Part shown: positions 1-64,000 of the stretch, piece by piece
How positions within the stretch are numbered: position 1 is the stretch's first letter
How the letters are laid out: each line of letters begins with the position of its first letter
Source of the DNA: an uncultured Bacteroidales bacterium
GTDB lineage: Bacteria > Bacteroidota > Bacteroidia > Bacteroidales > UBA932
Assembly: GCA_945948555.1 (NCBI GenBank)
Contig: CAMFBM010000003.1
Span: forward strand, 7,839-71,838
Direction of reading: 5' to 3'
DNA length: 64,000 bases
Notes under the pieces: generated by a model
The model's database searches: none
Told to the model about the DNA's origin: nothing
Seen by the model: the letters and a program-made list of their open reading frames with translations, nothing else
Made by a program: the position numbers and the translations under genes

Positions 1-431
1 TGAAGAAAGATGTGGCAAAGCTTGGCCACGCTGACGACATCGTTACAGTAGCGACAGGTTATGCTGTCAACTACCTCATCCCTCAGGGATATGCAATCCT
101 CGCAACTCCTTCCGCAAAGAAGATTCACGCTGAGAACCTCCGCCAGAGGGCTCACAAAGAGGCTAAATTCCGTGCTGATGCAGAGGCTCTCGCAGCAAAA
201 CTCGCCGAGACACCTGTAAAGGTTTCTGCAAAGGTAAGCGAAAGCGGCAAGATCTTCGGTTCAGTTACCACAGCCCAGATTGCAGAGGCTCTCGTTGCCG
301 CAGGTCTTCAGGTTGACAAGAAGGACATCACCCTCGAGTCAGACATCAAGGCTCTCGGAACTTTCGAGGCAACTGTAAAATGCTACAAGGACATCAAGGG
401 AACAGTTTCCGTTGAGGTTGTTGCAGAATAA
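1..431 (+). CDS. rplI: 50S ribosomal protein L9 (5' end lies before the window)
   Basis: Frame is open from position 3 (KKDVAKLG...GYAVNYLIPQG); C-terminal GKIFGSVT and IKALG motifs are typical of L9. Confidence 0.95.
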   Translation, partial: KKDVAKLGHADDIVTVATGYAVNYLIPQGYAILATPSAKKIHAENLRQRAHKEAKFRADAEALAAKLAETPVKVSAKVSESGKIFGSVTTAQIAEALVAAGLQVDKKDITLESDIKALGTFEATVKCYKDIKGTVSVEVVAE

Positions 432-454
432 TTTCCGGTTTCGGAAAATATCAG

Positions 455-482
455 GCCGATCCCTGCGGGGTCGGCTTTTTTT
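455..482 (+). terminator. Intrinsic terminator after rplI
   Basis: GCCGATCCC-TGC-GGGGTCGGC hairpin followed by a T run. Confidence 0.8.
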
Positions 483-522
483 GTGCATGGAGATTTTTAA
501 GATTGATTTTTGTCCTTGCAAA

Positions 523-1641
523 TCACTCTTCTTCCGGAAGTTCCGGGACAGCTCCGGCGTATTTGCGCCATTTGTCGATCAGGGCCTGCATGTCGTCTGG
601 GATAGGGGAGTCGAACTGGAGATGCTCTCCGGTGCTCGGATGTATGAAGCCCAGGGTCTTGGCGTGGAGGGCCTGGCGCGGGAGAATCTTGAAACAGTTG
701 CTGATGAACTGGCGGTATTTCGCGTAGATTGTGCCCTGGCGGATTTCCGCTCCGTCATACCTTTCGTCATTGAAGAGGGGGTGGCCGATGTAATTGAAAT
801 GAACCCTGATCTGGTGTGTCCTGCCGGTTTCCAGACGGCATTCCACCACTGTGACGTAGCCGAACCTCTCCAGGACACGGAAATGCGTGACGGCGTGTTT
901 GCCTCTGTCTCCCTCGGGGAAGACCTTGAAACGCATCCTGTCGGACGGGTCCCTGCCGATGTTTCCGGTGATTGTCCCCTCGTCCTCGCGGATGTTTCCC
1001 CAGACTATTGCGATGTAGATTCTGTCGATTGAATGGACGAAGAACTGACGGGCAAGTTTCAGCTGCGATTCCTCGTTCTTGGCCACCACGAGCAGTCCGG
1101 AGGTGTCCTTGTCGATTCTGTGGACCAGCACTCCCATCCTCTCATCCGGCGCATCGGCCTCCTGGCTGATTCCGAGATGATGCGCAAGGGCATTCACGAG
1201 GGTTCCGGAGAAATGCCCGTGACCCGGATGGACCACCATTCCGGCCGGTTTGTTCAGGACCAGCAGGTCGTTGTCTTCGTAAACTATGTTAAGAGGGATG
1301 GCCTCAGGCTTTATTTCAAGGCCGCGCCTCTGGTAAGGCATCACGAAGGTGACGATGTCTCCCGGGCGGACGATGCAGTTGGCTTTGGCGGTCCGACCGT
1401 TGACTCTGATGTATTCCTGTTTGATTGCGAGCTGGATACGGTGGCGGGAGGTGTACTCCATGTGTGTCGCAAGATACTTGTCAACACGCATCGGAGCCTG
1501 TCCCTTGTCAAGGACAAACCTGTAGTGCTCGAACATATCTCCGCTCTGCTCTTCATCTGAATCTTCCGGGTTTCCGGAGAAATCTTCGAGGCTGTCTTCG
1601 AGGAGTTCCTCGTCAAGGATGTCACCGTAATCGTTGTTCAT
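523..1641 (-). CDS. rluD: RluA/RluD-family 23S rRNA pseudouridine synthase with S4 domain
   Basis: S4-like RVDKYLA segment, NKPAGMVVHP, catalytic HRIDKDTSG, GRTHQIRVH and QALHA motifs. Confidence 0.9.
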   Translation of the reverse strand: MNNDYGDILDEELLEDSLEDFSGNPEDSDEEQSGDMFEHYRFVLDKGQAPMRVDKYLATHMEYTSRHRIQLAIKQEYIRVNGRTAKANCIVRPGDIVTFVMPYQRRGLEIKPEAIPLNIVYEDNDLLVLNKPAGMVVHPGHGHFSGTLVNALAHHLGISQEADAPDERMGVLVHRIDKDTSGLLVVAKNEESQLKLARQFFVHSIDRIYIAIVWGNIREDEGTITGNIGRDPSDRMRFKVFPEGDRGKHAVTHFRVLERFGYVTVVECRLETGRTHQIRVHFNYIGHPLFNDERYDGAEIRQGTIYAKYRQFISNCFKILPRQALHAKTLGFIHPSTGEHLQFDSPIPDDMQALIDKWRKYAGAVPELPEEE

Positions 1642-1685
1642 TGCTCAAGTTTGTGATTGTCTGGCGCTCAAGTGTTGCAGTTCTG

Positions 1686-2489
1686 TCAGTCAATTGTGAT
1701 TTCCTGGACCGGTACTGCAGGCACCTTGTTCTTGTCAAGGGTAAGGAAAAGGCTGACTCCCGTTCCCATCAGGCATTCTTCCTCCTGAGGGGACTGTCTG
1801 TAAACCATTGCATTGAGGGAATCGGAGTAGTCTTTCACAGTCTGGTCGAAAGTCAGGCTCCTGATGTTGAGGTACCTGTCGTGCACGGCATCAACTGCAT
1901 TCAGGTATCTTGAACCGATCACGCACGGAATTACGGTCCTGTCATCAGAGGGGTTCAATCCCACCACCAGGTCGATGACCGATTCGCTTTCCACCTGTAC
2001 GCCGGGCAGAATTTCCTTGTCGGACATTATCTGTTTGAGGACATTGTTGGTCGCTATGTCATTGATGTAAATCAGCCTTCCGAGATGGAGGCCGCGTGAA
2101 AGCAGTTCGGCCTTTGCCTGCCTCATGGAGTAGCCGACAAGGTTCGGCATTGTGACACTCTTTGGGGTGACTGCATTGATGGTCAGAAGAATCCTGCGAC
2201 CTTTCTTGACGTGGCTCCCTGCCTTGGGATTCTGACGGTAAACGTCTCCGCGTCCCATTCTCTTTACATAGACTGAATCGGTGACCTGGATGCGCATTTC
2301 GTGTTGCTGTGCCACCATCTGTGCCTCATTCACACTCAGATTGGTGAAGTCCGGGACGATGATTTCGTGATTGTGTTTGGTGACGACCTTCAAAAGGATT
2401 ATTGCTCCCGCCATCAGCACGATGACCAGGGTCAGGGCCAGCAGCAGGTTCTTTACTATCCAGTTGTGGAAAAATCCGCTTTTGCTCAT
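1686..2489 (-). CDS. PASTA-domain membrane protein
   Basis: N-terminal TM helix, then three repeats starting VPDF / MPNLVG / IPCVIG. ATGA overlap with the upstream LysE gene. Confidence 0.85.
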   Translation of the reverse strand: MSKSGFFHNWIVKNLLLALTLVIVLMAGAIILLKVVTKHNHEIIVPDFTNLSVNEAQMVAQQHEMRIQVTDSVYVKRMGRGDVYRQNPKAGSHVKKGRRILLTINAVTPKSVTMPNLVGYSMRQAKAELLSRGLHLGRLIYINDIATNNVLKQIMSDKEILPGVQVESESVIDLVVGLNPSDDRTVIPCVIGSRYLNAVDAVHDRYLNIRSLTFDQTVKDYSDSLNAMVYRQSPQEEECLMGTGVSLFLTLDKNKVPAVPVQEITID

Positions 2490-3127
2490 AATAACTGAAG
2501 GATGAATTTGTAAATGCCTTCGCAGAACAGGGCTATGCCTATGACTATCACGATGATGCCTGTGATACGGTTAATCCAGAGGATGGTCCGGAGCCTGAAC
2601 TTTTTCCTGAAATGGTTCAGTATTGCCGTGATTGAGAACCACCATGTCGTCGCCCCGGCAAAGACGGCCAGGATGATTGCAACCATGTTCCACGCATTGT
2701 GGTCAGGAGAAGATCCGATTCCGAAGAATGCGAAAAGTCCGAAAATCACAATGATGGCTCCGGGATTTGAAAGTCCCATTATCAGTGCCTGCCCGAAATC
2801 CTTGAATGAGACCAGCCTGCCTGACTTGTTCCTGAGTCTTTTCAGGGGATTTGACCTTGACATCGTCAAGCCGAGGATTGCCACGATGATGCCTCCGACT
2901 ATGAGGATGACCTCCTTGTGGCTGTCAATCATCTGCTGGGCGATTGAAAGGGCGAAAAGCGCCACGACGGCAAAGAGCGTGTCCACGATGCAGGCCCCCA
3001 TCCCGGTGGTGAATCCTGCCTTTCTGCCGACACTTAAAGTCTTCTGTACCACAAGGATACCTATCGGCCCAATTGGAGCAGACGCGCAAATCCCGATGAT
3101 GAAGCCTTTCAAGATGTCAGTAAGCAT
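2486..3127 (-). CDS. LysE/RhtB-family transporter
   Basis: GFIIGICASAPIGPIGILVVQKTL and LSNPGAI motifs; about 6 hydrophobic helices. Start set at MLTDILKG (track start is 3220). Confidence 0.85.
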   Translation of the reverse strand: MLTDILKGFIIGICASAPIGPIGILVVQKTLSVGRKAGFTTGMGACIVDTLFAVVALFALSIAQQMIDSHKEVILIVGGIIVAILGLTMSRSNPLKRLRNKSGRLVSFKDFGQALIMGLSNPGAIIVIFGLFAFFGIGSSPDHNAWNMVAIILAVFAGATTWWFSITAILNHFRKKFRLRTILWINRITGIIVIVIGIALFCEGIYKFILQLL

Positions 3128-3247
3128 TGGTCTTTTACTTTGTATGATAGTACATAAAGCCTGCAAAAATACTAAATAAATTCCTATATTTGCCATCCTT
3201 GTCGGATAAATCTTTTGCATACCGTAGGAATTTCGTGATATAGGAAT

Positions 3248-4843
3248 ATGAAACAGGTTAAAATGTTGATGTGGGGTTTTGTCCTGCTGTTTTCAGTCTT
3301 GATGTCCATCCCTTTTCTTGTACCGCATTGCGGCTTTGTCGTCTTGTTCGGGATTGTTCCTCTGCTTTGTCTGGAGAGGATTGCGACATTGTCCGGGGTG
3401 AAGAGGGTCTGGATATGGCACTATTCGGCATTTTTCCTGTGGAATGCCTTCACGACATTCTGGGTCTGCAACGCGACTGTAGGGGGAGGAATCTTCGCAA
3501 TTTTTGCAAATTCCCTCCAGATGTCCCTGGTTTTCGGAGCATTCAGACTCAGCCGCAAACGCCTTGGCGGAGTGCTTCCCTACATCTTCCTGGCAGCTTT
3601 GTGGATTGCTTGGGAACGTTTCTATTTCGATGCGGAAATCTCCTGGCCGTGGCTGGTGCTCGGGAACGCCTTTGCAGGGAGTCCGGGCTGCATCCAATGG
3701 TACGAGTACACCGGAACCCTCGGTGGGTCGCTCTGGATATGGGCATCCAACCTGGGCATTTTCGGCCTGATGGTCTGCCTCTCGGACGGGTCCTGGCAGC
3801 GTTTCAATCCGAAAGCCAGGGCGGCCTGTGTCTGCGGGCTTCTGGTTCTTCTGGTCGCGCCATTTGTTGTTTCCAAGGTTATATATGAAAGATATGAGGA
3901 ATCTGACGATTCTTTGGAAATATGTGTCCTTCAACCGAATATTGATCCCTACAACAAATTCGGAGGGATGGATCGGGAGAGTCAGGACGCCCTGCTGGAA
4001 GGGATGATGAGAGGGGTTGTCAGCAGGGATGATTCCACGGGCAGACTCCTTTTCATCGCTCCCGAGACATTCACGGACAACGTGGTCGTAGGAGACTGGC
4101 AGTCCAGCACGACAATCAGGAGGTTCGACAGATTTCTTAAGCAATATCCATCCTGCGGAATTTTGTTCGGAGCATCCACATATTCCATATTTCCTTCATC
4201 TTCAAGACCTTCCTACACTGCAAGAAGGATAAGGAACGGGCAGTGGCTGGAGTCCCACAACTCCGCCATAATGATGGAGTCCGGACAGGAACCGGAGATC
4301 TACCACAAGAGCCGTCTGGTGGTCGCTGTCGAAAAGACTCCTTACCCGGCACTGTTCTGCAGGATAGACGACTGGCTGGGGGGAGTGATGGGTAGGTGCG
4401 TGGGACAGGACAGCATCAGCCTTCTGCATTTCAACGGGATTCCTGTCGGATGTGCAGTGTGCTATGAGTCGGTTTACGGGGAGTTCTGCACGGGCTATGT
4501 CAAGGCTGGGGCCCGGCTGCTGACCGTCATTACCAACGATGCCTGGTGGGGTGACACACCGGGATACCGCCAACATCTCAGATATGCCTCCTTGAGAGCC
4601 ATCGAGACAAGACGGGACATAGCAAGGTGTGCAAACACAGGCATATCCGCAATAATAGACCAGCGTGGAACCATCCACGAGAGGACCGGCTGGTGGGAGC
4701 AGGAAATACTCGGCGGCAGGGTCAATCTGAATGACAGGAAAACATTCTTCGTGACCTATGGGGACATTGCCGGACGCGTCTGCTCGTTTGTCGCCCTGCT
4801 TCTTGCCGCCCTCTTCCTTGTCCGTATTATTACAATGAAATAA
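3248..4843 (+). CDS. lnt: Apolipoprotein N-acyltransferase
   Basis: Multi-TM N-terminus, LQPNIDP, nitrilase-fold triad PETF / YHKSRLV / VCYES, TNDAWWG and RCANTGIS. Confidence 0.92.
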   Translation: MKQVKMLMWGFVLLFSVLMSIPFLVPHCGFVVLFGIVPLLCLERIATLSGVKRVWIWHYSAFFLWNAFTTFWVCNATVGGGIFAIFANSLQMSLVFGAFRLSRKRLGGVLPYIFLAALWIAWERFYFDAEISWPWLVLGNAFAGSPGCIQWYEYTGTLGGSLWIWASNLGIFGLMVCLSDGSWQRFNPKARAACVCGLLVLLVAPFVVSKVIYERYEESDDSLEICVLQPNIDPYNKFGGMDRESQDALLEGMMRGVVSRDDSTGRLLFIAPETFTDNVVVGDWQSSTTIRRFDRFLKQYPSCGILFGASTYSIFPSSSRPSYTARRIRNGQWLESHNSAIMMESGQEPEIYHKSRLVVAVEKTPYPALFCRIDDWLGGVMGRCVGQDSISLLHFNGIPVGCAVCYESVYGEFCTGYVKAGARLLTVITNDAWWGDTPGYRQHLRYASLRAIETRRDIARCANTGISAIIDQRGTIHERTGWWEQEILGGRVNLNDRKTFFVTYGDIAGRVCSFVALLLAALFLVRIITMK

Positions 4844-4864
4844 GAAGATTTCAACCTTTCCCCG

Positions 4865-7800
4865 TCAGCGCTGATAGCCCACAGGCAGAACCTTGATGAA
4901 CTGGTGAACAAAGAGATTCCAGTCGGCAATCATCCTTGCGGCGATGACACTGCCGGTGTGCTTGTGGTGTTCCTTAATCAGTTCGTAGAGTTCCTCCCTG
5001 TCCTCATTCTCCTCGATGAGTGACAGTTCGACCATATCCATATTGCAGTAATAGTCGAAGTCTCCGTCAGGATTCCAGATGTAGGCAATTCCTCCGCTCA
5101 TTCCCGCGGCGAAGTTTCTTCCGGTCTTGCCGAGCACGACGACCCTTCCTCCGGTCATATATTCGCAGCAATGGTCTCCGACACCTTCCACAACAGCGCA
5201 GGCTCCGCTGTTCCTGACGCAGAACCTCTCGCCGACCTGTCCATTGATGAACATCCTGCCTCCTGTCGCTCCGTAGCCTATTGTGTTTCCTGCAATGATG
5301 TTGTCCTGTGCGCTGAATTCGGCCTCCTCGTCAGGGACAACGATGATCTTTCCTCCTGAAAGACCCTTGCCCATGTAGTCGTTGGCATCTCCCTCCAGTC
5401 TGAATGTCAGACCCTTGCACAGGAATGCCCCGAAACTCTGTCCTGCGGAACCTCTGAAAGTGACCGTAATGCAGTCTTCCGGAAGCCCGGCCTGTCCGTA
5501 GAGCCTTGTGACATGCCCGCTCAGCATCGCGCCAACGCTCCTGTCTGTGTTGAGAATCTGCACCCCGAGACTGATTTTCCTTGCCGCAAGGATGGCAGGC
5601 TCGATCATTGACATCAGTTCCCTGTCCTTGATTTCCCCGATTCCGTGTTCCTGAGGTGAGGTGAATACTCTTGAGTTGCCTCGTGCATTCTCCGGAATGT
5701 GGAGGACGCGGTCAAGGGACACCTTGTTGGCTTTTGCCCCGGCGGGATACTGACGCTTGTGCAGGAGGTCAGCCCGGCCGATTATCTCCTGGAGGCTGCT
5801 GTAGCCCATCTGTGCGAGATATTCCCTGAGCTCCGTTGCGATGAACCTGAAATAATTCTCAAGATGTTCCGGCTTTCCTGAAAAACGTTTCCTCAGATCG
5901 GGATTCTGTGTGGCAATGCCTGCAGAACAGGTGTTCGTGTTGCATTTGCGGCACATCAAGCAGCCCAGGGCAATGAGGGAAGCCGTTCCGAATCCGAATT
6001 CCTCGGCCCCGAGAAGCGCCATGAAAAGAACATCCCTCGCGGTTTTCATTCCGCCGTCCACCTGAAGCCTTACCTTGTCCCTGAGATTGTTCACCACCAG
6101 GGTTTGCTGCACCTGTGCCAGGCCTGTCTCTGCCGGACCTCCCGCGTGCTTGACCGAACTTGCAGGGCTAGCCCCTGTGCCTCCGTCGCCTCCGCTGATG
6201 AGAATCACGTCGGCCTTTGCCTTGGTCACTCCTGCTGCAATCGTGCCCACACCTGCCTCTGAAACGAGTTTTACGCTGATTCTTGCGTCACTGTTCACGT
6301 TCTTCAGGTCATAGATGAGTTGCGCAAGATCCTCGATGGAATAGATGTCGTGGTGAGGAGGAGGGGAAATGAGGGTGATTCCCGGGATGGACCTGCGTGT
6401 CCGGGCTATGAGCTCATCCACCTTGAAGCCGGGAAGCTGGCCTCCCTCTCCCGGTTTTGCCCCCTGTGCAACCTTTATCTGGATTTCCTCGGCGTTTACA
6501 AGATAATAGGTGTCAACTCCGAAACGCCCCGAGGCCACCTGCTTGACCGCGCTGGCCATCGACCTGCCGTCCGGCAGGGGAGTGTTCCTGTCAGGGTCCT
6601 CACCGCCTTCACCCGTGTTGCTCTGGCCGTGGAAGCCGTTCATTGCAAGGGCAATTGTCTCGTGTGCCTCCTTGCTGATTGCTCCAAATGAAATTGCTTC
6701 TGTAACAAAGCGTTTCATGATTTCCTCCGTGCTCTCCACGAGGTTGATGTCAATCGGCTCCCTGTCACTTTCAATCTCCATCAGGTCACGCAGATAGATT
6801 GGGGTCTCCCTGTTCTGTGCGGCACGGCTGAACTCCTTGTAGGAGTCGTAGTCGTTCTCCCTGGCAGCTTTCCTGAGAGATTTGATTACTAATGGATTCC
6901 ATGCGTGGTACTCGCCGCCCTTTCGGTAGGCGTAGGTACCGAAGTCCTCAAGCGCATCCGGCTGTTCCGTACCGAATGCCTCCCTGTGAGCCGAGAGCAC
7001 GTCCGCGGCGATGTCCTCGATGGTGATTCCCTCGATCTGGGAGATGCCTCCGCCCATATATTTGTCAAGTACCGATGAACTGACTCCGAGGCTTTCGAAA
7101 AGGGTGGCACCCCTGTAGCTGCGGATTGTGGAAATTCCCATCTTTGAGAGAATCTTCAGCATGCCCTTGTTGATGGAGCGGATGTAATGCTCCTCGGCTG
7201 CAGGATAGTCGAGCTGGATTGAGTTGTCCCTGACAAGCTTGTCGAGTATGGCAAAAGTCATATAGGGGTTGACCGCACTTGCCCCGTAGCCCACCAGAAG
7301 CGCCACCTGGGTCACCTCGCAGACCTCTGCGGATTCCACGATGATTGCTGTCTGAGCCCTTTTCATGCAATGGATGAGGTGATGGTGAACGGCTGCAGTT
7401 GCCAGCAGGGAAGGAATCGGGGCATGTTCCCTGTCAACGTTCCTATCGCTGATTATGATGTAGTTATAGCCTGCATCGACTGCCTTGGCAGCATCCCGGC
7501 AAAGTCTTGAGATTGCCGCTTCCATAGCTTCCGACCCGCCTTCCGCCTCGAACAGCATCGGGAGGGTGATTGTCCTGAATCCCTTGTAGCGAAGGTTCTT
7601 CAAGGTCTCCAGCTCGTCATCGGAAAGGATTGGAGAACTGAGTTTCACCACCTTGCACAGATCTGCGGACGGGGTCAGGATGTCCCCCTTGACCGCCCCT
7701 ATGTAACTTGTCAGGGACATCACGGTGCTTTCCCGGATTGAGTCAATCGGCGGGTTGGTAACCTGGGCGAACTTCTGTTTGAAGTAGTTGAAGAACCTCT

Positions 7801-9319
7801 GGGGCTTGTTGGAGAGCACGGCCAGCGGAGTGTCGTCTCCCATCGCGTATGACGGCTCCGCACTGTCCCGCGCCATCGGGATGATGATTTTGTCAATGTC
7901 TTCCCTGTCGTACCTGAAAGCCCTCAGGAGCCTGTCGAAATCCCTGATGGAATGTTCCATCTTCCTTCCGCTCCGGATTTTGTTGAGCACGATTCTTCCC
8001 GAGTGCAGCCATTCGGAATAGGGATAGGCTCCCGAAAGTTCCTCCTTGATTTCGTCGTCACGGATAATCTTGCCTTTCAAAGTGTCCACCATCAGGATTT
8101 TCCCGGGCTTCAGTCTTCCTTTCGAAGCAATATCCTTCGGAGCTACCCCGCAGACCCCTGTCTCGGATGCCATCACGAGCATCCCGCTCTTGGTGATGAA
8201 ATAGCGGCAGGGCCTTAGTCCGTTCCTGTCAAGCATACCTCCGGCATATCTTCCGTCGGAAAAGATTATCGTGGCCGGACCGTCCCACGGCTCCATAAAG
8301 ATTGAATGGTATTCGTAGAAACATTTCAGCTTGTGTCCCAGAGGATTGCCCTCCTTGTAACTTTCCGGAATCAGCATCGCGAGGGAGTGGGGAATGGAAT
8401 ATCCCGCCCTAGTGAAGAACTCCAGCACATTGTCGAAGGATGCGCTGTCGCTCATTCCGGGTTCTATTATCGGGCTTATGCAGTCGGTAATCTTTCCGAG
8501 ATTTTCAGTTTGAAGCAGGGCTTCACGTGACTTGATCCAAAGCCTGTTTCCCTTGATTGTGTTGATTTCCCCATTGTGCCCGATCATCCTGAAAGGCTGG
8601 GCAAGACTCCAGGTCGGGAAGGTGTTTGTGGAGAACCTTGAATGGACCAGGGCTATTGCACTCGTGAAATACGGGTCTGTCAGGTCAGGGAAATATTCGC
8701 GCAACTGGCGGGAGGTAAGCATCCCTTTATATATGAGCGTGCTGGTGGAGAGACTCGCGAAATAGCACCCTCCCTTGTCCTTGATCGACGATGCCGCCAC
8801 ACGGTGTTCAATCTCTTTTCTTATAAGGTAGAGCTTGTCTTCAAGCATATTCCTTTCATCACATCCCACAATGAAAATCTGCCGGATGTGCGGCTCTGTC
8901 TCCCTGGCCATATCTCCGAGGATTCCGCTGTTCACGGGAACTTCCCTTGTGTGCATTATTCCAAGACCGGCAGCCCTCACGCATTCGTCGATGATTTCCG
9001 TGAAAAGGGCGTCATCCCTCGCATCTTTTGGAGAGAACACCATTCCGACTCCATATCTTCCCTTTTCAGGGACGGGAATCCCGTGAAGCAAGATGAATTC
9101 GTGTGGAATCTGGACCATTATGCCGGCACCGTCACCTGTCTTTGAGTCGCCGCCTTCCGCGCCTCGATGGGCCATGTTTTCAAGGACCGTGAGTCCTTTC
9201 TCTATGATTTCGTGATATTTGCTACCGTTGATATTCACGACAAGTCCGACGCCGCAGGCATCGTGCTCAAAGTCTGGGGAGTATAGACCGTGAGCCTGAA
9301 ATTCAGAAAGTTCGTTCAT
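4865..9319 (-). CDS. gltB: Glutamate synthase large (alpha) subunit
   Basis: HDACGVG (Cys1 amidotransferase), HSRFSTNT, HNGEINT, IKVAQGAKPGEGGQL, the 3Fe-4S motif CLMCRKCNTNTC and a GXGXG beta-helix. Start at MNELSEF fits a -7 box at 9340-9347. Confidence 0.96.
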   Translation of the reverse strand: MNELSEFQAHGLYSPDFEHDACGVGLVVNINGSKYHEIIEKGLTVLENMAHRGAEGGDSKTGDGAGIMVQIPHEFILLHGIPVPEKGRYGVGMVFSPKDARDDALFTEIIDECVRAAGLGIMHTREVPVNSGILGDMARETEPHIRQIFIVGCDERNMLEDKLYLIRKEIEHRVAASSIKDKGGCYFASLSTSTLIYKGMLTSRQLREYFPDLTDPYFTSAIALVHSRFSTNTFPTWSLAQPFRMIGHNGEINTIKGNRLWIKSREALLQTENLGKITDCISPIIEPGMSDSASFDNVLEFFTRAGYSIPHSLAMLIPESYKEGNPLGHKLKCFYEYHSIFMEPWDGPATIIFSDGRYAGGMLDRNGLRPCRYFITKSGMLVMASETGVCGVAPKDIASKGRLKPGKILMVDTLKGKIIRDDEIKEELSGAYPYSEWLHSGRIVLNKIRSGRKMEHSIRDFDRLLRAFRYDREDIDKIIIPMARDSAEPSYAMGDDTPLAVLSNKPQRFFNYFKQKFAQVTNPPIDSIRESTVMSLTSYIGAVKGDILTPSADLCKVVKLSSPILSDDELETLKNLRYKGFRTITLPMLFEAEGGSEAMEAAISRLCRDAAKAVDAGYNYIIISDRNVDREHAPIPSLLATAAVHHHLIHCMKRAQTAIIVESAEVCEVTQVALLVGYGASAVNPYMTFAILDKLVRDNSIQLDYPAAEEHYIRSINKGMLKILSKMGISTIRSYRGATLFESLGVSSSVLDKYMGGGISQIEGITIEDIAADVLSAHREAFGTEQPDALEDFGTYAYRKGGEYHAWNPLVIKSLRKAARENDYDSYKEFSRAAQNRETPIYLRDLMEIESDREPIDINLVESTEEIMKRFVTEAISFGAISKEAHETIALAMNGFHGQSNTGEGGEDPDRNTPLPDGRSMASAVKQVASGRFGVDTYYLVNAEEIQIKVAQGAKPGEGGQLPGFKVDELIARTRRSIPGITLISPPPHHDIYSIEDLAQLIYDLKNVNSDARISVKLVSEAGVGTIAAGVTKAKADVILISGGDGGTGASPASSVKHAGGPAETGLAQVQQTLVVNNLRDKVRLQVDGGMKTARDVLFMALLGAEEFGFGTASLIALGCLMCRKCNTNTCSAGIATQNPDLRKRFSGKPEHLENYFRFIATELREYLAQMGYSSLQEIIGRADLLHKRQYPAGAKANKVSLDRVLHIPENARGNSRVFTSPQEHGIGEIKDRELMSMIEPAILAARKISLGVQILNTDRSVGAMLSGHVTRLYGQAGLPEDCITVTFRGSAGQSFGAFLCKGLTFRLEGDANDYMGKGLSGGKIIVVPDEEAEFSAQDNIIAGNTIGYGATGGRMFINGQVGERFCVRNSGACAVVEGVGDHCCEYMTGGRVVVLGKTGRNFAAGMSGGIAYIWNPDGDFDYYCNMDMVELSLIEENEDREELYELIKEHHKHTGSVIAARMIADWNLFVHQFIKVLPVGYQR

Positions 9320-9339
9320 GTTCAGTTCGTTTATTGTCA

Positions 9340-9347
9340 CAAAGATA
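9340..9347 (-). promoter_or_regulatory. Bacteroidota -7 promoter box for gltB
   Basis: TATCTTTG on the minus strand, 20 nt upstream of the proposed ATG. Confidence 0.6.
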
Positions 9348-9421
9348 TATAAAAAAGCGTGATTGCTGTAATTGTTGAGAAGAAATTGCAAAAAAAAGTT
9401 GTTTATGTGGTTGATGGATAT

Positions 9422-9429
9422 TAAATTTG
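9422..9429 (+). promoter_or_regulatory. Bacteroidota -7 promoter box for the OmpA gene
   Basis: TAAATTTG about 48 nt upstream of ATG 9478. Confidence 0.55.
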
Positions 9430-9477
9430 CGTCTTTGATTGTGAAGAAGTATACAAGTTAAAGTTTATATTATCAGT

Positions 9478-10665
9478 ATGAAAACAACTAAATTCTTTTT
9501 CTGCGGACTGATGACAGTTGCGATGCTTGCTGTTTCTTCAGTCGTTTCCGCACAGGAAAAAAGCAACAAGGATGCCGAAGGACGTACAGTTCGTGGCCCT
9601 TATGAGACCAACTCATTTGGCTCCAACTGGTTTATCGGTGTTGCTGGTGGTATCAATACTGTTGCCACTTTCAAGCTTCCTGCTGGTATGACCAACAAGG
9701 CAGGAGTCGGCGGAGCAGTTGAGCTTACAGTCGGGAAATGGGTCACCCCTTGCGTTGGTCTCCGTCTCGGATACCAGGGTATCGGACTTAACGGAAAACT
9801 GATTAATGCCGGTGTGTCAGAGTCTTACAAGAGACCGTATCACTATGCACACGCAGAAGTTCTCTGGAATGTTTCCAATGCCATTGGTGGTTACAGAGAT
9901 GACAGGTTCTGGAATTTCAGTCCATATTTGACTACAGGTTATGTGTATTCAAAGGCCAGCAACTATGTTCTCGGTGTCGGTCTCCTGAACAGCCTCAGGC
10001 TTACAGACCGCCTCGACCTCACCATTGACCTTCGTGGTGTAACCAGCAAGGCTCAAATGCTCGGTCTGCCTTCAGGCCGCAATCTCGTTTTCTCTGCACT
10101 TGTGGGACTTTCAGTGGATCTCGGCAAGAATAAATGGAAGAGAGTTACCCAGATTCCTGAGGGTTATGCTCCATACAGCACTGCAATGGTTGACGAACTC
10201 AAGAGCAAGAATGCACAGTATGCCAAGGAGAATGACCAGCTCGGCAGGGAAGTCGCTTCTCTCAAGAAAGAGAATGGTGCTCTCAGAAGCGAGAACGATG
10301 CTCTCAAGAAAGCAGTCAAGACTCCTAAGAAACTTACTGTCACTTCAGGTGCCGTATTCTTCAAGATTGGCGAGACTACTCTCAGCTCTGCTGATTTGTA
10401 TCAGCTTGACTTCTATGTCAAGAATGTCATCGAGCAGGATCCTGAGGCCAAGTTCCTCCTTACCGGATATGCTGACAAGAACACCGGTGGCAAGAAACGT
10501 AACCAGTACTTGAGTGAAAAGAGGGTTGAGTATGTATCCAACCTCCTCCGCACGAAGTACAATGTTGATGCAAACCGCATCATTGTCAAGGCTGTCGGTT
10601 CAGAAGCTGCATTCAGCGACAAGGTTGAACTCAACAGATGCGTTGTTCTCGAGTACGCTGAGTAA
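9478..10665 (+). CDS. OmpA-family outer membrane protein
   Basis: Signal peptide, beta-barrel region, coiled-coil linker, and OmpA C-domain VFFKIG...TGYADKNTG...LSEKRVEYV...NRCVV. Confidence 0.92.
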   Translation: MKTTKFFFCGLMTVAMLAVSSVVSAQEKSNKDAEGRTVRGPYETNSFGSNWFIGVAGGINTVATFKLPAGMTNKAGVGGAVELTVGKWVTPCVGLRLGYQGIGLNGKLINAGVSESYKRPYHYAHAEVLWNVSNAIGGYRDDRFWNFSPYLTTGYVYSKASNYVLGVGLLNSLRLTDRLDLTIDLRGVTSKAQMLGLPSGRNLVFSALVGLSVDLGKNKWKRVTQIPEGYAPYSTAMVDELKSKNAQYAKENDQLGREVASLKKENGALRSENDALKKAVKTPKKLTVTSGAVFFKIGETTLSSADLYQLDFYVKNVIEQDPEAKFLLTGYADKNTGGKKRNQYLSEKRVEYVSNLLRTKYNVDANRIIVKAVGSEAAFSDKVELNRCVVLEYAE

Positions 10666-10694
10666 TTCTGAAAAGAGAATAATTCTGAAAATAT

Positions 10695-10727
10695 GGACGC
10701 TGCCCGAAAGGTGGCGTCCTTTTTTTT
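10695..10727 (+). terminator. Intrinsic terminator after the OmpA gene
   Basis: GGACGCTGCC-CGAAA-GGTGGCGTCC hairpin plus T8. Confidence 0.85.
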
Positions 10728-10764
10728 CTTATCTTTGCGCCGTTTGAGAAACAGAAGGTTCAAT

Positions 10765-11811
10765 ATGAGATTACCTGCAGAATGGGAAAAACAGAGCGGC
10801 ATCCAGCTCACCTGGCCGCATGAAGACACCGAATGGTATGAACTCGAAAAGGTGAAGGAATGTTATGTGGACATAGCCCGCAACATTCTGAGGTTCGAAC
10901 CCCTGATGATTGTGTGCCGGGACATTGACGAAGCAAAGGCTGACATCGCAGCGGTGTGCGCCCGCAGGGACTGGAGCATTGACCTGGACAGGGTCAGATT
11001 CCGCGTAGCCCCTCTGAATGACACCTGGGCACGCGATCACGGAGGGATTTCAGTCCACGGGGACAATGGTGAGAAGTATCTCTACGACTTTGTCTTCAAC
11101 GGATGGGGACTGAAGTTCGCCTCGAACCTTGACAATCAAATCACCAGGACAATATTCACTTCAGGAGCCTTCAATGACGATGTGCTCGGGGTTGACATGA
11201 GGCCGTTCGTACTGGAGGGCGGCAGCATTGACACAGACGGATGCGGAACAATGCTTACCACGACCCGCTGCCTGACAAGCGTGAACAGGAATGAATATCT
11301 TACCCGTGATGAAATCGAGGGCGAACTCAAAAGCGCTTTCGGACTCGACAGGGTTCTGTGGCTTGATTATGGAGAGATTCTCGGGGATGACACGGACTCC
11401 CACATCGACACTCTTGCGAGGTTCTGCTCCCGGGACACCATAGCCTACGTTCAGTGCACCGACCCTGATGACCCTCATTATGAGGAACTCAGGGAGATGG
11501 AGAATCAGCTTCGCAGTTTCAGGACGGCCGACGGGAAACGTTACAATCTTGTTCCACTCCCTCTGCCTGAACCGCTTTACCTTGAGGATTACCGTCTTCC
11601 TGCATCATACGCAAATTTCCTGATAGTCAATGGAGGGGTGCTTCTCCCAGGGGCCTGCTCTCCGCTTGACGAAGTGGCCAGAGAGCGTCTGAAGAAGGCA
11701 TTCCCGGATAGGGAAGTGGTTGTGGTTGACTGCAGGGCCTTGCTCTCAGGGCACGGCTCCCTGCATTGCGTCACGATGCAGTTCCCGGAAGGCTGGCTCA
11801 GAATGGATTAA
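10765..11811 (+). CDS. aguA: Agmatine deiminase (PAD_porph family)
   Basis: RLPAEWEKQ, NDTWARDHGG, LEGGSIDTDG, DDTDSHIDTLARF and terminal GSLHCVTMQ. Confidence 0.9.
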   Translation: MRLPAEWEKQSGIQLTWPHEDTEWYELEKVKECYVDIARNILRFEPLMIVCRDIDEAKADIAAVCARRDWSIDLDRVRFRVAPLNDTWARDHGGISVHGDNGEKYLYDFVFNGWGLKFASNLDNQITRTIFTSGAFNDDVLGVDMRPFVLEGGSIDTDGCGTMLTTTRCLTSVNRNEYLTRDEIEGELKSAFGLDRVLWLDYGEILGDDTDSHIDTLARFCSRDTIAYVQCTDPDDPHYEELREMENQLRSFRTADGKRYNLVPLPLPEPLYLEDYRLPASYANFLIVNGGVLLPGACSPLDEVARERLKKAFPDREVVVVDCRALLSGHGSLHCVTMQFPEGWLRMD

Positions 11812-11878
11812 TCTCTTCCGAGACAATCTGGTATAATTTATCTTCAAAAAACTTAATAAAATCGGAAACCGGAATATT

Positions 11879-12763
11879 ATGAACATACTGAAAGTCGGAC
11901 TGGTACAGCAGTCCTGCACAGAGGACATCTCTGCAAACATTGAAAAACTCAAGGCAAATATTCGTGAATGTGCCCGGCAGGGTGCCCGTTTGGTAGTGCT
12001 CCAGGAACTTCACAATTCATTGTATTTCTGCAAGACTGAAGAGGCTGCGCTGTGTGACCTCGCGGAGCCGATTCCGGGGCCTTCCACAGAAACTTTCGGA
12101 GCCCTTGCAAAGGAACTCGGCATTGTCCTTGTCCTTTCGCTTTTTGAAAGGAGAACGGCCGGAATCTACCACAACACTGCGGTTGTGCTGGAAAGTGACG
12201 GAACCATTGCCGGGAAATACCGCAAGATGCACATCCCGGATGACCCTTGTTACTACGAGAAGTTCTATTTCACCCCGGGTGACCTTGGCTTCAAGCCAAT
12301 CGAGACCTCGGTCGGCACCCTCGGAGTGCTGGTGTGCTGGGACCAGTGGTATCCTGAGGCAGCACGCTGTATGGCACTCAACGGTGCCCAGCTGCTGATT
12401 TATCCGACAGCCATAGGAGGAGTCTACACGGATCCCGAAGAGGAGCAGAAGGTTCAGAGCGATGCCTGGCAGCTGGTTCAGAGAGGACATTCAGTTGCCA
12501 ACGGCCTTCCTGTTGTGACAGTCAACAGAACCGGCCAGGAGGATGACCCGAGCGGAAACACCAAGGGCATACGTTTCTGGGGACGTTCTTTTGCCACGGG
12601 CCCTCAGGGTGAGCTTCTTTGCGAGTTCGGCAAGGATGAGGAAGGTGTCAAAGTCGTCGAGATTGACCTCGACCGCACGGAATACGTCCGCAGGGGATGG
12701 CCGTTCTTCCGCGACCGTCGCATAGACGCCTACGGCGATGTGCTCAAGAGATATGGAAAATAA
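11879..12763 (+). CDS. aguB: Carbon-nitrogen hydrolase, probable N-carbamoylputrescine amidase
   Basis: [25 protein letters not shown] and VCWDQWYPE motifs; lies next to agmatine deiminase. Confidence 0.88.
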
Positions 12764-12791
12764 TGAATATACCGTAATAATATATAAAAAT

Positions 12792-13976
12792 ATGGTAAAT
12801 ATAGGAAATATTTTCACAAAACGGGGGAAAAAGGCCCTGCTTTGCGGATCAGGTGAACTCGGAAAAGAGGTTGCCATCGAGCTTGAAAGGTACGGGGTCG
12901 AGGTTGTGGCTCTGGACAAATATGAAAATGCTCCGGCAATGCAGGTGGCCAATTCATCATACGTCCTGTCAATGCTTGACGGTGATGCCCTTGAGGCAAT
13001 CATCAAGGAGGAGAAGCCTGACTACATCATTCCTGAAATCGAGGCGATTGCAACGGACAGACTTGTGAAACTTGAGCAGGAGGGCTTCAGGGTAATCCCT
13101 ACGGCAAATGCCACCCGCCTGACAATGAACAGGGAAGGCATCCGTAGGCTTGCTGCCGAGACACTCGGACTGCCGACATCCCCTTACCGTTTCGCTTCCG
13201 ACAGGGAAGAATTCCTCGCGGCTGTTTCTGAAATAGGCCTGCCTTGTGTCGTGAAACCCGTGATGAGCTCATCGGGACACGGTCAGAGCACAATCAGGAC
13301 AGAGGACCAGATTGAGCAGGCCTGGCGTGTTTCCCAGGAGGGAGGCCGTGCAGGCAGCGGAAAGGTCATCGTGGAGGGTTTTGTGAAATTTGATTACGAA
13401 ATCACCCTGCTCACTGTCCGTCATTCTGCCGGCACCACCTTCCTCAAACCTGTTGGCCATCATCAGGTTGACGGAGATTACCGCGAGTCCTGGCAGCCGC
13501 AGGCAATGTCTGAAGAGGCAATCCGGAAGGCTGAGAAAATCGCCGGGGCCGTTACCGAGGCTCTTGGAGGTTACGGAATCTTCGGCGTGGAGCTGTTTGT
13601 TAAAGGTGACGAGGTCATTTTCAGCGAGGTCTCTCCGCGTCCGCACGACACCGGGATGGTAACGATGGCTTCCCAGGATCTGTCGGAGTTCGGCCTTCAC
13701 GCGCGTGCCGTCCTCGGTCTGCCTGTTCCTGAAGTGAAATTCATTTCGCCGGCGGCATCCAAGGCGATTGTGGTCGAGGGAGACACGACGGAGTACGAGT
13801 TCTGCAATCTTGAAAAGGTTCTTGAGGAGCCTGGAGTACAGATAAGGATGTTCGGAAAGCCTGAAATCAGGGGCCATCGCCGGGTGGGAGTACTGCTTGC
13901 CACCGCTACGACTGTGGAAGAGGCCCTCGCAAAGGTTGAGAGGGCGTATGCAAAACTATCCGTCAAGGTATATTGA
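12792..13976 (+). CDS. purT: Formate-dependent phosphoribosylglycinamide formyltransferase
   Basis: [36 protein letters not shown] and [13 protein letters not shown]. Confidence 0.96.
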
Positions 13977-13994
13977 CTTCTGAAGGGCAGTCCT

Positions 13995-14834
13995 TTATTT
14001 GAACTTTGCCAGTTCGGCAAGTTCACTGTCAATCCTGATTTTGTCGATGATTGAGCAGACCACTTTGTAGGTTCTGCTCTCTTTCGTATATACGGCCGGT
14101 GTGATGAAATTTACCCTGCCCTGTTTCAGGAGTTTGCGGGCGGTAAGGCGTTTCTTGGGGATTGAGGGGTTGTAAACGGCTATTGAATTGCCTCCGAACA
14201 TCTTCACGATTTTCATACACGGAACGTCAGTCTCTCCGTCTCCGAAATATATCATATTCGAGAAAGGGATTCTCTTGTTTTCCTCCATCTGACTTTCGTT
14301 CACCTTCTTGTTGTCGCGGATGCTGAGGATTCCCTTGTTGATTTTGAAGAGGAACTGGGTCTTTGCGGTGTAATCCACTGCCACTCCCGGCCACTCCGCC
14401 TCCCCGTTTTCATCATAGAGGAAAGAGCAGGCGAATATTCTCTTGAATTCCTTTGCAATCGGAGTCCCTTCGACGATTTCTGCCAGGCCCGAGGAGTTGA
14501 TGTAATGTTCCACGATTACACCCTGTGACTTTCCGTAGTCCTTTACTGCCTTGAACCATTCCCTGACTCCCTCGAACAGTTCCACCTGATGCCCGAACCT
14601 GCGGAAGTCCTCCCTTCGGAGACTGATTCCGGCCTTTTTTGCCTCATCAAACATCAGTTTCATGTAGCTGAGAATGTTGCTGGCATCCTGCCCCTTGGCA
14701 ATCTCGTCGCTTGCCTTCCAAAATTCCTCCGGGCTTTTTCCTATTGCCTGGATGAAGCCGAATTCCTGCATGTTGCCGGGGGATAGCGTCCCGTCAAAGT
14801 CATAGACCAATGCCACTACCGGTTTCTTTCTCAT
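13995..14834 (-). CDS. HAD-superfamily hydrolase
   Basis: Motif I YDFDGTL and motif IV YFGDGETD. Start set at MRKKP (track start is 14864). Confidence 0.85.
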   Translation of the reverse strand: MRKKPVVALVYDFDGTLSPGNMQEFGFIQAIGKSPEEFWKASDEIAKGQDASNILSYMKLMFDEAKKAGISLRREDFRRFGHQVELFEGVREWFKAVKDYGKSQGVIVEHYINSSGLAEIVEGTPIAKEFKRIFACSFLYDENGEAEWPGVAVDYTAKTQFLFKINKGILSIRDNKKVNESQMEENKRIPFSNMIYFGDGETDVPCMKIVKMFGGNSIAVYNPSIPKKRLTARKLLKQGRVNFITPAVYTKESRTYKVVCSIIDKIRIDSELAELAKFK

Positions 14835-14967
14835 AAGTCGTATTTCATTAAGGGTTACAAACATACATATAAAATTGTGACATTGTGTCAGGAATCTGCA
14901 AAAAATCCATTAATATGAAATCAAAATTTTCTAAATTTGCGTGATTTAACATAAACTGACTATATCT

Positions 14968-16602
14968 ATGAAACATTATTTCACTCGACTTGAGGAAACG
15001 ATGCGTGCGCATTGGGACAAGCCGGCTCTCTGCAACTATCACGGGGAAGAGTTCACATTCGGGGACGTGGCGACAAAAATAGAGCGTTTTCATCTTGTTT
15101 TTGAGTCTGTCGGGGTAAAGAAAGGCGACAAGATCGCCCTCTGTGCCAAAAACTCCGCGCGTTGGGGCATTTCTTTCCTGTCCGTTGTGACCTACGAGGC
15201 AGTCGTGGTTCCGATTCTTGCGGATTTCCTTCCGGAGAGCGTGAACCATCTCGTGGACCATTCCGAAAGCAGAATCCTGTTCACCGATCCTGACATCTGG
15301 AAAAAACTTGACATCTCCAAGATGCCGAACATCAGCACGGTGGTCTCCGTGGCGGATTTCACAATCCTCTACGCTGATGATGACAGGACAAGGGAGGCCC
15401 TCGCGTCGCTTGATGACCTTTACAGGGAGCGTTTCCCTGAAGGAGTGAAACCTGAGGATGTGCATTATCCGGTTGACAATGACAAGGAACTGTCAATCAT
15501 AAACTACACCTCCGGAACCACAAGCGCACCGAAGGGAGTGATGCTCCGCCACGAGTGCCTTTCCTCAAACGTGCAGTTCGGACAGGACAACATCCCTTCA
15601 TATCCGGAGGACAACATCGTCTCGATGCTCCCTATGGCGCATATGTACGGAATGATGTTCGAGTTCATCTATCCTCTCTGCGGGGGAACCACGGTCTATT
15701 TCCTCGGCAAGACACCGACTCCGGCCCTTCTTCTGGGGGCGATGAAGGAGGTGAAACCTTACCTTGTCATCACTGTGCCTCTTGTAATGGAGAAAATCTT
15801 CAAGAGCGCCCTTCTTCCTAAGCTCAAGACTCCGGCAATGAAGGTGCTTACCGCCATCCCGGGGGTGAACAGAATCATCTTCAAGAAAATCAGGGAGAAA
15901 CTGCTGTCCGCTTTTGGCGGCAAGGTACGCTCGATCATTATGGGTGGAGCCGCCCTGAATCCAGAAGTGGAGGCGTGGTTCAAGAAAATCGGCATTCCGT
16001 TCACGGTTGGCTACGGAATGACCGAGGCCGCCCCTCTGCTTGCATACGCTCCTTGGGAGGAGTTCGTTCCTAAGTCCTGCGGAAAGGCTGTTGACAGGGA
16101 GGAGGTCAGGATTGATTCCGACGATCCGCAGAATGTCGTCGGTGAAATCCAGGCCAGGGGAACCAACATTATGAGCGGCTACTACAAGAACGAGGAGGCC
16201 ACACGCGCTGCGTTCACAGCCGACGGCTGGATGAACACCGGTGACCTCGGAGTGATTGACGCCCAGGGGAATATCTTCATCAGGGGAAGGAGCAAGAATA
16301 TGATTCTCTCTTCCAACGGACAGAACATCTATCCTGAGGAGGTCGAGGCAGTGGTGAACAACCAGCCGTATGTCGTCGAGTCCGTAGTCGTTGACCGCGC
16401 CTCCAAACTTGTCGCCCTCGTGTATGTGGACAAGGACGCCCTCGCAAAGGACCAGGTGGATTTCGAGAGCCTTGTGCCGGGGATGATGACCGTGGTCAAC
16501 AAACAACTCCCTTCCTACAGCAAGATCACGAAGTTCGAAGTCGTTGATTCTCCGTTCGAGAAGACTCCAAAGATGAGTATCAAGCGCTTCCTCTACAAAT
16601 AG
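14968..16602 (+). CDS. Long-chain fatty acid-CoA ligase (AMP-binding family)
   Basis: YTSGTTSAPKG, VGYGMTE, TGDLG and QNIYPEEVE motifs. Confidence 0.92.
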   Translation: MKHYFTRLEETMRAHWDKPALCNYHGEEFTFGDVATKIERFHLVFESVGVKKGDKIALCAKNSARWGISFLSVVTYEAVVVPILADFLPESVNHLVDHSESRILFTDPDIWKKLDISKMPNISTVVSVADFTILYADDDRTREALASLDDLYRERFPEGVKPEDVHYPVDNDKELSIINYTSGTTSAPKGVMLRHECLSSNVQFGQDNIPSYPEDNIVSMLPMAHMYGMMFEFIYPLCGGTTVYFLGKTPTPALLLGAMKEVKPYLVITVPLVMEKIFKSALLPKLKTPAMKVLTAIPGVNRIIFKKIREKLLSAFGGKVRSIIMGGAALNPEVEAWFKKIGIPFTVGYGMTEAAPLLAYAPWEEFVPKSCGKAVDREEVRIDSDDPQNVVGEIQARGTNIMSGYYKNEEATRAAFTADGWMNTGDLGVIDAQGNIFIRGRSKNMILSSNGQNIYPEEVEAVVNNQPYVVESVVVDRASKLVALVYVDKDALAKDQVDFESLVPGMMTVVNKQLPSYSKITKFEVVDSPFEKTPKMSIKRFLYK

Positions 16603-16636
16603 CCTTCAGTAATCCCTGTGATTACCGTCGATTGTC

Positions 16637-16670
16637 AAGTCCCGGACTGTTTTCAGCCCGGGATTTTTTT
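16637..16670 (+). terminator. Intrinsic terminator after the acyl-CoA ligase gene
   Basis: AAGTCCCGG...CCGGGATT hairpin followed by a T run. Confidence 0.75.
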
Positions 16671-16674
16671 CCCT

Positions 16675-16703
16675 TGCAACGATTGTACGGTTGATTGCAT
16701 CTA
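16675..16703 (+). promoter_or_regulatory. Possible ECF sigma promoter
   Basis: TGCAAC-N17-CATCTA, 45 nt upstream of ATG 16749. Confidence 0.4.
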
Positions 16704-16748
16704 ATTGTGGCGTTTGGGGATTGTGTACGGTCCCTTAAATTTTGCTGT

Positions 16749-17378
16749 ATGAGAAAAACTATAGTTGCATTTGTCCTCCTGGCCCTCTCCTGTGCGCTTG
16801 CCCTTGCGCAGGAGAAGATGTCGAAGGAGGAGCGTTTCAGGGAGAAATTCCCTTTCAAGTATGAAGTGAGGTTCGGCTGGTCGGGCTATCCTGTGTTCGA
16901 CGACCTGAGTTATGGTTCGAGGACCTGCTGTGATGTGGAGCCCTGGACCGCCCCGGACATTGACAATTTCTACGGAACCCGGTACGGAGACTCTTATATG
17001 ACAGGAATTTTCTCCGGTGAGTTCGTGGTGCATTTCCGCAGGTGGTTCTCCCTCGGTGCGACATTGGGTGTGAACGGGATGTGGAGAAATGTGTATGACA
17101 CTGTGGACCCCCAGATGAACCGTACCGAGAGGGGAGCGGTGGTCACAATCCTCCCGACAGCCTATTTCAACTGGGTGAATCTGAAGTATGCCAGATTCTA
17201 TTCCGGAGTCGGGCTGGGTGTCAGTGCCGGATGTTTCCACGATAAGGTTTACTGCCTTCCGGCCTTCCAGGTCATCCCTGTCGGTGTCAATGTCGGTTAC
17301 AAGGTGTTCTTCCTTGCCGAGACCGCTCTCGGGACATCCTGGCTGGGCGGTAAAATAGGTGTAGGTGTCAGATTCTGA
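16749..17378 (+). CDS. Hypothetical outer-membrane beta-barrel protein
   Basis: Signal peptide (ALALA-Q), alternating aromatic/Gly strands, C-terminal GVGVRF beta-signal. Confidence 0.7.
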   Translation: MRKTIVAFVLLALSCALALAQEKMSKEERFREKFPFKYEVRFGWSGYPVFDDLSYGSRTCCDVEPWTAPDIDNFYGTRYGDSYMTGIFSGEFVVHFRRWFSLGATLGVNGMWRNVYDTVDPQMNRTERGAVVTILPTAYFNWVNLKYARFYSGVGLGVSAGCFHDKVYCLPAFQVIPVGVNVGYKVFFLAETALGTSWLGGKIGVGVRF

Positions 17379-17395
17379 AAATGGAGGAAGGTGTT

Positions 17396-18175
17396 ATGAA
17401 GAAGATATTTACAATTTTGTCTGTCTGCCTGTGCAGTGTCTCCTGTGTCTTTTCTTCAGGGGATTATGGCTCCGGAGGAGATTCGCGTTACAATCTGATC
17501 AACTATTCGGACATTCTTGTTGACAAGGCGGTGTTTGTCCCTCTTGATATCACCAAGGCTGCAATCCTTTTTGATGAATATCTCACCCTTTCGGAGGAGG
17601 AAAAGATGAACTGCAACACAATTATTCCGCAATCCGTGGTTGAGGCCGCTGACGGTGTTTACAGTTTCAACGCTTCATTCGGACGGCATTTCGTCAGTTG
17701 TGTGGTTGACACGAAAAACAAGTCGGTTTTCGATCCGGATGCCGAGTGGGAGTTCGCCTGCAGCGGGATCAACACCCCGGAACTGCATTACGGCTCTTAT
17801 GTGGGGGAAGATGTGAGGATTGTTCTTTCAAAGAACCCCTCAGGCGACCAGTGGTCGATGACCGTGAAGGACATTGTCATTGACCTCAAGCGTCTTGCGC
17901 CATCCGCCTCCGGGCTCCAGCGATGGGAGGTCAAGACGGAGGGAAAGGAGGTTTCCAAGGTGGACAAAAGCCTCTTTGCCGAGTTCGCTTCCGACGGTTA
18001 TCTCACTGTCAGTGAGTACATCCGCAGCGAGGATTACGGTGATGTCAAGCCTGTCAGGAATTACCTCTCCGGGACATTCTCAATGAAGACCTACAAGGAA
18101 AACCGGGAGCTGGACCATTGCGAGGCAACCTACAAACCGGGATTCCAGACCCATTACAGCACGAGCAGGGACTGA
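17396..18175 (+). CDS. Hypothetical lipoprotein
   Basis: MKKIFTILSVCLCSVSC lipobox-like N-terminus; 260-codon ORF (track start is 17381). Confidence 0.7.
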   Translation: MKKIFTILSVCLCSVSCVFSSGDYGSGGDSRYNLINYSDILVDKAVFVPLDITKAAILFDEYLTLSEEEKMNCNTIIPQSVVEAADGVYSFNASFGRHFVSCVVDTKNKSVFDPDAEWEFACSGINTPELHYGSYVGEDVRIVLSKNPSGDQWSMTVKDIVIDLKRLAPSASGLQRWEVKTEGKEVSKVDKSLFAEFASDGYLTVSEYIRSEDYGDVKPVRNYLSGTFSMKTYKENRELDHCEATYKPGFQTHYSTSRD

Positions 18176-18233
18176 GTCCTCTCTCGGCGGACGAAGTCTC
18201 CCGTGGTCGGCCGGTTGACTGACAATTCTTCTT

Positions 18234-18260
18234 AAGACTGACAAATCGTCAGTCTTTTTT
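18234..18260 (+). terminator. Intrinsic terminator
   Basis: AAGACTGAC-AAATC-GTCAGTCTT plus a T run. Confidence 0.8.
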
Positions 18261-18360
18261 CTTTATTCCCTCTGTCCGGGGCGTCTTTCGCCCATTGGAA
18301 CATATTTTGACTTATATGTGATATATAAAATATGTATATATAAATTAAAATATATCAACT

Positions 18361-20370
18361 ATGGCAAACAAAAAAGGCACAACCGGAACAATCGGAGTCA
18401 CGACGGAAAACATATTTCCGGTGATCAAGAAGTTCCTTTATTCGGATCACGAGATTTTCCTGAGGGAACTTGTCGCAAACGCAGTTGACGCGACGCAGAA
18501 GATGAAGGCTCTCGCCGCTTCCGGCGATTTCAAGGGGGAACTGGGAAACCTCAAGGTCAGGATTGAACTTGACGAGTCCGCCAAGACATTGAAAGTCATT
18601 GACAACGGTATCGGTATGACCTCGGAGGAGGTTGACAGGTACATCAACCAGATTGCATTTTCTTCCGCAGGGGAGTTCCTTGAGAAATACAAGGACCAGA
18701 TCGGCAGCATCATAGGCCATTTCGGCCTCGGATTCTATTCCGCTTTTATGGTGTCGAAGAAGGTGACCATCGAGACCCTTTCCTGGAAGGAGGGCTCAAA
18801 GGGGGTTCTCTGGAGCTGCGACGGATCGCCTGAGTACGAGATGTCCGACTGTGACAAGGCTGACAGGGGCACTGTCATCACCCTTTACATCGACAAGGAC
18901 GATGAGGAGTTCGCCGCCAAGGGACGCATCCAGACCCTTCTTGACAAGTATTGCAAGTTTATGCCTGTGCCTGTGGTCTTCGGAAAGGAGCAGGAGTGGA
19001 AGGACGGCAAGTATGTTGACACCGACAAGGACAATGTCATCAACAAGGTTGAGCCGCTCTGGGCAAAGAAACCTTCCGAGTTGAAGGATGAGGACTATGC
19101 GGAGTTCTACAGGGCCCTGTATCCGATGGGTGAGGAGCCGCTGTTCCATATCCACCTGAATGTTGACTATCCTTTCAATCTGACAGGAATCCTGTATTTC
19201 CCGAAGATCAAGGACAAGATGGAGATTACACGTAACAAGATTCAGTTGTACTGCAACCAGATGTTCGTTACGGATTCCGTTGACAACATTGTTCCGGATT
19301 TCCTTACTTTGCTGCACGGTGTGATTGATTCTCCGGACATCCCTCTGAACGTGTCCAGAAGCTATCTGCAGAGTGATGCCAATGTGAAGAAGATATCAGG
19401 CTACATCACAAAGAAGGTTGCTGACAGGCTTGAGGACATATTCAAGAACGAGAGGGCTTCCCTTGAGAGCAAATGGGACAATCTCAAACTGTTCATCGAG
19501 TACGGAATGCTCAGCGACGAGAAGTTCTGCGAACGCGCGATGAAATTCTGCCTGCTCAAGAACACTGAGGGCAAGTATTTCAGCATTGACGACTACAAGA
19601 AGGCCATTGAGGGCACTCAGACTGACAAGGACAAGAAGGTTGTCTTCCTCTATGCCACGGATGTGCAGTCACAGTACTCTTTCGTCGAGGCTGCCAAAAA
19701 CAAAGGCTACGATGTCCTTCTGATGGACTGTCAGTTGGATTCGCATTTCGTGAATCTGCTTGAGATGAAACTGGAGAACACCCGTTTCGCCCGCGTGGAT
19801 TCAGACAGTATCGACAATCTGATTCCGCTTGAGGAGAAAATCCGTCCGGAACTTGCCGAGGAGGAGAAATCTGACCTCAATGTGATTTTCCAGAGCGTCC
19901 TGCCGAAAGAGAACCAGTATTATGTTCAGGCAGACAATCTCGGCGAGAATGCCGCTCCGATTCTTATCACTCAGTCCGAGTTTATGAGAAGGTACCGCGA
20001 AATGTCGGCTCTTGGTGGAGGAATGAATTTCTACGGTGAGATGCCGGAGTCCTACAACATCACGGTGAATATGCAGAACCCGTTGATTGCCAGGATTATG
20101 ACTGCCAAGGCTGAGACTGTTTCACCGGCCCGTAAGGTGGAAGATGCACCGTCAGACGCCACTGAGGATCAGAAGAAGACAGTGACCGAGGCAAAGGATG
20201 CCGCTGCTGCAGAGCACAAGGCTGATCTTGAGACATTTGCTGCGGGGAATCCAATACTCAAACAGGTGACTGACCTGGCTCTTCTGGCCAATGGTATGCT
20301 GAAAGGCAAAGCCCTGAGCGATTTCATTGCACGGAGCGCGAAGGTTGTTGAGGATGCCTATCTGAAATAA
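18361..20370 (+). CDS. htpG: Hsp90 chaperone HtpG
   Basis: ENIFPVIKKFLYSDHEIFLRELVANAVDA, DNGIGMT, IGHFGLGFYSAF and PLNVSRSYLQ. Confidence 0.97.
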   Translation: MANKKGTTGTIGVTTENIFPVIKKFLYSDHEIFLRELVANAVDATQKMKALAASGDFKGELGNLKVRIELDESAKTLKVIDNGIGMTSEEVDRYINQIAFSSAGEFLEKYKDQIGSIIGHFGLGFYSAFMVSKKVTIETLSWKEGSKGVLWSCDGSPEYEMSDCDKADRGTVITLYIDKDDEEFAAKGRIQTLLDKYCKFMPVPVVFGKEQEWKDGKYVDTDKDNVINKVEPLWAKKPSELKDEDYAEFYRALYPMGEEPLFHIHLNVDYPFNLTGILYFPKIKDKMEITRNKIQLYCNQMFVTDSVDNIVPDFLTLLHGVIDSPDIPLNVSRSYLQSDANVKKISGYITKKVADRLEDIFKNERASLESKWDNLKLFIEYGMLSDEKFCERAMKFCLLKNTEGKYFSIDDYKKAIEGTQTDKDKKVVFLYATDVQSQYSFVEAAKNKGYDVLLMDCQLDSHFVNLLEMKLENTRFARVDSDSIDNLIPLEEKIRPELAEEEKSDLNVIFQSVLPKENQYYVQADNLGENAAPILITQSEFMRRYREMSALGGGMNFYGEMPESYNITVNMQNPLIARIMTAKAETVSPARKVEDAPSDATEDQKKTVTEAKDAAAAEHKADLETFAAGNPILKQVTDLALLANGMLKGKALSDFIARSAKVVEDAYLK

Positions 20371-20416
20371 GAAAACCCGGGCTTCTGCCTTTTGGAAGTG
20401 AGCCCGGATGGGTTTA
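20371..20416. terminator. Probable bidirectional terminator between convergent htpG and folE
   Basis: AAACCCGGGCTTC...GAGCCCGGATGGGTTT imperfect inverted repeat. Confidence 0.6.
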
Positions 20417-21004
20417 CTGTCTGATGAGGTTGAGGAATTCGTTCCTCGTTCTCTCGTCACTGAGGAAAATACCTGAAAAGGCCGATGTGGTTGTGACTGC
20501 ATTGGCCTTTTGTACACCTCTGAGTTGCATACAAGTGTGTGAGGCCTCGATGACAACTGCAACGCCGAGCGGTTTGAGTGTGTCCTGGATGCAGTCCCTG
20601 ATCTGCATTGTCAGCCTTTCCTGGACCTGAAGCCTTCTTGCGAAGGTTTCCACCACACGGGCTATTTTGCTCAGTCCCGTGATGACTCCGTCAGGGATGT
20701 AGGCCACGTGAGCCTTCCCTATGAACGGCATAACGTGGTGCTCGCAGGTAGAGTAGAGGTCAATGTCCTTGACAATAACCATCTGGCTGTAGTCCTCGTT
20801 GAACATAGCGCTGCGAAGAATCTCCGCCCCGTCCTCCGAATATCCCTTCGTCAGAAACTGGAGTGCCTTTGCAACCCTCTCCGGAGTCTTTACAAGTCCC
20901 TCTCTCTCAGGGTCTTCCCCGAGAAGCCTAAGAATCTCCCTATAGTGGCGCGCAATTTCATCGGTGACTGCCGTCTCGTATATTTCCTCTTTAATGTAGC
21001 TCAT
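20414..21004 (-). CDS. folE: GTP cyclohydrolase I
   Basis: [41 protein letters not shown] and HTCMQLRG. Start set at MSYIKEE. Confidence 0.96.
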
Positions 21005-21166
21005 CTCTGTTTCTGGTATGAATGTTGTTCGACGCTTCGGGCTGCAAAAATAGTAAAAAGAATTCATCTTATCGTTTTTTTGTTTTATATTTGCGCCCCA
21101 TTATTCAAAGCAAAATCTGAAGTTTTGCTAAGTAAATGAATATTAACAAATTAAAATAACATAATT

Positions 21167-21388
21167 ATGTATTGGACACTTGAACTTGCTTACAGATTGG
21201 AAGATGCTCCGTGGCCTGCAACCAAAGATGAACTGATTGACTATGCCAATCGTTCCGGAGCCCCCCTCGAAGTAGTTGAGAACCTGGAAGAGCTTGAGGA
21301 CGACGGAGAAATCTACGAAAGCATAGAGGACATCTGGCCGGACTATCCAACCAAGGATGATTTCTTCTTTAACGAAGAGGAATATTAG
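21167..21388 (+). CDS. DUF2795-domain small acidic protein
   Basis: MYWTLELA...APWPATKDELIDYA...DFFFNEEEY matches the conserved Bacteroidota DUF2795 pattern; -7 box TATATTTG at 21086-21093. Confidence 0.9.
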   Translation: MYWTLELAYRLEDAPWPATKDELIDYANRSGAPLEVVENLEELEDDGEIYESIEDIWPDYPTKDDFFFNEEEY

Positions 21389-21422
21389 AAGACAACTTTC
21401 TGATTAGCAGATAGAAACACTT

Positions 21423-21454
21423 ACCAAGGGCGATTCTTCGGAGTCGCCCTTGGT
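21423..21454. terminator. 14-bp stem with cUUCGg tetraloop between convergent genes
   Basis: ACCAAGGGCGATTC-TTCG-GAGTCGCCCTTGGT. Confidence 0.75.
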
Positions 21455-21487
21455 GCGTTTTGACCGCAGTCACCCCATTATGCCAGC

Positions 21488-23092
21488 CTAGAACAGGTAG
21501 CCGAGATTTATGTAAAAGGCTCCACCGCCATCCTGCATATAGTATGGACTGGTTTTCCTGTAGAAACGGCTAGTCGGCAGCCCGTACTCAAAAGCAACGA
21601 TGAAGTTGGTGTTCATAATGAAGCGGAGACCCAGACCGAAGGTCGTGTGTGGTATCTCCCTAAGCGAATAAACCTTGCCGTTTACACCGCAATCTATTTC
21701 CTTGTAATGTTTCTGCTGTGTCCTGGCAGACATATCACTGTAACGACTCTCCATATATGCTTTGTAGAGAGCGAACTTGCCGGCATCTGAAGCATCTCCC
21801 TTGTAGGACATATCACGGCCCCTTGTCACCATCGAACCGTCTGTAAAAGCAGTGAGGGAGAATGCGATATTCTGTTTCCACAGCTTGAAGTCCACGAATT
21901 TGTAACGGAACTCTGCCGTCCAGAGCATCTGGTCAAGACCGACAACACGGGTCCTCATCACTCCTCTGGTTGTACGGTAACTGCCAAAGCCTTCATTGTC
22001 GGTTTCGTTGCCGAGCATTGTATTGAACGGCAGGGCATAGTAAGGAGCATTTTTCCCGAAGGTTCCCTCGTAATTGACGCGATAGGCAAAAGTCAGTATG
22101 TCGTTCTTTATGACAGGAACATAATGGCGGAAAGTAAAGGCATATTTGTAGTATGAATTGCTGGAACCCAGCCATTTCGGAGCAAGAATCACGTGAGCTT
22201 CGGCCCATATTCCCCTGCTTGGAGCACCTTCGTTGTTTCTGGTGTCATACATAAGCCCGAGCCTTATGCTGCTGTCGAACATATTAGGCTTCCCTTTGGC
22301 GTCGTAAATCTCCTTCAAGTCGATAAGCCCCCAATCCTTATAGAGTTCATAGAGAGTGGGAACGTAGTCTCTCGTGTCTGTCTCACCCCTCATCTCTGCC
22401 TGCTTTGCATTGGCAAAGGAATCTGGACCGGAAGGGAAGGTGTCATACCAGTTTTTCTTTTTGTTTATGCTTGTACGGTCAATCTTGTCCTGATTGTACC
22501 AGCGGAAATGGTATCCGGCTTCCCAATATAAATTCTCCGTAATATGGCCGATGAAGTCTGTCTTGGCATAGAGAGTCGAATTGTTGAAACGGTAAAAAGG
22601 ATTGTATCGGTACTTGAGCGGGTCCGGTACTGCCTGGCCTTTATTTATGGCCTTGCTGTTGTTTGATTCGGCCATCCTCTCATAGTCATAATATGACTGG
22701 AAACCATTGAAACCGTAGAAGTCAAAAGCCTTGTCTATATTGTAAGATATTGCAGTTGACCATCTTACTCCGGGAATAAGGTGTTTGTTGTCGTGCTGGA
22801 TCTGAAAGAGCATCGAGCCCTTGGTGAAATATGACGCCTCGAAATACCAACGGTTGAAATAGTTCGGATAGGTTGACCCGTCTCCATAATAGTAAAGATT
22901 GAGAATGGCACCGAGTTGGAAACCTTTGTCTGCATCATAGGCAATGGCCGGAAGGGGTCCGAAGTTCATGCCTGTCTTTATTATCTGCCCTTGCTCATTG
23001 TAGATTGGTTCCTTCTTTGCTTTTTTCTCTTTTGCTTCGGTTGTACCTGCAAATATGAAAAGAAATAGGGTTGCAATGAAAATATGTACCAT
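21488..23092 (-). CDS. Omp85/BamA-TamA-like outer-membrane barrel with no clear POTRA domains
   Basis: Signal peptide, GPLPAIAYDADKGFQLG, loop-6-like TTRGVMRTR, AEFRYK, FTDGSMV and C-terminal FYINLGYLF. Start set at MVHIF (track start is 23152). Confidence 0.75.
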   Translation of the reverse strand: MVHIFIATLFLFIFAGTTEAKEKKAKKEPIYNEQGQIIKTGMNFGPLPAIAYDADKGFQLGAILNLYYYGDGSTYPNYFNRWYFEASYFTKGSMLFQIQHDNKHLIPGVRWSTAISYNIDKAFDFYGFNGFQSYYDYERMAESNNSKAINKGQAVPDPLKYRYNPFYRFNNSTLYAKTDFIGHITENLYWEAGYHFRWYNQDKIDRTSINKKKNWYDTFPSGPDSFANAKQAEMRGETDTRDYVPTLYELYKDWGLIDLKEIYDAKGKPNMFDSSIRLGLMYDTRNNEGAPSRGIWAEAHVILAPKWLGSSNSYYKYAFTFRHYVPVIKNDILTFAYRVNYEGTFGKNAPYYALPFNTMLGNETDNEGFGSYRTTRGVMRTRVVGLDQMLWTAEFRYKFVDFKLWKQNIAFSLTAFTDGSMVTRGRDMSYKGDASDAGKFALYKAYMESRYSDMSARTQQKHYKEIDCGVNGKVYSLREIPHTTFGLGLRFIMNTNFIVAFEYGLPTSRFYRKTSPYYMQDGGGAFYINLGYLF

Positions 23093-23254
23093 ATTGAAGG
23101 AACGATAATAGGCTAATTTCAGATGAGACAAATAATCTTTCATATTCACCAAAAGTATGAAATATATTCGATATACACAACAACAAATTGTAAATTGTGA
23201 AACTCGGGCAAAAGAGCTAACTTTGGAATTTGTTTGAAAATTGAGTCGGAAAAT

Positions 23255-24223
23255 ATGAGAAAGAAATCAAAAATCAGAATCGCTCTGTATGTTCTTCTTG
23301 GTGTTTTGGCCTTGATTGTGATGGTATTAGGCTTCGCCTGCCGATATATGCTTGATTTTTCACTGAAATCGGATCTGAACAGAAAAGACCTCGACAGCAC
23401 GGTAAACGTACTTTACAGCCGTTTCCCGGATATGAAGCCTTGGCTTGACAGTGTTAAAACGACAGGGACTCTGAGGGACACCTTCGTGGTAATGCCCAGT
23501 GGTGAACATCACCATGCATATTATTTGAGGACTGCAAATGCCTGCGGCAGGACAGCCGTTATGGTTCACGGATACAAGGATGCGGCTGTCAAGTTTTTCT
23601 ATTTTATGAGGATGTACAACCGGGACCTTGGTTACAACGTGCTGATGCCTGACCTTCACGGACACGGACTCAGTGAGGGAGACGATATACAGATGGGGTG
23701 GAAGGATGCTGATGACCTCCTCTTCTGGACATCAGTTGCAGAGCAACTTTTCCGCTGCGAGAATCATCCGAGCAGGGTAATTGTTCACGGAGTCTCAATG
23801 GGAGCGGCCACAACTATGGTTCTTTCCGGCAAGGACAATGTCCCGGAGTATGTCAGGGGATATATCGAAGACTGTGGATATACAAGCGTGTGGGATGAGT
23901 TCTCGCTGATGCTCAAGGAAATGTTCGGTCTTCCTTCATTCCCTCTTATGCATTGTACAAGTGCTTTGTGCAGAATGAAATACGGATGGGATTTCAAAGA
24001 AGCGTCCCCTCTTGAATCAATCAGGCGATGCACGCGGCCTATGCTGATGATTCACGGTGACCGGGACACTTTCGTTCCATTCAGTATGTTCCAGCCCCTG
24101 GTTGATGCAAAGCCTGAACCCAAGATGACTTGGGTGGCACCGGGTTCAGAGCATGCAAGGTCATATCAGGATTATCCGGAAGAATACACGGCCCTTGTAG
24201 AATCCTTCCTCAAGAGCCTGTAA
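23255..24223 (+). CDS. Alpha/beta hydrolase with N-terminal membrane anchor
   Basis: VHGYKD, nucleophile GVSMGA, IHGDRDTFVP and EHARSY triad motifs. Confidence 0.9.
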   Translation: MRKKSKIRIALYVLLGVLALIVMVLGFACRYMLDFSLKSDLNRKDLDSTVNVLYSRFPDMKPWLDSVKTTGTLRDTFVVMPSGEHHHAYYLRTANACGRTAVMVHGYKDAAVKFFYFMRMYNRDLGYNVLMPDLHGHGLSEGDDIQMGWKDADDLLFWTSVAEQLFRCENHPSRVIVHGVSMGAATTMVLSGKDNVPEYVRGYIEDCGYTSVWDEFSLMLKEMFGLPSFPLMHCTSALCRMKYGWDFKEASPLESIRRCTRPMLMIHGDRDTFVPFSMFQPLVDAKPEPKMTWVAPGSEHARSYQDYPEEYTALVESFLKSL

Positions 24224-24266
24224 TTTTCAATCTTACCCCCTGACGCCAGCGATGGCCCGGAAGTTC

Positions 24267-24764
24267 TTATTGTGCTTGACCTTCGATTGCCTTTGAGAGC
24301 AACTTTTCCAGTTCTTGCCGTGGCATTGTCCCGTCAAGGCTGATGAACACCACTTCGTCGCTTTCCACGGCGAGCATCACGAAACCTTCCACGATGTTTT
24401 CATTTCCGGATGTGTAGATTCTTACGGTCTCATCATCCGACCTGGTTTCCATCATCAGTTCATATTTCTTTGACCCGACGAATTTCTCCACGTCCGACAG
24501 AAGCGCATCAGCGATGCTTTTGTTCTCGGCTTCAATGATATATAAACCATTGAGGGTCTGTATGATGCCGGCAAGATTGATGTCGGTGTCCTCGATTTCC
24601 AGGTCAGGCAGCTTTCCTATCATCCTGAACATGGACGGCGAGATGTACACCGCGCTGACACCTTTGTTCCCTGAATATTTCTTGTATATGCTTTCGCCGC
24701 TTTGGGCGAAGGAAGTGATGGTTGCGAGCACCGTGAATATGGCACATAAAACTGTTTTTTTCAT
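24267..24764 (-). CDS. DUF4252-like exported protein
   Basis: Signal peptide, VSAVYISPSMF and YELMMETRSDDETVRIY; located in an ECF operon. Confidence 0.75.
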   Translation of the reverse strand: MKKTVLCAIFTVLATITSFAQSGESIYKKYSGNKGVSAVYISPSMFRMIGKLPDLEIEDTDINLAGIIQTLNGLYIIEAENKSIADALLSDVEKFVGSKKYELMMETRSDDETVRIYTSGNENIVEGFVMLAVESDEVVFISLDGTMPRQELEKLLSKAIEGQAQ

Positions 24765-24816
24765 ATCCTTTCTAATGTTTTTTCGTATATAACTTTATAT
24801 ATGTCTTGATATTGTT

Positions 24817-25203
24817 TTACTTTTGTCTCAATATTTCTGTGGTCTTGTCGAAAATCATTTTCCCCTCAGAGGCAAGGCCGAGCCCCGGTGACATTTTTTC
24901 TGAGATATATGCAAATGTCTTTTCGACTTCTGCGTAGGCCTGTACCGGGTCGTCAAAGGTGTCGGCAGGATGATTCCCGTGATAGAGGAATACTCCTGCT
25001 GCCGTCAGTGAGGCTGCCACTGCAATGCCTGCTGCCGCTGATGCAAACCGGATCGGTCTGCGGGATTTTTCGCGCACGGAAGAGGCAAGAAGCAGATTCT
25101 CAATGTCTTTTCCAAGGTTCTCCGGGGCATCGGGAGCCTGGGACAATGCAAGTCTTTCAAGTTCTTCGGCGGTCAGATTCTCTATTTCATCTATCCTTTT
25201 CAT
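24817..25203 (-). CDS. Putative anti-sigma factor (single TM)
   Basis: Directly downstream of the ECF sigma; central TM (FASAAAGIAVAASL) and DTFDDPVQAYAEV tail. Confidence 0.65.
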   Translation of the reverse strand: MKRIDEIENLTAEELERLALSQAPDAPENLGKDIENLLLASSVREKSRRPIRFASAAAGIAVAASLTAAGVFLYHGNHPADTFDDPVQAYAEVEKTFAYISEKMSPGLGLASEGKMIFDKTTEILRQK

Positions 25204-25675
25204 ATTCTCTCAATGTTTTGCGGGCTTTGGAGAGGAGTACCCTCAGCATTATGCCGTTTGTTCCTGTCTTTTTTTCAATCTCTTTGTAGTCAAGTCCTTC
25301 AACTGTCTTCAGAAGCAGGACCTCGCGTTGTCGCTCCGGAAGGGACTTCACGGCTTCAAGCACATTTGCCAGCCTTTCCCTTGCCAGAATCCTGTCTGCC
25401 TGCTCCATTCCGTCATCCCTTTCGGGGAGAATCTCCGGAAGAGTCTGCCTGGATCTGCGCCGGATTGTGTCTATGCAGCTGTTTTTCAGCAGGGTAATGC
25501 AGTACGCCTTCGGGTTTGAGACATCGTCCAGCACTTCGCGCCTGCTCCACAATTTCAGGTACAGTTCCTGGACTGCATCCCTGGCGTCCGCCTCGGACTC
25601 AAGAATGTAGAAAGCCACTTTGTACAGAATGTCGTTCAGCGGCAGGAATTTTTCCCTGAAGGATTCAGTTCTCAT
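25187..25675 (-). CDS. ECF-type RNA polymerase sigma-70 factor
   Basis: Region 2 DARDAVQELYLKLW...NSCIDTIRRR and region 4 LPERQREVLLLK...LLSKARK. Start set at MRTESF. Confidence 0.92.
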   Translation of the reverse strand: MRTESFREKFLPLNDILYKVAFYILESEADARDAVQELYLKLWSRREVLDDVSNPKAYCITLLKNSCIDTIRRRSRQTLPEILPERDDGMEQADRILARERLANVLEAVKSLPERQREVLLLKTVEGLDYKEIEKKTGTNGIMLRVLLSKARKTLREYEKDR

Positions 25676-26171
25676 TTGCAAGCAGATTGCCGATTGTGGA
25701 TGCTTCGTATTTGCCATCAAAGAGGATGAGGCTGCAATCGGAAGGACTGTACATCACGATGTCGCTGACAGTACCTTTTTTGTCGTCGAAGATTCCGTAA
25801 ATTGTCACGGTTTCGTCATCGTCCTTGATCTCAATGATGATTTCGTGTCTGGCCAAGGCTTGTGAAATGCTTGTGGAATATTTCACCCTGTCGGCTTGGA
25901 AACAATCCGAGTAATCCGCGATTGTCATCTTCTTCGTGTCTTTCATCAGGGCGAGGATGGCCTTGTCCTCTTCATCGTCGCCTTCTTCTTCCAGGGCGAT
26001 TCTGAAAATGGACATTCCGAGTCGTCCCAGTCTTACCACGTCTGCGTCCTTGTTCTGTTTAATCGTCTCGATTACTTTGTCGAGTTCCAGCTCTGCTGCC
26101 TTGTCTTTTACTGCTCCGCAGCACAGCCACGCGGCTGTCAGAGTTATAGCTATTAAAAGAATCCGTTTCAT
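25665..26171 (-). CDS. DUF4252-like exported protein, first gene of the ECF operon
   Basis: Signal peptide; HEIIIEIKDDDETVTIY resembles the downstream paralogue. Confidence 0.65.
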   Translation of the reverse strand: MKRILLIAITLTAAWLCCGAVKDKAAELELDKVIETIKQNKDADVVRLGRLGMSIFRIALEEEGDDEEDKAILALMKDTKKMTIADYSDCFQADRVKYSTSISQALARHEIIIEIKDDDETVTIYGIFDDKKGTVSDIVMYSPSDCSLILFDGKYEASTIGNLLANEN

Positions 26172-26240
26172 TTTTCAAAAAATATAAATTGGTTTGATCA
26201 TTCGTGTTGCGTCCCGGCCGGAACAGCGCTCCGAACAATA

Positions 26241-26266
26241 GACGGACAACACAGGAATCTGTTAAT
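26241..26266 (-). promoter_or_regulatory. ECF-type promoter of the ECF operon (probable autoregulation)
   Basis: Minus strand CATTAAC-N16-CGTC(TA) fits the canonical ECF AAC-N16/17-CGT layout. Confidence 0.6.
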
Positions 26267-26430
26267 GAAAATCTGAGAAAATTTGGTAATTGTGTCATAC
26301 CTTCCCCTCCGGCAGAATTCCGTGGTAACCCTCCGAAGAAATCCAGACGAAGAAAGCAAGACAGGAAGTCATCAGGTATTTCCATACCCTGACGCCCAAT
26401 TCCATATGAATCTGACCCACAAAATCTTTT

Positions 26431-26581
26431 TCGTGAAATTCATTCGGCACAGTCAAAGGCCATAGAATGCCGTCTATAGCCATCCCGCGTGGCGAGTGAG
26501 GAAAAATATACCGCATTGGACACATAGAATTCCACTACATAGGCTTCTATGCAAGGTTCCTGTGCCGAATGAATTTCACGA
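26431..26581. repeat. 151-bp element bounded by a perfect 22-bp inverted repeat
   Basis: TCGTGAAATTCATTCGGCACAG (26431-26452) and its exact reverse complement (26560-26581). Confidence 0.85.
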
Positions 26582-26585
26582 GAGA

Positions 26586-28016
26586 TTATATTTTACAATT
26601 TTGCAACTTCAACGCTGCACTTCCTCCAGCGAGGAAGCCGGTCGAAAATGCAGTCTGGAGATTGTAGCCTCCGGTGTCGGCATCAAGGTCGAGGATTTCT
26701 CCGGCGAAGTACAATCCGGGCACCTTTTTGCTCTCGAGTGTCTTTGCAACCAGCTCGGAGGCGGACACTCCGCCAGCCGTGACAACGCATCTCTCATAGC
26801 CGACATAGCCCTCAATAGGCATTCTCCAGTCCTTCAGCCTTTTGGAAAGTTTGCGGAAGTCCGTTTCCGGATTCTGTCTGAGGAACACCCTCACAAGTTC
26901 CTGCGGGAGCAATTTTCCGAGCAGTACCTTGACAAGGTCCTCCCGGCTTTTCCCCTTGCTCCTGCGGTCTTCGGAAATCTCTTTCCAGAGGGACTTGATT
27001 CTTGCTTCAAGCTCTTCAGCCAGGACTGCCGGTTTGAGGTCCAGCGAGACGGTAACCTTCGAACCGTTCATCAGGGCACGCACACAACGCCTGCTTACTT
27101 TGAATCCGATTGGCCCCTCAATCCCCCCGTCCGTGAAATCAAGATCCCCGAATTCCTCCTGCACAATGTTCCCGTCCATAATCACAGTCAGGCCGACATT
27201 CTTCAACTGTATTCCGGCAAGTGCCTCCCCGGTTTCGCTCAGAGGGATGGACCTGTCAATGTGACCCTTGAGCAATCCTTTGATTTTAACCTGGTTGCCT
27301 GTTTTGTAGCCCTCCGGAACAATCGCTGTGAGGGAAGGGAAGAGGGGAGTGACCTCCATTCCAAACGCCTCAGCCCAGTTGTAACCGTCTCCGGTAGAAC
27401 CTGTTCCGGGGTATGAAAGCCCGCCTGTCGCGATGATCAGGGCGCGGCAGTTGTATGAGTTCCCGTCGGTACATTCAATGATGAAATCTCCGCTTTTTTC
27501 CGTGATGTCGCTGCTTCCAGAGTCGTCGCCAGAACGACAGCCAGAGTCGCCGCCAGATCCACTTCCAGAGTCGCCGCCAGAGAAGTAAATCCCCCGGACC
27601 TCCTTCCCACAAAGAATCCGCGCGCCCGCCCTTGTGGCAGCCCTGACAAGGGTGTCAACCACATCGGACGAACGGTGTGATGCAGGAAATGCCCTGTCGC
27701 CCCTCTCCACAACGGTTTCCAACCCGTTTCTGTTGAGAAAATTCTCAAGGGCAGCCGGCGTCAGATTGTAGAAGGACGGCTTCAGGAGATTCGGTTTGGG
27801 GTGGACGTGGCCGGAGAACTCGTTCCAGTCTTTCATATTGGTGAAATTGCAGCGCCCCTTGCCGGTAATCATTATTTTCCGGCCGGGCCTCGGCATTTTC
27901 TCAAGGACGGTCACGGAGGTGCCTCCGGAGGCTGCTGAGATTTTTTCCGCCGCACCCACGGCAGCCATCAGACCTGCAGCTCCGGCTCCGATGATTATTA
28001 TATCTGAAAAAAACAT
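26586..28016 (-). CDS. HI0933/BaiN-family flavoprotein oxidoreductase
   Basis: IIGAGAAG, GRKIMITGKGRCNFTN, ATGGLSYPGTGSTGDGY, VTAGGV and DADTGGYNLQTAFSTG. Confidence 0.93.
   Translation of the reverse strand: MFFSDIIIIGAGAAGLMAAVGAAEKISAASGGTSVTVLEKMPRPGRKIMITGKGRCNFTNMKDWNEFSGHVHPKPNLLKPSFYNLTPAALENFLNRNGLETVVERGDRAFPASHRSSDVVDTLVRAATRAGARILCGKEVRGIYFSGGDSGSGSGGDSGCRSGDDSGSSDITEKSGDFIIECTDGNSYNCRALIIATGGLSYPGTGSTGDGYNWAEAFGMEVTPLFPSLTAIVPEGYKTGNQVKIKGLLKGHIDRSIPLSETGEALAGIQLKNVGLTVIMDGNIVQEEFGDLDFTDGGIEGPIGFKVSRRCVRALMNGSKVTVSLDLKPAVLAEELEARIKSLWKEISEDRRSKGKSREDLVKVLLGKLLPQELVRVFLRQNPETDFRKLSKRLKDWRMPIEGYVGYERCVVTAGGVSASELVAKTLESKKVPGLYFAGEILDLDADTGGYNLQTAFSTGFLAGGSAALKLQNCKI
27517..27581. 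repeat. Degenerate 24-bp tandem repeat (about 2.7 copies) inside the flavoprotein gene
   Basis: CCAGAGTCG(T/C)CGCCAG recurs at 27517, 27541 and 27565; encodes SGGDSGSGSGGDSGCRSGDDSG. Confidence 0.85.
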
Positions 28017-28129
28017 AACACTTCCCAACTTTGCACTAAGGAATATTCAAAATACAACCTGCACCATCTTCCTGAGGAATCTTCGAAAATTCTGATGAAA
28101 AATTTTGTCGCGAATATAGAAAAAATAAC

Positions 28130-28137
28130 TATCTTTG
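28130..28137 (+). promoter_or_regulatory. -7 promoter box for the tRNA
   Basis: TATCTTTG about 72 nt upstream of the tRNA. Confidence 0.6.
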
Positions 28138-28209
28138 CAGTCCCTTTGGGAAAAATCTTGTCAGAAAGACGGAAACACCTGCGTAAGCAGGCCCTGAAGG
28201 AGTTTCAAA

Positions 28210-28282
28210 GCCAGTTTAGCTTAGTTGGTAGAGCATCGCATTCGTAACGCGAAGGTCGTGGGTTCGACTCCCATAGCTGGCT
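28210..28282 (+). tRNA. tRNA-Thr (anticodon CGT)
   Basis: Cloverleaf: acceptor GCCAGTT/AGCTGGC, D arm, anticodon loop TT-CGT-AA, T loop TTCGACT. CCA is not encoded. Confidence 0.93.
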
Positions 28283-28303
28283 CCCAAGATTTTTTCAGAA
28301 CAG

Positions 28304-28330
28304 AATTGCCCGGCATCCCCGGGCAATTTT
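28304..28330 (+). terminator. Terminator after tRNA-Thr
   Basis: AATTGCCCGG...CCGGGCAATT hairpin followed by T residues. Confidence 0.7.
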
Positions 28331-28351
28331 CGAAAATCAACACTTATTCAG

Positions 28352-29449
28352 ATGAATCAGAAACACCGCTACCTTCTACTGGACGGTCTGAGAGGAGTTG
28401 CTGCCCTGATGGTTGTCTGCTTCCATTTCTTTGAAGCCTTCGCCACAAGCCCGGCAGACCAGAAATTCAATCACGGGTACCTCGCAGTGGATTTCTTCTT
28501 CGTACTTTCCGGATTCGTGATGGGATATGCCTACGATGACCGCTGGAAATCAATGTCCGTCAAGGACTTCTTCCGGCGCCGTCTGGTCCGTCTCCATCCG
28601 ATGCTCATCCTGGGAGTCCTCCTGGGCACCGTCTCATTCCTGATTCAGGGCAGTGTCCGCTGGGACGGGACGGCAGTGCCCGCGACAATGATTCTTGTGG
28701 CAGTGATTCTTAACCTGCTTATGCTCCCGGTGATTCCCGGAACAGCAGCCGATGTCAGGGGCAACGGGGAGATGTTTCCTCTGAACGGCCCTGCCTGGTC
28801 CCTCTTTTTCGAATACATAGGCAACATAATGTACGCTCTTTGCCTCCGCCGTCTTTCGACTAAATGGCTCACTGCCTTCACAGTGCTCTGCGGAGTGTCC
28901 CTTGCAGCGTTCACCCTAGCCAACGGCTCCGGATTCTGGAACATAGGCGTGGGCTGGACTCTTGCCGGACACAATTTCATCGGAGGCTTTCTCCGGATGT
29001 CCTTCTCATTCTCTGCCGGTCTTCTGCTCTCCCGCAACTGCCGGACAATAAAAGTCAAGGGCGCATTTCTGATTTGCGCACTCATGATAGTCTCCCTTCT
29101 TTCGGTACCGTATCTCGGAACAGAGACGATGCCTTGGATCAACGGTATATTTGACCTTGTGTGCATCCTCGGTGTGTTCCCGGCCCTGGTACTGCTTGGA
29201 GCCGGAGGCTCCGCAGAAGGAAATATATCTTCGAAAATATGTTCTTTTGTCGGGGAGATCTCATATCCCTTATATATAATACATTATCCTTTTATGTACC
29301 TGTTCTATGCCTACGTCTGGAAAAACGGCCTGGCCTTCCGTGACGTCTGGTACATAGCCCTCGGGATTTTCATCATCTGCATACTCACGGCATGGGCGGC
29401 ATCCCGTCTCTACGACCGTCCTGTACGCCGCTATCTCAGCCGTCGCTAA
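28352..29449 (+). CDS. Acyltransferase family 3 (OafA-like) membrane protein
   Basis: LDGLRGVAAL, GYLAVDFFFVLSGFV, RRLVRLHP, NGPAWSLFFEY and ISYPLYIIH. Confidence 0.92.
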   Translation: MNQKHRYLLLDGLRGVAALMVVCFHFFEAFATSPADQKFNHGYLAVDFFFVLSGFVMGYAYDDRWKSMSVKDFFRRRLVRLHPMLILGVLLGTVSFLIQGSVRWDGTAVPATMILVAVILNLLMLPVIPGTAADVRGNGEMFPLNGPAWSLFFEYIGNIMYALCLRRLSTKWLTAFTVLCGVSLAAFTLANGSGFWNIGVGWTLAGHNFIGGFLRMSFSFSAGLLLSRNCRTIKVKGAFLICALMIVSLLSVPYLGTETMPWINGIFDLVCILGVFPALVLLGAGGSAEGNISSKICSFVGEISYPLYIIHYPFMYLFYAYVWKNGLAFRDVWYIALGIFIICILTAWAASRLYDRPVRRYLSRR

Positions 29450-30150
29450 TTCTTAAGGTAATATGTAACCGAAGAGACGACCCTGACTTTCTTGATGTAA
29501 GGGGTGTTGCTGTCGCGATTCTCGATTGTGAAGGTCCCCTGGCTTGCAGTCTTGATCTTTCCGAGCCTGCTGTCAGAGTCCTTCGCGAATTTCTGAGCGG
29601 CCTCGCGGGCATTCCTTGTCGCCTCCTCAATCATCTCCGGCTTGATTTCGTTCAGACCTTCATACTTGAACTCCACCTGATTCTCCCAGGTGTTTCCGCT
29701 TGTGACAACACCTTTTTTCAGGAGTTCAGGCTGCCTTTCCATCAGTTTCAGAATCTGGTCAACCTTTCCGGTGCAGACAGTCACCACGTTCGATGCGATG
29801 TAGCGGTAGGTCCTGTCGTTGTCCCCATACTCATTGGCATACTTGTCGGAAATCACAGGAACCGAGACCGTTATCTCCTCTGCCGGAATACCTCCTGAAA
29901 CAAGGAAGTCCACAATTGCGGAATTGTTCTGGTCAATCTGCCCGTAAATGGACTGGATGTCATTGCCCATCACCTTGTAGCACACCGGCCAGATGACCTT
30001 GTCCGCCTTCACCTCCTTTTCGCAAAGTCCTTTCACATTGACAGTCCGGTCATAGGAGCGGAATTCGCTCACAGCCTTCGGCAGCATCGCTCCGAGTACG
30101 ATCAGGCCGACCATTATCGCCAGACCGCTGTAGAATTTTCCCTTGTCCAT
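29446..30150 (-). CDS. SIMPL-domain protein
   Basis: RTVNVKGLCEKEVKAD, IKPEMIEEATRNAREAAQKFAKDS and KKVRVVSSVTY. Confidence 0.88.
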   Translation of the reverse strand: MDKGKFYSGLAIMVGLIVLGAMLPKAVSEFRSYDRTVNVKGLCEKEVKADKVIWPVCYKVMGNDIQSIYGQIDQNNSAIVDFLVSGGIPAEEITVSVPVISDKYANEYGDNDRTYRYIASNVVTVCTGKVDQILKLMERQPELLKKGVVTSGNTWENQVEFKYEGLNEIKPEMIEEATRNAREAAQKFAKDSDSRLGKIKTASQGTFTIENRDSNTPYIKKVRVVSSVTYYLKN

Positions 30151-30372
30151 AGAATGATATTTTTTTTGAAATGAATGTTTCAAAATTCAAAACCACGCCA
30201 ATGTATTCACAAATCATACCAGGTTGTTTTTTGAAGATTCCTAAGTGCTGATTATGCTGAAATTGTCCGGATAATCTCTCTTGGAATCTTGCGGGGATGT
30301 GGAAGATGAATCTTTTTCCTATATTTGCAGGGCTGTTCAAAAAAGACGCGATAATTACATAATTGACACGAT

Positions 30373-32115
30373 ATGAGAAACCAATCCATTATTTACATTT
30401 TTGCAGCTGCACTAGCTCTCTCGTGTACCGGAAACGGCGGCAACGTGTTTGTCGAGGCGGCGGATCCCGTTGAAGTAAGACAGATTGATTCCACTCTGTG
30501 GGATGCCGCTCCGGACGGGTTACAGGCAATGTGGGTAAGTTCTGACTATGCCTATTCTCGCAGTGCCTATCCTGTGACCGATTCTCCTGATGTGCTGAGA
30601 CTTACTGCCTGGAAAGGGGAGAGGGTCAGCGGAGAGTTCCTGCTGTGGAGCCGTGAGGGAGTCAGAAATGTCCGCTGCCTGGCCGGAGTTCTTGAGTCAG
30701 AGGACGGGGCGAGGATTGACAACGGGGCTTTCTGCCGTTTTGTCCGTTACACGCTTGCTGATGCGCCTGCCCCAGAGTGCAAGTGCAACAGAAAGGAAGG
30801 ACATCCGGCGGTCCTGGTTCCGGATCTGCTTGACGATGTGACTTCGCTTGACATAGAGGGCCGGACAGTCCGTCCGGTGTGGTTCTCCCTGGATGTGCCC
30901 GCTGATGCGGCTGCCGGAAAATATACCGCTGAAGTCGTTGTGAAAGCCGGATGCAGGAAGGTAGGAAAACTTCCTGTGGAACTGACCGTTGTTGACAGGG
31001 TCCTCCCTCCGGTTTGTGACTGGACTTACCATCTGGACCTCTGGCAGCATCCTTCGGCGGTGGCACGTGCAAGGGGAGTGGACGAGTGGAGTGATGAGCA
31101 TTTCGCAGCCCTGCGCGAGGAAATGACTCCTCTGGCCGAGGCAGGACAGAAGGTCATCACCTGCACTCTGAACCGTGACCCGTGGAATCATCAATGCTAT
31201 GATGCTTACGGAGATATGATTCGCTGGACAAAGCACTCCGACGGAACCTGGAGCTATGACTATGAGGTCTTTGACCGCTGGGTTTCCCTGATGATGTCCT
31301 TGGGAATCAACAAGATGATAAACTGCTATTCTATGGTGCCGTGGAACTGCCTTCTGGACTACTTCGATGAGGCTTCCTCTCAGACCGTGACTGTGAAGGC
31401 TGACCCGGGTACAGCTGAATTTGAACAGATGTGGAAGCCTTTCCTAGTGGATTTCAAAGGACATCTTCAGGAGAAGGGCTGGCTGGAAATCACCAACATC
31501 GCAATGGATGAAAGGTCGCCTGAGCAGATGGATGCAGCAGTCCGCGTTCTTGCAGAATGTGCGCCGGAAATGGGCTTTGCAATAGCGGACAATCACGCTT
31601 CCTACCGCAAATATACTATGATGAGGGATGTCTGCGTTGCAATGAGGCATCCTATGGATCAGGAAGACATCGTTATGAGGAAGGAACAGGGATTCAATTC
31701 CACCTTCTATGTCTGCTGCAGCACTCATTATCCGAACACCTTCACTTTCTCGCAGCCTTACGAATCGGAACTTCTCATCTACTACGGAGAGGCTGTCGGA
31801 TATGACGGTATGCTGAGGTGGGCCTACAATTCCTGGCCTGCAGATCCGGCTTACGATTCAAGGTTCGGGTCCTTTGCATCCGGAGACACCTATTTCACCT
31901 ATCCGGGAGCACGCTCGTCAGTAAGATTCGAAAAACTCAGGGACGGAATCGAGAATGCCGAGAAAATCAGGACATTGAGGGCTGTCGGAGATGAGTCCAC
32001 CCTCAAGGACCTTGACGCAATCCTCACTCCGTTCACGACCGGAGACACTGCCGACGAGTCCTGTCACTGGGCCCGTACCGTCGCTCTTGCTACCGACGCT
32101 CTCAACAGGTTGTAG
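30373..32115 (+). CDS. DUF4091/GH123-like glycoside hydrolase lipoprotein
   Basis: Lipobox ALALSC, AWKGERVS, HLDLWQHP, adjacent acidic pair IAMDERS, RWAYNSW and SGDTYFTYPG...SVRFEKLRDGIE. Confidence 0.8.
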   Translation: MRNQSIIYIFAAALALSCTGNGGNVFVEAADPVEVRQIDSTLWDAAPDGLQAMWVSSDYAYSRSAYPVTDSPDVLRLTAWKGERVSGEFLLWSREGVRNVRCLAGVLESEDGARIDNGAFCRFVRYTLADAPAPECKCNRKEGHPAVLVPDLLDDVTSLDIEGRTVRPVWFSLDVPADAAAGKYTAEVVVKAGCRKVGKLPVELTVVDRVLPPVCDWTYHLDLWQHPSAVARARGVDEWSDEHFAALREEMTPLAEAGQKVITCTLNRDPWNHQCYDAYGDMIRWTKHSDGTWSYDYEVFDRWVSLMMSLGINKMINCYSMVPWNCLLDYFDEASSQTVTVKADPGTAEFEQMWKPFLVDFKGHLQEKGWLEITNIAMDERSPEQMDAAVRVLAECAPEMGFAIADNHASYRKYTMMRDVCVAMRHPMDQEDIVMRKEQGFNSTFYVCCSTHYPNTFTFSQPYESELLIYYGEAVGYDGMLRWAYNSWPADPAYDSRFGSFASGDTYFTYPGARSSVRFEKLRDGIENAEKIRTLRAVGDESTLKDLDAILTPFTTGDTADESCHWARTVALATDALNRL

Positions 32116-32125
32116 GAATCTTCAA

Positions 32126-33793
32126 TCAGCTGAGACCTTCTATGAGTCCCCCAATCACGTCAATTCGAAGTGCTTGCGGACTGGCAGGAAGCCCGGGCAT
32201 ACGGATGATGTCCCCGGCGATGGCTACAATCATCTCTGAGCCGGCATTGATGACGATGTCCCTGATCTCGAAATTGAATCCTTCCGGAGCGCCGTACTCT
32301 TTTGGATCCTGTGAGAAAGAGTACTGTGTCTTGGCGATGCAGACAGGGAAGTGGCCGTAGCCACTTTGGGTTGCTGCTTTCAGTTTGCGCAGGGCTGTTG
32401 CAGAGAAACTCACGGAAGCTGCCCCGTAGATTCCTTTGGCTACTTTGGTTATCTTGTCTGTCAGGCTGTCACCGTCCTCGTATGTAAAGCGGAGTTCTGC
32501 AGATGGATTTTCGTCAATTGTCCTGACTGCCAGACTGGCAAGCTCCCGTGCTCCCTCTCCGCCTTCCATGAAGGCATTGTTCAGGGCAAAAGGTACATTG
32601 ATGGATTCACAGTATTCCCTGACTATGTCCAACTCGTCCCGGGTGTCGGATGCGAACTTGTTCAGGCAGACGATGACGCTCTGGCCGAAGCTCCTGATGT
32701 TGCGGATGTGCCTGCCAAGATTCGCAAGTCCTTTACGGACACCTTCTGCATCCGGCTCCTTGATTTTGTCCACGGGAGTCCCGCCGTGCATCTTCAGACC
32801 GTTCAGCGTTGCAACGAGCACGGTCAGATCCGGTTTCAGCCCGCTTTTGCGGCATTTCACATTGTAGAATTTTTCTGCTCCCAGGTCCGCACCGAAGCCC
32901 GCCTCGGTAATGACATAGTCCCCGAAGGTCATTGCCGTCTTTGTGGCAATTACGGTGTTGCATCCGTGTGCAATGTTGGCGAAAGGACCACCGTGAACAA
33001 ATGCCGGGGTCCCCTCGGTCGTCTGCACGAGGTTCGGCTTGATGGCATCCAGAAGAAGGGAAACGATGGCCCCTGTCACCCCAAGGTCATTCACAGTGAA
33101 AGGGGTGTCGTCAAAACGATAGCCCAGGAGGATATTCCCGATTCTTCTGCGGAGGTCGTCCAGATTCTCTGACAGACAGAGGATTGCCATTATCTCCGAA
33201 GCCGGGGTAATGTCAAAGCCGGATTCCTGTGTAAGGCCGTTTGTGCGAGGCCCCAGTCCTGTCACTATGCTTCTCAAGGACCTGTCGTTCACGTCAAGTA
33301 CACGCTTCCAGAGCACTTCCTTGAGGGCAAATCCCTCTGACTGATGCTGGTAGAGGTAATTGTCCAGAAGTGCCGCAATCATATTGTGAGCAGAAGTGAC
33401 CGCGTGGAAATCCCCGGTGAAATGCAGGTTGATCTTCTCCATCGGAAGCACCTGTGCATATCCTCCTCCGGCAGCGCCTCCCTTCATCCCGAAACAAGGT
33501 CCGAGGGAAGGCTCCCTCAATGCCACAACCGCTTTTTTCCCTATTTTGTTGAGTCCGAGTGCAAGACCCACCGAGACAGTAGTTTTGCCGATTCCGGCCT
33601 TGGTCGCAGTGATTGCCGTCACGAGAATGAGTTTGCTGCGTTTAACTCTGGCAGGGTCGATCAGATTCTCCGGAATCTTTGCCATATATTTACCGTAAGG
33701 TTCCAGAATCTCTTCCGGAATATTGAGGTCCTGTGCAACTTCATTGATTCGGCGCATCTGGATGCTCCGCGCGATTTCTATGTCCGGCTTCAT
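32126..33793 (-). CDS. fhs: Formate-tetrahydrofolate ligase
   Basis: [50 protein letters not shown] and RMPGLP. Confidence 0.97.
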
Positions 33794-33860
33794 ATTTCTT
33801 TATATTTATATAATATTCAATATATTATAATACTTTATATAAACTATATATTTATATTTC

Positions 33861-35162
33861 TTATTTCTTATAGTACTTCGGCCATAAGGACGAGAGCCGG
33901 CTGTGCATTTCTACCTCCTTGCGGTTGTCGGCCGGTTCATAGAATACCTCGCCGGCGAGGGCAGATGGCATAAATTCCAGGTCTGCCCAATGTCCCGGAT
34001 AATCGTGGGCATACTTGTATCCGTCGGCATAGCCGAGCTCTTCCATAAGTTTGGTAGGGGCATTCCTCAGGTAGAGGGGAACCGGCTCCACAGGAGTCTG
34101 CTTTGCCCGTTCAATTGCCTTGTTGATTGCAGCGTAGGCTGAATTGCTCTTTGGTGAGGAAGCAAGGTAGATTGTGGCTTCGGCAAGGGGAATCCGTGCC
34201 TCCGGCATACCTATGCTGTGCACAATCCTGAAACAGGAATCCGCAAGCAGAAGAGCGTTGGGATTGGCAAGGCCGATGTCTTCGGCTGCCAGGATGCATA
34301 GTCTCCGGGCAATGAAAAGCGGGTCCTCACCCCCGTTGAGCATCCTTGCAAGGTAGTACACGGCCGCATTGGGGTCGGAACCGCGCACGCTTTTGATGAA
34401 GGCGGAGATGATGTCATAGTGCATTTCCCCGTCCTTGTCATAGACGGCCACATTTTCCTGAAGGCAGGCAGTCACCGTCTTGTTGTCAATCACGGCGGTT
34501 TCCCCGGAACCGAATGTTCCGATGACCATCTCGAGGATATTCAGGAGCTTTCTTGCATCCCCTCCGCTGTACCTGAGGATGGCATCATCTTCCCTGATTT
34601 CGATTTTCCGGTTCCTGAGAACCTCGTCAGTGGTTGTGGCCCGCTTCAGGAGGGATTCAAGGTCATCCTTGTCAAGCGGCTTGAGGACAAAGACCTGGCA
34701 TCTTGACAAAAGTGGAGTGATTACCTCAAATGAAGGGTTCTCCGTGGTCGCTCCGATGAGAACTACCGTCCCGTCCTCCACGGCCCCGAGCAGGGCATCC
34801 TGCTGCGATTTGCTGAAGCGGTGTATTTCGTCGATGAAGAGTATGGGGGACTGCCCGCCGGAAAACAGATTGCTGCCTTTTGCCCTCTCAATGACCTCGC
34901 GTACTTCCTTCACCCCGGCGCTGACTGCCGACAGGGTGTGGAATTCCCTCTTCAGAGATTTGGCAACGATTCTTGCAAGAGTGGTTTTTCCAACTCCGGG
35001 AGGCCCCCACAAAATGAAGGAACTCAGATTCCCGGTGCTGAGCATATTCCTCAGTACGCATCCCTCACCGATGAGGTGCTTCTGCCCGACATAATCGTCA
35101 AGACTCTGCGGTCTCATCCTCTCCGGAAGGGGAGGAAGCATCCTGTTAAAGTTCCCGTCCAT
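33861..35162 (-). CDS. rarA: Replication-associated recombination protein A (MgsA)
   Basis: PLPERMRP, GPPGVGKTT, IDEIHRFSKSQQD, GATTENPSFEV and YDIISAFIKSVRGSDP. Confidence 0.96.
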   Translation of the reverse strand: MDGNFNRMLPPLPERMRPQSLDDYVGQKHLIGEGCVLRNMLSTGNLSSFILWGPPGVGKTTLARIVAKSLKREFHTLSAVSAGVKEVREVIERAKGSNLFSGGQSPILFIDEIHRFSKSQQDALLGAVEDGTVVLIGATTENPSFEVITPLLSRCQVFVLKPLDKDDLESLLKRATTTDEVLRNRKIEIREDDAILRYSGGDARKLLNILEMVIGTFGSGETAVIDNKTVTACLQENVAVYDKDGEMHYDIISAFIKSVRGSDPNAAVYYLARMLNGGEDPLFIARRLCILAAEDIGLANPNALLLADSCFRIVHSIGMPEARIPLAEATIYLASSPKSNSAYAAINKAIERAKQTPVEPVPLYLRNAPTKLMEELGYADGYKYAHDYPGHWADLEFMPSALAGEVFYEPADNRKEVEMHSRLSSLWPKYYKK

Positions 35163-36279
35163 ACACTCTTCTTCGTTTGTGCTGCTCGTACTCGAAGCCG
35201 TCCCACATTCCCTGCACCTTCAGATTGGTCTCCAGTTCGGCATTGCTTTCGGCGTACTTGAACCCGAGTCTGCTCACCCTGGTGAAAAGGTCTGCGAAAA
35301 GCATTGAATTGACTCCTTTGTTCTGGTACTCGGGTTTGACCGCCACAAGGAGAAGGTCCATCGTGTCGTCCCGCTTGAAATACATACTTCTGAGGATGTG
35401 GAACCATCCGAACGGGAACAGCTTGCCTCCGCTCTTTTGAAGAGCTTTGGACATCGATGGCATTGTCACTCCTGCCGCCACCAGTTCACCAGCTTCATTC
35501 TCGATGAAGGAAACCATCTCAAGGTCAACCACCTGCAGCCAGGTCCTGACATACTGGTCGATTTGCCTGTCTGACAACTTCGAGAAACCGTACAGGACAC
35601 AGTAGGTCTCGTTGATGAGATGGAAGAATTTGTGTCCGAGTTTCTCTTCCTTTATTGCCTTGTGAGTCACCTTCTTGTAGTGAAGGTTGTTCTTTGTCCT
35701 GACAATCTCCGCAATCCTCGTGAGTCTTTCCGGAAGGACTTCCGGAATCTTGATTCTGAACTCCAGCCAGTCAATTACTTTTCTCAGTCCGATTGCCTCC
35801 AGATGTTCCTTGTAGTAGGGATAATGGTAGCGGCAGACCATCGTTGAAAGTCTGTCAAATCCCTCCACAAGCAGTCCCTCCGGGTCGAAATCGGTGAATC
35901 CGAGCGGTCCTGCAATTTCCTCCATGCCTCTTTCCCGTCCCCACTCGGCAACCGTCTCCACAAGGGCCTCTGAAACCCTCCTGTCGTCAATGAAATCAAT
36001 CCATCCGTAGCGGACCTCCTTCTTGCCCCAGGTCTCATTCGCCTTCCTGTTTATGATGGCGGCGACCCTTCCTACAACCTTTCCGTCCTCATTCTCAGCA
36101 AGAAAGCACTCACAGTCGCAGAATTCGAACGCTGCGTTCTTCCTGCGGTCGAATGTTGCGGTTTCGTCAGTCCTGAGCGCGGGAGCATAGTAAGGACATC
36201 CCTTGTACAATGCATCAGGAAATGCAATGAATCTTTTTAAGTCTCTTTTCGACTGTACGGGTTTGATAGTCGGTTTCAT
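35146..36279 (-). CDS. YghO-like GNAT N-acetyltransferase
   Basis: VGRVAAIINR, GPLGFTDFDPEGLLVEGF, VKPEYQNKG and ELETN. Start set at MKPTIK. Confidence 0.8.
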   Translation of the reverse strand: MKPTIKPVQSKRDLKRFIAFPDALYKGCPYYAPALRTDETATFDRRKNAAFEFCDCECFLAENEDGKVVGRVAAIINRKANETWGKKEVRYGWIDFIDDRRVSEALVETVAEWGRERGMEEIAGPLGFTDFDPEGLLVEGFDRLSTMVCRYHYPYYKEHLEAIGLRKVIDWLEFRIKIPEVLPERLTRIAEIVRTKNNLHYKKVTHKAIKEEKLGHKFFHLINETYCVLYGFSKLSDRQIDQYVRTWLQVVDLEMVSFIENEAGELVAAGVTMPSMSKALQKSGGKLFPFGWFHILRSMYFKRDDTMDLLLVAVKPEYQNKGVNSMLFADLFTRVSRLGFKYAESNAELETNLKVQGMWDGFEYEQHKRRRVYGREL

Positions 36280-36413
36280 ATATTGGGGGTTAGGTTCTTC
36301 GGGAATTTTCAAAGTTCCCGGGTTCAGTACAACTCGGCAAAGATAAACAAAAAGTCATATATGGTTATAAGAAAAATTGCTAAATTCGCGGCTTGAAAAA
36401 TGGAATGAAAGAT

Positions 36414-37817
36414 ATGACAGGGAAGAAGACCAAGATTATTTGCACAATTTCTGACATAAATTGTGAGGTGGATTTTATCCGCCAGTTGTTTGAAAGTGGT
36501 ATGAACGTCGCGAGAATCAATTCCGCGCACGCTTCCATAGAAGGAGCCCAAAGGGTTGTTGACAACATCAGGGCGGTCTCGGACAAGATTGCCATCCTGG
36601 TTGACACCAAGGGACCGGAGGTCCGTTTGACGGCGATGGAATCTTCAGTCGGCTTTGTGGCACGTCCCGGTTCGGAAATCATCATCGAGAACGGCCCTGA
36701 CCTTCTTTGTTCGGCACATGTGCTGCGCACGACCTGCCCCACCTTCGTTGAGGATGTCCCCGCAGGTTCTCACGTTCTGATTGACGACGGTGCCATAGAC
36801 CTTCTGGTGGAGGAGAAGACCGAAGGAAGGCTGTTGTGCAGGGCACTGAACGGCGGAGTCATCAAAGGGAAGAAGAGCGTGAATGTGCCGAATGTTCACA
36901 TCTCCCTTCCGGCCCTGACTGAAAAAGACCGGAAATTCCTCGATTGGGCAATCAGCGCGGACATTGACTTCATCGCGCACTCATTTGTGAGAAGCAAAGA
37001 GGATCTGATTGAGATTCAAGAGATTCTGAATGCCGGGAAAAGCCACATCAAGATCATTTCGAAAATCGAGAACCAGCAGGGCATTGACAATCTCGATGAA
37101 ATCCTCACCTACTGCTATGGAGTGATGGTTGCAAGGGGAGACCTCGGAGTGGAAATACCCGCCGAGAAGATTCCTCTTGTCCAGAAGCACATCATCCAGA
37201 AATGCCGTACCCGCAAGAAACCGGTGATTATCGCCACCCAGATGCTCCACAGCATGATTGAGAATCCGAGACCTACCAGGGCCGAGGTGACTGATGTGGC
37301 CAATGCCATCTTCCAGAGGACCGATGCGATAATGCTCAGCGGGGAGACAGCGAGCGGGAAGTACCCTGTGGAAGCCGTAAGGACGATGTGCCGCATCGCG
37401 AAGGAGGCGGAAAGTTCAGTTGACACATCCCTTGACCTGAACCTTGAGAAGGTGACCAAGCCGATTGCAGCTGTACTTGCCCGCTCGATTGTCGCAGCTA
37501 CAACTGAAATCCCACTGAAGGCGATCATCTTCGATACCTGGACGGGTCGCACCGGACGTTACCTTGCCGAGTTCAGACCTAAGGTCCCTATTTATGCAAT
37601 GTGCTACAATTCCTACACAATGAGGGAGTTGAATCTTACTTACGACATCTATGCCTACAAGTTTGACGTGCAGAAGAGCAAAGAGGATATGGTAGAGAAG
37701 TCAATCAGCATCCTTCTTGAAGATGGACGCATTCAAAAAGGTGACCTTGTGGGATTCATCGGAGGAAGCTTCAACGATGAACTCGGGGCAACCTACATGG
37801 AGTTCAAGTATGTCTGA
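36414..37817 (+). CDS. pyk: Pyruvate kinase
   Basis: KTKIICTI, NVARIN, DTKGPEVR, KIENQQG, MVARGDLGVE, ATQMLHSM and MLSGETASG. Start could be 36405. Confidence 0.96.
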   Translation: MTGKKTKIICTISDINCEVDFIRQLFESGMNVARINSAHASIEGAQRVVDNIRAVSDKIAILVDTKGPEVRLTAMESSVGFVARPGSEIIIENGPDLLCSAHVLRTTCPTFVEDVPAGSHVLIDDGAIDLLVEEKTEGRLLCRALNGGVIKGKKSVNVPNVHISLPALTEKDRKFLDWAISADIDFIAHSFVRSKEDLIEIQEILNAGKSHIKIISKIENQQGIDNLDEILTYCYGVMVARGDLGVEIPAEKIPLVQKHIIQKCRTRKKPVIIATQMLHSMIENPRPTRAEVTDVANAIFQRTDAIMLSGETASGKYPVEAVRTMCRIAKEAESSVDTSLDLNLEKVTKPIAAVLARSIVAATTEIPLKAIIFDTWTGRTGRYLAEFRPKVPIYAMCYNSYTMRELNLTYDIYAYKFDVQKSKEDMVEKSISILLEDGRIQKGDLVGFIGGSFNDELGATYMEFKYV

Positions 37818-37837
37818 CAAATCCCGGAGGACAGGTA

Positions 37838-38458
37838 ATGCGAATCCTGCGCGGAGCAATCACGGTCTTGGCTGCGGCGATACTTTTCGTCGCGGACATT
37901 TCTGCGCGCCCACGCACCGCAACATCCGGCAATCCGGATTCCGATACCGCAGATAACTGCACAACTGATTCCGGCACAGCGGATTCGCAATCTGCCGGTC
38001 CACGCACAGCCGGTGCCGTTTTTTCCTTTTACCGTACCGGAATCGAGTACGGCCACACATTGAAGGGGAAGGCTTTCTGGAACATCGGAATCGGGGTGGA
38101 GTACGGCAGTTCGGTCTTCTACAGGAACCTGACCCCGGGCGTTAGCCTGGATTTCGTGTACAACTATATCCTCAGGAACTGGAAGTCCGCGGCGGGGGAG
38201 GCAGTCTTATATGCCGGACCCGGGCTGAAGGTCGGGTATGGCAGTGACGGAAAGGAAAATGCTGGCCTGATTCTGGGACTCATCGGAAATCTCGGTTTCG
38301 ATTTCAGGTTCCAGCTCCCTGTGACAATCTCAGTTGCAATCAAACCGTCCCTGGGGCTTCATCTCAGGGGAGAGGACAACAATTTCTCCCTCGGACTTTA
38401 CAGGAACGGGCTTATTCTCGGGCTGACCCCTGAAGTCGGAATAAAATACAGTTTCTGA
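37838..38458 (+). CDS. Hypothetical outer-membrane beta-barrel protein with low-complexity N-terminus
   Basis: Signal peptide, Thr/Asp/Ser linker, LYAGPG and C-terminal EVGIKYSF. Confidence 0.7.
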   Translation: MRILRGAITVLAAAILFVADISARPRTATSGNPDSDTADNCTTDSGTADSQSAGPRTAGAVFSFYRTGIEYGHTLKGKAFWNIGIGVEYGSSVFYRNLTPGVSLDFVYNYILRNWKSAAGEAVLYAGPGLKVGYGSDGKENAGLILGLIGNLGFDFRFQLPVTISVAIKPSLGLHLRGEDNNFSLGLYRNGLILGLTPEVGIKYSF

Positions 38459-38463
38459 AGGTT

Positions 38464-47707: not shown

Positions 47708-49978
47708 TCAGATACTTTTGTTTCTGGGGGGGGTAAAACGGATTTCTACCCTCGCAGGCATACCAGGAAAATAGTTCACATCTATTCTTCCGCCCACGGA
47801 TGCAATCATCTTTTCGTATTGATTCGTATCCGAATATGCATTGTCTATGAAGATGATTGTCTCCCCGGCTGAATTTTCTGTCCATCCGATTGTGATTCTG
47901 CCATTGCACTTCTTCAGCGCATCCGATATGAGCGAGTTCATAACTTGGTAAATAACAGGACGGTTAGATTCGATTTCGCACGTTTCTGGACCGGGACAGA
48001 AGACAATCCTGGACTCTCCGTCTGAATGAACGGAACTGTTGATATATATGTCCTCCATTATTTCTCCCACACGTACATTCGAAATGATGACTTTTTCGAA
48101 ATCCCTTGTCTGGAGCGTGTTTCCCATCACGGAATCGAGAAGTTTCAGAAGGCTGTCGTTGGCTCTCTTTACCTTGTCCTCGCAATCTGTCTTTCTTTCA
48201 TCCGAAAGGTCGTTGAAATGGTCTGCAAGCAGGCTGGAATAGAATACGATTTCATTGACAGGTTTGCGGAATTCATCGTTCATAGATGCAAGGAAACTCT
48301 CTTTTTCAGCCACTTCTTCGCTCCTGCGGTAAGCCTGCTTCAATTCTTCGTTACGTTTGTAGGCTTCATCGTTGAAATAGAAGAATCCGGCTTTCACTTC
48401 GTCCTTGTCCTTTGTTCCGGCTACGCTTATGATGTGAACGGAGACGGCCCTTACCTGTCCGCCTGAAGGCATACGCAGCAGTAACTCAATATCTTTTTCC
48501 CCCTCGAAAAAGTCACTTAGCATCATCTGTCTGAAGGTGTCTCTTTTAGGCTCGAGAATGTATTCCAGAATTTTGTCAATGGATATATCCTCCTCGGGTA
48601 ATCCGAAATCTTTGTAGAATGAAGGAGAAAAACGGAAAATCCTGTCTTTAAACATACGCCAGGTATAGGAATTGAGTTCGGACAGGATATACTCCACCTG
48701 AATATTCGATTGTTCCGCCTCCTTCGCCTTTTCGAACAGCTGTTTACGCTGTTTCTTCTGTCTTATGGCCATAAAGCTCGGAGTAATGACCGCCAAAGCC
48801 ACGAAACCTGCAGCAAGCAGAGCAATCAGGACATCAAGTAGAATGTTTATATCCTTGGACCTTTGCAGGAGGGGTAGATTTACAAACTTTACACCTTTGG
48901 GAAATTCGTCGGCATACGGGTGTAGGTTTTTCACAAGCCTCCAGTCCAGCCAATAGTCTTTCTTCAGTTTGCCCCAGGGAATCTGCTTCGGCGCAGTGCC
49001 GTTCAGAAGTTTGTCAACAATGGGGTGAAGCTGTTCCCACATTGAAGGGAAGGGAGTGAAATAACCTCCCATACAGGAGTTCAGGGCATTTATCAGTGGC
49101 AGGTCGAAATGGTCCGGAACCATAGTGAAATACGGCCCTATGTTGTAGGACATCGCAGTGTTGGCGTATTCGTCGCTTTTGAGGTGAAGGAATGAAGTTT
49201 CCTGCTGCTGGGTGAAGAAGATCCATTCCATCTTGAAGGACCCCGGAACTCCGGGATGCCGGTCATTCTTTTCCGGCCACATTGTGCTCACTGGAAAGAG
49301 GGTTATTTTAGAATCCCTGAACTGCTTCAGGTGTATGCGGTCTTCCTGTTCCAGATGGAGGTTGGGCCTGTAATGCTCGGGGTCGTTTCCTATATCTGCC
49401 AATATGTGTTCGCGGATATGGTCGTCTATATAGGTGCTGTCCATAACGGTGACTACATAGTTGGGAAAGCCTAAATCTTTGATGAAATCCAGATTCTTTT
49501 TTACTGCCGGCTCTGCCTCCATCACCACCACATTGGACATTGCTGGCAGCCTGTTTTTCCAGGTCGGATGCACCTGGCCTGCACAGAGTATTGGCGTGTC
49601 TTTCAGCAGAGGGTCGTCCACCTGCGCCACCGCGCCAGCAACATCGTCACCATATACTATTAGAAGGTCAGGTGTCCCCACCTCGCTCTTTACACTGTTG
49701 AGTGCACGACGGAGCAAATTCCTTGCATCGTGTTCGTATTCCTTTTTCTCCCAATATTTTCCGATATAGTCCGAGACATAGAAAAAATGTAGATTGTAGC
49801 GGGAGGTGTCGGCATATTCCTCTTTTGCCGACTTAATGAAACTGTCCCATATCTGGGTGTTTCGGCTGAAAGGGCAGAGTACGGCAATTTCCTTCTTCTC
49901 CGCCGCTCCGTCGCAGGAAACAAGCAGCAAAGCCGCAAGCACCGTGAGAAGTGCAGTTATGATATTCCCCCGTTTCAT
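47708..49978 (-). CDS. Sensor histidine-kinase paralogue, predicted catalytically inactive
   Basis: Lipobox LLVSC, periplasmic domain, TM and PAS-like segment; H-box reads SMNDEFRKP; degenerate HATPase domain. Confidence 0.8.
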   Translation of the reverse strand: MKRGNIITALLTVLAALLLVSCDGAAEKKEIAVLCPFSRNTQIWDSFIKSAKEEYADTSRYNLHFFYVSDYIGKYWEKKEYEHDARNLLRRALNSVKSEVGTPDLLIVYGDDVAGAVAQVDDPLLKDTPILCAGQVHPTWKNRLPAMSNVVVMEAEPAVKKNLDFIKDLGFPNYVVTVMDSTYIDDHIREHILADIGNDPEHYRPNLHLEQEDRIHLKQFRDSKITLFPVSTMWPEKNDRHPGVPGSFKMEWIFFTQQQETSFLHLKSDEYANTAMSYNIGPYFTMVPDHFDLPLINALNSCMGGYFTPFPSMWEQLHPIVDKLLNGTAPKQIPWGKLKKDYWLDWRLVKNLHPYADEFPKGVKFVNLPLLQRSKDINILLDVLIALLAAGFVALAVITPSFMAIRQKKQRKQLFEKAKEAEQSNIQVEYILSELNSYTWRMFKDRIFRFSPSFYKDFGLPEEDISIDKILEYILEPKRDTFRQMMLSDFFEGEKDIELLLRMPSGGQVRAVSVHIISVAGTKDKDEVKAGFFYFNDEAYKRNEELKQAYRRSEEVAEKESFLASMNDEFRKPVNEIVFYSSLLADHFNDLSDERKTDCEDKVKRANDSLLKLLDSVMGNTLQTRDFEKVIISNVRVGEIMEDIYINSSVHSDGESRIVFCPGPETCEIESNRPVIYQVMNSLISDALKKCNGRITIGWTENSAGETIIFIDNAYSDTNQYEKMIASVGGRIDVNYFPGMPARVEIRFTPPRNKSI

Positions 49979-52365
49979 TGTCCAAACAATATTTTGAATG
50001 TTGAGCCCTCTCCCAGTTCGCTTTCCAGCGAAATCTGTCCGCCCATTTGTTCCACAAAAGCCTTGCAGATATACAGTCCAAGTCCGCAGCCCGGGGTAAA
50101 ACTGTCCACCTTGAAGAAGCGGTCAAAGATAAACTCTTGATTTTCAGGGACTATGCCTATACCCTTGTCTGAAACTCTGATTTCTGTTTTCCCGTCTTCA
50201 GTGATATTTATGCTCACTCTTATTTCCGTCTCCGGTTCGGAGAACATTATGGCGTTGAACAAAAGATTGTCAAGAATATTGGTCAGCATAATCCTGTCAG
50301 CCTTGACAATCACCGCATCCTTGCAGAAATCTGTAATTATTTCCCTTTCAGGCCTCTTTTCCCCAATTATCTCCCTCACCAGTCCGCACAGTTCGATGTC
50401 TTCATAATACGGGTTTGCCGGATTTCTGCTTATGCGTGCTGCAGTAAGTATATTCCTTATGGTGTGCTGGAGCTGGGTGGAATTGCAGTGTATGGCTGAT
50501 GAATATTCTTCAAGTTCCATTTCCTCCATAGGCATTCCTGGCATTGCCAGAAGCTGGGCATATCCCACAATCGAGTTAAGCGGAGTGCGAATCGCATGGT
50601 TCATCGAGGCGATGAAGCCCTCCCTTGTGCGTGCAGCCGTAATGATGCGGTTGGTTTCGGCCTCTATGGCTTCCAACTGCTTCTGGTTGTCAATGTTTAC
50701 CATTACCCCGCTTCTAAGGACTCCGTCATCTTCCGGAGACTTTCCCACGTTCATACGCAGTTCATACCAGTGGTACGGCTTGCCGTCAATGGAAATGTAA
50801 GCCTGGAGGGTATAATTCCCGGGTTCTTCAATTCTGAAGAAATTGATTATTCTTTCTTTGAAGAAGTCCGAAGCCTCCATACGTTCCAGACTTTCAATGT
50901 TTTTGTTGTCAAGTTTCCAGGTACTGAAATCAGCCTTGCTCATCAGTTCTTTCAGCAACTTGTTGTTGCAAATGGTCTCATTTGCATAGTCCCTCAGACG
51001 GCGCTCATTCCTGCGGGCCTTCCGGGAATAGTAGCTTATGATAATTATGCTCCCCACCAGAGCTGCGACAAACAGCAGGATACTGGTCATCAAATATGTC
51101 CAGTACAATGCGGGATTCCTGTCTTTGAGCCCGGCATTGGCTATGTTGATGTTTGAGGGTATACTGTTTACGTCCAGCCCTTTGTCCCGCAGAACATCCC
51201 AATTCAGATTATAGGTCGGCGTGTGCTGGAGACCGCGCAGTTCCTCAGCCTTTTCCCCTTTGAGCAGTCTCACTCCCGCGCTCACAGCATCCCTGATCTG
51301 GCTTTCGGCTGTCGGGAAATAGCCTCCTATACACTTGTCGTTCACGAGATAATCTTCTGCGACCATAGTGAAGTACGGTAGGAAACTCGGCCCTTCCACA
51401 AGTCCTCGCGTCTTGTTGTCGTGTTTTGTCTGGATGAAAAAATAGGAAGATCTTTGCAGATAGAAAGCCCAAGTGGTGGGCATCTGATAGATATTCATGC
51501 AGTTCCACGAAGGATCCAACACACTGCGGCAGGAGAAGACAATTTTGTGCTCGTCTTTGGCTATGGCACGAACTCTGTCTTCATTGACTCTCGGATGCAG
51601 ATTGTTGTAGAACTTTGTCTTGTCGAGACTATCCATCTGTTCATTGAGCAGGTTGAACAAAATCTTGTCATTCCAGAGGTGGGGCACATCGAGAAGGGTG
51701 ATAAGGCGGTTGGGATATACGGGCAGGAAGTCTTCGTTGCGGATTTTTTCAATTATCCGGGAAGAGAACTCATTGGCGAACACCAGGTTAGGTTCCAAGT
51801 TCACTCTGTCCATTATGTTCACCATATCGTTCCATCTTCCGCCTTCGTAATTTATCTTCAATAATTCATACTGATAGGGCAGGAATTCCTCACTCCTTAT
51901 GCCGAAACAAATCACGGGGATTGATGCTGTGACCGGATTGGTGTCAGTAATCAGCAACCAGCGGTTTGCATTGCCATAGGAGAGTATGAGGTCTGGCATA
52001 CGACCCTCAGCCCGTAGCTTGAGTATGAGTTCGTTGAGCATAGGCCGCTCGAGGGATTCATATCTTTCGGTAATGTGGGCGAAATGCACCTGAACATCCC
52101 CGATGATGCCCTGTCTTGCAAGTTCCTCCCTTGCCAGACTTGTCCATTTCCTGTATGAGGGGTCGCTTTCATCCGTGGGCCAGTAAAGCAGGACGTTGGC
52201 CTCAATTTTTTCCGCTTCAGGCCTGCACGCACAAAAAAACATCACATAGCAGAGCAGAGTGATGAGTTTTCCTGATATGGCGTATTTTTTTTGTCTTTGA
52301 CAAGGCGGGTCAGGTTTTCTGCAATCCAACTTAAAGTCTGCAAATGGAGACCGTAATTCAAACAC
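49975..52365 (-). CDS. Sensor histidine kinase (GTG start)
   Basis: H-box SMNHAIRTPLNSI, N-box NLLFNAIMF, G1 SDKGIGI, F-box IFDRFFK and G2 GCGLGLYI; periplasmic domain and TM. Confidence 0.92.
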   Translation of the reverse strand: MFELRSPFADFKLDCRKPDPPCQRQKKYAISGKLITLLCYVMFFCACRPEAEKIEANVLLYWPTDESDPSYRKWTSLAREELARQGIIGDVQVHFAHITERYESLERPMLNELILKLRAEGRMPDLILSYGNANRWLLITDTNPVTASIPVICFGIRSEEFLPYQYELLKINYEGGRWNDMVNIMDRVNLEPNLVFANEFSSRIIEKIRNEDFLPVYPNRLITLLDVPHLWNDKILFNLLNEQMDSLDKTKFYNNLHPRVNEDRVRAIAKDEHKIVFSCRSVLDPSWNCMNIYQMPTTWAFYLQRSSYFFIQTKHDNKTRGLVEGPSFLPYFTMVAEDYLVNDKCIGGYFPTAESQIRDAVSAGVRLLKGEKAEELRGLQHTPTYNLNWDVLRDKGLDVNSIPSNINIANAGLKDRNPALYWTYLMTSILLFVAALVGSIIIISYYSRKARRNERRLRDYANETICNNKLLKELMSKADFSTWKLDNKNIESLERMEASDFFKERIINFFRIEEPGNYTLQAYISIDGKPYHWYELRMNVGKSPEDDGVLRSGVMVNIDNQKQLEAIEAETNRIITAARTREGFIASMNHAIRTPLNSIVGYAQLLAMPGMPMEEMELEEYSSAIHCNSTQLQHTIRNILTAARISRNPANPYYEDIELCGLVREIIGEKRPEREIITDFCKDAVIVKADRIMLTNILDNLLFNAIMFSEPETEIRVSINITEDGKTEIRVSDKGIGIVPENQEFIFDRFFKVDSFTPGCGLGLYICKAFVEQMGGQISLESELGEGSTFKILFGQ

Positions 52366-52379
52366 AAAGAATAACCGCG

Positions 52380-52410
52380 CAAAGTTAGAAATAAATGATG
52401 TAATATCAAA
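52380..52410 (-). promoter_or_regulatory. Promoter of the kinase operon
   Basis: Minus strand TTTG-N19-TAACTTTG, ending 14 nt before GTG 52365. Confidence 0.75.
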
Positions 52411-52443
52411 TTTTAAGTAAACTATGGAAAATCAAAGGAAAAA

Positions 52444-52475
52444 TTTGTCCTTTTGTCTAAACTGTATTAACTTTG
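52444..52475 (+). promoter_or_regulatory. Promoter of the receiver/EPS operon
   Basis: TTTG-N20-TAACTTTG. Confidence 0.8.
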
Positions 52476-52496
52476 CCGTTCTTACATCTAACTTAA

Positions 52497-52958
52497 TTGA
52501 TGATGGATATAGGACCTCTGAACAATATTGATTGCAGCAACTTGTCATTGATGATTGTGGATGACATTCCAATCAATACAAAACTTCTTGGAAAACTGCT
52601 TGAACCTGCTGGTTTCAAGACTTTACTTCAATACAACAACAGTCAATTGGCCTTGGACAGCGTGAAGACTGTCAATCCGGATATTATCCTGCTGGATATT
52701 ATGATGCCTGGAGTGGACGGTTTCGCATTCCTCTCTTCTGTACGCGAAGACAAGAGCCTGGACCACGTAAGGGTGGTGCTTGTTTCGGCAGTAAGCGAGT
52801 CTGAAGAAGTCCACAGGGCACTCTCGATGGGTGCAAACGACTATTTGACTAAACCTATCAATGCGAAAAGACTATATTCTTGTGTGGCGCAGCAGATACA
52901 GCAAATTCTGGGGGGGGGATTAAATGACGAGACGGAAAAAGAAGGTATTGATTGCTGA
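52497..52958 (+). CDS. Stand-alone response regulator (receiver domain only)
   Basis: IVDD, DIILLDIMMP, VSA and YLTKP motifs; no output domain. Confidence 0.92.
   Translation: MMMDIGPLNNIDCSNLSLMIVDDIPINTKLLGKLLEPAGFKTLLQYNNSQLALDSVKTVNPDIILLDIMMPGVDGFAFLSSVREDKSLDHVRVVLVSAVSESEEVHRALSMGANDYLTKPINAKRLYSCVAQQIQQILGGGLNDETEKEGIDC
52910..52918 (+). repeat. G9 homopolymer at the junction of the two receiver genes
   Basis: ATTCT-GGGGGGGGG-ATTAAATG. Confidence 0.9.
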
Positions 52959-53304
52959 AAACAAGCAGTTCCTCGTTGATGTGATAAGAGAATCCTTAAG
53001 ATCTGAGGGATATGACTGTGTTTGTGTCAATACCGAGAACGAACTTTACGGGGTTATAGACAATGTTGATGCTGCCGTGGTGGGATTGGATATCTGCCCG
53101 GGAGATCAGCCCCGCAGGGTGGATATGATAGCGGAAATCAAACACGAGTTCGAGTTGCCTTTGCTGGCACTTACAAGCCTGCAGTATTCATCAGTCCGGA
53201 TAGAATTGCTGAAGAAAGGAGCCGATGATGTCCTTACAAAGCCTTTCAATCCTGACGAACTGGCAGTGAGACTGGGCAAGATAATGGAAAGAAATGCCAG
53301 ATGA
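52924..53304 (+). CDS. Atypical stand-alone receiver domain
   Basis: VLIAEN, DAAVVGLDI, LTS and VLTKPFNPDEL; the acidic pocket is degenerate. Confidence 0.85.
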   Translation: MTRRKKKVLIAENKQFLVDVIRESLRSEGYDCVCVNTENELYGVIDNVDAAVVGLDICPGDQPRRVDMIAEIKHEFELPLLALTSLQYSSVRIELLKKGADDVLTKPFNPDELAVRLGKIMERNAR

Positions 53305-54011
53305 AACGTTTTTTGAACATCCTGTTTGCGATTGTGGCTATAGTGCTTCTATCTCCTTTGATGATAGCTATCTCGCTTGTACTGATGATTCAGGGAGGTG
53401 AGTCGCCCATATATTCATCGATAAGGGTGGGGAAGAACTGGAAAAAGTTCCGTATTTACAAGTTCAGGACTATGAACAAGGGGGCCGACAAGAAGCTTAC
53501 AGACCTTCAGTCTATGAATTCTTATATCAGGGTGGAAGGGAATGAAATAGAGATAACGAGGACCTTCAGCAGTGATGCTTATCTGTATGCTGACAACTAC
53601 AAGGTGCGTGAGGACATCTATCTTTCGGAACGGCACAAATGCTTCGAGGGCTGTTTCATAAAGATTGAGAACGATCCGAGAATTACTGAACTTGGCCGTT
53701 TCCTCAGGAAGACAAGTCTGGATGAACTGCCTCAGTTGTTCAATATTCTCAAGGGAGATATGGCTCTGGTAGGGAACAGACCTCTTTCAATTGAGGAGGC
53801 GGAACTTCTGACAAACAATACTGACGGACTCAGGTTTAAGGCTTCGGCCGGTCTGACCGGACTCTGGCAGACGGATGACCGCAAGGACGATATGCCACCT
53901 TCTGAGCGCATCAGACTGGACAATCTGTATGCAGAAAAGGAATCCTTGAGTTTTGACTTTAAACTTATTTTGGTATCTTTCAAGAAAGTTATTACAGGAC
54001 ATAATGAATAG
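53301..54011 (+). CDS. Priming sugar transferase (undecaprenyl-P glycosyl-1-P transferase family)
   Basis: RVGKNWKKFRIYKFRTM, DPRITELGRFLRKTSLDELPQLFNILKGDMALVGNRP and GLTGLWQ. Confidence 0.93.
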   Translation: MKRFLNILFAIVAIVLLSPLMIAISLVLMIQGGESPIYSSIRVGKNWKKFRIYKFRTMNKGADKKLTDLQSMNSYIRVEGNEIEITRTFSSDAYLYADNYKVREDIYLSERHKCFEGCFIKIENDPRITELGRFLRKTSLDELPQLFNILKGDMALVGNRPLSIEEAELLTNNTDGLRFKASAGLTGLWQTDDRKDDMPPSERIRLDNLYAEKESLSFDFKLILVSFKKVITGHNE

Positions 54012-54819
54012 CCGCATATTGGCAACCACATTGGCTCTCATCCTGAGTACAGTCGCAGGTGCTCAGGGGTTGCCTACTAAACAGATACGTGTTGACAGCA
54101 CTCTAATGATACTCAATGCGATGACGGTGGAGGACTATATGAATATGGAAATCCCTCCTCTGGACACATTGTATTACAATGCCTTCAGTATGTCCAATGC
54201 TGTGAAGTACTATGAGGAGGAGGTAAATTACTACACCTGTGCGGTGAGGAACGAGCAGATGAAGCCGCTCGAATGGTTGAGGTTAGTCACTTCTGCAAGT
54301 TACGGCAATACTGACATCGTCGGCATCCTCCGCAATGAGGCCAGTTATCCCATCTGGATGGAGAGCAGCACCAGGCAGAGGAATTTCTTCTTCAATGTCG
54401 GACTTACGGTGAACATACCTTTCTCGGACATATTCAATACTCACAACAGGGTCAGGCAGGCCAAGGCCAAGGTCCGTCAGACCCAGTATCGCAGGCAGTC
54501 CGAGTTGGACAATATAAAACAGCAGATTATTGGTCTTTACTGCGACATCATTTCCGGCATCAATTCCCTTCAGAGTGCAGCGGAAAGGCTGGTAGTGGCA
54601 AAGGCACAATATGATTTTGCCGAGAAGGATTTCGCAAACAACAAGATTACTGCCGAGGTTCTTTACAGATGCAAGTCGTATGAGACTGCCGCCACTCAAG
54701 ACTATGAGAGACTGAAACGTGACATAAATCAGGCCCTGCTCAGCCTCGAAGTACTTTCCTGCACCAAAATCATCAAGCCTGTTTCGGATGTTACACCTGG
54801 ACCTCTCACTGAACAATAA
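54004..54819 (+). CDS. Short TolC/OEP-family outer-membrane protein
   Basis: Signal peptide and one helix-beta-beta-helix OEP-like repeat (FNVGLTVNIPF...ARAQYDFAEKDF-like heptads). Confidence 0.65.
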   Translation: MNSRILATTLALILSTVAGAQGLPTKQIRVDSTLMILNAMTVEDYMNMEIPPLDTLYYNAFSMSNAVKYYEEEVNYYTCAVRNEQMKPLEWLRLVTSASYGNTDIVGILRNEASYPIWMESSTRQRNFFFNVGLTVNIPFSDIFNTHNRVRQAKAKVRQTQYRRQSELDNIKQQIIGLYCDIISGINSLQSAAERLVVAKAQYDFAEKDFANNKITAEVLYRCKSYETAATQDYERLKRDINQALLSLEVLSCTKIIKPVSDVTPGPLTEQ

Positions 54820-56954
54820 TGAAGACACTTCAATTCATAATCAGGATACTCTCAAAGAGGTGGTTGATGCTTTTGAGCCTGCCTCTGGTGGCAGCCTTGT
54901 TGGTGTTCGCCCTGATGAGCCGCAATCCCAAGATGTACAAGTCCAGCAGTACCATCTACACCGGTATAGTCTCCGGCTATGATGTTCTTGCGGCAGAGTC
55001 CACCACCAGGGATTGGATGAGCGTCAACAATGCAGTGGACAATCTGATAAGCGTCATAACTGCCGAATCCACGCTCAGCAATGTATCTATGCGTCTTCTG
55101 GCGCGTAATATTTCACATCTTGACTGTCCCGACGAAAGGGAGTATATTACTGAGAATACTGCTGCGGAGTTGCGTAATATGCTTTCTAATGATATCTTAG
55201 AATTGACAGTGCGTTGTGACGAGGAGGCGACCTACCGCAATTTTATTGAAGCTTATGAGGCGAGCAGGGACAACTGGTTCAAGCAGATGTTCCACTGGAA
55301 CCACCGTCACTACAGCTTCAAAGCCCTTTCCGGTATTGAGGTAAGCCGCGTGGGCAGTTCCGATATGATACGCCTGTCCTATACCTGCGATGACCAGTTT
55401 GTGGCCTATCACACTCTGAAAATACTTGAAAGCGAATTTGTAAAACAATATCTCTCAATACGCTACCAGCAGACTACCGATGTCGTCAATTATTTCCAGA
55501 GGGAACTCAAGGCCATTCAGGCAGACCTGACCAGGAAGGAGGACGAACTGACCAAATACAATGTGGACAACGGCATCATCAACTATCAGGAACAGACAAA
55601 AATGGTTGCCGAAAGGCAGAAGGACCTGGATGGTCTCATAGAACTTGTGATGAGGGAAAGGGACGGATCTGAGCAGAAAATCCGCATACTCGAAGAGAAA
55701 CTCGGCTATGTTACTGACCTGTACACCAACAATATATCCTTCCTGACTCAGTTGCACACCATAAACGGACTCTACACCCAGATGTCCACCGACACCACCT
55801 CCAATGCAGATTTGAATATCAGGCTTGCAGAAGAGACTGAAAAACTCAGGTCGATAGGCAACGACATAAGTGTGTCGCAGTACACCAAGGAGGGGCTCTC
55901 CAATGATTTGCTTGTCACGGAATGGATTAACGCAATTCTCACCAAGTCTAAGGCAGAAGCAGAATTGAGTATTCTTATCGCAAATAAAAAGGAAATGGAG
56001 AAAGATGTAAGACGTTTTTCGCCTGTGGGGTCTTCAATAAAGAGACAGGAAAGGGAAATAAATTTTTCCGAGCAGAACTATCTTTCAAATCTCCGTTCTC
56101 TCAATGAGGCGAAACTCCGGGAGAAGAATCTTCAGCTGACATCTGCGACTTTCAAGGTCCTCACTCCTCCTGCAGTGGCCCTCTATCCGGAAAAGACCAA
56201 AAACAAACTCTATTCACTGGTGGCATTCCTGTTTACCTTCATCCTCCTTTGCGGTTTAGTCTTACTCTCCGAGGAAATGAACCGCAAACCGTACGATTCC
56301 ACCTCTGCGAACAATCTCGTGAATCTGCCGGTTATCGGGGCCTATCCTCTGCTGAAGAAAAAGTCAAAATATTCCGATATTTATGCCAGCCTGGCGATGC
56401 GCAATCTGGGCAACACCATCACAAACTACTTCGACCGGGACCAGACTGTGAACATCATCAACGTTTTCAGCATAAACAAGGGTGAAGGCAAGAGTACAGT
56501 CTGCAGGGCTTTTAACGACTATTTCGAGAGCATTGAGACCAAGCCGGTAATCGTGGACTGGGAAAAGGACTTCGAAAGCAATTCCAAATACTATCTGCTT
56601 GCCAACTCCATCTATGACTTCGGTGTGAACGAAAACAATATGGCATCAATGCCGGAGGCAAATGTCATAATTGTGGAGTACCCGCCGCTCAAGGACGCTT
56701 CCTTTCCGACCAAGGTGCTGAATACCTCTGCAATCAATGTCCTGGTTGTGGATTCAGAAAGGGATTGGTCAGGAATGGCCAGTCTTACCATCAATGAACT
56801 GAAGCGTTTCAATAAGCATAACAATATTGCCATCATACTGAACAACAGTGATATAGACACAGTAGGTTCTTTCACCGGAATGCTCCCTCCTTTCAGATGG
56901 ACGCACAAGCTGAGATTCGCCGTTTGGAATCTCGGCACCGAGACCAAAGTATAG
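54819..56954 (+). CDS. Wzc/GumC-like polysaccharide co-polymerase
   Basis: Two TMs flanking a long coiled-coil periplasmic region; Walker-A-like FSINKGEGKST and Walker-B-like VIIVEYPP. Confidence 0.8.
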   Translation: MKTLQFIIRILSKRWLMLLSLPLVAALLVFALMSRNPKMYKSSSTIYTGIVSGYDVLAAESTTRDWMSVNNAVDNLISVITAESTLSNVSMRLLARNISHLDCPDEREYITENTAAELRNMLSNDILELTVRCDEEATYRNFIEAYEASRDNWFKQMFHWNHRHYSFKALSGIEVSRVGSSDMIRLSYTCDDQFVAYHTLKILESEFVKQYLSIRYQQTTDVVNYFQRELKAIQADLTRKEDELTKYNVDNGIINYQEQTKMVAERQKDLDGLIELVMRERDGSEQKIRILEEKLGYVTDLYTNNISFLTQLHTINGLYTQMSTDTTSNADLNIRLAEETEKLRSIGNDISVSQYTKEGLSNDLLVTEWINAILTKSKAEAELSILIANKKEMEKDVRRFSPVGSSIKRQEREINFSEQNYLSNLRSLNEAKLREKNLQLTSATFKVLTPPAVALYPEKTKNKLYSLVAFLFTFILLCGLVLLSEEMNRKPYDSTSANNLVNLPVIGAYPLLKKKSKYSDIYASLAMRNLGNTITNYFDRDQTVNIINVFSINKGEGKSTVCRAFNDYFESIETKPVIVDWEKDFESNSKYYLLANSIYDFGVNENNMASMPEANVIIVEYPPLKDASFPTKVLNTSAINVLVVDSERDWSGMASLTINELKRFNKHNNIAIILNNSDIDTVGSFTGMLPPFRWTHKLRFAVWNLGTETKV

Positions 56955-56957
56955 CCA

Positions 56958-58385
56958 ATGTCTGACAAGTGGAAAAATGCACTATTCTGGGCCGTCTCCC
57001 TCATACTTGTGGCAGGGACGGTTTTCTTAATTTCATCCGGAATGCTGCCTTTTGCCGCCGTCCTCTGCGTTGCTCCGCTTCTGGGGTTTACGATGGTTCG
57101 GGCCTTTGACAACCGCCTCCTGTCGCTGTCCTTCATTCTCATTGCAGATTTCTGCATACCGGTTCTCGAACACTATCTGGTGGGTATGTCTATGGGACTG
57201 CTGATGGATGCTATGATATGCTTCAACCTTGCCGCCATAGCCTGTTCTGCAATGAACGGGACAAGGAGTACGAATGTCATTACTTTGGACTTGTTCATCG
57301 CCATAGGTATATGGTTGATCTACTGCATTGTGGAACTGCTCAATCCGAATATGAGGAGCATCGGGGTTTGGCTTTCGGCAGTGCGAAGTATGGCCTTGTA
57401 CTTCTTTATGGTTGCAATAATAGTCGAATTGTCCGTGACTGATTTCAAGCAGGTGATGACAATTCTTGCAATCTGGTCGGTCTTCGTACTGATGGCCTTT
57501 GCCAAACTTATGTACCAGAAATTCATAGGCTGGACTCCGGGGGACAAGTTCTTCCTGAATGTGATGGACGGAAAACGCACACACATAATATATTACGGCA
57601 TACGCTATTTCTCAATCTTTTCGGATGCGGCGAATTTCGGCGGCTCTATGGGGATGTCAGTGGTGGTCTTTTCAATCGTGGGAATGCACTTGAAGAGCAT
57701 CAAGACCAAGCTCTACTATTTCGCTGTGGCTGCCTGTGCCTGCGTGGGTATGTTCCTTTCCGGGACTCGAAGTGCCTTGCCTGTACCGGTGGCCGGAATT
57801 ATGGCTTACCTTGTGCTTGTTAAGGATTTCAAGAAAATGGTGCCGATAGCCATTGTATGCGCCATTGCAGTAGGTATTCTTGCGTTCACTGACATAGGCC
57901 AGAGCAATACTGCCATAAGGAGAGCCCGTACGATTTTTCACAGGGAAGAAGACCTTTCTTACCAGGTAAGGAAGCAGAATCAGGAAGCACTCAGAGGCTA
58001 TATGAAGGAACTTCCGTTTGGTAACGGTTTGGGAATGAGCGCTGGCAGGGCGCAGCGTAACGGGGATTATTCGCCTCTGACCTACTATCCGACTGATTCC
58101 TGGATAGTGCAGCTATGGGTGGAAACTGGCATAGTGGGTCTGGTCATATATTTATGCGTAATGCTATACATCTTTGCCCGGGCGGCATATATCGTTTTTT
58201 TCAAAATCGGAAACAGAGACTTTGCCGGTATATGTGCGGGGCTGCTTGCGGGGGTTATGGGCCTCTTTGTGATGTCCACCAACAACGAGGTGTTTACTCA
58301 GTTCCCCAATAGCATACTTGTCTATATTTCCCTGACACTGGTATTCCTGGCTCCTCAACTTGAAAAAACAATTTCAGAAAAATGA
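56958..58385 (+). CDS. O-antigen ligase/Wzy-like polytopic membrane protein
   Basis: About 11-12 TMs; RYFSIFSDAANFG, LSGTRSA, PFGNGLG and DSWIVQLWVETGIVG. Confidence 0.85.
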   Translation: MSDKWKNALFWAVSLILVAGTVFLISSGMLPFAAVLCVAPLLGFTMVRAFDNRLLSLSFILIADFCIPVLEHYLVGMSMGLLMDAMICFNLAAIACSAMNGTRSTNVITLDLFIAIGIWLIYCIVELLNPNMRSIGVWLSAVRSMALYFFMVAIIVELSVTDFKQVMTILAIWSVFVLMAFAKLMYQKFIGWTPGDKFFLNVMDGKRTHIIYYGIRYFSIFSDAANFGGSMGMSVVVFSIVGMHLKSIKTKLYYFAVAACACVGMFLSGTRSALPVPVAGIMAYLVLVKDFKKMVPIAIVCAIAVGILAFTDIGQSNTAIRRARTIFHREEDLSYQVRKQNQEALRGYMKELPFGNGLGMSAGRAQRNGDYSPLTYYPTDSWIVQLWVETGIVGLVIYLCVMLYIFARAAYIVFFKIGNRDFAGICAGLLAGVMGLFVMSTNNEVFTQFPNSILVYISLTLVFLAPQLEKTISEK

Positions 58386-59278
58386 AAAAGAGAGTATCAT
58401 TCATAAGTGTCAATTACAACGGGATTGCCCAAACCTCCGATTTCATAAAGTCGGTACAGGCAAATGTACATTCCTGTTCTTATGAAATTATTATAGTGGA
58501 CAATGGTTCGCGCAATGATGAGGCTGCGGCACTAAAGCTCCTGTTCCCCTGCATCAAGACCATAAGGAGCGCAGAAAATCTGGGCTTTGCAGGCGGCAAC
58601 AACCTCGCTCTGGAGTACGCAGTGGGGGATTACCTCTTTTTCATAAACAACGACACAGAAATACTTGAGGATCATATTGACCTGCTGTGCAAGGCCCTGG
58701 AAGAACATCCGGATGCAGGAATGGTCTGTCCAAAAATCTGTTTTTTCTCAGACAAGTCAATAATTCAATATGCGGGTTACACCCCGATGAAAGGCTTCCG
58801 TATGAAGAATGAGATGCTGGGCTACGGGAAGAAGGACGACGGTTCATTTGACAGGGCAGGCTTCACCGCCTTCCCTCACGGGGCCGCAATGCTCATCAGA
58901 AGGGAAGCTATTACGCAAGTGGGGCCGATGCCGGAGGTGTATTTTCTTTATTATGAGGAACTTGACTGGGCGCTGATGTTCTCCCGCAAGGGATGGAAAA
59001 TCTATTTCGAGCCATCCTGCACCATCTACCACAAGGACAGTCTTACAACCCGCAGGCATGGTCCTGTCTTTACCTATTATATGACCCGTAGCAGGCTGAT
59101 TTTCGCCCAGCGCAATCTCGAAGGCTTCCAGAGAGTACTTTCAATACTGTTTACACGTTATGTGGCTTCTTCTAAGCATCTGATAGTCAATCTGATGCAG
59201 GGAAGACTGGACTCAGTCTCCGCGATTTTGCGCGCCAATAGGGATTTCATAAGAATGAAAAGGGAGGACAAAATATGA
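58382..59278 (+). CDS. Glycosyltransferase family 2
   Basis: FISVNYN, VDNGS, NLGFAGGNN, FINNDT, HGAAML and YYEELDW. Confidence 0.92.
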   Translation: MKKRVSFISVNYNGIAQTSDFIKSVQANVHSCSYEIIIVDNGSRNDEAAALKLLFPCIKTIRSAENLGFAGGNNLALEYAVGDYLFFINNDTEILEDHIDLLCKALEEHPDAGMVCPKICFFSDKSIIQYAGYTPMKGFRMKNEMLGYGKKDDGSFDRAGFTAFPHGAAMLIRREAITQVGPMPEVYFLYYEELDWALMFSRKGWKIYFEPSCTIYHKDSLTTRRHGPVFTYYMTRSRLIFAQRNLEGFQRVLSILFTRYVASSKHLIVNLMQGRLDSVSAILRANRDFIRMKREDKI

Positions 59279-60435
59279 TAACTCTCTGTGTGTATTTTCT
59301 TTTGCACTTTCTGTTGTGCCTGATTTTCGTGGTGCCGGCGCTGTACTATTTCGTATTTGCAGTGGCGGGAAAATCATTGTCTGCAGCAAAGAATAGCCCC
59401 TCCCGCCAAAGCCGTTTTTGCGTCCTCATCCCGGCATACAGGAGTGATTCCTACATTATGCCAACGGTACAGGCCGCTCTGAATCAGAAATATCCTTCAG
59501 ACAAGTTCCGTGTACTGGTGATTTCGGACGGTATGCAGAAGAGCAGTGTGGAAAATATACTCCACAGCGGAGCGGAAGTTCTCGAAGTGGCGTTTGCGAA
59601 CAGCACCAAGGCGGCATCTCTCGCGGCAGCTATGGATTATCTGGGTAGGGATGCCGGGGATTATGTCGTGATTCTGGATTCTGACAATATTGTGGAACCG
59701 GACTTTCTCTGCGAGATAAATGCAGTTCTTGACGGCAGGAGGATTGCAGTGCAGGGACACCGCTGCGCAAAGAACGCCGACACTCCGGTGGCTGTTGCAG
59801 ACGGTATTTTCGAGCAGGTGAACAATCTCGTTTTCAGGGCGGGGCATTGTGCTCTTGGACTCTCCTCAGCACTTATAGGCTCCGGTATGGCTTTCCCCTA
59901 CGACTGGTTTCGTGGGTGTGCAAGAGATTTCGAAACGGCAGGGGAGGACAAGGAAATGGAACTGAGGTTGCTGATGGACGGAATCTTTGTGGAATATGCC
60001 CCTCATATCCATATACTTGATGAAAAGACCAGAAGCATCACCAATCTGCAGAAGCAGAGACGTCGCTGGCTTCATTCACAATATGCGTTGATAGTCAATG
60101 CCATTGCCGAGTTCCCGTATGCAAAGTTTAAGGTCGGTTATGCTGACAAGCTTTTGCAGTGGCTCTTCATTCCCAGAATTCTGCTCATTACGGGACTTCC
60201 TCTGCTCGCCATCCTGTCCATTTTTACTTCAAGTATCTGGTGGTTGTACCTGCTTGCCACCATTATGCTTTTTGCAGCCATTTGCCTCGGCCTTCCTGCC
60301 GGAGTGAAAATCAAGGACCTCGCTCCGGTGCTTAATCAGGTTCCCGCAATGGCACTTGCAACTCTTAGAAATATTTTCGGCAAAAAAACTGCCAGTGACG
60401 AATTCATACATACGGACCATGAGAATAGCAATTGA
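59275..60435 (+). CDS. Membrane-anchored glycosyltransferase family 2 with QXXRW motif
   Basis: N- and C-terminal TMs; VLIPAY, ILDSDN, GEDKE and QRRRW. Confidence 0.9.
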   Translation: MITLCVYFLLHFLLCLIFVVPALYYFVFAVAGKSLSAAKNSPSRQSRFCVLIPAYRSDSYIMPTVQAALNQKYPSDKFRVLVISDGMQKSSVENILHSGAEVLEVAFANSTKAASLAAAMDYLGRDAGDYVVILDSDNIVEPDFLCEINAVLDGRRIAVQGHRCAKNADTPVAVADGIFEQVNNLVFRAGHCALGLSSALIGSGMAFPYDWFRGCARDFETAGEDKEMELRLLMDGIFVEYAPHIHILDEKTRSITNLQKQRRRWLHSQYALIVNAIAEFPYAKFKVGYADKLLQWLFIPRILLITGLPLLAILSIFTSSIWWLYLLATIMLFAAICLGLPAGVKIKDLAPVLNQVPAMALATLRNIFGKKTASDEFIHTDHENSN

Positions 60436-61510
60436 AGCACAGAGAATATTCAGACGCAATAAGCACGGAATGGATTTCGTAATCCTCGAAATCATCCGCT
60501 GCCTCCAGAAACTTGACCACGTAAATGAGTATTGGGTCTTTGTGGCTCCAGGTGAGGATGTCTGTCTGGAGCAGACTCCGAATTTCCATATCGTGGTGCT
60601 TGGGAGCGGTTTCTATCCGCTTTGGGAACAGGTCCTTCTGCCTGCTGTGGTACGGAGGGTAAAGGCTGATGTGCTGCATTGCACGAGCAACACAGCTCCT
60701 CTGTTTCCGGGAGTGCCTTTGGTTGTGACCTTGCACGATGTCATCTGTCTGGAGAAGGAGAACGGCAGCAGCAAGTCCCTCTATCAGAAGATGGGCAGGA
60801 TTTACAGCCGTTTCGTGGTGCCCAAAGTGATGAGGATTTGCCGCAAGGTGGTGACCGTGTCCCATTATGAGAAGGAGAGGATTCTGGAAAAACTGAATCT
60901 CCCGTCAGAAATGGTGAAGGTGGTGCACAATGGTTTTGGTGAAGAATTCAATATCCGTGCATCTTCATCATCAAGGGATTATATTCTCTTTTTGGGAGCG
61001 ACGGCCCCGAAAAAGAATACCCGGGGGACCTTGCAGGCTTATGGCCTCTACGTTGACAAGTCCCGTCGAAAGCTGCCCCTCAAAATTGCAGACCTGAGCC
61101 GGGAGCACGTGAAGGAATATCTTGCCGAAATCGGCAGACAGGATCTGAATGACCGGATTATCTGCACGGGATATGTGCCCCATTCAGAATTGCCTGCCCT
61201 CTATGGCGGAGCATCGGCATTCCTGTACACATCTTTCCGCGAGAGTTTCGGCATACCGCAGCTGGAAGCTATGGGATGCGGTACCCCCGTTGTGGTTTCC
61301 GACAAATCTGCCCTTCCGGAAGTGGCTGGACCCGGTGCGGTCTATGCAGACCCCTATGAGCCTGAATCAATTGCCTTGAAACTGCTGAAATTGGAGGAGG
61401 ACGAGTCTTTCAGGGCAGCTGCAGTGGAATATGGCCTGGAAAGGGTCAAGGAATTCTCCTGGGAAAAATCGGCCACACTTATGCTCTCAATCTATGAATC
61501 ATTCAAATAA
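60419..61510 (+). CDS. Glycosyltransferase family 4
   Basis: MRIAIEAQRIF, VVTLHDVI and RESFGIPQLEAMGCG. Confidence 0.93.
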   Translation: MRIAIEAQRIFRRNKHGMDFVILEIIRCLQKLDHVNEYWVFVAPGEDVCLEQTPNFHIVVLGSGFYPLWEQVLLPAVVRRVKADVLHCTSNTAPLFPGVPLVVTLHDVICLEKENGSSKSLYQKMGRIYSRFVVPKVMRICRKVVTVSHYEKERILEKLNLPSEMVKVVHNGFGEEFNIRASSSSRDYILFLGATAPKKNTRGTLQAYGLYVDKSRRKLPLKIADLSREHVKEYLAEIGRQDLNDRIICTGYVPHSELPALYGGASAFLYTSFRESFGIPQLEAMGCGTPVVVSDKSALPEVAGPGAVYADPYEPESIALKLLKLEEDESFRAAAVEYGLERVKEFSWEKSATLMLSIYESFK

Positions 61511-61537
61511 TCTGCGCATTACTCAAAATCAAATACT

Positions 61538-62155
61538 ATGTCGGACCTCAAGAATCTGAAATACACCCATCCCAGACTCAAGCAATTCATAGTCTGGTGT
61601 CTCTCATCTATGAAACATCCCCGTCCTCGCCTGTGGACACGGCTTTTCGTCAATCCATTTGTCCACAGCCGCGGCGCAGGAAGCAAGGTCTGTATGAAAG
61701 CTCGTCTGGACGTGTTCCCCTGGAGGAAATTCTCTCTCGGCAGGGGAGCTATAGTCGAGGATTATGCTGTTGTGAACAATGGTGCCGGGGACGTGATTAT
61801 CGGAGAGAAGTCGCGCATAGGCATAGGCAGCGTGGTGGTGGGACCTGTTGAAATCGGAGACCGCACCTCTCTTGGACCTCACGTGCACATTGCCGGTTTC
61901 AACCATACATTTGATGATGGGGACAGGGATTGGAACGAGCAGGGACTCACAATCAGGCCCATCAGAATAGGCAACGAATGTCTCATCGGAGCCAATTCCT
62001 GTATCTGTGGCGGGGTCAGCATAGGCGACAGGGTGCAGGTAGGGGCTGGAAGCGTAGTTACCAAGGACCTTCCTGATGCCTGCGTAGCTGTGGGCAATCC
62101 GGCAAGAGTTATCAAATTGTACAATCTTCAGACGAAAAGATGGGAAAGAGTATGA
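61538..62155 (+). CDS. Hexapeptide-repeat O-acetyltransferase
   Basis: Left-handed beta-helix repeats and IGDRVQVGAGSVVTKDLP...AVGNPARVI. Confidence 0.92.
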   Translation: MSDLKNLKYTHPRLKQFIVWCLSSMKHPRPRLWTRLFVNPFVHSRGAGSKVCMKARLDVFPWRKFSLGRGAIVEDYAVVNNGAGDVIIGEKSRIGIGSVVVGPVEIGDRTSLGPHVHIAGFNHTFDDGDRDWNEQGLTIRPIRIGNECLIGANSCICGGVSIGDRVQVGAGSVVTKDLPDACVAVGNPARVIKLYNLQTKRWERV

Positions 62156-63264
62156 AGGTGATGTTTCTGGTCTTCCACTCTCTTGCGGCCCACAGCGGCA
62201 TAAGCAAGAAAATACTTGCCCAGATTGAGGGCTTTAGGCAGAATGGAGCCGATGTCGCCTTTTGCCGTCTGGTCGTGGATGAGGATGGAATCAAGCGAAG
62301 GGTAGTGGACGACAAGACTATATGCAGTTTCGGAAGAGGATTATGGGCTAAGTTGAGAAAGCGTTTGGACTATTCGGACATAGTCCGGGCTGCAGTGGAA
62401 GGGGATTTTGACCTCGTTTATATCAGATATGACATCAATGCAGACCCTTTTACTGTCAGACTGATGAAACAACTGCACCGCAAGGGGATAAGGACTGCTG
62501 TGGAAATCCCCACCTGGCCTTATGATGGGGAATTCAAGGGACAAGGTTTAATGATGAACCTGCAGCTTGCCATCGACAAGCTTTTCCGCAGGCGCTTTTT
62601 TTCATACTGCGGCAATGTTGTGCTCTACAGCGGGCCTGATGTGCTCTTCGGCTGCCCTGTGGTCCGCATAAGCAATGGAGTGGATTTCGCAAAAGTACCT
62701 TTAAGTGCCCTTGAGCGACGTGATGCCCGAAAAGGATTCCTCAAGCTGCTTTCTGTAGCTAATATACACCTCTGGCACGGTCTGGACAGGCTAATAAGAG
62801 GAATGGCAGATTTTCCGGAATGTGAACTTCACATAGTTGGAGACGGAGTGCAGGAGATAATAGACAGTTACCGCAAAATGGCAGAGGATTTTGGAATTCA
62901 GGACAGAGTGAGAATACTCGGCCCTTTATATGGCGATGCACTTGACCGTGAATTTGAATGGGCGGACCTGGCAGTGGGCAGTCTCGGAAGGCACCGCAGC
63001 GGTATTTCCAGCATCAAGACGCTCAAGAACCGGGAATATGCAGCCCGGGGTCTGGCTTTCTTCTATTCGGAAGAGGATGAGGATTTCGACAATGCCCCTT
63101 ATGTGTTCAAGGTTCCTGCGGACGAATCTCCGATAGATGTAAAGGCGCTCTCCGAATTTCTGTCAGCCCTGGATATGTCCCCTGAGCAGATTAGAGGGTC
63201 GGTGCAGCACCTGAGCTGGACAGAACAGATGGGAAAGGTTATCAGAACGGTTTCCCGAGAATAA
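62152..63264 (+). CDS. Glycosyltransferase (GT4-like)
   Basis: GISKKILAQI, VEIPTWPY, SVANIHLWHGLDRL, LHIVGDG and LKNREYAARG. Confidence 0.85.
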   Translation: MKVMFLVFHSLAAHSGISKKILAQIEGFRQNGADVAFCRLVVDEDGIKRRVVDDKTICSFGRGLWAKLRKRLDYSDIVRAAVEGDFDLVYIRYDINADPFTVRLMKQLHRKGIRTAVEIPTWPYDGEFKGQGLMMNLQLAIDKLFRRRFFSYCGNVVLYSGPDVLFGCPVVRISNGVDFAKVPLSALERRDARKGFLKLLSVANIHLWHGLDRLIRGMADFPECELHIVGDGVQEIIDSYRKMAEDFGIQDRVRILGPLYGDALDREFEWADLAVGSLGRHRSGISSIKTLKNREYAARGLAFFYSEEDEDFDNAPYVFKVPADESPIDVKALSEFLSALDMSPEQIRGSVQHLSWTEQMGKVIRTVSRE

Positions 63265-64000
63265 GCTTGGCAACCTGTCCCCAATTGAAGGCATAGTGGT
63301 ATTTTGTGTAAATTTCCCTGGCTATGTGCAGCCTGATTCGCAGCGGAAGTTTTCTGGAGTTATAGCAAAGCGATGTGGTGATTGTCCTGGTTAGCGCATC
63401 TATTGCGATTCTATCACACATATCTCTCCCAAGGGGCGTTACCAGCCTTAGAGTTTCAAGATATCCCTTGACATTACTTTCGGAAAAGTGCGTTGTCATA
63501 ACTGACTTTTTCCTGATTCTGCGTAGGAAAAACTCTTCCGGTATGCCCCTGGTACGAGAGGCTCTGATGAATGCCTTGGCTGCAAAGGCTTCGTCTTCGT
63601 GTAGAATTCCTTCAGGGAACCGGATGTCGTGAGTGCGTAAGAAATCGCTGCGGAACAGGCACAGGCACACCGAGCAACGGTAAATCCCCCTTTCGAGCAT
63701 ATCTGCCATAATCCCGTTTCCGTGCTGGACCTGGGTGTAGGAAGCACTTCGATGATAGTCGAACCAGGGGTTTGCATTAAGGTCCAGGTCTTCTCCGAAA
63801 GAGGCTCCGTCAAAAAACACAAAGTCCAGATTGTCTTTCCTGCATATTTCAACGCAGGTTTCAAGAGTCTGAGGGAGAATAATGTCGTCGCTGTCCATAA
63901 AATAGACAAATTCTCCCCTCGCTTGTGCAAAAGCCCTGTTCCTCGCTGCTCCCTGACCGGAGTTGGGCTGTGTTATAATCCTGATTTTGTCTCCGAAACT
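63242..64000 (-). CDS. Glycosyltransferase family 2 (5' end beyond the window)
   Basis: Frame stays open past track start 63898 (IITQPNSGQGAARN...FMDSDD); contains HEDEAF. Confidence 0.9.
   Translation of the reverse strand, partial: SFGDKIRIITQPNSGQGAARNRAFAQARGEFVYFMDSDDIILPQTLETCVEICRKDNLDFVFFDGASFGEDLDLNANPWFDYHRSASYTQVQHGNGIMADMLERGIYRCSVCLCLFRSDFLRTHDIRFPEGILHEDEAFAAKAFIRASRTRGIPEEFFLRRIRKKSVMTTHFSESNVKGYLETLRLVTPLGRDMCDRIAIDALTRTITTSLCYNSRKLPLRIRLHIAREIYTKYHYAFNWGQVAKLILGKPF

Follow-up and report, generated by a model that had tools for sequence, protein, structure and literature searches.

A histidine kinase-pseudokinase pair and two stand-alone receivers at the junction of a SusC/SusD unit and an exopolysaccharide operon in gut Bacteroidales

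The closest described precedent for enzyme-level control of exopolysaccharide (EPS) synthesis by a receiver protein comes from Myxococcus xanthus, where EpsW~P binds and activates the phosphoglycosyl transferase (PGT) EpsZ (Schwabe et al., mBio 2025, PMC12802240). A passage of the same article mentions receiver-domain fusions of small monotopic PGTs (monoPGTs), for which it cites a sequence-similarity-network study of monoPGTs. The only demonstration that a stand-alone receiver controls polysaccharide priming at the enzyme is the one in Myxococcus, and it concerns a large monoPGT only.

The sensors of Bacteroides polysaccharide utilization loci (PULs) are hybrid two-component systems (HTCS), such as BT1754, whose sugar-binding domains are periplasmic. 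Cross-regulation between PULs and capsules has been described in Bacteroides (Martens et al. 2009, PMC2709373). In Pseudomonas aeruginosa, the kinase-like protein RetS, which has a periplasmic carbohydrate-type sensor, modulates the true kinase GacS by direct contact, with an output that includes exopolysaccharide (PMC8498467), and in Caulobacter the DivJ/PleC-DivK-DivL circuit links a kinase and a single-domain receiver with a pseudokinase that has no His, without a DNA-binding response regulator at that level (PMC5361649).

Here we describe a locus that touches on each of these systems. It is best explained as the union of two older modules that stand back to back, in which a path would run from glycan sensing through phosphorylated RR1 to an RR2/PGT pair; we give these two propositions jointly a probability of about 0.5.

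Anatomy of the locus

The locus lies in a 64,000-nucleotide stretch of DNA (the window) from a gut Bacteroidales bacterium, Candidatus Cryptobacteroides, and consists of a glycan-import unit, the sensor pair HK/psiHK and an EPS operon whose first genes are RR1 and RR2 (Table 1). The first-pass annotation had read paralogous sensors transcribed leftward and receivers transcribed rightward from back-to-back promoters, with the receivers running into the EPS genes through short overlaps. The ORFs and domains bear this out; the overlaps are 35 nt between RR1 and RR2 and an ATGA between RR2 and PGT. Bacteroides promoters have the consensus TTTG/TAACTTTG, and reading by eye the gap between HK and RR1 holds one such match per strand, with TTTG at -33 and TAACTTTG at -7, as putative promoters (plus strand, 52444-52447 and 52468-52475; minus strand, 52410-52407 and 52387-52380). 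The claim that the module has no DNA-binding output also stands, since the large ORFs between 42.6 kb and a point 10 kb beyond the window end yielded no DNA-binding domain.

Table 1. Features of the locus in window coordinates
Feature	Coordinates	Strand	Basis or remark
GH29 alpha-L-fucosidase stub, 23 codons	42564-42635	-	Only the signal peptide MRNKYFILALTVLLSC left
SusD-like glycan-binding lipoprotein	42625-44694	-	Pfam SusD_RagB and SusD-like_3
SusC-like TonB-dependent transporter	44706-47666	-	Pfam Plug and TonB_dep_Rec_b-barrel
psiHK, pseudokinase paralogue of HK	47708-49978	-	ATGA overlap with HK at 49975-49978
HK, predicted active sensor histidine kinase	49975-52365 (start codon approximate)	-	Pfam, motifs
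Divergent promoter region between HK and RR1, 137 bp	52366-52502		Sequence read by eye
RR1, canonical stand-alone receiver	52503-52958 (true start ATG 52503)	+	Pfam Response_reg 2.7e-26, 92.4 bits
RR2, stand-alone OmpR-type receiver with degenerate metal site	52924-53304	+	Pfam 6.5e-11
PGT, small monotopic phosphoglycosyl transferase, priming enzyme	53301-54011	+	Pfam Bac_transf 1.3e-53; domain with insertion
OEP/TolC-like outer-membrane protein, short	53953-54819	+	Pfam OEP 5e-15
PCP-like protein, 711 aa, chain-length determinant relative	54819-56954	+	Weak NCBIfam TIGR03007, TIGR03017
Wzy-type polymerase	56958-58385	+	Pfam Wzy_C 1.9e-13
Five genes: GT2, GT2, GT4, hexapeptide acyltransferase, GT1-like	58382-63264	+	Pfam
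Start of convergent arm, continuing past window end	63242-64000	-	L064 = G000:C3:70500-82000

The left arm looks like a PUL-type unit for glycan uptake and sensing. It has the adjacent SusC/SusD pair; of a linked CAZyme, only the GH29 stub is present, and none of the known PUL regulator types (HTCS, ECF/anti-sigma, SusR) occurs in the locus, the sensors being classical kinases without a receiver or HTH. The 41-bp gap between psiHK and SusC holds no terminator match, and HK, psiHK, SusC and SusD are predicted to form one transcription unit. This arm looks eroded in the present sublineage: an intact GH29 alpha-L-fucosidase follows SusD in six related loci (L026, L027, L028, L031, L052 and L053), the match to a 96%-identical genome (G335) stops at 42588, inside the stub, and SusC in G335 is split into three separate ORFs.

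The two sensors share a domain architecture, which in HK comprises a lipoprotein-like N terminus, a periplasmic domain resembling periplasmic-binding proteins (PBPs), a TM segment and, after it, PAS-like, DHp (with its His) and complete CA domains. The H-box (FIASMNHAIRTPLN) and the N, G1 and G2 boxes of HK are visible in alignment, and its Pfam matches lie above cut-off, as in a HisKA-type sensor histidine kinase (HisKA, 2e-12, 47.4 bits; HATPase_c, 4e-24, 85.6 bits). Both domains recur in every HK orthologue (13 loci).

Its paralogue psiHK, with 22% identity to HK from its sensor through PAS to DHp (E = 1e-23), has an H-box (FLASMNDEFRKPVN) with Asp where His is expected, Asp for Asn in the N-box and a deletion of about 26 residues from the F through the G2 box that removes the ATP lid. 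Its HisKA score is 25 bits against a cut-off of 26.9, and Pfam gave no HATPase_c match. Throughout the clade (29 aligned members and 14 loci), the lid is deleted and the His position is D, E, A, N, V, S, P or T. With the kinase fold kept, the His and ATP-binding elements gone and this state conserved, psiHK is a histidine pseudokinase. The motif H-E/D-x-x-T/N, with Thr or Asn at His+4, marks phosphatase competence. HK and the canonical outgroup kinases have Thr there; psiHK was rejected as a phosphatase-competent HisKA kinase, the Thr/Asn being gone and the position occupied by K, N, E, A or V in its clade.

In AlphaFold2 models of psiHK (pLDDT of 91 for residues 1 to 400 and 89 for residues 405 to 756), the periplasmic domain adopts a type I PBP fold, with 3lft as the best Foldseek match (2e-07) and LacI, ribose- and xylose-binding proteins and iGluR ATDs next in rank, and the cytoplasmic part runs from PAS through DHp to a CA domain without a lid. 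DHp retains its fold, Pro kink included, and a PDB profile search matched, over residues 546 to 750, HK853 (E = 1e-16), RetS (6dk8, E = 1.6e-12) and DivL (4q20, E = 3.6e-11). Because both sensors have a type I PBP domain, each should be able to read a periplasmic sugar or oligosaccharide.

RR1 shows the VDD, LLD, VSA and TKP motifs in alignment with CheY, with the residues of a canonical receiver (D12, D13, D57, T/S87 and K109), as well as a conserved N-terminal extension, MDIGxLxxIDCS. Its identity across loci is 67 to 100%, with zero nonsynonymous changes relative to G335. RR2 has E11-N12 in place of D12-D13 and a two-residue deletion past the acceptor Asp in the alignment, but it retains D57, T87 and K109 and is for this reason atypical rather than an aspartate-less pseudo-receiver, a class for which we considered and rejected it. 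The acceptor D57 is present in the window RR2 and in all seven psiHK-linked orthologues; the sole position lost is D13, which is N, N, N, D, S, K and D across RR2 orthologues. In L033 the orthologue carries E-D/D/T/K, a complete set, and the more distant L061 and L062 have Asn at the D57 position. The first-pass annotation had seen one canonical and one degenerate member in each pair. For the sensors this agrees with the Pfam results and with the loss from psiHK of its phospho-acceptor His, phosphatase residue and ATP lid, and RR1 is canonical as claimed; the retained acceptor of RR2 and the L033 orthologue make a paired active/inactive symmetry an overstatement.

PGT, at 236 aa, matches Bac_transf over residues 2 to 231, which leaves no room for a TM bundle or DUF domain, and matches TIGR03025 (1e-57) below the family cut-off. 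Among its best 120 homologues, the nearest from outside Cryptobacteroides are receiver-PGT fusions of 380 to 390 aa (43 to 48% identity), and 59 distinct sequences carry an N-terminal receiver-fold domain, often degenerate, that hhalign supports at E = 1e-15 to 1e-17; this comparison did not single out RR2 over RR1 as the specific counterpart of the fused domain. RR-RR-PGT heads occur without sensors in L061 and L062, and Parabacteroides has a receiver beside a fused PGT. Comparative sequence data thus indicate that the RR1-RR2-PGT head is an older module, which exists also without sensors.

Of a Wzx/Wzy set, the operon encodes PGT and Wzy, the PCP-like protein scores weakly (as does its L061 orthologue against Wzz), the Wzx flippase lies outside the window (L064:8011-9192) and no Wza/OPX protein was found, with an OEP-like protein in its place. 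The convergent arm encodes a GT2, an EEP-family protein, a second GT2, a third kinase, a DUF4114/DUF4842 protein and the flippase. This kinase (791 aa, PAS_3, HisKA and HATPase_c) thus lies at the far end of the EPS locus, and its core is 43% identical to the kinase partnering RR3, a paralogue of RR1, in L053.

Age and origin of the pseudokinase

The loss of the His and the same lid deletion are found in at least 44 psiHK protein clusters (45 to 71% identity) and in 14 of 14 genomic loci, one at 96% identity, so that degeneracy private to one strain, a concern raised at the outset, can be set aside. Outgroup tandems (L060 and L023-25) have two canonical kinases, which places the catalytic loss in a single old event. 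These ancestral HK-HK tandems sit in glycan-degradation loci (with GH106 and SusC/SusD, with GH10 and AXE1, or with esterases) that have no receivers or EPS genes, and by such comparison the HK/psiHK pair is derived from them.

Mean pairwise identities of psiHK and HK are nearly the same in the periplasmic domain (0.58 versus 0.57) and PAS domain (0.47 versus 0.47) and diverge in DHp (0.49 versus 0.64) and CA (0.40 versus 0.50). Judged by these values, the psiHK sensor is as constrained as that of HK and its catalytic parts are relaxed; psiHK is an old, conserved and maintained pseudokinase and is not decaying. It would represent a natural bacterial histidine pseudokinase with a constrained ligand-binding domain, whose production would stand in a fixed ratio to that of the active paralogue.

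The proposed path and its alternatives

We propose that the PBP domains of HK and psiHK read a periplasmic sugar or oligosaccharide, that translational coupling (ATGA) keeps the production of psiHK in step with that of HK and that HK would phosphorylate RR1. Lacking autokinase, phosphotransfer and phosphatase residues but keeping coupled expression and the sensor, PAS, DHp and core CA folds, psiHK is most likely an obligate partner of HK, acting as co-sensor or brake in a heterocomplex. A brake of the RetS type would associate with HK through DHp and block its autophosphorylation; the profile match to RetS structures and the translational coupling are in keeping with this. RR1~P would then contact the RR2/PGT pair, acting by protein-protein interaction, with RR2, poorly or non-phosphorylatable, substituting for the receiver-like domain fused to PGT relatives. 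The outcome would be a change, of either sign, in how fast EPS repeat-unit synthesis passes through its first committed step. The sensor/receiver circuit thus probably controls the first enzyme of the operon directly; the posttranslational control suggested earlier is made plausible by the EpsW/EpsZ precedent (PMC12802240) and by the receiver-PGT fusions as nearest outside homologues, and the ATGA overlap of RR2 with PGT lends it further indirect support. A more specific version, which we offer tentatively, is a circuit without a transcription factor in which oligosaccharides imported by SusC/SusD are sensed by a Venus-flytrap heteromer of one live and one dead PBP-kinase, an asymmetry that may be likened to class C GPCR heterodimers, and RR1~P acts on RR2 docked on PGT to gate EPS initiation. 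The SusC/SusD linkage suggests such a route, by which capsule or EPS output would be tied to imported glycans.

Synteny and gene content bear on whether the two arms act together at all. The HK-psiHK tandem occurs in 14/14 loci, with RR1 as divergent neighbor in 10, SusC/SusD in 10 and RR2, PGT and EPS genes in 8; the four signaling genes are thus co-conserved with the EPS operon in 8/14 loci and down to 46% psiHK identity. The pair also occurs without adjacent receivers (L031/L058, L056 and L059), and RR1-RR2-EPS occurs without the pair (L061 and L062), so the linkage is frequent, not obligate. For this reason, and given the predicted cotranscription of the sensors with SusC/SusD and the presence of the third kinase, the four proteins are not the closed module first envisaged.

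The same exceptions, together with the receiver-free ancestral tandems and the relationship of the third kinase to the partner of RR3, speak for an explanation in which the arms are independent. HK and psiHK would serve SusC/SusD only, via an unlinked or other output, the 791-aa kinase would feed RR1 and RR2, and the back-to-back layout would be a frequent but functionally empty adjacency in a mobile accessory island. We regard this as unlikely, although the 791-aa orphan kinase could be the true kinase of RR1 or RR2. In the 93%-complete host genome, 7 of the 11 receivers lie in hybrid systems of about 1,300 aa and 2 are adjacent to a kinase of their own. The two receivers without such a partner are RR1, the sole canonical one of them, and RR2; among the kinases, only HK and the 791-aa protein are unpaired. 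This census leaves HK no DNA-binding or other receiver beyond RR1 and RR2. Furthermore, the divergent RR1-HK layout persists to 46% identity in its 10 loci despite rearrangements on both flanks, RR1 still adjoins the pair in L028 and L053, which lack the EPS operon, and RR1 orthologues follow the psiHK clade among the genomes checked (7 of 8 other psiHK genomes against 0 of 3 with canonical tandems). The persistence of RR1 in L028 and L053 also means that PGT cannot be its only target.

An improbable alternative is that psiHK acts in the manner of DivL rather than RetS, as a sensor on which RR1~P docks and which relays the phosphorylation state back across the membrane or to another protein, instead of modulating HK as a heterodimer partner. 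The DivL precedent (PMC5361649), the match of the psiHK profile to both DivL and RetS, the retained DHp fold with its Pro kink and the unusual conservation of RR1, expected of a protein with several docking partners, are consistent with it, but translational coupling and the equal conservation of the periplasmic domains favor psiHK reading an external signal together with HK, and DHp is where psiHK is most relaxed relative to HK, unlike a conserved receiver-docking surface. That psiHK and RR2 are functionless pseudogenes in progress, as the missing catalytic residues and an omega of about 0.9 in the psiHK CA-like region relative to G335 (13 differences only) might suggest, is effectively refuted by 750-aa psiHK frames unbroken in all 14 loci and at least 44 clusters at 45 to 96% identity, by the lid deletion common to all of them, by a sensor conserved like that of the active kinase and by RR2 orthologues unbroken in nine loci with an invariant GADDV(L/M)TKPFNP(D/E)EL face; across the whole comparison with G335, omega is about 0.6, an uninformative value from 15 synonymous and 34 nonsynonymous differences.

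If the path from glycan sensing to PGT is real, enzyme-level control of priming would extend, by way of this locus and of its fused relatives throughout the Bacteroidota, to small monoPGTs of gut Bacteroidales. All parts are of a size and solubility that suit work in vitro, so that the idea is directly testable even though the organism is uncultured.

Comparison with known systems

The first-pass annotation knew of no described system with this paired active/inactive symmetry; that is too strong, because RetS/GacS, DivL/DivK and EpsW/EpsZ each cover one part. RetS, structures of which rank with the top PDB matches of the DHp-CA profile from psiHK, has kept its His and the elements for ATP binding, has receiver domains, is unlinked to GacS and acts via GacA and the Rsm sRNAs on gene expression, whereas psiHK is a true paralogue of its partner, is translationally coupled to it and lacks all catalytic motifs, in a locus with no transcription factor. 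DivL, which controls CckA, is cytoplasmic and polar, keeps its CA domain and has no periplasmic PBP sensor or link to EPS or glycan import.

The Bacteroides PUL sensors resemble the left arm in that a gene for a periplasmic sugar-sensing kinase adjoins SusC/SusD and that, on the path proposed here, glycan foraging would be tied to synthesis of a surface polysaccharide, as it is in Bacteroides. However, an HTCS fuses kinase, receiver and AraC DNA-binding domain and acts transcriptionally, whereas here a classical kinase and a pseudokinase would have output to stand-alone receivers only; the known PUL-capsule link is an ECF sigma/anti-sigma pair, unlike the present locus.

The enzyme-level control proposed here is of the same kind as that of EpsW/EpsZ, where a response regulator with a single domain and without DNA-binding output is tied to the priming PGT of a Wzx/Wzy EPS pathway and acts posttranslationally by direct contact, as may also be the case here by analogy. 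RR1 is not an EpsW orthologue, scoring 62.6 bits against a cut-off of 200 on the NF041866 EpsW model. The present locus has two receivers, one with a degenerate metal site, and its input would be a PBP-domain kinase/pseudokinase pair in place of the Dif chemosensory kinase. EpsZ is a large dimeric monoPGT without the dimerizing beta-hairpin, whereas the PGT here has the catalytic domain only and is probably monomeric by analogy with PglC, so that the EpsW mechanism is not transferable unchanged. The receiver-PGT fusions belong to the same PGT subfamily; in the present locus, by contrast, a gene of its own (RR2) encodes the receiver and overlaps that for PGT.

Two divergent arms and the state of the SusC/SusD side

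From its ORFs and domain searches, the region 42625-63264 reads as two divergent transcription units, in which an active sensor kinase (HK), its catalytically dead paralogue (psiHK) and a SusC/SusD pair face a canonical stand-alone receiver (RR1), a receiver with a degenerate metal site (RR2), a small priming phosphoglycosyl transferase (PGT) and further exopolysaccharide (EPS) genes (see table). The RR1 start was placed at the ATG at 52503 because its orthologues indicate that codon. Each strand of the 137-bp gap between HK and RR1 carries a -33 TTTG and a -7 TAACTTTG element spaced 19-20 nt apart, in line with the Bacteroides promoter consensus; a promoter is predicted on each strand by this motif match. 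No terminator-like site was detected in the 41-bp gap between psiHK and SusC (47667-47707). A short OEP/TolC-like protein, shared by all related EPS loci seen, fills the slot expected for a Wza/OPX exporter; the EPS locus yielded no OPX protein.

Features of the locus and of the related loci compared
Feature	Sequence	Coordinates	Strand	Remarks
639-aa ORF	window	40638-42557		convergent; no Pfam match
GH29 remnant	window	42564-42635	-	first 16 codons
SusD	window	42625-44694	-
SusC	window	44706-47666	-	41 bp past psiHK
psiHK	window	47708-49978	-	756 aa; ATGA overlap with HK stop
HK	window	49975-52365	-	796 aa; HisKA + HATPase_c
RR1	window	52503-52958	+
RR2	window	52924-53304	+
PGT (Bac_transf)	window	53301-54011	+	ATGA overlap with RR2
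OEP-like protein	window	53953-54819	+	about 270-288 aa
PCP-like protein	window		+	711 aa
Wzy polymerase	window		+
Two GT2, GT4, hexapeptide acyltransferase, GT1-like	window	end 63264	+	after Wzy
SusC, broken	L052 (G335:C92)	12282-15124		ORFs of 202, 478, 263 aa
RR3	L027	12292-12663
RR3	L033	12283-12657
RR3	L028	14243-14617		HK 12355-14259
RR3	L053	7559-9874
RR3	L060	15614-16003
Third kinase	L064 (G000:C3:70500-82000)	3539-5914	-	791 aa; PAS_3+HisKA+HATPase_c; about 1.7 kb past window end
DUF4114/DUF4842 protein	L064	6053-7948	+
DUF4114/DUF4842 proteins	L061	329-2668, 3129-5153

Relatives have a GH29 alpha-L-fucosidase gene after SusD, of which the first 16 codons alone (MRNKYFILALTVLLSC) survive in the window. 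Homology to the 96%-identical relative G335 ends at 42588, beyond which the DNA is unrelated; a convergent ORF of 639 aa lies within this unrelated DNA. In G335, the closest relative, SusC is broken into three ORFs, one lesion being a 118-bp deletion relative to window positions 45394-45513, and the sensors, receivers and EPS genes are intact. The PUL arm therefore seems to be eroding in the window/G335 sublineage, unless these are assembly errors.

The kinase-pseudokinase pair

HK and psiHK are paralogues along the entire length of the sensor, PAS and DHp regions (22% identity, E 1e-23). Their alignment sets the psiHK H-box, FLASMN-D-EFRKPVN, against FIASMN-H-AIRTPLN in HK; psiHK also lacks the Thr at His+4, has Asp for Asn in the N-box and has lost about 26 residues across the F and G2 boxes, and Pfam gives no HATPase_c match. 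The pairing of a kinase with a pseudokinase proposed in the first-pass annotation is thus borne out.

A search of 5.8 billion proteins recovered a psiHK clade of at least 44 clusters at 45-71% identity, the named members of which are Candidatus Cryptobacteroides or Bacteroidales MAGs; a precomputed HATPase_c domain is present in none of the 44 recovered. Across the 29 clusters aligned, the His position is occupied by D, E, A, N, V, S, P or T and the lid deletion is identical (29/29), and the dead-kinase state is the same in all 14 loci with DNA. Strain-private decay, which would have made psiHK a mere pseudogene, is therefore rejected. The clade occurs in 9 of 401 same-genus species genomes, including the window's own and G335; both it and the EPS operon are absent from the 36 same-genus genomes sampled first. 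The next relatives outward are tandem pairs in G063 (35% identity) and in G022 and G024 (26-30%). Both members of these tandems are canonical, which points to a single catalytic loss at the base of the clade, with psiHK retained ever since. The canonical tandems lie in glycan-degradation contexts (GH106 with SusC/D; GH10 beside one acetyl-xylan and one GDSL esterase plus an MFS transporter; esterases with CBM48), which indicates a PUL ancestry for the HK-psiHK pair, and no receivers or EPS genes were found around them in these three contexts.

The mean pairwise identities among 12 loci are similar for psiHK and HK in the periplasmic (0.58 and 0.57) and PAS-like (0.47 and 0.47) domains and lower for psiHK in the DHp (0.49 versus 0.64) and CA (0.40 versus 0.50) domains; the psiHK sensor is constrained equally to that of the live kinase, with relaxation limited to the catalytic parts. 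The dN/dS against G335 draws on 49 differences, too few to inform. Two relatives carry two HK-psiHK pairs each, so the pair has been duplicated or twice acquired: in G206 (C1, C22), one pair lies beside RR1, RR2 and the EPS operon and the other is without any of them, and in G124, the pair on C45 adjoins RR1, the sole EPS-side gene seen, and that on C152 is without receivers or EPS genes.

Pfam and PDB sequence searches returned nothing for the periplasmic domains, which were identified by fold search alone. The AF2 model of psiHK residues 1-400 (pLDDT 91.4; 38-sequence alignment) is predicted to adopt a type I periplasmic-binding-protein (PBP) fold, its top Foldseek match in the PDB being 3lft (2e-07), followed by CD0873, LacI-family cores, ribose- and xylose-binding proteins and iGluR amino-terminal domains. 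The model of residues 405-756 (pLDDT 89) starts with a juxtamembrane helix, continues through a PAS-like domain and a two-helix DHp and closes with a shortened CA sandwich. Alignments of HK, psiHK and all orthologues reveal a conserved Cys behind the N-terminal hydrophobic stretch (LLxLxSC), and both proteins may therefore be lipid anchored N-terminally, with the anchor at one side of the PBP domain and the transmembrane helix at the other.

The receivers and their association with the phosphoglycosyl transferase

RR1 possesses all five canonical receiver residues. Aligned with CheY, RR2 carries E-N at the D12-D13 positions and lacks two residues past the acceptor Asp but retains D57, T87 and K109; the proposed contrast of a typical with an atypical receiver hence holds, with RR2 being metal-site degenerate rather than dead. 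Its psiHK-linked orthologues show N, N, N, D, S, K and D at the D13 position and keep D57, and the more distant orthologues in L061 and L062 have Asn at the D57 position; by these alignments the RR2 family is degenerate throughout, though at differing sites. The C-terminal face, GADDV(L/M)TKPFNP(D/E)EL, is near invariant. RR1 orthologues (at least 67% identity) occur in seven of the eight other psiHK-clade genomes and in none of the three genomes with canonical tandems. Several relatives encode a further canonical stand-alone receiver, the RR1 paralogue RR3, between psiHK and SusC, accompanied in some loci by a 634-aa kinase of its own; the window has no RR3.

PGT homologues that are 50-56% identical stand at the front of a like operon in L061 and L062 (RR1 orthologue, RR2 orthologue, PGT, OEP-like, PCP-like and Wzy), near which no HK or psiHK was found. 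Those at 43-48% identity are mostly 380-390-aa proteins with an N-terminal, often degenerate, receiver-fold domain, from Bacteroidales, Parabacteroides, Macellibacteroides, Chitinophagaceae and Flammeovirgaceae; the best 120 PGT matches include 59 distinct fusion sequences of this type. In Parabacteroides pacaensis, a canonical 120-aa receiver lies ahead of a fused PGT and faces an NtrC-type two-component pair. Together, the receiver-headed operons and the fusions make physical association with a receiver the rule for this PGT subfamily, and they mark the RR1-RR2-PGT head as an older module. We considered RR2 as a split-off fused domain and dropped the claim because the fused domain matches RR1 (hhalign E 2e-17) and RR2 (2e-15) about equally, within an overall range of 1e-15 to 1e-17; in pairwise BLASTP, RR2 gave no significant match to the N-terminal domains of fused PGTs. 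Proteins with DUF4114/DUF4842 recur in the EPS loci: L061 has two, interspersed among its RR1 and RR2 orthologues, and one stands beside a Wzx flippase in the window's locus.

Linkage of the arms, candidate mechanism and known counterparts

Among 14 nonredundant psiHK-clade loci, the co-conservation expected of the four genes is complete for the HK-psiHK tandem (14/14) and partial beyond it. RR1 is the divergent neighbor of HK in 10, RR2, PGT and the EPS genes follow RR1 in 8 (window, L052, L026, L030, L033, L027, L032 and L057), and SusC/SusD are linked in 10, mostly with the GH29 alpha-L-fucosidase. In L028 and L053, RR1 still adjoins HK though the EPS operon is gone.

The window's own genome (2.33 Mb, 93% complete) encodes 11 receiver domains, seven of them in hybrid systems of about 1,300 aa and two beside their own kinases, leaving RR1 and RR2 as the only unpaired ones. 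Of its four nonhybrid kinases, two are unpaired: HK and a third, 791-aa PAS-HisKA-HATPase_c kinase. The latter heads, and appears to be cotranscribed with, a GT2/EEP-family/GT2 arm of the EPS locus convergent on the EPS operon, and its core shares 43% identity with the RR3-partner kinase of L053 and L028. The DUF4114/DUF4842 protein and the Wzx flippase come after this arm. The main rival reading, that the two arms are mere neighbors and that this third kinase feeds the receivers, draws on its position and unpaired state and has to be set against the persistent adjacency of RR1 to HK; we regard it as unlikely.

Building on the anatomy, folds, conservation and census of the locus, the best-supported reading, the interactions and ligand of which we infer throughout, is that a glycan-sensing HK:psiHK complex sets the rate of EPS priming. 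Its PBP domains would sense a sugar or oligosaccharide in the periplasm, plausibly one brought in by the SusC/SusD pair predicted to be cotranscribed, and HK would pass phosphate to RR1. By analogy with EpsW~P acting on EpsZ, a mechanism demonstrated in a study that also mentions small monoPGTs fused to receivers (PMC12802240), RR1~P might then touch RR2 and PGT by protein contact. The lack of kinase, phosphotransfer and phosphatase motifs in psiHK argues for a structural or allosteric role. The psiHK-clade profile over residues 546-750 matches the structures of HK853, RetS and DivL; psiHK may be the partner of HK in the manner of RetS/GacS (PMC8498467), and a role as a DivL-like docking sensor for a phosphorylated receiver (PMC5361649) is less likely.

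Each element of the glycan-sensing switch that we favor has a known counterpart. PBP-type periplasmic sensors beside SusC/SusD are found in the Bacteroides HTCS. Pseudokinase partners have theirs in RetS and DivL, control of a PGT at the enzyme level by a stand-alone receiver in EpsW/EpsZ, and PUL-capsule coupling in an earlier report (PMC2709373). The locus fits none of the RetS, DivL, EpsW/EpsZ and HTCS/PUL-type families in full. As far as the literature searched shows, what is new is the combination, confined to about 2% of the Cryptobacteroides species sampled, of a translationally coupled live/dead PBP-kinase pair and SusC/SusD, predicted to be cotranscribed, opposite two receivers that lack an output domain and a small monoPGT.

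What the first reader, a model, noticed from the sequence alone, without database searches (positions are those of the whole stretch)
47708..49978. Full-length pseudokinase: H-box His replaced by Asp and ATP-lid boxes lost
Seen: the active paralogue reads FIASMN-H-AIRTPLN, while this protein reads FLASMN-D-EFRKPVN (Asp codon 48275-48277). The N-box is altered (NSLISDAL), G1 is degenerate, and the F and G2 boxes are absent. The 756-codon frame is nevertheless intact. An ATGA overlap at 49975-49978 couples it to the active kinase, which suggests 1:1 stoichiometry. Inference: an inactive heterodimer partner. An Asp at the phospho-His position could be phosphomimetic or even a phosphoacceptor.
Basis: partly seen in the sequence, partly recalled or inferred. 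Interest (0 to 1): 0.72.

Follow-up and report, generated by a model that had tools for sequence, protein, structure and literature searches.

The report
Conserved dead sensor kinase beside live paralogue
This gut Bacteroidales gene encodes a full-length membrane sensor that has lost everything needed to act as a histidine kinase, yet is kept under strong selection next to an active paralogue, so it is most likely a non-catalytic co-sensor: a new example of a kind of protein already known.

Summary
ORF 47708-49978(-) is intact (756 aa). Asp568 (codon 48275-48277) sits at the phospho-His position, both N-box Asn are changed, and a 26-residue deletion removes the end of G1, the F box and G2. An ATGA overlap joins it to an active kinase (49975-52365).

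The 44 orthologues found (45-71% identity; the named ones are Candidatus Cryptobacteroides) all lack His. dN/dS is 0.08-0.16, equal to or lower than the active neighbour, and every domain is constrained. His and the lid were lost once, on the stem of this clade. The sister clade and same-genus relatives keep "FLASMGHEIRTPL" and all ATP boxes, and they too sit just downstream of an A-type kinase. The A-B tandem is therefore ancestral and was once doubly active.

Both proteins carry a type-I periplasmic-binding-protein (Venus-flytrap) sensor. In the pseudokinase this sensor is as conserved as in the active partner.

"Pseudokinase partner" is supported. "Asp as phosphomimetic or phosphoacceptor" is not: in the 37 aligned orthologues that position reads D/E/S/A/N/V/P/T. 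Physical heterodimerisation is inferred, not shown. Pseudo-histidine kinases are a recognised class (DivL, FasC, RocA, RetS), so this is a new member of it. Interest is moderate.

The parts
47708..49978 (-). Pseudo-histidine kinase 'B', 756 aa, intact frame
49913..49978 (-). N-terminal signal or anchor helix with a lipobox-like LVSC (residues 1-22)
   Evidence: Read from the sequence. The family consensus keeps 'SC'. The AF2 model has a helix at 4-21. Lipidation is inferred.
48851..49909 (-). Periplasmic type-I PBP / Venus-flytrap sensor domain (residues 24-376)
   Evidence: AF2 pLDDT 90, pTM 0.90. Foldseek matches 3lft and CD0873 (6hni) at E 4e-8 to 1e-6, TM 0.55-0.66, plus LacI/RBP and GluA/GABA-B VFT domains. 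It is the best-conserved part of the protein.
48764..48850 (-). Transmembrane helix (about residues 377-405)
   Evidence: Hydrophobic stretch. The AF2 helix 375-418 covers it.
48374..48670 (-). Cytoplasmic PAS-like domain (residues 437-535)
   Evidence: AF2 secondary structure. Foldseek hits to PAS-DHp-CA kinases.
48110..48370 (-). DHp (HisKA-like) helical hairpin without the phospho-acceptor His (residues 537-623)
   Evidence: Pfam HisKA 25 bits, sub-threshold. The PDB profile aligns HK853 H260 to this column.
48275..48277 (-). GAT codon, Asp568, at the phospho-His position
47735..48082 (-). Remnant CA domain (residues 633-748). The N-box Asn are replaced, G1 is degenerate, and the ATP lid (F and G2 boxes) is deleted.
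   Evidence: dN/dS is 0.15-0.26.
49975..49978 (-). ATGA stop/start overlap between kinase A and pseudokinase B
   Evidence: A stop/start overlap is present in 9 of 10 loci; L015 has a 2-nt gap.
49975..52365 (-). Active paralogous sensor kinase 'A' with the same architecture and all catalytic boxes. The exact start codon is uncertain.
52497..52958 (+). Divergently transcribed single-domain response regulator RR1 (canonical D-D-D-S-K)
52924..53304 (+). Second single-domain receiver RR2 (E-N in place of the acidic pair; the phospho-Asp is kept)
44706..47666 (-). SusC-like TonB-dependent transporter, 41 nt downstream of B on the same strand
42625..44694 (-). SusD-like lipoprotein

Best explanation
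Gene B (47708-49978) encodes a catalytically dead but functional sensor. Its parts, from the N-terminus, are:
- a periplasmic Venus-flytrap (type-I PBP) ligand-binding domain, held at the inner membrane by an N-terminal anchor and a transmembrane helix;
- a cytoplasmic PAS-like domain;
- a DHp hairpin without the phospho-acceptor His and without the E/DxxT/N phosphatase motif;
- a shrunken CA domain that cannot bind ATP.

Shown: B descends from an active B-type kinase that already sat directly downstream of an A-type kinase. In one Cryptobacteroides lineage B lost its catalytic parts once. Since then it has been kept under purifying selection as strong as that on A.

Inferred: B is made together with A by translational coupling and associates with it, most simply through the DHp and/or the flytrap domains. 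It acts as a second, non-catalytic ligand-sensing subunit that sets A's kinase/phosphatase balance. A then signals to the adjacent single-domain receivers. The likely signal is a carbohydrate, because A-B pairs sit in SusC/SusD and glycoside-hydrolase or exopolysaccharide loci. Whether B activates or inhibits A is unknown.
For: Dead:
- There is no His in any of the 37 aligned orthologues, and no other conserved His in the DHp.
- The positions H+1 and H+4 vary.
- There is no HATPase_c hit.
- A 26-residue lid deletion is present and the N-box Asn are not conserved.

Selected:
- 44 intact orthologues at 45-71% identity were found.
- dN/dS for B is 0.16, 0.12 and 0.08. In the same genome pairs A gives 0.17, 0.18 and 0.07. 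Every B domain is 0.26 or lower.
- In 9 matched loci B's periplasmic and PAS domains are as conserved as A's (0.59 vs 0.58; 0.47 vs 0.47). B's DHp and CA are relaxed but not free (0.50 vs 0.65; 0.39 vs 0.50).

Single loss from an active ancestor:
- The pseudokinase clade has support 100 and is nested among kinases that keep H and all ATP boxes.
- Active B next to A is seen in L007 and in same-genus genomes G022 and G024.

Coupling to A:
- A and B are adjacent in 10 of 10 loci, and stop and start overlap in 9 of them.

Physical pairing in the superfamily:
- Natural single-chain fusions of two such modules exist. In some of them a His-less module without CA precedes an active module.

Sensor fold.

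Carbohydrate context.

Precedents for kinase/pseudokinase heteromers: FasB/FasC and RetS/GacS (PMC12675982, PMC12189002).
Against: - No direct evidence of an A-B interaction was obtainable.
- The natural fusions are in other subfamilies of the superfamily, not in the A and B lineages themselves. They support the idea only by analogy.
- In one strain (L016) partner A carries an in-frame stop while B is intact. A 98%-identical relative has Trp at that position.
- The orthologous pseudokinase is patchy: it is absent from most same-genus species sampled.
- dS is near saturation in two of the three pairs used for dN/dS.
Confidence: 0.6

Rival explanations
1. B works on its own as a homodimeric pseudokinase scaffold, in the manner of DivL. 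Its dead DHp/CA core binds a response regulator (RR1, RR2 or RR3) or another protein. It passes on the flytrap signal without touching kinase A.
For: - DivL and RetS are among the structural and sequence matches of the cytoplasmic part.
- The CA remnant and the DHp stay under purifying selection.
- Several single-domain receivers with no output domain lie in the locus.
- In L016 B is intact while A carries a stop.
Against: - A and B are adjacent in all 10 loci, with a stop/start overlap in 9.
- The DHp positions after the His column, where receivers dock in HK853-type kinases, are poorly conserved in B compared with A.
- DivL keeps an ATP-binding CA domain; here the lid is deleted.
Confidence: 0.2
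2. B is a dedicated inhibitor (a 'poison subunit'). It forms inactive heterodimers with A and lowers signalling unless its own ligand is present, as RetS does to GacS.
For: - The RetS/GacS precedent (PMC12189002).
- RetS is among the PDB profile hits.
- B has neither a His nor a working CA domain, so an A:B dimer would have at most one catalytic site and one acceptor.
Against: Nothing here tells inhibition from activation. Co-translation with A from overlapping genes fits a constitutive partner better than a titrating antagonist, which is usually regulated separately.
Confidence: 0.15
3. Asp568 is functional: either a phosphomimetic that locks the DHp in a 'phosphorylated' state, or an acyl-phosphate acceptor.
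For: Acidic residues (D or E) occupy the position in 21 of 37 orthologues.
Against: - The position also reads S, A, N, V, P and T in lineages where the protein is equally conserved.
- No ATP-binding site exists in B to phosphorylate it.
Confidence: 0.03
4. B is a decaying pseudogene with no function.
For: The catalytic motifs are lost. The DHp and CA are less conserved than in A.
Against: - 44 intact full-length orthologues were found.
- dN/dS is 0.08-0.16 in every pair and 0.26 or lower in every domain.
- The sensor domain is as conserved as in the active kinase.
Confidence: 0.01

Closest known systems
FasB/FasC of the group A Streptococcus FasBCAX system (PMC12675982)
   Same: Two paralogous membrane sensor-kinase-like proteins are encoded side by side in one operon. 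One is proposed to be a pseudokinase. Two-hybrid data show a heteromer rather than homodimers. Output goes to one response regulator.
   Different: - FasC keeps the phospho-acceptor His (H246) and only its kinase domain is dispensable. Here B has lost the His and the ATP lid as well, so it can be neither donor nor acceptor.
- The sensor domains are unrelated: transmembrane in Fas, a periplasmic flytrap here.
- The phylum and the output differ (an sRNA promoter via FasA, against single-domain receivers here).
RetS-GacS of Pseudomonas aeruginosa (PMC12189002; PDB 6dk7/6dk8 hit)
   Same: A non-canonical sensor kinase with its own periplasmic carbohydrate-type sensor binds the DHp of an active kinase and modulates it. 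Exopolysaccharide genes are among the outputs.
   Different: RetS and GacS are unlinked genes, not a co-translated tandem pair. RetS keeps receiver domains and some phosphatase or siphoning activity. Its sensor fold differs.
DivL of Caulobacter crescentus (PMC4211667; PDB 4q20 hit)
   Same: A full-length HisKA-type protein without the phospho-acceptor His, kept by selection and used as a non-catalytic signalling module.
   Different: DivL has Tyr at the His position and an ATP-binding-competent CA fold. It is cytoplasmic or polar, binds DivK~P and controls the unlinked kinase CckA. Here the lid is deleted, the replacing residue is not conserved, and the partner is the adjacent gene.
RocA, pseudokinase accessory of CovS (named in PMC12675982)
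   Same: A membrane-anchored, kinase-derived, catalytically dead protein that modulates an active sensor kinase.
   Different: From my own knowledge of RocA, not checked here: RocA is not adjacent to covS, has no extracytoplasmic ligand-binding domain of this type, and acts mainly through its transmembrane part.
Class C GPCR heterodimers (GABA-B GB1/GB2): an analogy only. VFT structures are among the Foldseek hits.
   Same: Two paralogous membrane receptors each carry a type-I PBP/Venus-flytrap ectodomain, and only one subunit carries the output activity.
   Different: The cytoplasmic machinery is unrelated. There is no evidence here that the flytrap domains heterodimerise.

Membership tests
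Functional HisKA-type sensor histidine kinase | Phospho-acceptor His in the H-box of DHp helix 1 | tested here: not met
   Asp568 in the window. None of the 37 aligned orthologues has His there.
Functional HisKA-type sensor histidine kinase | HATPase_c domain with N, G1, F and G2 boxes (ATP/Mg binding and lid) | tested here: not met
   No Pfam HATPase_c hit. A 26-residue gap covers the end of G1, F and G2. The N-box Asn read S and D.
Functional HisKA-type sensor histidine kinase | DHp four-helix-bundle hairpin homologous to HisKA | tested here: met
   HisKA 25.0 bits, just under the 26.9 cut-off. Profile against PDB: HK853 at E 3e-8. The AF2 model has helices 537-564, 568-586 and 593-623.
HisKA phosphatase | E/D at H+1 and T/N at H+4 (the E/DxxT/N motif) | tested here: not met
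   The window reads D-E-F-R-K. Both positions vary across orthologues.
Pseudo-histidine kinase (class discussed in PMC12632262) | Recognisable histidine-kinase homologue lacking one or more catalytic functions | tested here: met
Pseudo-histidine kinase (class discussed in PMC12632262) | Retained by selection, not a decaying gene | tested here: met
   dN/dS is 0.08-0.16. 44 intact orthologues were found.
Kinase/pseudokinase heteromer (FasBC-like, RetS/GacS-like) | Physical association of the pseudokinase with the active kinase | not testable with these tools
   Only indirect evidence: adjacency in 10 of 10 loci with a stop/start overlap in 9, and natural two-module fusions in paralogous subfamilies.
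DivL-type pseudokinase | Tyr at the His position, an intact CA fold able to bind nucleotide, and binding of a phosphorylated receiver | tested here: not met
   The residue is variable and never Tyr in this clade. The lid is deleted. Receiver binding is not testable.
Type-I periplasmic binding protein / Venus-flytrap sensor domain | Two Rossmann-like alpha/beta lobes joined by a hinge | tested here: met
   AF2 pLDDT 90, pTM 0.90. Foldseek: 3lft at E 4e-8, TM 0.55/0.66; CD0873; LacI and RBP families.
Type-I periplasmic binding protein / Venus-flytrap sensor domain | Sequence membership in a curated PBP family (Pfam ABC_sub_bind or Peripla_BP) | tested here: not met
   No Pfam or NCBIfam hit on residues 24-376. 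No PDB sequence hit in that region.

The most novel reading that the evidence does not exclude
The whole superfamily of flytrap-sensor kinases works as obligate hetero-pairs of two paralogous receptors. That would make it a bacterial counterpart of GABA-B-type heterodimeric Venus-flytrap receptors. Because the pair is obligate, one subunit can repeatedly lose its His, its CA domain or both.

The data here show at least 7 independent losses. About 7% of modules in this superfamily lack His, against 0.9% of HisKA domains overall. The pair has also been fused into one chain several times.

On this reading the window's B is the fully dead end-state of that process. It would be a pure ligand-sensing subunit that trans-activates the single catalytic subunit A.
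Probability: 0.35. Interest if true: 0.65.

Novelty: new member of a known kind. Interest (0 to 1): 0.45.

Why it matters
Pseudo-histidine kinases are recognised, but few have been studied. About 0.9% of HisKA domains lack the His (PMC12632262).

This case comes with a clear evolutionary history. An ancestral tandem of two active flytrap-sensor kinases is still present in same-genus relatives. One member then lost all its catalytic parts, in a single event, while its sensor stayed as constrained as that of the live partner. Active and dead versions of the same pair can therefore be compared directly, which gives a natural experiment on what a dead kinase subunit contributes.

The case also points to an undescribed family of carbohydrate-locus sensors in gut Bacteroidales. 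These differ from the well-known hybrid two-component, SusR and ECF/anti-sigma regulators of polysaccharide utilisation loci.

Tried and rejected
- Decay was rejected by dN/dS and by the conservation of orthologues.
- An alternative conserved His in the DHp was looked for; none is invariant or nearly invariant in residues 541-625.
- A phosphatase-only role was rejected because the E/DxxT/N motif is not conserved.
- The idea that B is a recent degenerate copy of its neighbour was rejected. A and B are 19-22% identical and lie in distant clades.
- Foldseek with the full-length model returned only kinase cores, so the periplasmic domain was modelled separately.
- No Pfam, NCBIfam or PDB sequence match was found for the sensor domain.
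- Sequence look-ups in earlier scan notes linked only to notes on this same genome. A His-less module from L008 linked to nothing.
- The sigma-70 promoter scan was not used, because Bacteroidota promoters differ. Reading the sequence shows a TAnnTTTG-type motif on each strand of the 52366-52496 intergenic region; this was not tested statistically.
- The two structure-prediction jobs were both used, so no fused doublet could be folded as a stand-in for an A:B complex.
Full report
**1. Observation**

The frame 47708-49978 on the minus strand is open for 756 codons. The codon GAT at 48275-48277 encodes Asp568, within FLASMN-D-EFRKPVN. The upstream gene, 49975-52365(-), ends in TGA inside the ATGA at 49975-49978.

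Pfam gives the downstream protein a sub-threshold HisKA match (25.0 bits against a 26.9 cut-off) and no HATPase_c. The upstream protein scores 47.4 bits for HisKA and 85.6 bits for HATPase_c.

A profile of the orthologue family aligns the HK853 phospho-His (H260) to the Asp column.

Profile-profile alignment of the two orthologue families gives probability 100, E 3e-49, over 700 columns at 19% identity. It shows one 26-residue gap in the downstream protein. The gap covers exactly the end of G1, the F box and the G2 box, which together form the ATP lid. The two N-box Asn read Ser and Asp, and G1 reads D-N-A-Y-S.

**2. Is it a decaying gene?**

No. A search found 44 orthologues at 45-71% identity. 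Those that carry a name are from Candidatus Cryptobacteroides or unclassified Bacteroidales.

In an alignment of 37 of them, no sequence has His at the H-box position. The residues there are D15, E6, S5, A3, N3, V2, P2 and T1. No other His in the DHp is conserved. All sequences share the shortened CA domain.

Nei-Gojobori dN/dS was computed for three genome pairs:

| Gene | window-L011 | L001-L009 | L003-L010 |
|---|---|---|---|
| Pseudokinase B | 0.16 | 0.12 | 0.08 |
| Active neighbour A | 0.17 | 0.18 | 0.07 |
| SusC | 0.10 | 0.09 | 0.04 |

Every domain of B, including the CA remnant, is at 0.26 or below. dS is high in two of the pairs. The L001-L009 pair (dS 0.75) is the most reliable.

Mean pairwise identity was compared across nine matched loci:

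| Domain | B | A |
|---|---|---|
| Periplasmic | 0.59 | 0.58 |
| PAS-like | 0.47 | 0.47 |
| DHp | 0.50 | 0.65 |
| CA | 0.39 | 0.50 |

The sensor half is therefore under the same constraint as in a working kinase. The transmitter half is relaxed but not free.

**3. Where did it come from?**

A profile search of 1.84 billion representative proteins found 127 representatives below E 1e-30. The roughly 150 best hits were examined, and most share the overall architecture.

The closest non-orthologous relatives of B (P0165-P0178, 400-670 bits) all keep H, both N-box Asn, D-G-G and G-G-G.

A tree was built on the periplasm-to-DHp columns, leaving the CA domain out. It shows three things:
- The pseudokinases form one clade with support 100 and a long stem (0.48).
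- That clade is nested among these active kinases.
- The active neighbour A falls in a distant clade.

B is thus not a degraded copy of its neighbour. It belongs to a separate, old subfamily that lost catalysis once.

The A-B tandem is older than that loss:
- In metagenome locus L007 an active B (P0165) follows an A-type kinase (38% identical to the A profile, E 6e-134) and precedes a SusC gene.
- Two same-genus genomes (G022, G024) hold three A-B tandems. In each, B reads FLASMGHEIRTPLNAI and has all ATP boxes.
- These active pairs lie beside SusC/SusD plus a GH106 rhamnosidase, and beside a GH10 xylanase.

**4. Pairing**

In the window and in nine orthologous loci, B always follows A on the same strand.

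| Junction between A and B | Loci |
|---|---|
| 4-nt ATGA overlap | window, L001, L009, L011, L016 |
| 1-nt overlap | L003, L010 |
| 7-nt overlap | L017 |
| 2-nt gap | L015 |

One or two single-domain receivers are transcribed divergently from A.

Downstream of B lie SusC, SusD and a GH29 fucosidase in most loci. Beyond the receivers lies a Wzy-type exopolysaccharide operon in five loci (window, L003, L010, L011, L015). In two loci (L015, L017) the pair sits only beside polysaccharide-synthesis genes.

No DNA-binding output domain is present in any of these loci.

**5. The wider superfamily**

About eleven representatives are proteins of 1330-1560 aa made of two complete modules in one chain. 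In P0186, P0187 and P0190 the first module lacks His (E, S, S) and ends just after the DHp with no CA domain; the second module is fully active. In P0182 and P0202 the second module has K or Y at the His position but keeps its ATP boxes. Locus L008 encodes such a fusion, followed by an active kinase and then one with His replaced by Arg.

On the tree the His has been lost at least seven separate times. About 13 of roughly 175 modules outside the orthologue set lack it. That is some 7%, against 0.9% of HisKA domains in general (PMC12632262).

These fusions are in subfamilies other than A and B. They support physical pairing in this superfamily by analogy, not directly.

**6. The sensor**

The periplasmic part was modelled alone with 28 diverse homologues and gave pLDDT 90 and pTM 0.90. 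Foldseek places it in the type-I periplasmic-binding-protein fold. The closest matches are the ABC_sub_bind-type proteins 3lft and CD0873 (E 4e-8 to 1e-6, TM 0.55-0.66), followed by LacI/ribose-binding proteins and the flytrap domains of glutamate and GABA-B receptors. No sequence family recognises it.

It is rare: 12 of 151 genomes sampled evenly across the order, nearly all from different genera, have it. The orthologous pseudokinase was not found in the other 24 same-genus species sampled; two of them carry the active B form instead.

The full-length model (pLDDT 74) shows, in order, an N-terminal helix, the flytrap, a transmembrane helix, a PAS-like domain, the DHp and a compact CA remnant. 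Its cytoplasmic half matches PAS-DHp-CA kinases, DivL among them.

The N-terminus carries a lipobox-like LVSC, and the family consensus keeps 'SC'. Anchoring at both ends is an inference.

**7. Mechanism**

Shown:
- B can neither bind ATP nor be phosphorylated on a conserved residue.
- B lacks the phosphatase motif.
- B is nonetheless selected, most strongly in its sensor.
- B is inherited as a unit with A.

Inferred:
- B associates with A and feeds a second ligand input into A's kinase/phosphatase switch.
- A signals to the adjacent receivers.

The direction of the effect on A, the contact surface (DHp, flytrap or both), and the ligand are all unknown.

Two rival readings cannot be excluded: a DivL-like independent scaffold and a RetS-like inhibitor. 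The idea that the Asp itself is functional is very unlikely, given how variable the position is.

**8. Comparison and novelty**

Pseudo-histidine kinases are an acknowledged class (PMC12632262). Known examples include DivL (PMC4211667), FasB/FasC heteromers with a proposed pseudokinase (PMC12675982) and RetS/GacS (PMC12189002).

Earlier notes of this scan list several other tandem kinase/pseudokinase pairs in other phyla. These are unchecked leads, but they suggest the arrangement is recurrent.

This case is therefore a new family within a known kind. It is well supported by comparative data and has an unusually clear history.

Noticed in passing
window 52924-53304 (+): The second single-domain receiver has E-N where CheY has the acidic pair D12-D13. 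It keeps the phospho-accepting Asp, the Thr and the Lys.
   Followed up: partly
window 42570-42635 (-): Only the first 22 codons of the GH29 alpha-L-fucosidase survive here (73% identical to the N-terminus of the L011 enzyme). In orthologous loci the full gene follows SusD, so in this genome the locus has lost its glycosidase.
   Followed up: partly
L016 5653-8004 (+): In one metagenome strain the active partner A carries an in-frame TGA where the 98%-identical P0056 has Trp. This splits the flytrap from the kinase, while the pseudokinase next to it is intact. It could be a strain-specific nonsense mutation or an assembly error.
   Followed up: partly
L008 348-9037 (+); proteins P0179-P0190, P0202: Natural single-chain fusions of two flytrap-kinase modules (1330-1560 aa) exist, and L008 holds an array of four modules. 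The modules alternate between His-bearing and His-less forms (S, R, K, Y).
   Followed up: partly
window 52240-52365 (-): The start of the active kinase is uncertain. The longest frame starts at GTG 52365, but the 96%-identical P0045 is 41 residues shorter. A TAACTTTG motif (Bacteroidota -7 type) lies at 52380-52387 on the minus strand and another at about 52469-52476 on the plus strand.
   Followed up: no
window 40638-42557 (+): A 639-aa predicted lipoprotein with an NPDP repeat linker and no Pfam match sits where relatives have the fucosidase.
   Followed up: no
window 53953-54819 (+): A short (288 aa) protein with a single OEP (TolC-like) repeat (56 bits) lies inside the Wzy-type exopolysaccharide operon. 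It is conserved at the same place in L010, L011 and L015. No Wza-type export protein was seen.
   Followed up: no
G000:C3:74509-74793, just beyond the window's right end: A third sensor kinase (805-aa frame) matches only the DHp of the pseudokinase (E 3e-4). It has no shared sensor domain.
   Followed up: no

What the first reader, a model, noticed from the sequence alone, without database searches (positions are those of the whole stretch)
52924..53304. Atypical receiver with a disrupted phosphorylation pocket
Seen: beta1 ends in AEN instead of DD/ED. The canonical D-x4-D register (DIILLD in the neighbouring receiver) reads DAAVV-G (Gly codon 53083-53085), and the next Asp is two residues later. 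The T/S and KP motifs are kept. It overlaps the priming glycosyltransferase by ATGA. Inference: a phosphorylation-independent adaptor that may bind the priming enzyme.
Basis: partly seen in the sequence, partly recalled or inferred. Interest (0 to 1): 0.58.

Follow-up and report, generated by a model that had tools for sequence, protein, structure and literature searches.

The report
Aspartate-less receiver beside priming glycosyltransferase
A small signalling protein encoded just before the enzyme that starts exopolysaccharide synthesis has lost the aspartate on which such proteins are normally phosphorylated, yet it is kept under selection, so it probably controls that enzyme by binding rather than by phosphorylation: a new variant of a mechanism first shown in Myxococcus in 2025.

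Summary
ORF 52924-53304 is a 126-aa stand-alone receiver. It has Glu12-Asn13 for the acidic pair and Gly54 where the phospho-acceptor Asp belongs. Asp56 is two residues later, at position D+2. Thr84 and Lys106-Pro107 are kept, and the stop overlaps the transferase start as ATGA.

I first doubted the register, because a single-sequence alignment put Asp56 on the acceptor. Three profile-based alignments, transitional relatives and two AlphaFold models all place Gly54 there.

None of 123 distinct sequences in its clade has Asp at that site, whereas all 56 nearest relatives do. Those relatives are intact single-domain response regulators. Across Bacteroidota they sit directly upstream of a phosphoglycosyl transferase (PGT), which usually carries a dead N-terminal receiver domain. 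This scan has already noted that module on other DNA.

In this clade the stand-alone receiver is the dead one, the transferase is bare at 236 aa, and a second, intact receiver (RR1) always accompanies them. The active-site loops have lost constraint, the alpha4-beta5-alpha5 face has not, and dN/dS is about 0.2.

Most likely reading: a phosphorylation-independent regulatory partner of the priming transferase, like EpsW/EpsZ without the phospho-switch. Binding was not tested. I class it as a new variant of a known kind.

The parts
52924..53304 (+). RR2: 126-aa stand-alone aspartate-less receiver (the finding)
   Evidence: ORF. PF00072 scores 42.8 bits. AlphaFold pLDDT is 93.6 with a (beta-alpha)5 fold. 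Foldseek TM is 0.87 to the VicR receiver. dN/dS is 0.17-0.20.
52957..52962 (+). Glu12-Asn13 in place of the acidic pair. DD1 is kept and DD2, the direct metal ligand, is lost.
   Evidence: Sequence. DD2 is D/N/S/K/A/G/E/L across the clade and Asp in 56 of 56 canonical relatives.
53068..53070 (+). Asp49, the 'PD' Asp at D-5 that anchors the register
   Evidence: It is 93% conserved in the clade and 100% in canonical relatives.
53083..53085 (+). Gly54 at the phospho-acceptor position
   Evidence: Profile alignments. Secondary-structure register of the two AlphaFold models.
53089..53091 (+). Asp56 at D+2. It is Asn in most relatives and is not the acceptor position.
   Evidence: Only the single-sequence alignment put it on the acceptor.
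53173..53175 (+). Thr84, the conserved T position, kept
53230..53232 (+). Val103 at K-3, where intact relatives have the Tyr/Phe switch residue
   Evidence: Val or Ile in nearly the whole clade, Tyr or Phe in 56 of 56 canonical relatives.
53239..53244 (+). Lys106-Pro107, the conserved K position, kept
   Evidence: Invariant.
53188..53271 (+). alpha4-beta5-alpha5 face (residues 89-116) with the family signature S..RI..L..GADD..TKPFNP.EL..R
   Evidence: Column entropy is as low as in intact relatives: K loop 0.11 against 0.00, beta5 0.88 against 0.77, alpha4 1.34 against 1.32.
53301..53304 (+). ATGA overlap of the RR2 stop with the transferase start
   Evidence: Kept in 9 of 11 orthologous loci. 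A 4-nt overlap is also common in canonical relatives.
53301..54011 (+). Small monotopic phosphoglycosyl transferase (PGT), 236 aa, with no N-terminal receiver-like domain
   Evidence: PF02397 scores 181.6 bits. It aligns to WbaP and PglC with the DE dyad kept. Relatives are about 390 aa with a dead receiver domain.
52497..52958 (+). RR1: intact stand-alone receiver (DD, D, S, Y, K). It overlaps RR2 by 35 nt.
   Evidence: PF00072 scores 92.4 bits. RR1 is present in every RR2-clade locus with enough upstream sequence.
49975..52365 (-). HK_B: intact membrane histidine kinase, transcribed divergently
   Evidence: HisKA and HATPase_c hits. Syntenic in L013-L020.
47708..49978 (-). HK_A: paralogous kinase-like sensor without a HATPase_c match (pseudokinase)
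   Evidence: Only a sub-threshold HisKA hit, 25 bits. The H-box reads MNDEFRKP. It was followed up separately by the scan.

Best explanation
RR2 is an aspartate-less (pseudo-)receiver. It descends from a family of intact single-domain response regulators that, throughout Bacteroidota, are encoded directly in front of the phosphoglycosyl transferase (PGT) that initiates an exopolysaccharide.

Shown:
- It folds as a receiver.
- It has Gly at the acceptor site, Asn at the direct metal-ligand site and Val at the aromatic switch site.
- Its active-site loops evolve freely.
- Its alpha4-beta5-alpha5 face and its position, with translational coupling to the PGT, are kept under purifying selection.

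Inferred:
- It no longer works as a phospho-switch. It acts as a regulatory subunit that contacts the small monotopic PGT through the conserved alpha4-beta5-alpha5 side, as EpsW~P contacts EpsZ in Myxococcus.
- The signal from kinase HK_B, and perhaps pseudokinase HK_A, now enters through the intact receiver RR1 that always accompanies it. RR1~P could act by binding RR2, or by competing with it or releasing it. This last step is the least certain.
For: Receiver fold.

Acceptor register.

Clade-wide loss: 0 of 123 distinct sequences have Asp at the site, against 56 of 56 canonical relatives. K-3 is Val/Ile against Tyr/Phe, and DD2 is variable.

Constraint pattern:
- Entropy of the D/beta3-alpha3 loop is 1.97 in the clade and 0.37 in canonical relatives.
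- Entropy of the DD loop is 1.29 against 0.46.
- The K loop (0.11 against 0.00), beta5 and alpha4 are unchanged.

Purifying selection: dN/dS is 0.17-0.20, about 2-3 times that of the neighbouring export and polymerase genes (0.07-0.10) but far below 1.

Descent from live regulators:
- The clade has full support and a long stem of 0.96.
- hhalign scores 217 against the stand-alone canonical receivers and 77 against the dead domain fused to relatives' PGTs.
- The invariant KPFNP.EL..R motif is shared.

Coupling to the PGT:
- All orthologous loci have RR2 immediately upstream.
- Only 5 of 201 genomes of the genus carry this PGT, and all 5 have RR2 before it.
- Canonical relatives have an adjacent PGT in 28 of 29 loci across the order and 26 of 27 across the family. 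The exceptions are cut by contig ends.
- In an independent metagenome sample, 34 of 34 stand-alone relatives have a PGT downstream, against 0 of 6 multidomain relatives.

Precedent: EpsW~P binds and activates the initiating PGT EpsZ (PMC12802240).

RR1 is present in all three aspartate-less subclades, including loci with no kinase nearby.
Against: No interaction was modelled or measured, because the tools give no complex prediction and no model coordinates.

EpsW needs phosphorylation and acts on a large, dimeric PGT. Small monoPGTs are reported to be monomers, so the mechanism cannot be the same in detail.

Thr84 and Lys106 remain invariant. That would also fit a pocket that still binds something: a phosphoryl group on another residue, a ligand, or Asp56.

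Asp56 is conserved in the window's subclade and lies next to the pocket.

RR1 lacks the GADD...E..R pattern of RR2, so an OmpR-type RR1-RR2 heterodimer is not evident from sequence.
Confidence: 0.55

Rival explanations
1. RR2 works inside the two-component circuit rather than on the enzyme. As a dead receiver it would dock on HK_B, on the pseudokinase HK_A or on RR1. There it would act as competitor, connector or heterodimer partner that tunes phosphoryl flow to RR1, and RR1 or another factor would control the pathway.
For: The window pairs one live and one dead member on both the kinase and the receiver side. The pseudo-receiver review proposes exactly such roles for CmrT in CmrRST and for WhiI/BldM (PMC12632262). 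RR1 and RR2 always co-occur.
Against: The aspartate-less state and the RR1-RR2-PGT core also occur in loci with no kinase nearby (L023, L157). The tightest and most conserved linkage of RR2 is to the PGT start codon, not to RR1 or the kinases. Its intact relatives are PGT-coupled everywhere.
Confidence: 0.2
2. RR2 is still a phospho-switch. It would be phosphorylated on Asp56, which reaches into the pocket opened by Gly54, or on another residue such as Thr84 or Ser85, and would then act like EpsW~P.
For: A single-sequence alignment can place Asp56 on the acceptor. Glu12, Thr84 and Lys106 are kept, and Asp56 is conserved in the window's subclade. From my own knowledge, alternative-site phosphorylation is known for CheY D57N, at Ser56.
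Against: Profile and model registers put Asp56 at D+2. Sister subclades have Asn or other residues at 56 and Ser at 54 yet keep the same gene arrangement. In the window protein the direct metal ligand DD2 is also gone, and it varies freely among orthologues. The Tyr/Phe switch residue is lost.
Confidence: 0.08
3. RR2 is a decaying remnant with no function of its own, retained only because its reading frame carries signals for expression of the downstream transferase.
For: It is the fastest-evolving gene of the rightward receiver-to-polymerase operon: dN is 0.30-0.39 against 0.12-0.22 for RR1 and the PGT. It sits on a long stem branch.
Against: dN/dS is 0.17-0.20. The frame is intact in more than 120 distinct sequences from three subclades. 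About 20 positions are invariant or nearly so and are concentrated on one face. The fold prediction is confident.
Confidence: 0.03

Closest known systems
EpsW / EpsZ of Myxococcus xanthus (Schwabe et al., mBio 2025, PMC12802240)
   Same: A single-domain receiver protein with no output domain is tied to the phosphoglycosyl transferase that initiates a Wzx/Wzy-type exopolysaccharide. Control is post-translational, at the first committed step.
   Different: EpsW must be phosphorylated on Asp58 by DifE, whereas RR2 has Gly at that site. EpsZ is a large, dimeric monoPGT with a transmembrane bundle and a DUF; the partner here is a bare 236-aa small monoPGT. Binding is shown for EpsW and only inferred here.
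Bacteroidota module: an intact stand-alone receiver directly upstream of a PGT that carries a dead N-terminal receiver domain. Receiver:PGT fusions were noted by O'Toole et al., PNAS 2021, as cited in PMC12802240. This scan has noted the module on other DNA.
   Same: RR2 shares the receiver family (KPFNP.EL..R signature; hhalign score 217), the position immediately before the PGT with frequent 4-nt overlap, and the PGT subfamily (38-47% identity).
   Different: In that module the stand-alone receiver is live and the dead domain, usually with Glu at the acceptor site, is fused to the enzyme. Here the stand-alone receiver is the dead one (Gly or Ser at the site), the enzyme has no receiver domain, and an extra live receiver (RR1) is present.
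Pseudo-receivers / aspartate-less receivers as defined in PMC12632262 (for example CmrT of C. difficile CmrRST, WhiI/BldM of Streptomyces)
   Same: It is recognised by PF00072 but lacks conserved active-site residues. DD2 is lost, as in about 80% of pseudo-receivers. Like CmrT, it is encoded together with an otherwise normal kinase and regulator.
   Different: Those examples are DNA-binding regulators. RR2 has no output domain, and its conserved genomic partner is an enzyme.
OmpR/PhoB-family receiver domains (VicR/WalR, YycF, PhoB): the closest solved structures
   Same: The fold matches (TM 0.82-0.87), and so does the GADD..TKPF..EL..R pattern of the alpha4-beta5-alpha5 dimer face.
   Different: RR2 has no DNA-binding domain, no acceptor Asp and no aromatic switch residue.

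Membership tests
Response regulator receiver domain (PF00072), canonical and phosphorylatable | (beta-alpha)5 receiver fold recognised by the family model | tested here: met
   42.8 bits against a cut-off of 30.2. AlphaFold pLDDT is 93.6 with five strands and five helices. Foldseek TM is 0.87 to 8fk2_A.
Response regulator receiver domain (PF00072), canonical and phosphorylatable | Asp phospho-acceptor at the end of beta3 | tested here: not met
   Gly54 occupies that position.
Response regulator receiver domain (PF00072), canonical and phosphorylatable | Two acidic metal-binding residues after beta1 | tested here: not met
   Glu12 is kept, but DD2 is Asn13.
Response regulator receiver domain (PF00072), canonical and phosphorylatable | Conserved Thr/Ser and Lys | tested here: met
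   Thr84 and Lys106-Pro107.
Pseudo-receiver / aspartate-less receiver (definitions in PMC12632262) | Called a receiver by domain models but lacking at least one of the five active-site residues. The aspartate-less subset lacks the acceptor Asp. | tested here: met
   It lacks DD2 and D.
EpsW-type activator of the initiating PGT | Single-domain receiver genetically and functionally tied to the initiating PGT | tested here: met
   ATGA overlap with the PGT and conserved adjacency. A functional tie is inferred only.
EpsW-type activator of the initiating PGT | Activity depends on Asp phosphorylation | tested here: not met
   There is no acceptor Asp. Biochemistry was not done.
EpsW-type activator of the initiating PGT | Partner is a large monoPGT whose dimer is stabilised by the regulator | tested here: not met
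   The partner is 236 aa and is essentially only the Bac_transf domain (profile 1-178 of 179 over residues 2-231).
EpsW-type activator of the initiating PGT | Direct physical contact with the PGT | not testable with these tools
   No complex prediction or model coordinates were available.
Bacteroidota PGT-coupled stand-alone receivers (KPFNP.EL family) | About 120-aa stand-alone receiver with the invariant KPFNP.EL..R motif, encoded next to a Bac_transf gene | tested here: met
Bacteroidota PGT-coupled stand-alone receivers (KPFNP.EL family) | Intact DD, D, S/T, K and aromatic K-3 | tested here: not met
   56 of 56 canonical members have them; RR2 lacks DD2, D and K-3.
Bacteroidota PGT-coupled stand-alone receivers (KPFNP.EL family) | Partner PGT carries an N-terminal dead receiver domain (about 390 aa) | tested here: not met
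   The partner is 236 aa. Most relatives are 374-425 aa, and PF00072 scores 33-38 bits in some N-termini.

The most novel reading that the evidence does not exclude
A role swap inside a conserved switch. In most Bacteroidota a live receiver is thought to act on the priming transferase through a dead receiver domain fused to the enzyme. In this lineage the fused domain was lost and the former live receiver became the dead partner, now acting in trans. A newly recruited live receiver, RR1, fed by a kinase/pseudokinase pair, delivers the signal. This would recreate a live-receiver, dead-receiver, enzyme relay from different parts, with RR2 as an obligatory phosphorylation-independent adaptor between RR1~P and a monomeric small monoPGT.
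Probability: 0.3. Interest if true: 0.72.

Novelty: new variant of a known kind. Interest (0 to 1): 0.55.

Why it matters
How bacteria gate the first, carrier-lipid-consuming step of polysaccharide synthesis is largely unknown. The only tested case of a receiver protein acting directly on the initiating transferase dates from 2025 and depends on phosphorylation.

This locus offers a natural variant in which the receiver has lost the phospho-site but kept its coupling to the enzyme. Intact relatives are available for side-by-side comparison. That makes two questions directly testable:
- Which receiver surface talks to a small monotopic transferase?
- Is phosphorylation needed for the contact, or only for its timing?

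It also adds a non-orphan, enzyme-linked example to the poorly understood class of bacterial pseudo-receivers. The organisms are uncultured gut and rumen Bacteroidales, so the tests would be heterologous.

Tried and rejected
1. It rested on a single-sequence phmmer alignment to YycF. I rejected it after the profile alignments, the transitional sequences and the two models agreed on Gly54. Pairwise BLASTP gave yet another register.

2. The table scored position 56 as the acceptor. One search supersedes it.

3. I ranked receivers of the window's own genome with the canonical-family HMM. RR2 came only about tenth (54.7 bits), below RR1 and the hybrid-system receivers. A degenerate member scores poorly against an intact-family profile, so this test could not decide membership.

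4. I considered that RR2 is the split-off dead domain of the transferase, since the gene order RR1-RR2-PGT is collinear with RR, dead domain, PGT. I rejected this because hhalign scores 77 to the fused domains against 217 to the stand-alone receivers, and the fused domains lack KPFNP.

5. RR1 as the detached receiver of a hybrid kinase is only weakly indicated: the best hit is 84 bits to a kinase-attached receiver, against 67 bits to stand-alone ones. This is left open.

I took context from genome and metagenome scans instead.

7. A literature search for CheY D13N found nothing useful. O'Toole et al. 2021 is not held and is cited through PMC12802240.

8. Cluster look-ups gave no names for the wider aspartate-less clade.

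Full report
**What is there**

The window comes from a roughly 2.3-Mb MAG. Its close homologues are labelled Candidatus Cryptobacteroides, an uncultured gut and rumen Bacteroidales genus.

ORF 52924..53304 (+) encodes a 126-aa protein that is a receiver domain and nothing else. PF00072 scores 42.8 bits against a cut-off of 30.2.

The neighbouring genes are:
- Upstream on the same strand, RR1 (52497..52958) is a fully canonical stand-alone receiver. It overlaps RR2 by 35 nt.
- Downstream, the RR2 stop overlaps the start of a 236-aa Bac_transf phosphoglycosyl transferase (PGT) as ATGA.
- After the PGT come an OEP-like protein, a 711-aa co-polymerase-like protein, a Wzy-like polymerase and glycosyltransferases.
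- Transcribed divergently are two paralogous membrane sensors. HK_B has HisKA and HATPase_c. HK_A has only a sub-threshold HisKA hit.

**The register question**

A single-sequence phmmer alignment to the YycF and ArcA receivers aligned 'GLDI' of RR2 with 'LLDI'. That put Asp56 on the phospho-acceptor. Four independent lines reverse that view:

1. MAFFT alignment with 56 intact relatives puts their invariant Asp on column 54. It aligns Asp49 with their invariant 'PD' Asp.
2. Profile-profile alignment (hhalign) of the RR2 clade against those relatives gives V48-D49-A-A-V-V-G54 opposite P-D-L-I-I-S-D.
3. A profile of the clade searched against PDB sequences places the acceptor Asp of AdeR ('LILLDIKLP') and PleD ('IILLDVMMP') on the same column.
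4. The two AlphaFold models share one register. RR2 (pLDDT 93.6) has beta3 at 50-54, alpha3 from 62, beta4 at 80-84 and beta5 at 102-105. An intact relative (pLDDT 95.8) has beta3 at 48-52 ending on its acceptor Asp52, alpha3 from 60, beta4 at 78-82 and beta5 at 100-103. The offset is a constant +2 from beta3 to the C-terminus. This maps Asp52 to Gly54, Ser82 to Thr84 and Lys104 to Lys106.

Two basal members of the clade still have the full-length loop and align to intact relatives without a gap: 'PDAIIINLNMKGMSG' against 'PDLIISDLNMPEMSG'.

Pairwise BLASTP gives a third, meaningless register in this stretch. Single-sequence alignment is simply unreliable here.

DD2 is Asn13, the acceptor is Gly54, Asp56 is position D+2, and Thr84 and Lys106-Pro107 are kept. 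I could not inspect model coordinates, so where the Asp56 side chain points is unknown.

**The clade**

Orthologues at 53-100% identity occur on many metagenome contigs. They also occur in genomes labelled Cryptobacteroides, Rikenellaceae or Bacteroidales.

The synteny HK_A, HK_B | RR1, RR2, PGT, OEP-like, co-polymerase, polymerase is kept. The operon is rare in the genus: 5 of 201 genomes carry this PGT, and each has RR2 in front of it.

An exhaustive profile search of 1.8 billion representative proteins found further stand-alone proteins of 115-127 aa as the best hits. In a tree they form one fully supported clade with RR2, on a long stem of 0.96 substitutions per site.

Across 123 distinct sequences of this clade:

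| Position | RR2 clade | 56 nearest relatives |
|---|---|---|
| Acceptor | Gly, Ser or Asn; never Asp | Asp in all |
| DD pair | DD2 is D/N/S/K/A/G/E/L | DD or ED |
| K-3 | Val or Ile; Phe in the two basal members and one orthologue | Tyr or Phe |
| T and K | kept | Ser/Thr and Lys |

By the definitions of the 2025 review of bacterial pseudo-receivers, RR2 is a pseudo-receiver of the aspartate-less subset. Loss of DD2 is the commonest hallmark of that class (PMC12632262).

**Constraint**

Column entropy by structural element:

| Element | RR2 clade | Intact relatives |
|---|---|---|
| Acceptor and beta3-alpha3 loop | 1.97 | 0.37 |
| DD loop | 1.29 | 0.46 |
| Lys and beta5-alpha5 loop | 0.11 | 0.00 |
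| beta5 | 0.88 | 0.77 |
| alpha4 | 1.34 | 1.32 |

The active-site loops have lost constraint. The alpha4-beta5-alpha5 elements are as constrained as in intact relatives.

The invariant residues are Ser89, Arg92, Gly99, Asp102, Lys106, Pro107, Pro110, Glu112 and Arg116. They all lie on alpha4-beta5-alpha5. From established knowledge of the family, this is the face OmpR/PhoB-type receivers use for dimerisation and effector contact.

dN/dS is 0.17-0.20. That is higher than the 0.07-0.10 of the neighbouring export and polymerase genes but clearly purifying. The protein is functional, and its function has moved away from the phosphorylation pocket.

**Where it comes from**

The best matches of the clade profile, in 400 Bacteroidales genomes and in 400 genomes of the window's own family, are intact stand-alone receivers of about 120 aa. 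They occur in Dysgonomonas, Xylanibacter/Prevotella, Prolixibacteraceae and many MAGs.

- 28 of the 29 best order-level loci and 26 of 27 canonical family-level loci have a PGT gene adjacent. The exceptions are cut by contig ends.
- The stop of the receiver often overlaps the PGT start by 4 nt.
- In most of them the PGT is 374-425 aa. Its extra N-terminal 130-180 aa form a degenerate receiver domain. PF00072 scores 33-38 bits in some, and hhalign gives 99.3% probability against the stand-alone receivers. Glu usually sits at the acceptor site and the Lys-Pro-Phe motif is mostly gone.
- In an independent metagenome sample, 34 of 34 distinct stand-alone relatives with enough downstream sequence had a PGT within 750 nt. 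None of 6 multidomain relatives did.

RR2 is much closer to the stand-alone receivers than to the fused dead domains (hhalign 217 against 77). It also shares the invariant KPFNP.EL..R motif of the stand-alone receivers. I conclude that RR2 descends from the live, PGT-coupled regulator and is not a split-off piece of the enzyme.

**What distinguishes this lineage**

Three things changed together:
- The stand-alone receiver lost its acceptor.
- The PGT is bare, at 236-244 aa.
- A second, intact receiver (RR1) is always present.

RR1, RR2 and the short PGT co-occur in all three aspartate-less subclades that I could see in context. In two of them (L023, L157) a DUF4842/Big_2 protein lies between RR1 and RR2, and no kinase is nearby. 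The aspartate-less state therefore does not depend on the kinase/pseudokinase pair of the window.

**Mechanism**

The closest tested system is Myxococcus EpsW/EpsZ. There a phosphorylated single-domain regulator contacts the initiating PGT and stimulates it post-translationally. The authors point out that receiver domains fused to small monoPGTs suggest wider use of the principle (PMC12802240).

By analogy and by gene linkage, I infer that RR2 acts on the PGT by direct contact, using the conserved alpha4-beta5-alpha5 face and without Asp phosphorylation. I also infer that the phosphorylation input of the locus is received by RR1.

How RR1~P would couple to RR2 or to the enzyme is open. Alternatives are given as rivals:
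- RR2 acts on the kinases or on RR1 rather than on the enzyme.
- RR2 is phosphorylated at Asp56 or another residue.
- RR2 has no function of its own.

**Novelty**

In the held literature, only the Myxococcus study (paper and preprint) links receiver domains to phosphoglycosyl transferases; the other three papers that hold both terms are on other subjects.

The intact Bacteroidota module has already been noted several times by this scan on other DNA, with the same closest-known system. I found it independently before reading those notes, and my counts agree with them. The window's four-protein arrangement and its pseudokinase were also noted before.

What is new here is the variant. The stand-alone partner is the dead one, the enzyme is bare, and an extra live receiver is present. 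All of this is computational. No binding or phosphorylation was tested.

Noticed in passing
window 52924-52958: RR1 and RR2 overlap by 35 nt in different frames. The same holds in the 97%-identical locus L013. In more distant orthologues RR1 ends before RR2 starts, so the C-terminal tail of RR1 (GGGLNDETEKEGIDC) looks like a recent extension.
   Followed up: partly
L023:5975-8002 and L157:543-2978: In two other aspartate-less subclades a 675-811-aa protein with DUF4842 (plus Big_2 and DUF4114 in one) lies between RR1 and the dead receiver. No kinase is nearby. Its role in the module is unknown.
   Followed up: partly
window 53301-54011; alignment A5: The PGT subfamily coupled to these receivers has an invariant Asn in the 'VGNRP' motif. 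It also has a 40-60-aa variable insert between KFR(S/T)M and DPRIT relative to PglC and WbaP. Both features are shared by the bare and the receiver-fused forms.
   Followed up: no
L101, L105, L112, L119: A few intact stand-alone receivers are paired with short PGTs (241-266 aa) that lack the dead receiver domain. In L119 the PGT lies upstream of the receiver. Loss of the fused domain has therefore happened more than once without loss of the receiver's Asp.
   Followed up: partly
L104:240-1319, L109:1911-3005, L130:2-1468: Kinases next to the intact module carry their own receiver domain, N-terminal in about 380-aa proteins or C-terminal in hybrid kinases. RR1 of the window is slightly more similar to these (84 bits) than to the stand-alone receivers (up to 67 bits). 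This hints that RR1 is a detached kinase receiver.
   Followed up: partly
window 54819-56954: The 711-aa protein in the co-polymerase position has no Pfam hit at E <= 0.01, although it is 47-97% conserved across all related loci.
   Followed up: no
window 47708-49978 (-): HK_A has Asp in place of the H-box His (MNDEFRKP) and no HATPase_c match. Its dN/dS against the closest locus is 0.61, the highest in the cluster, though this rests on few substitutions.
   Followed up: partly
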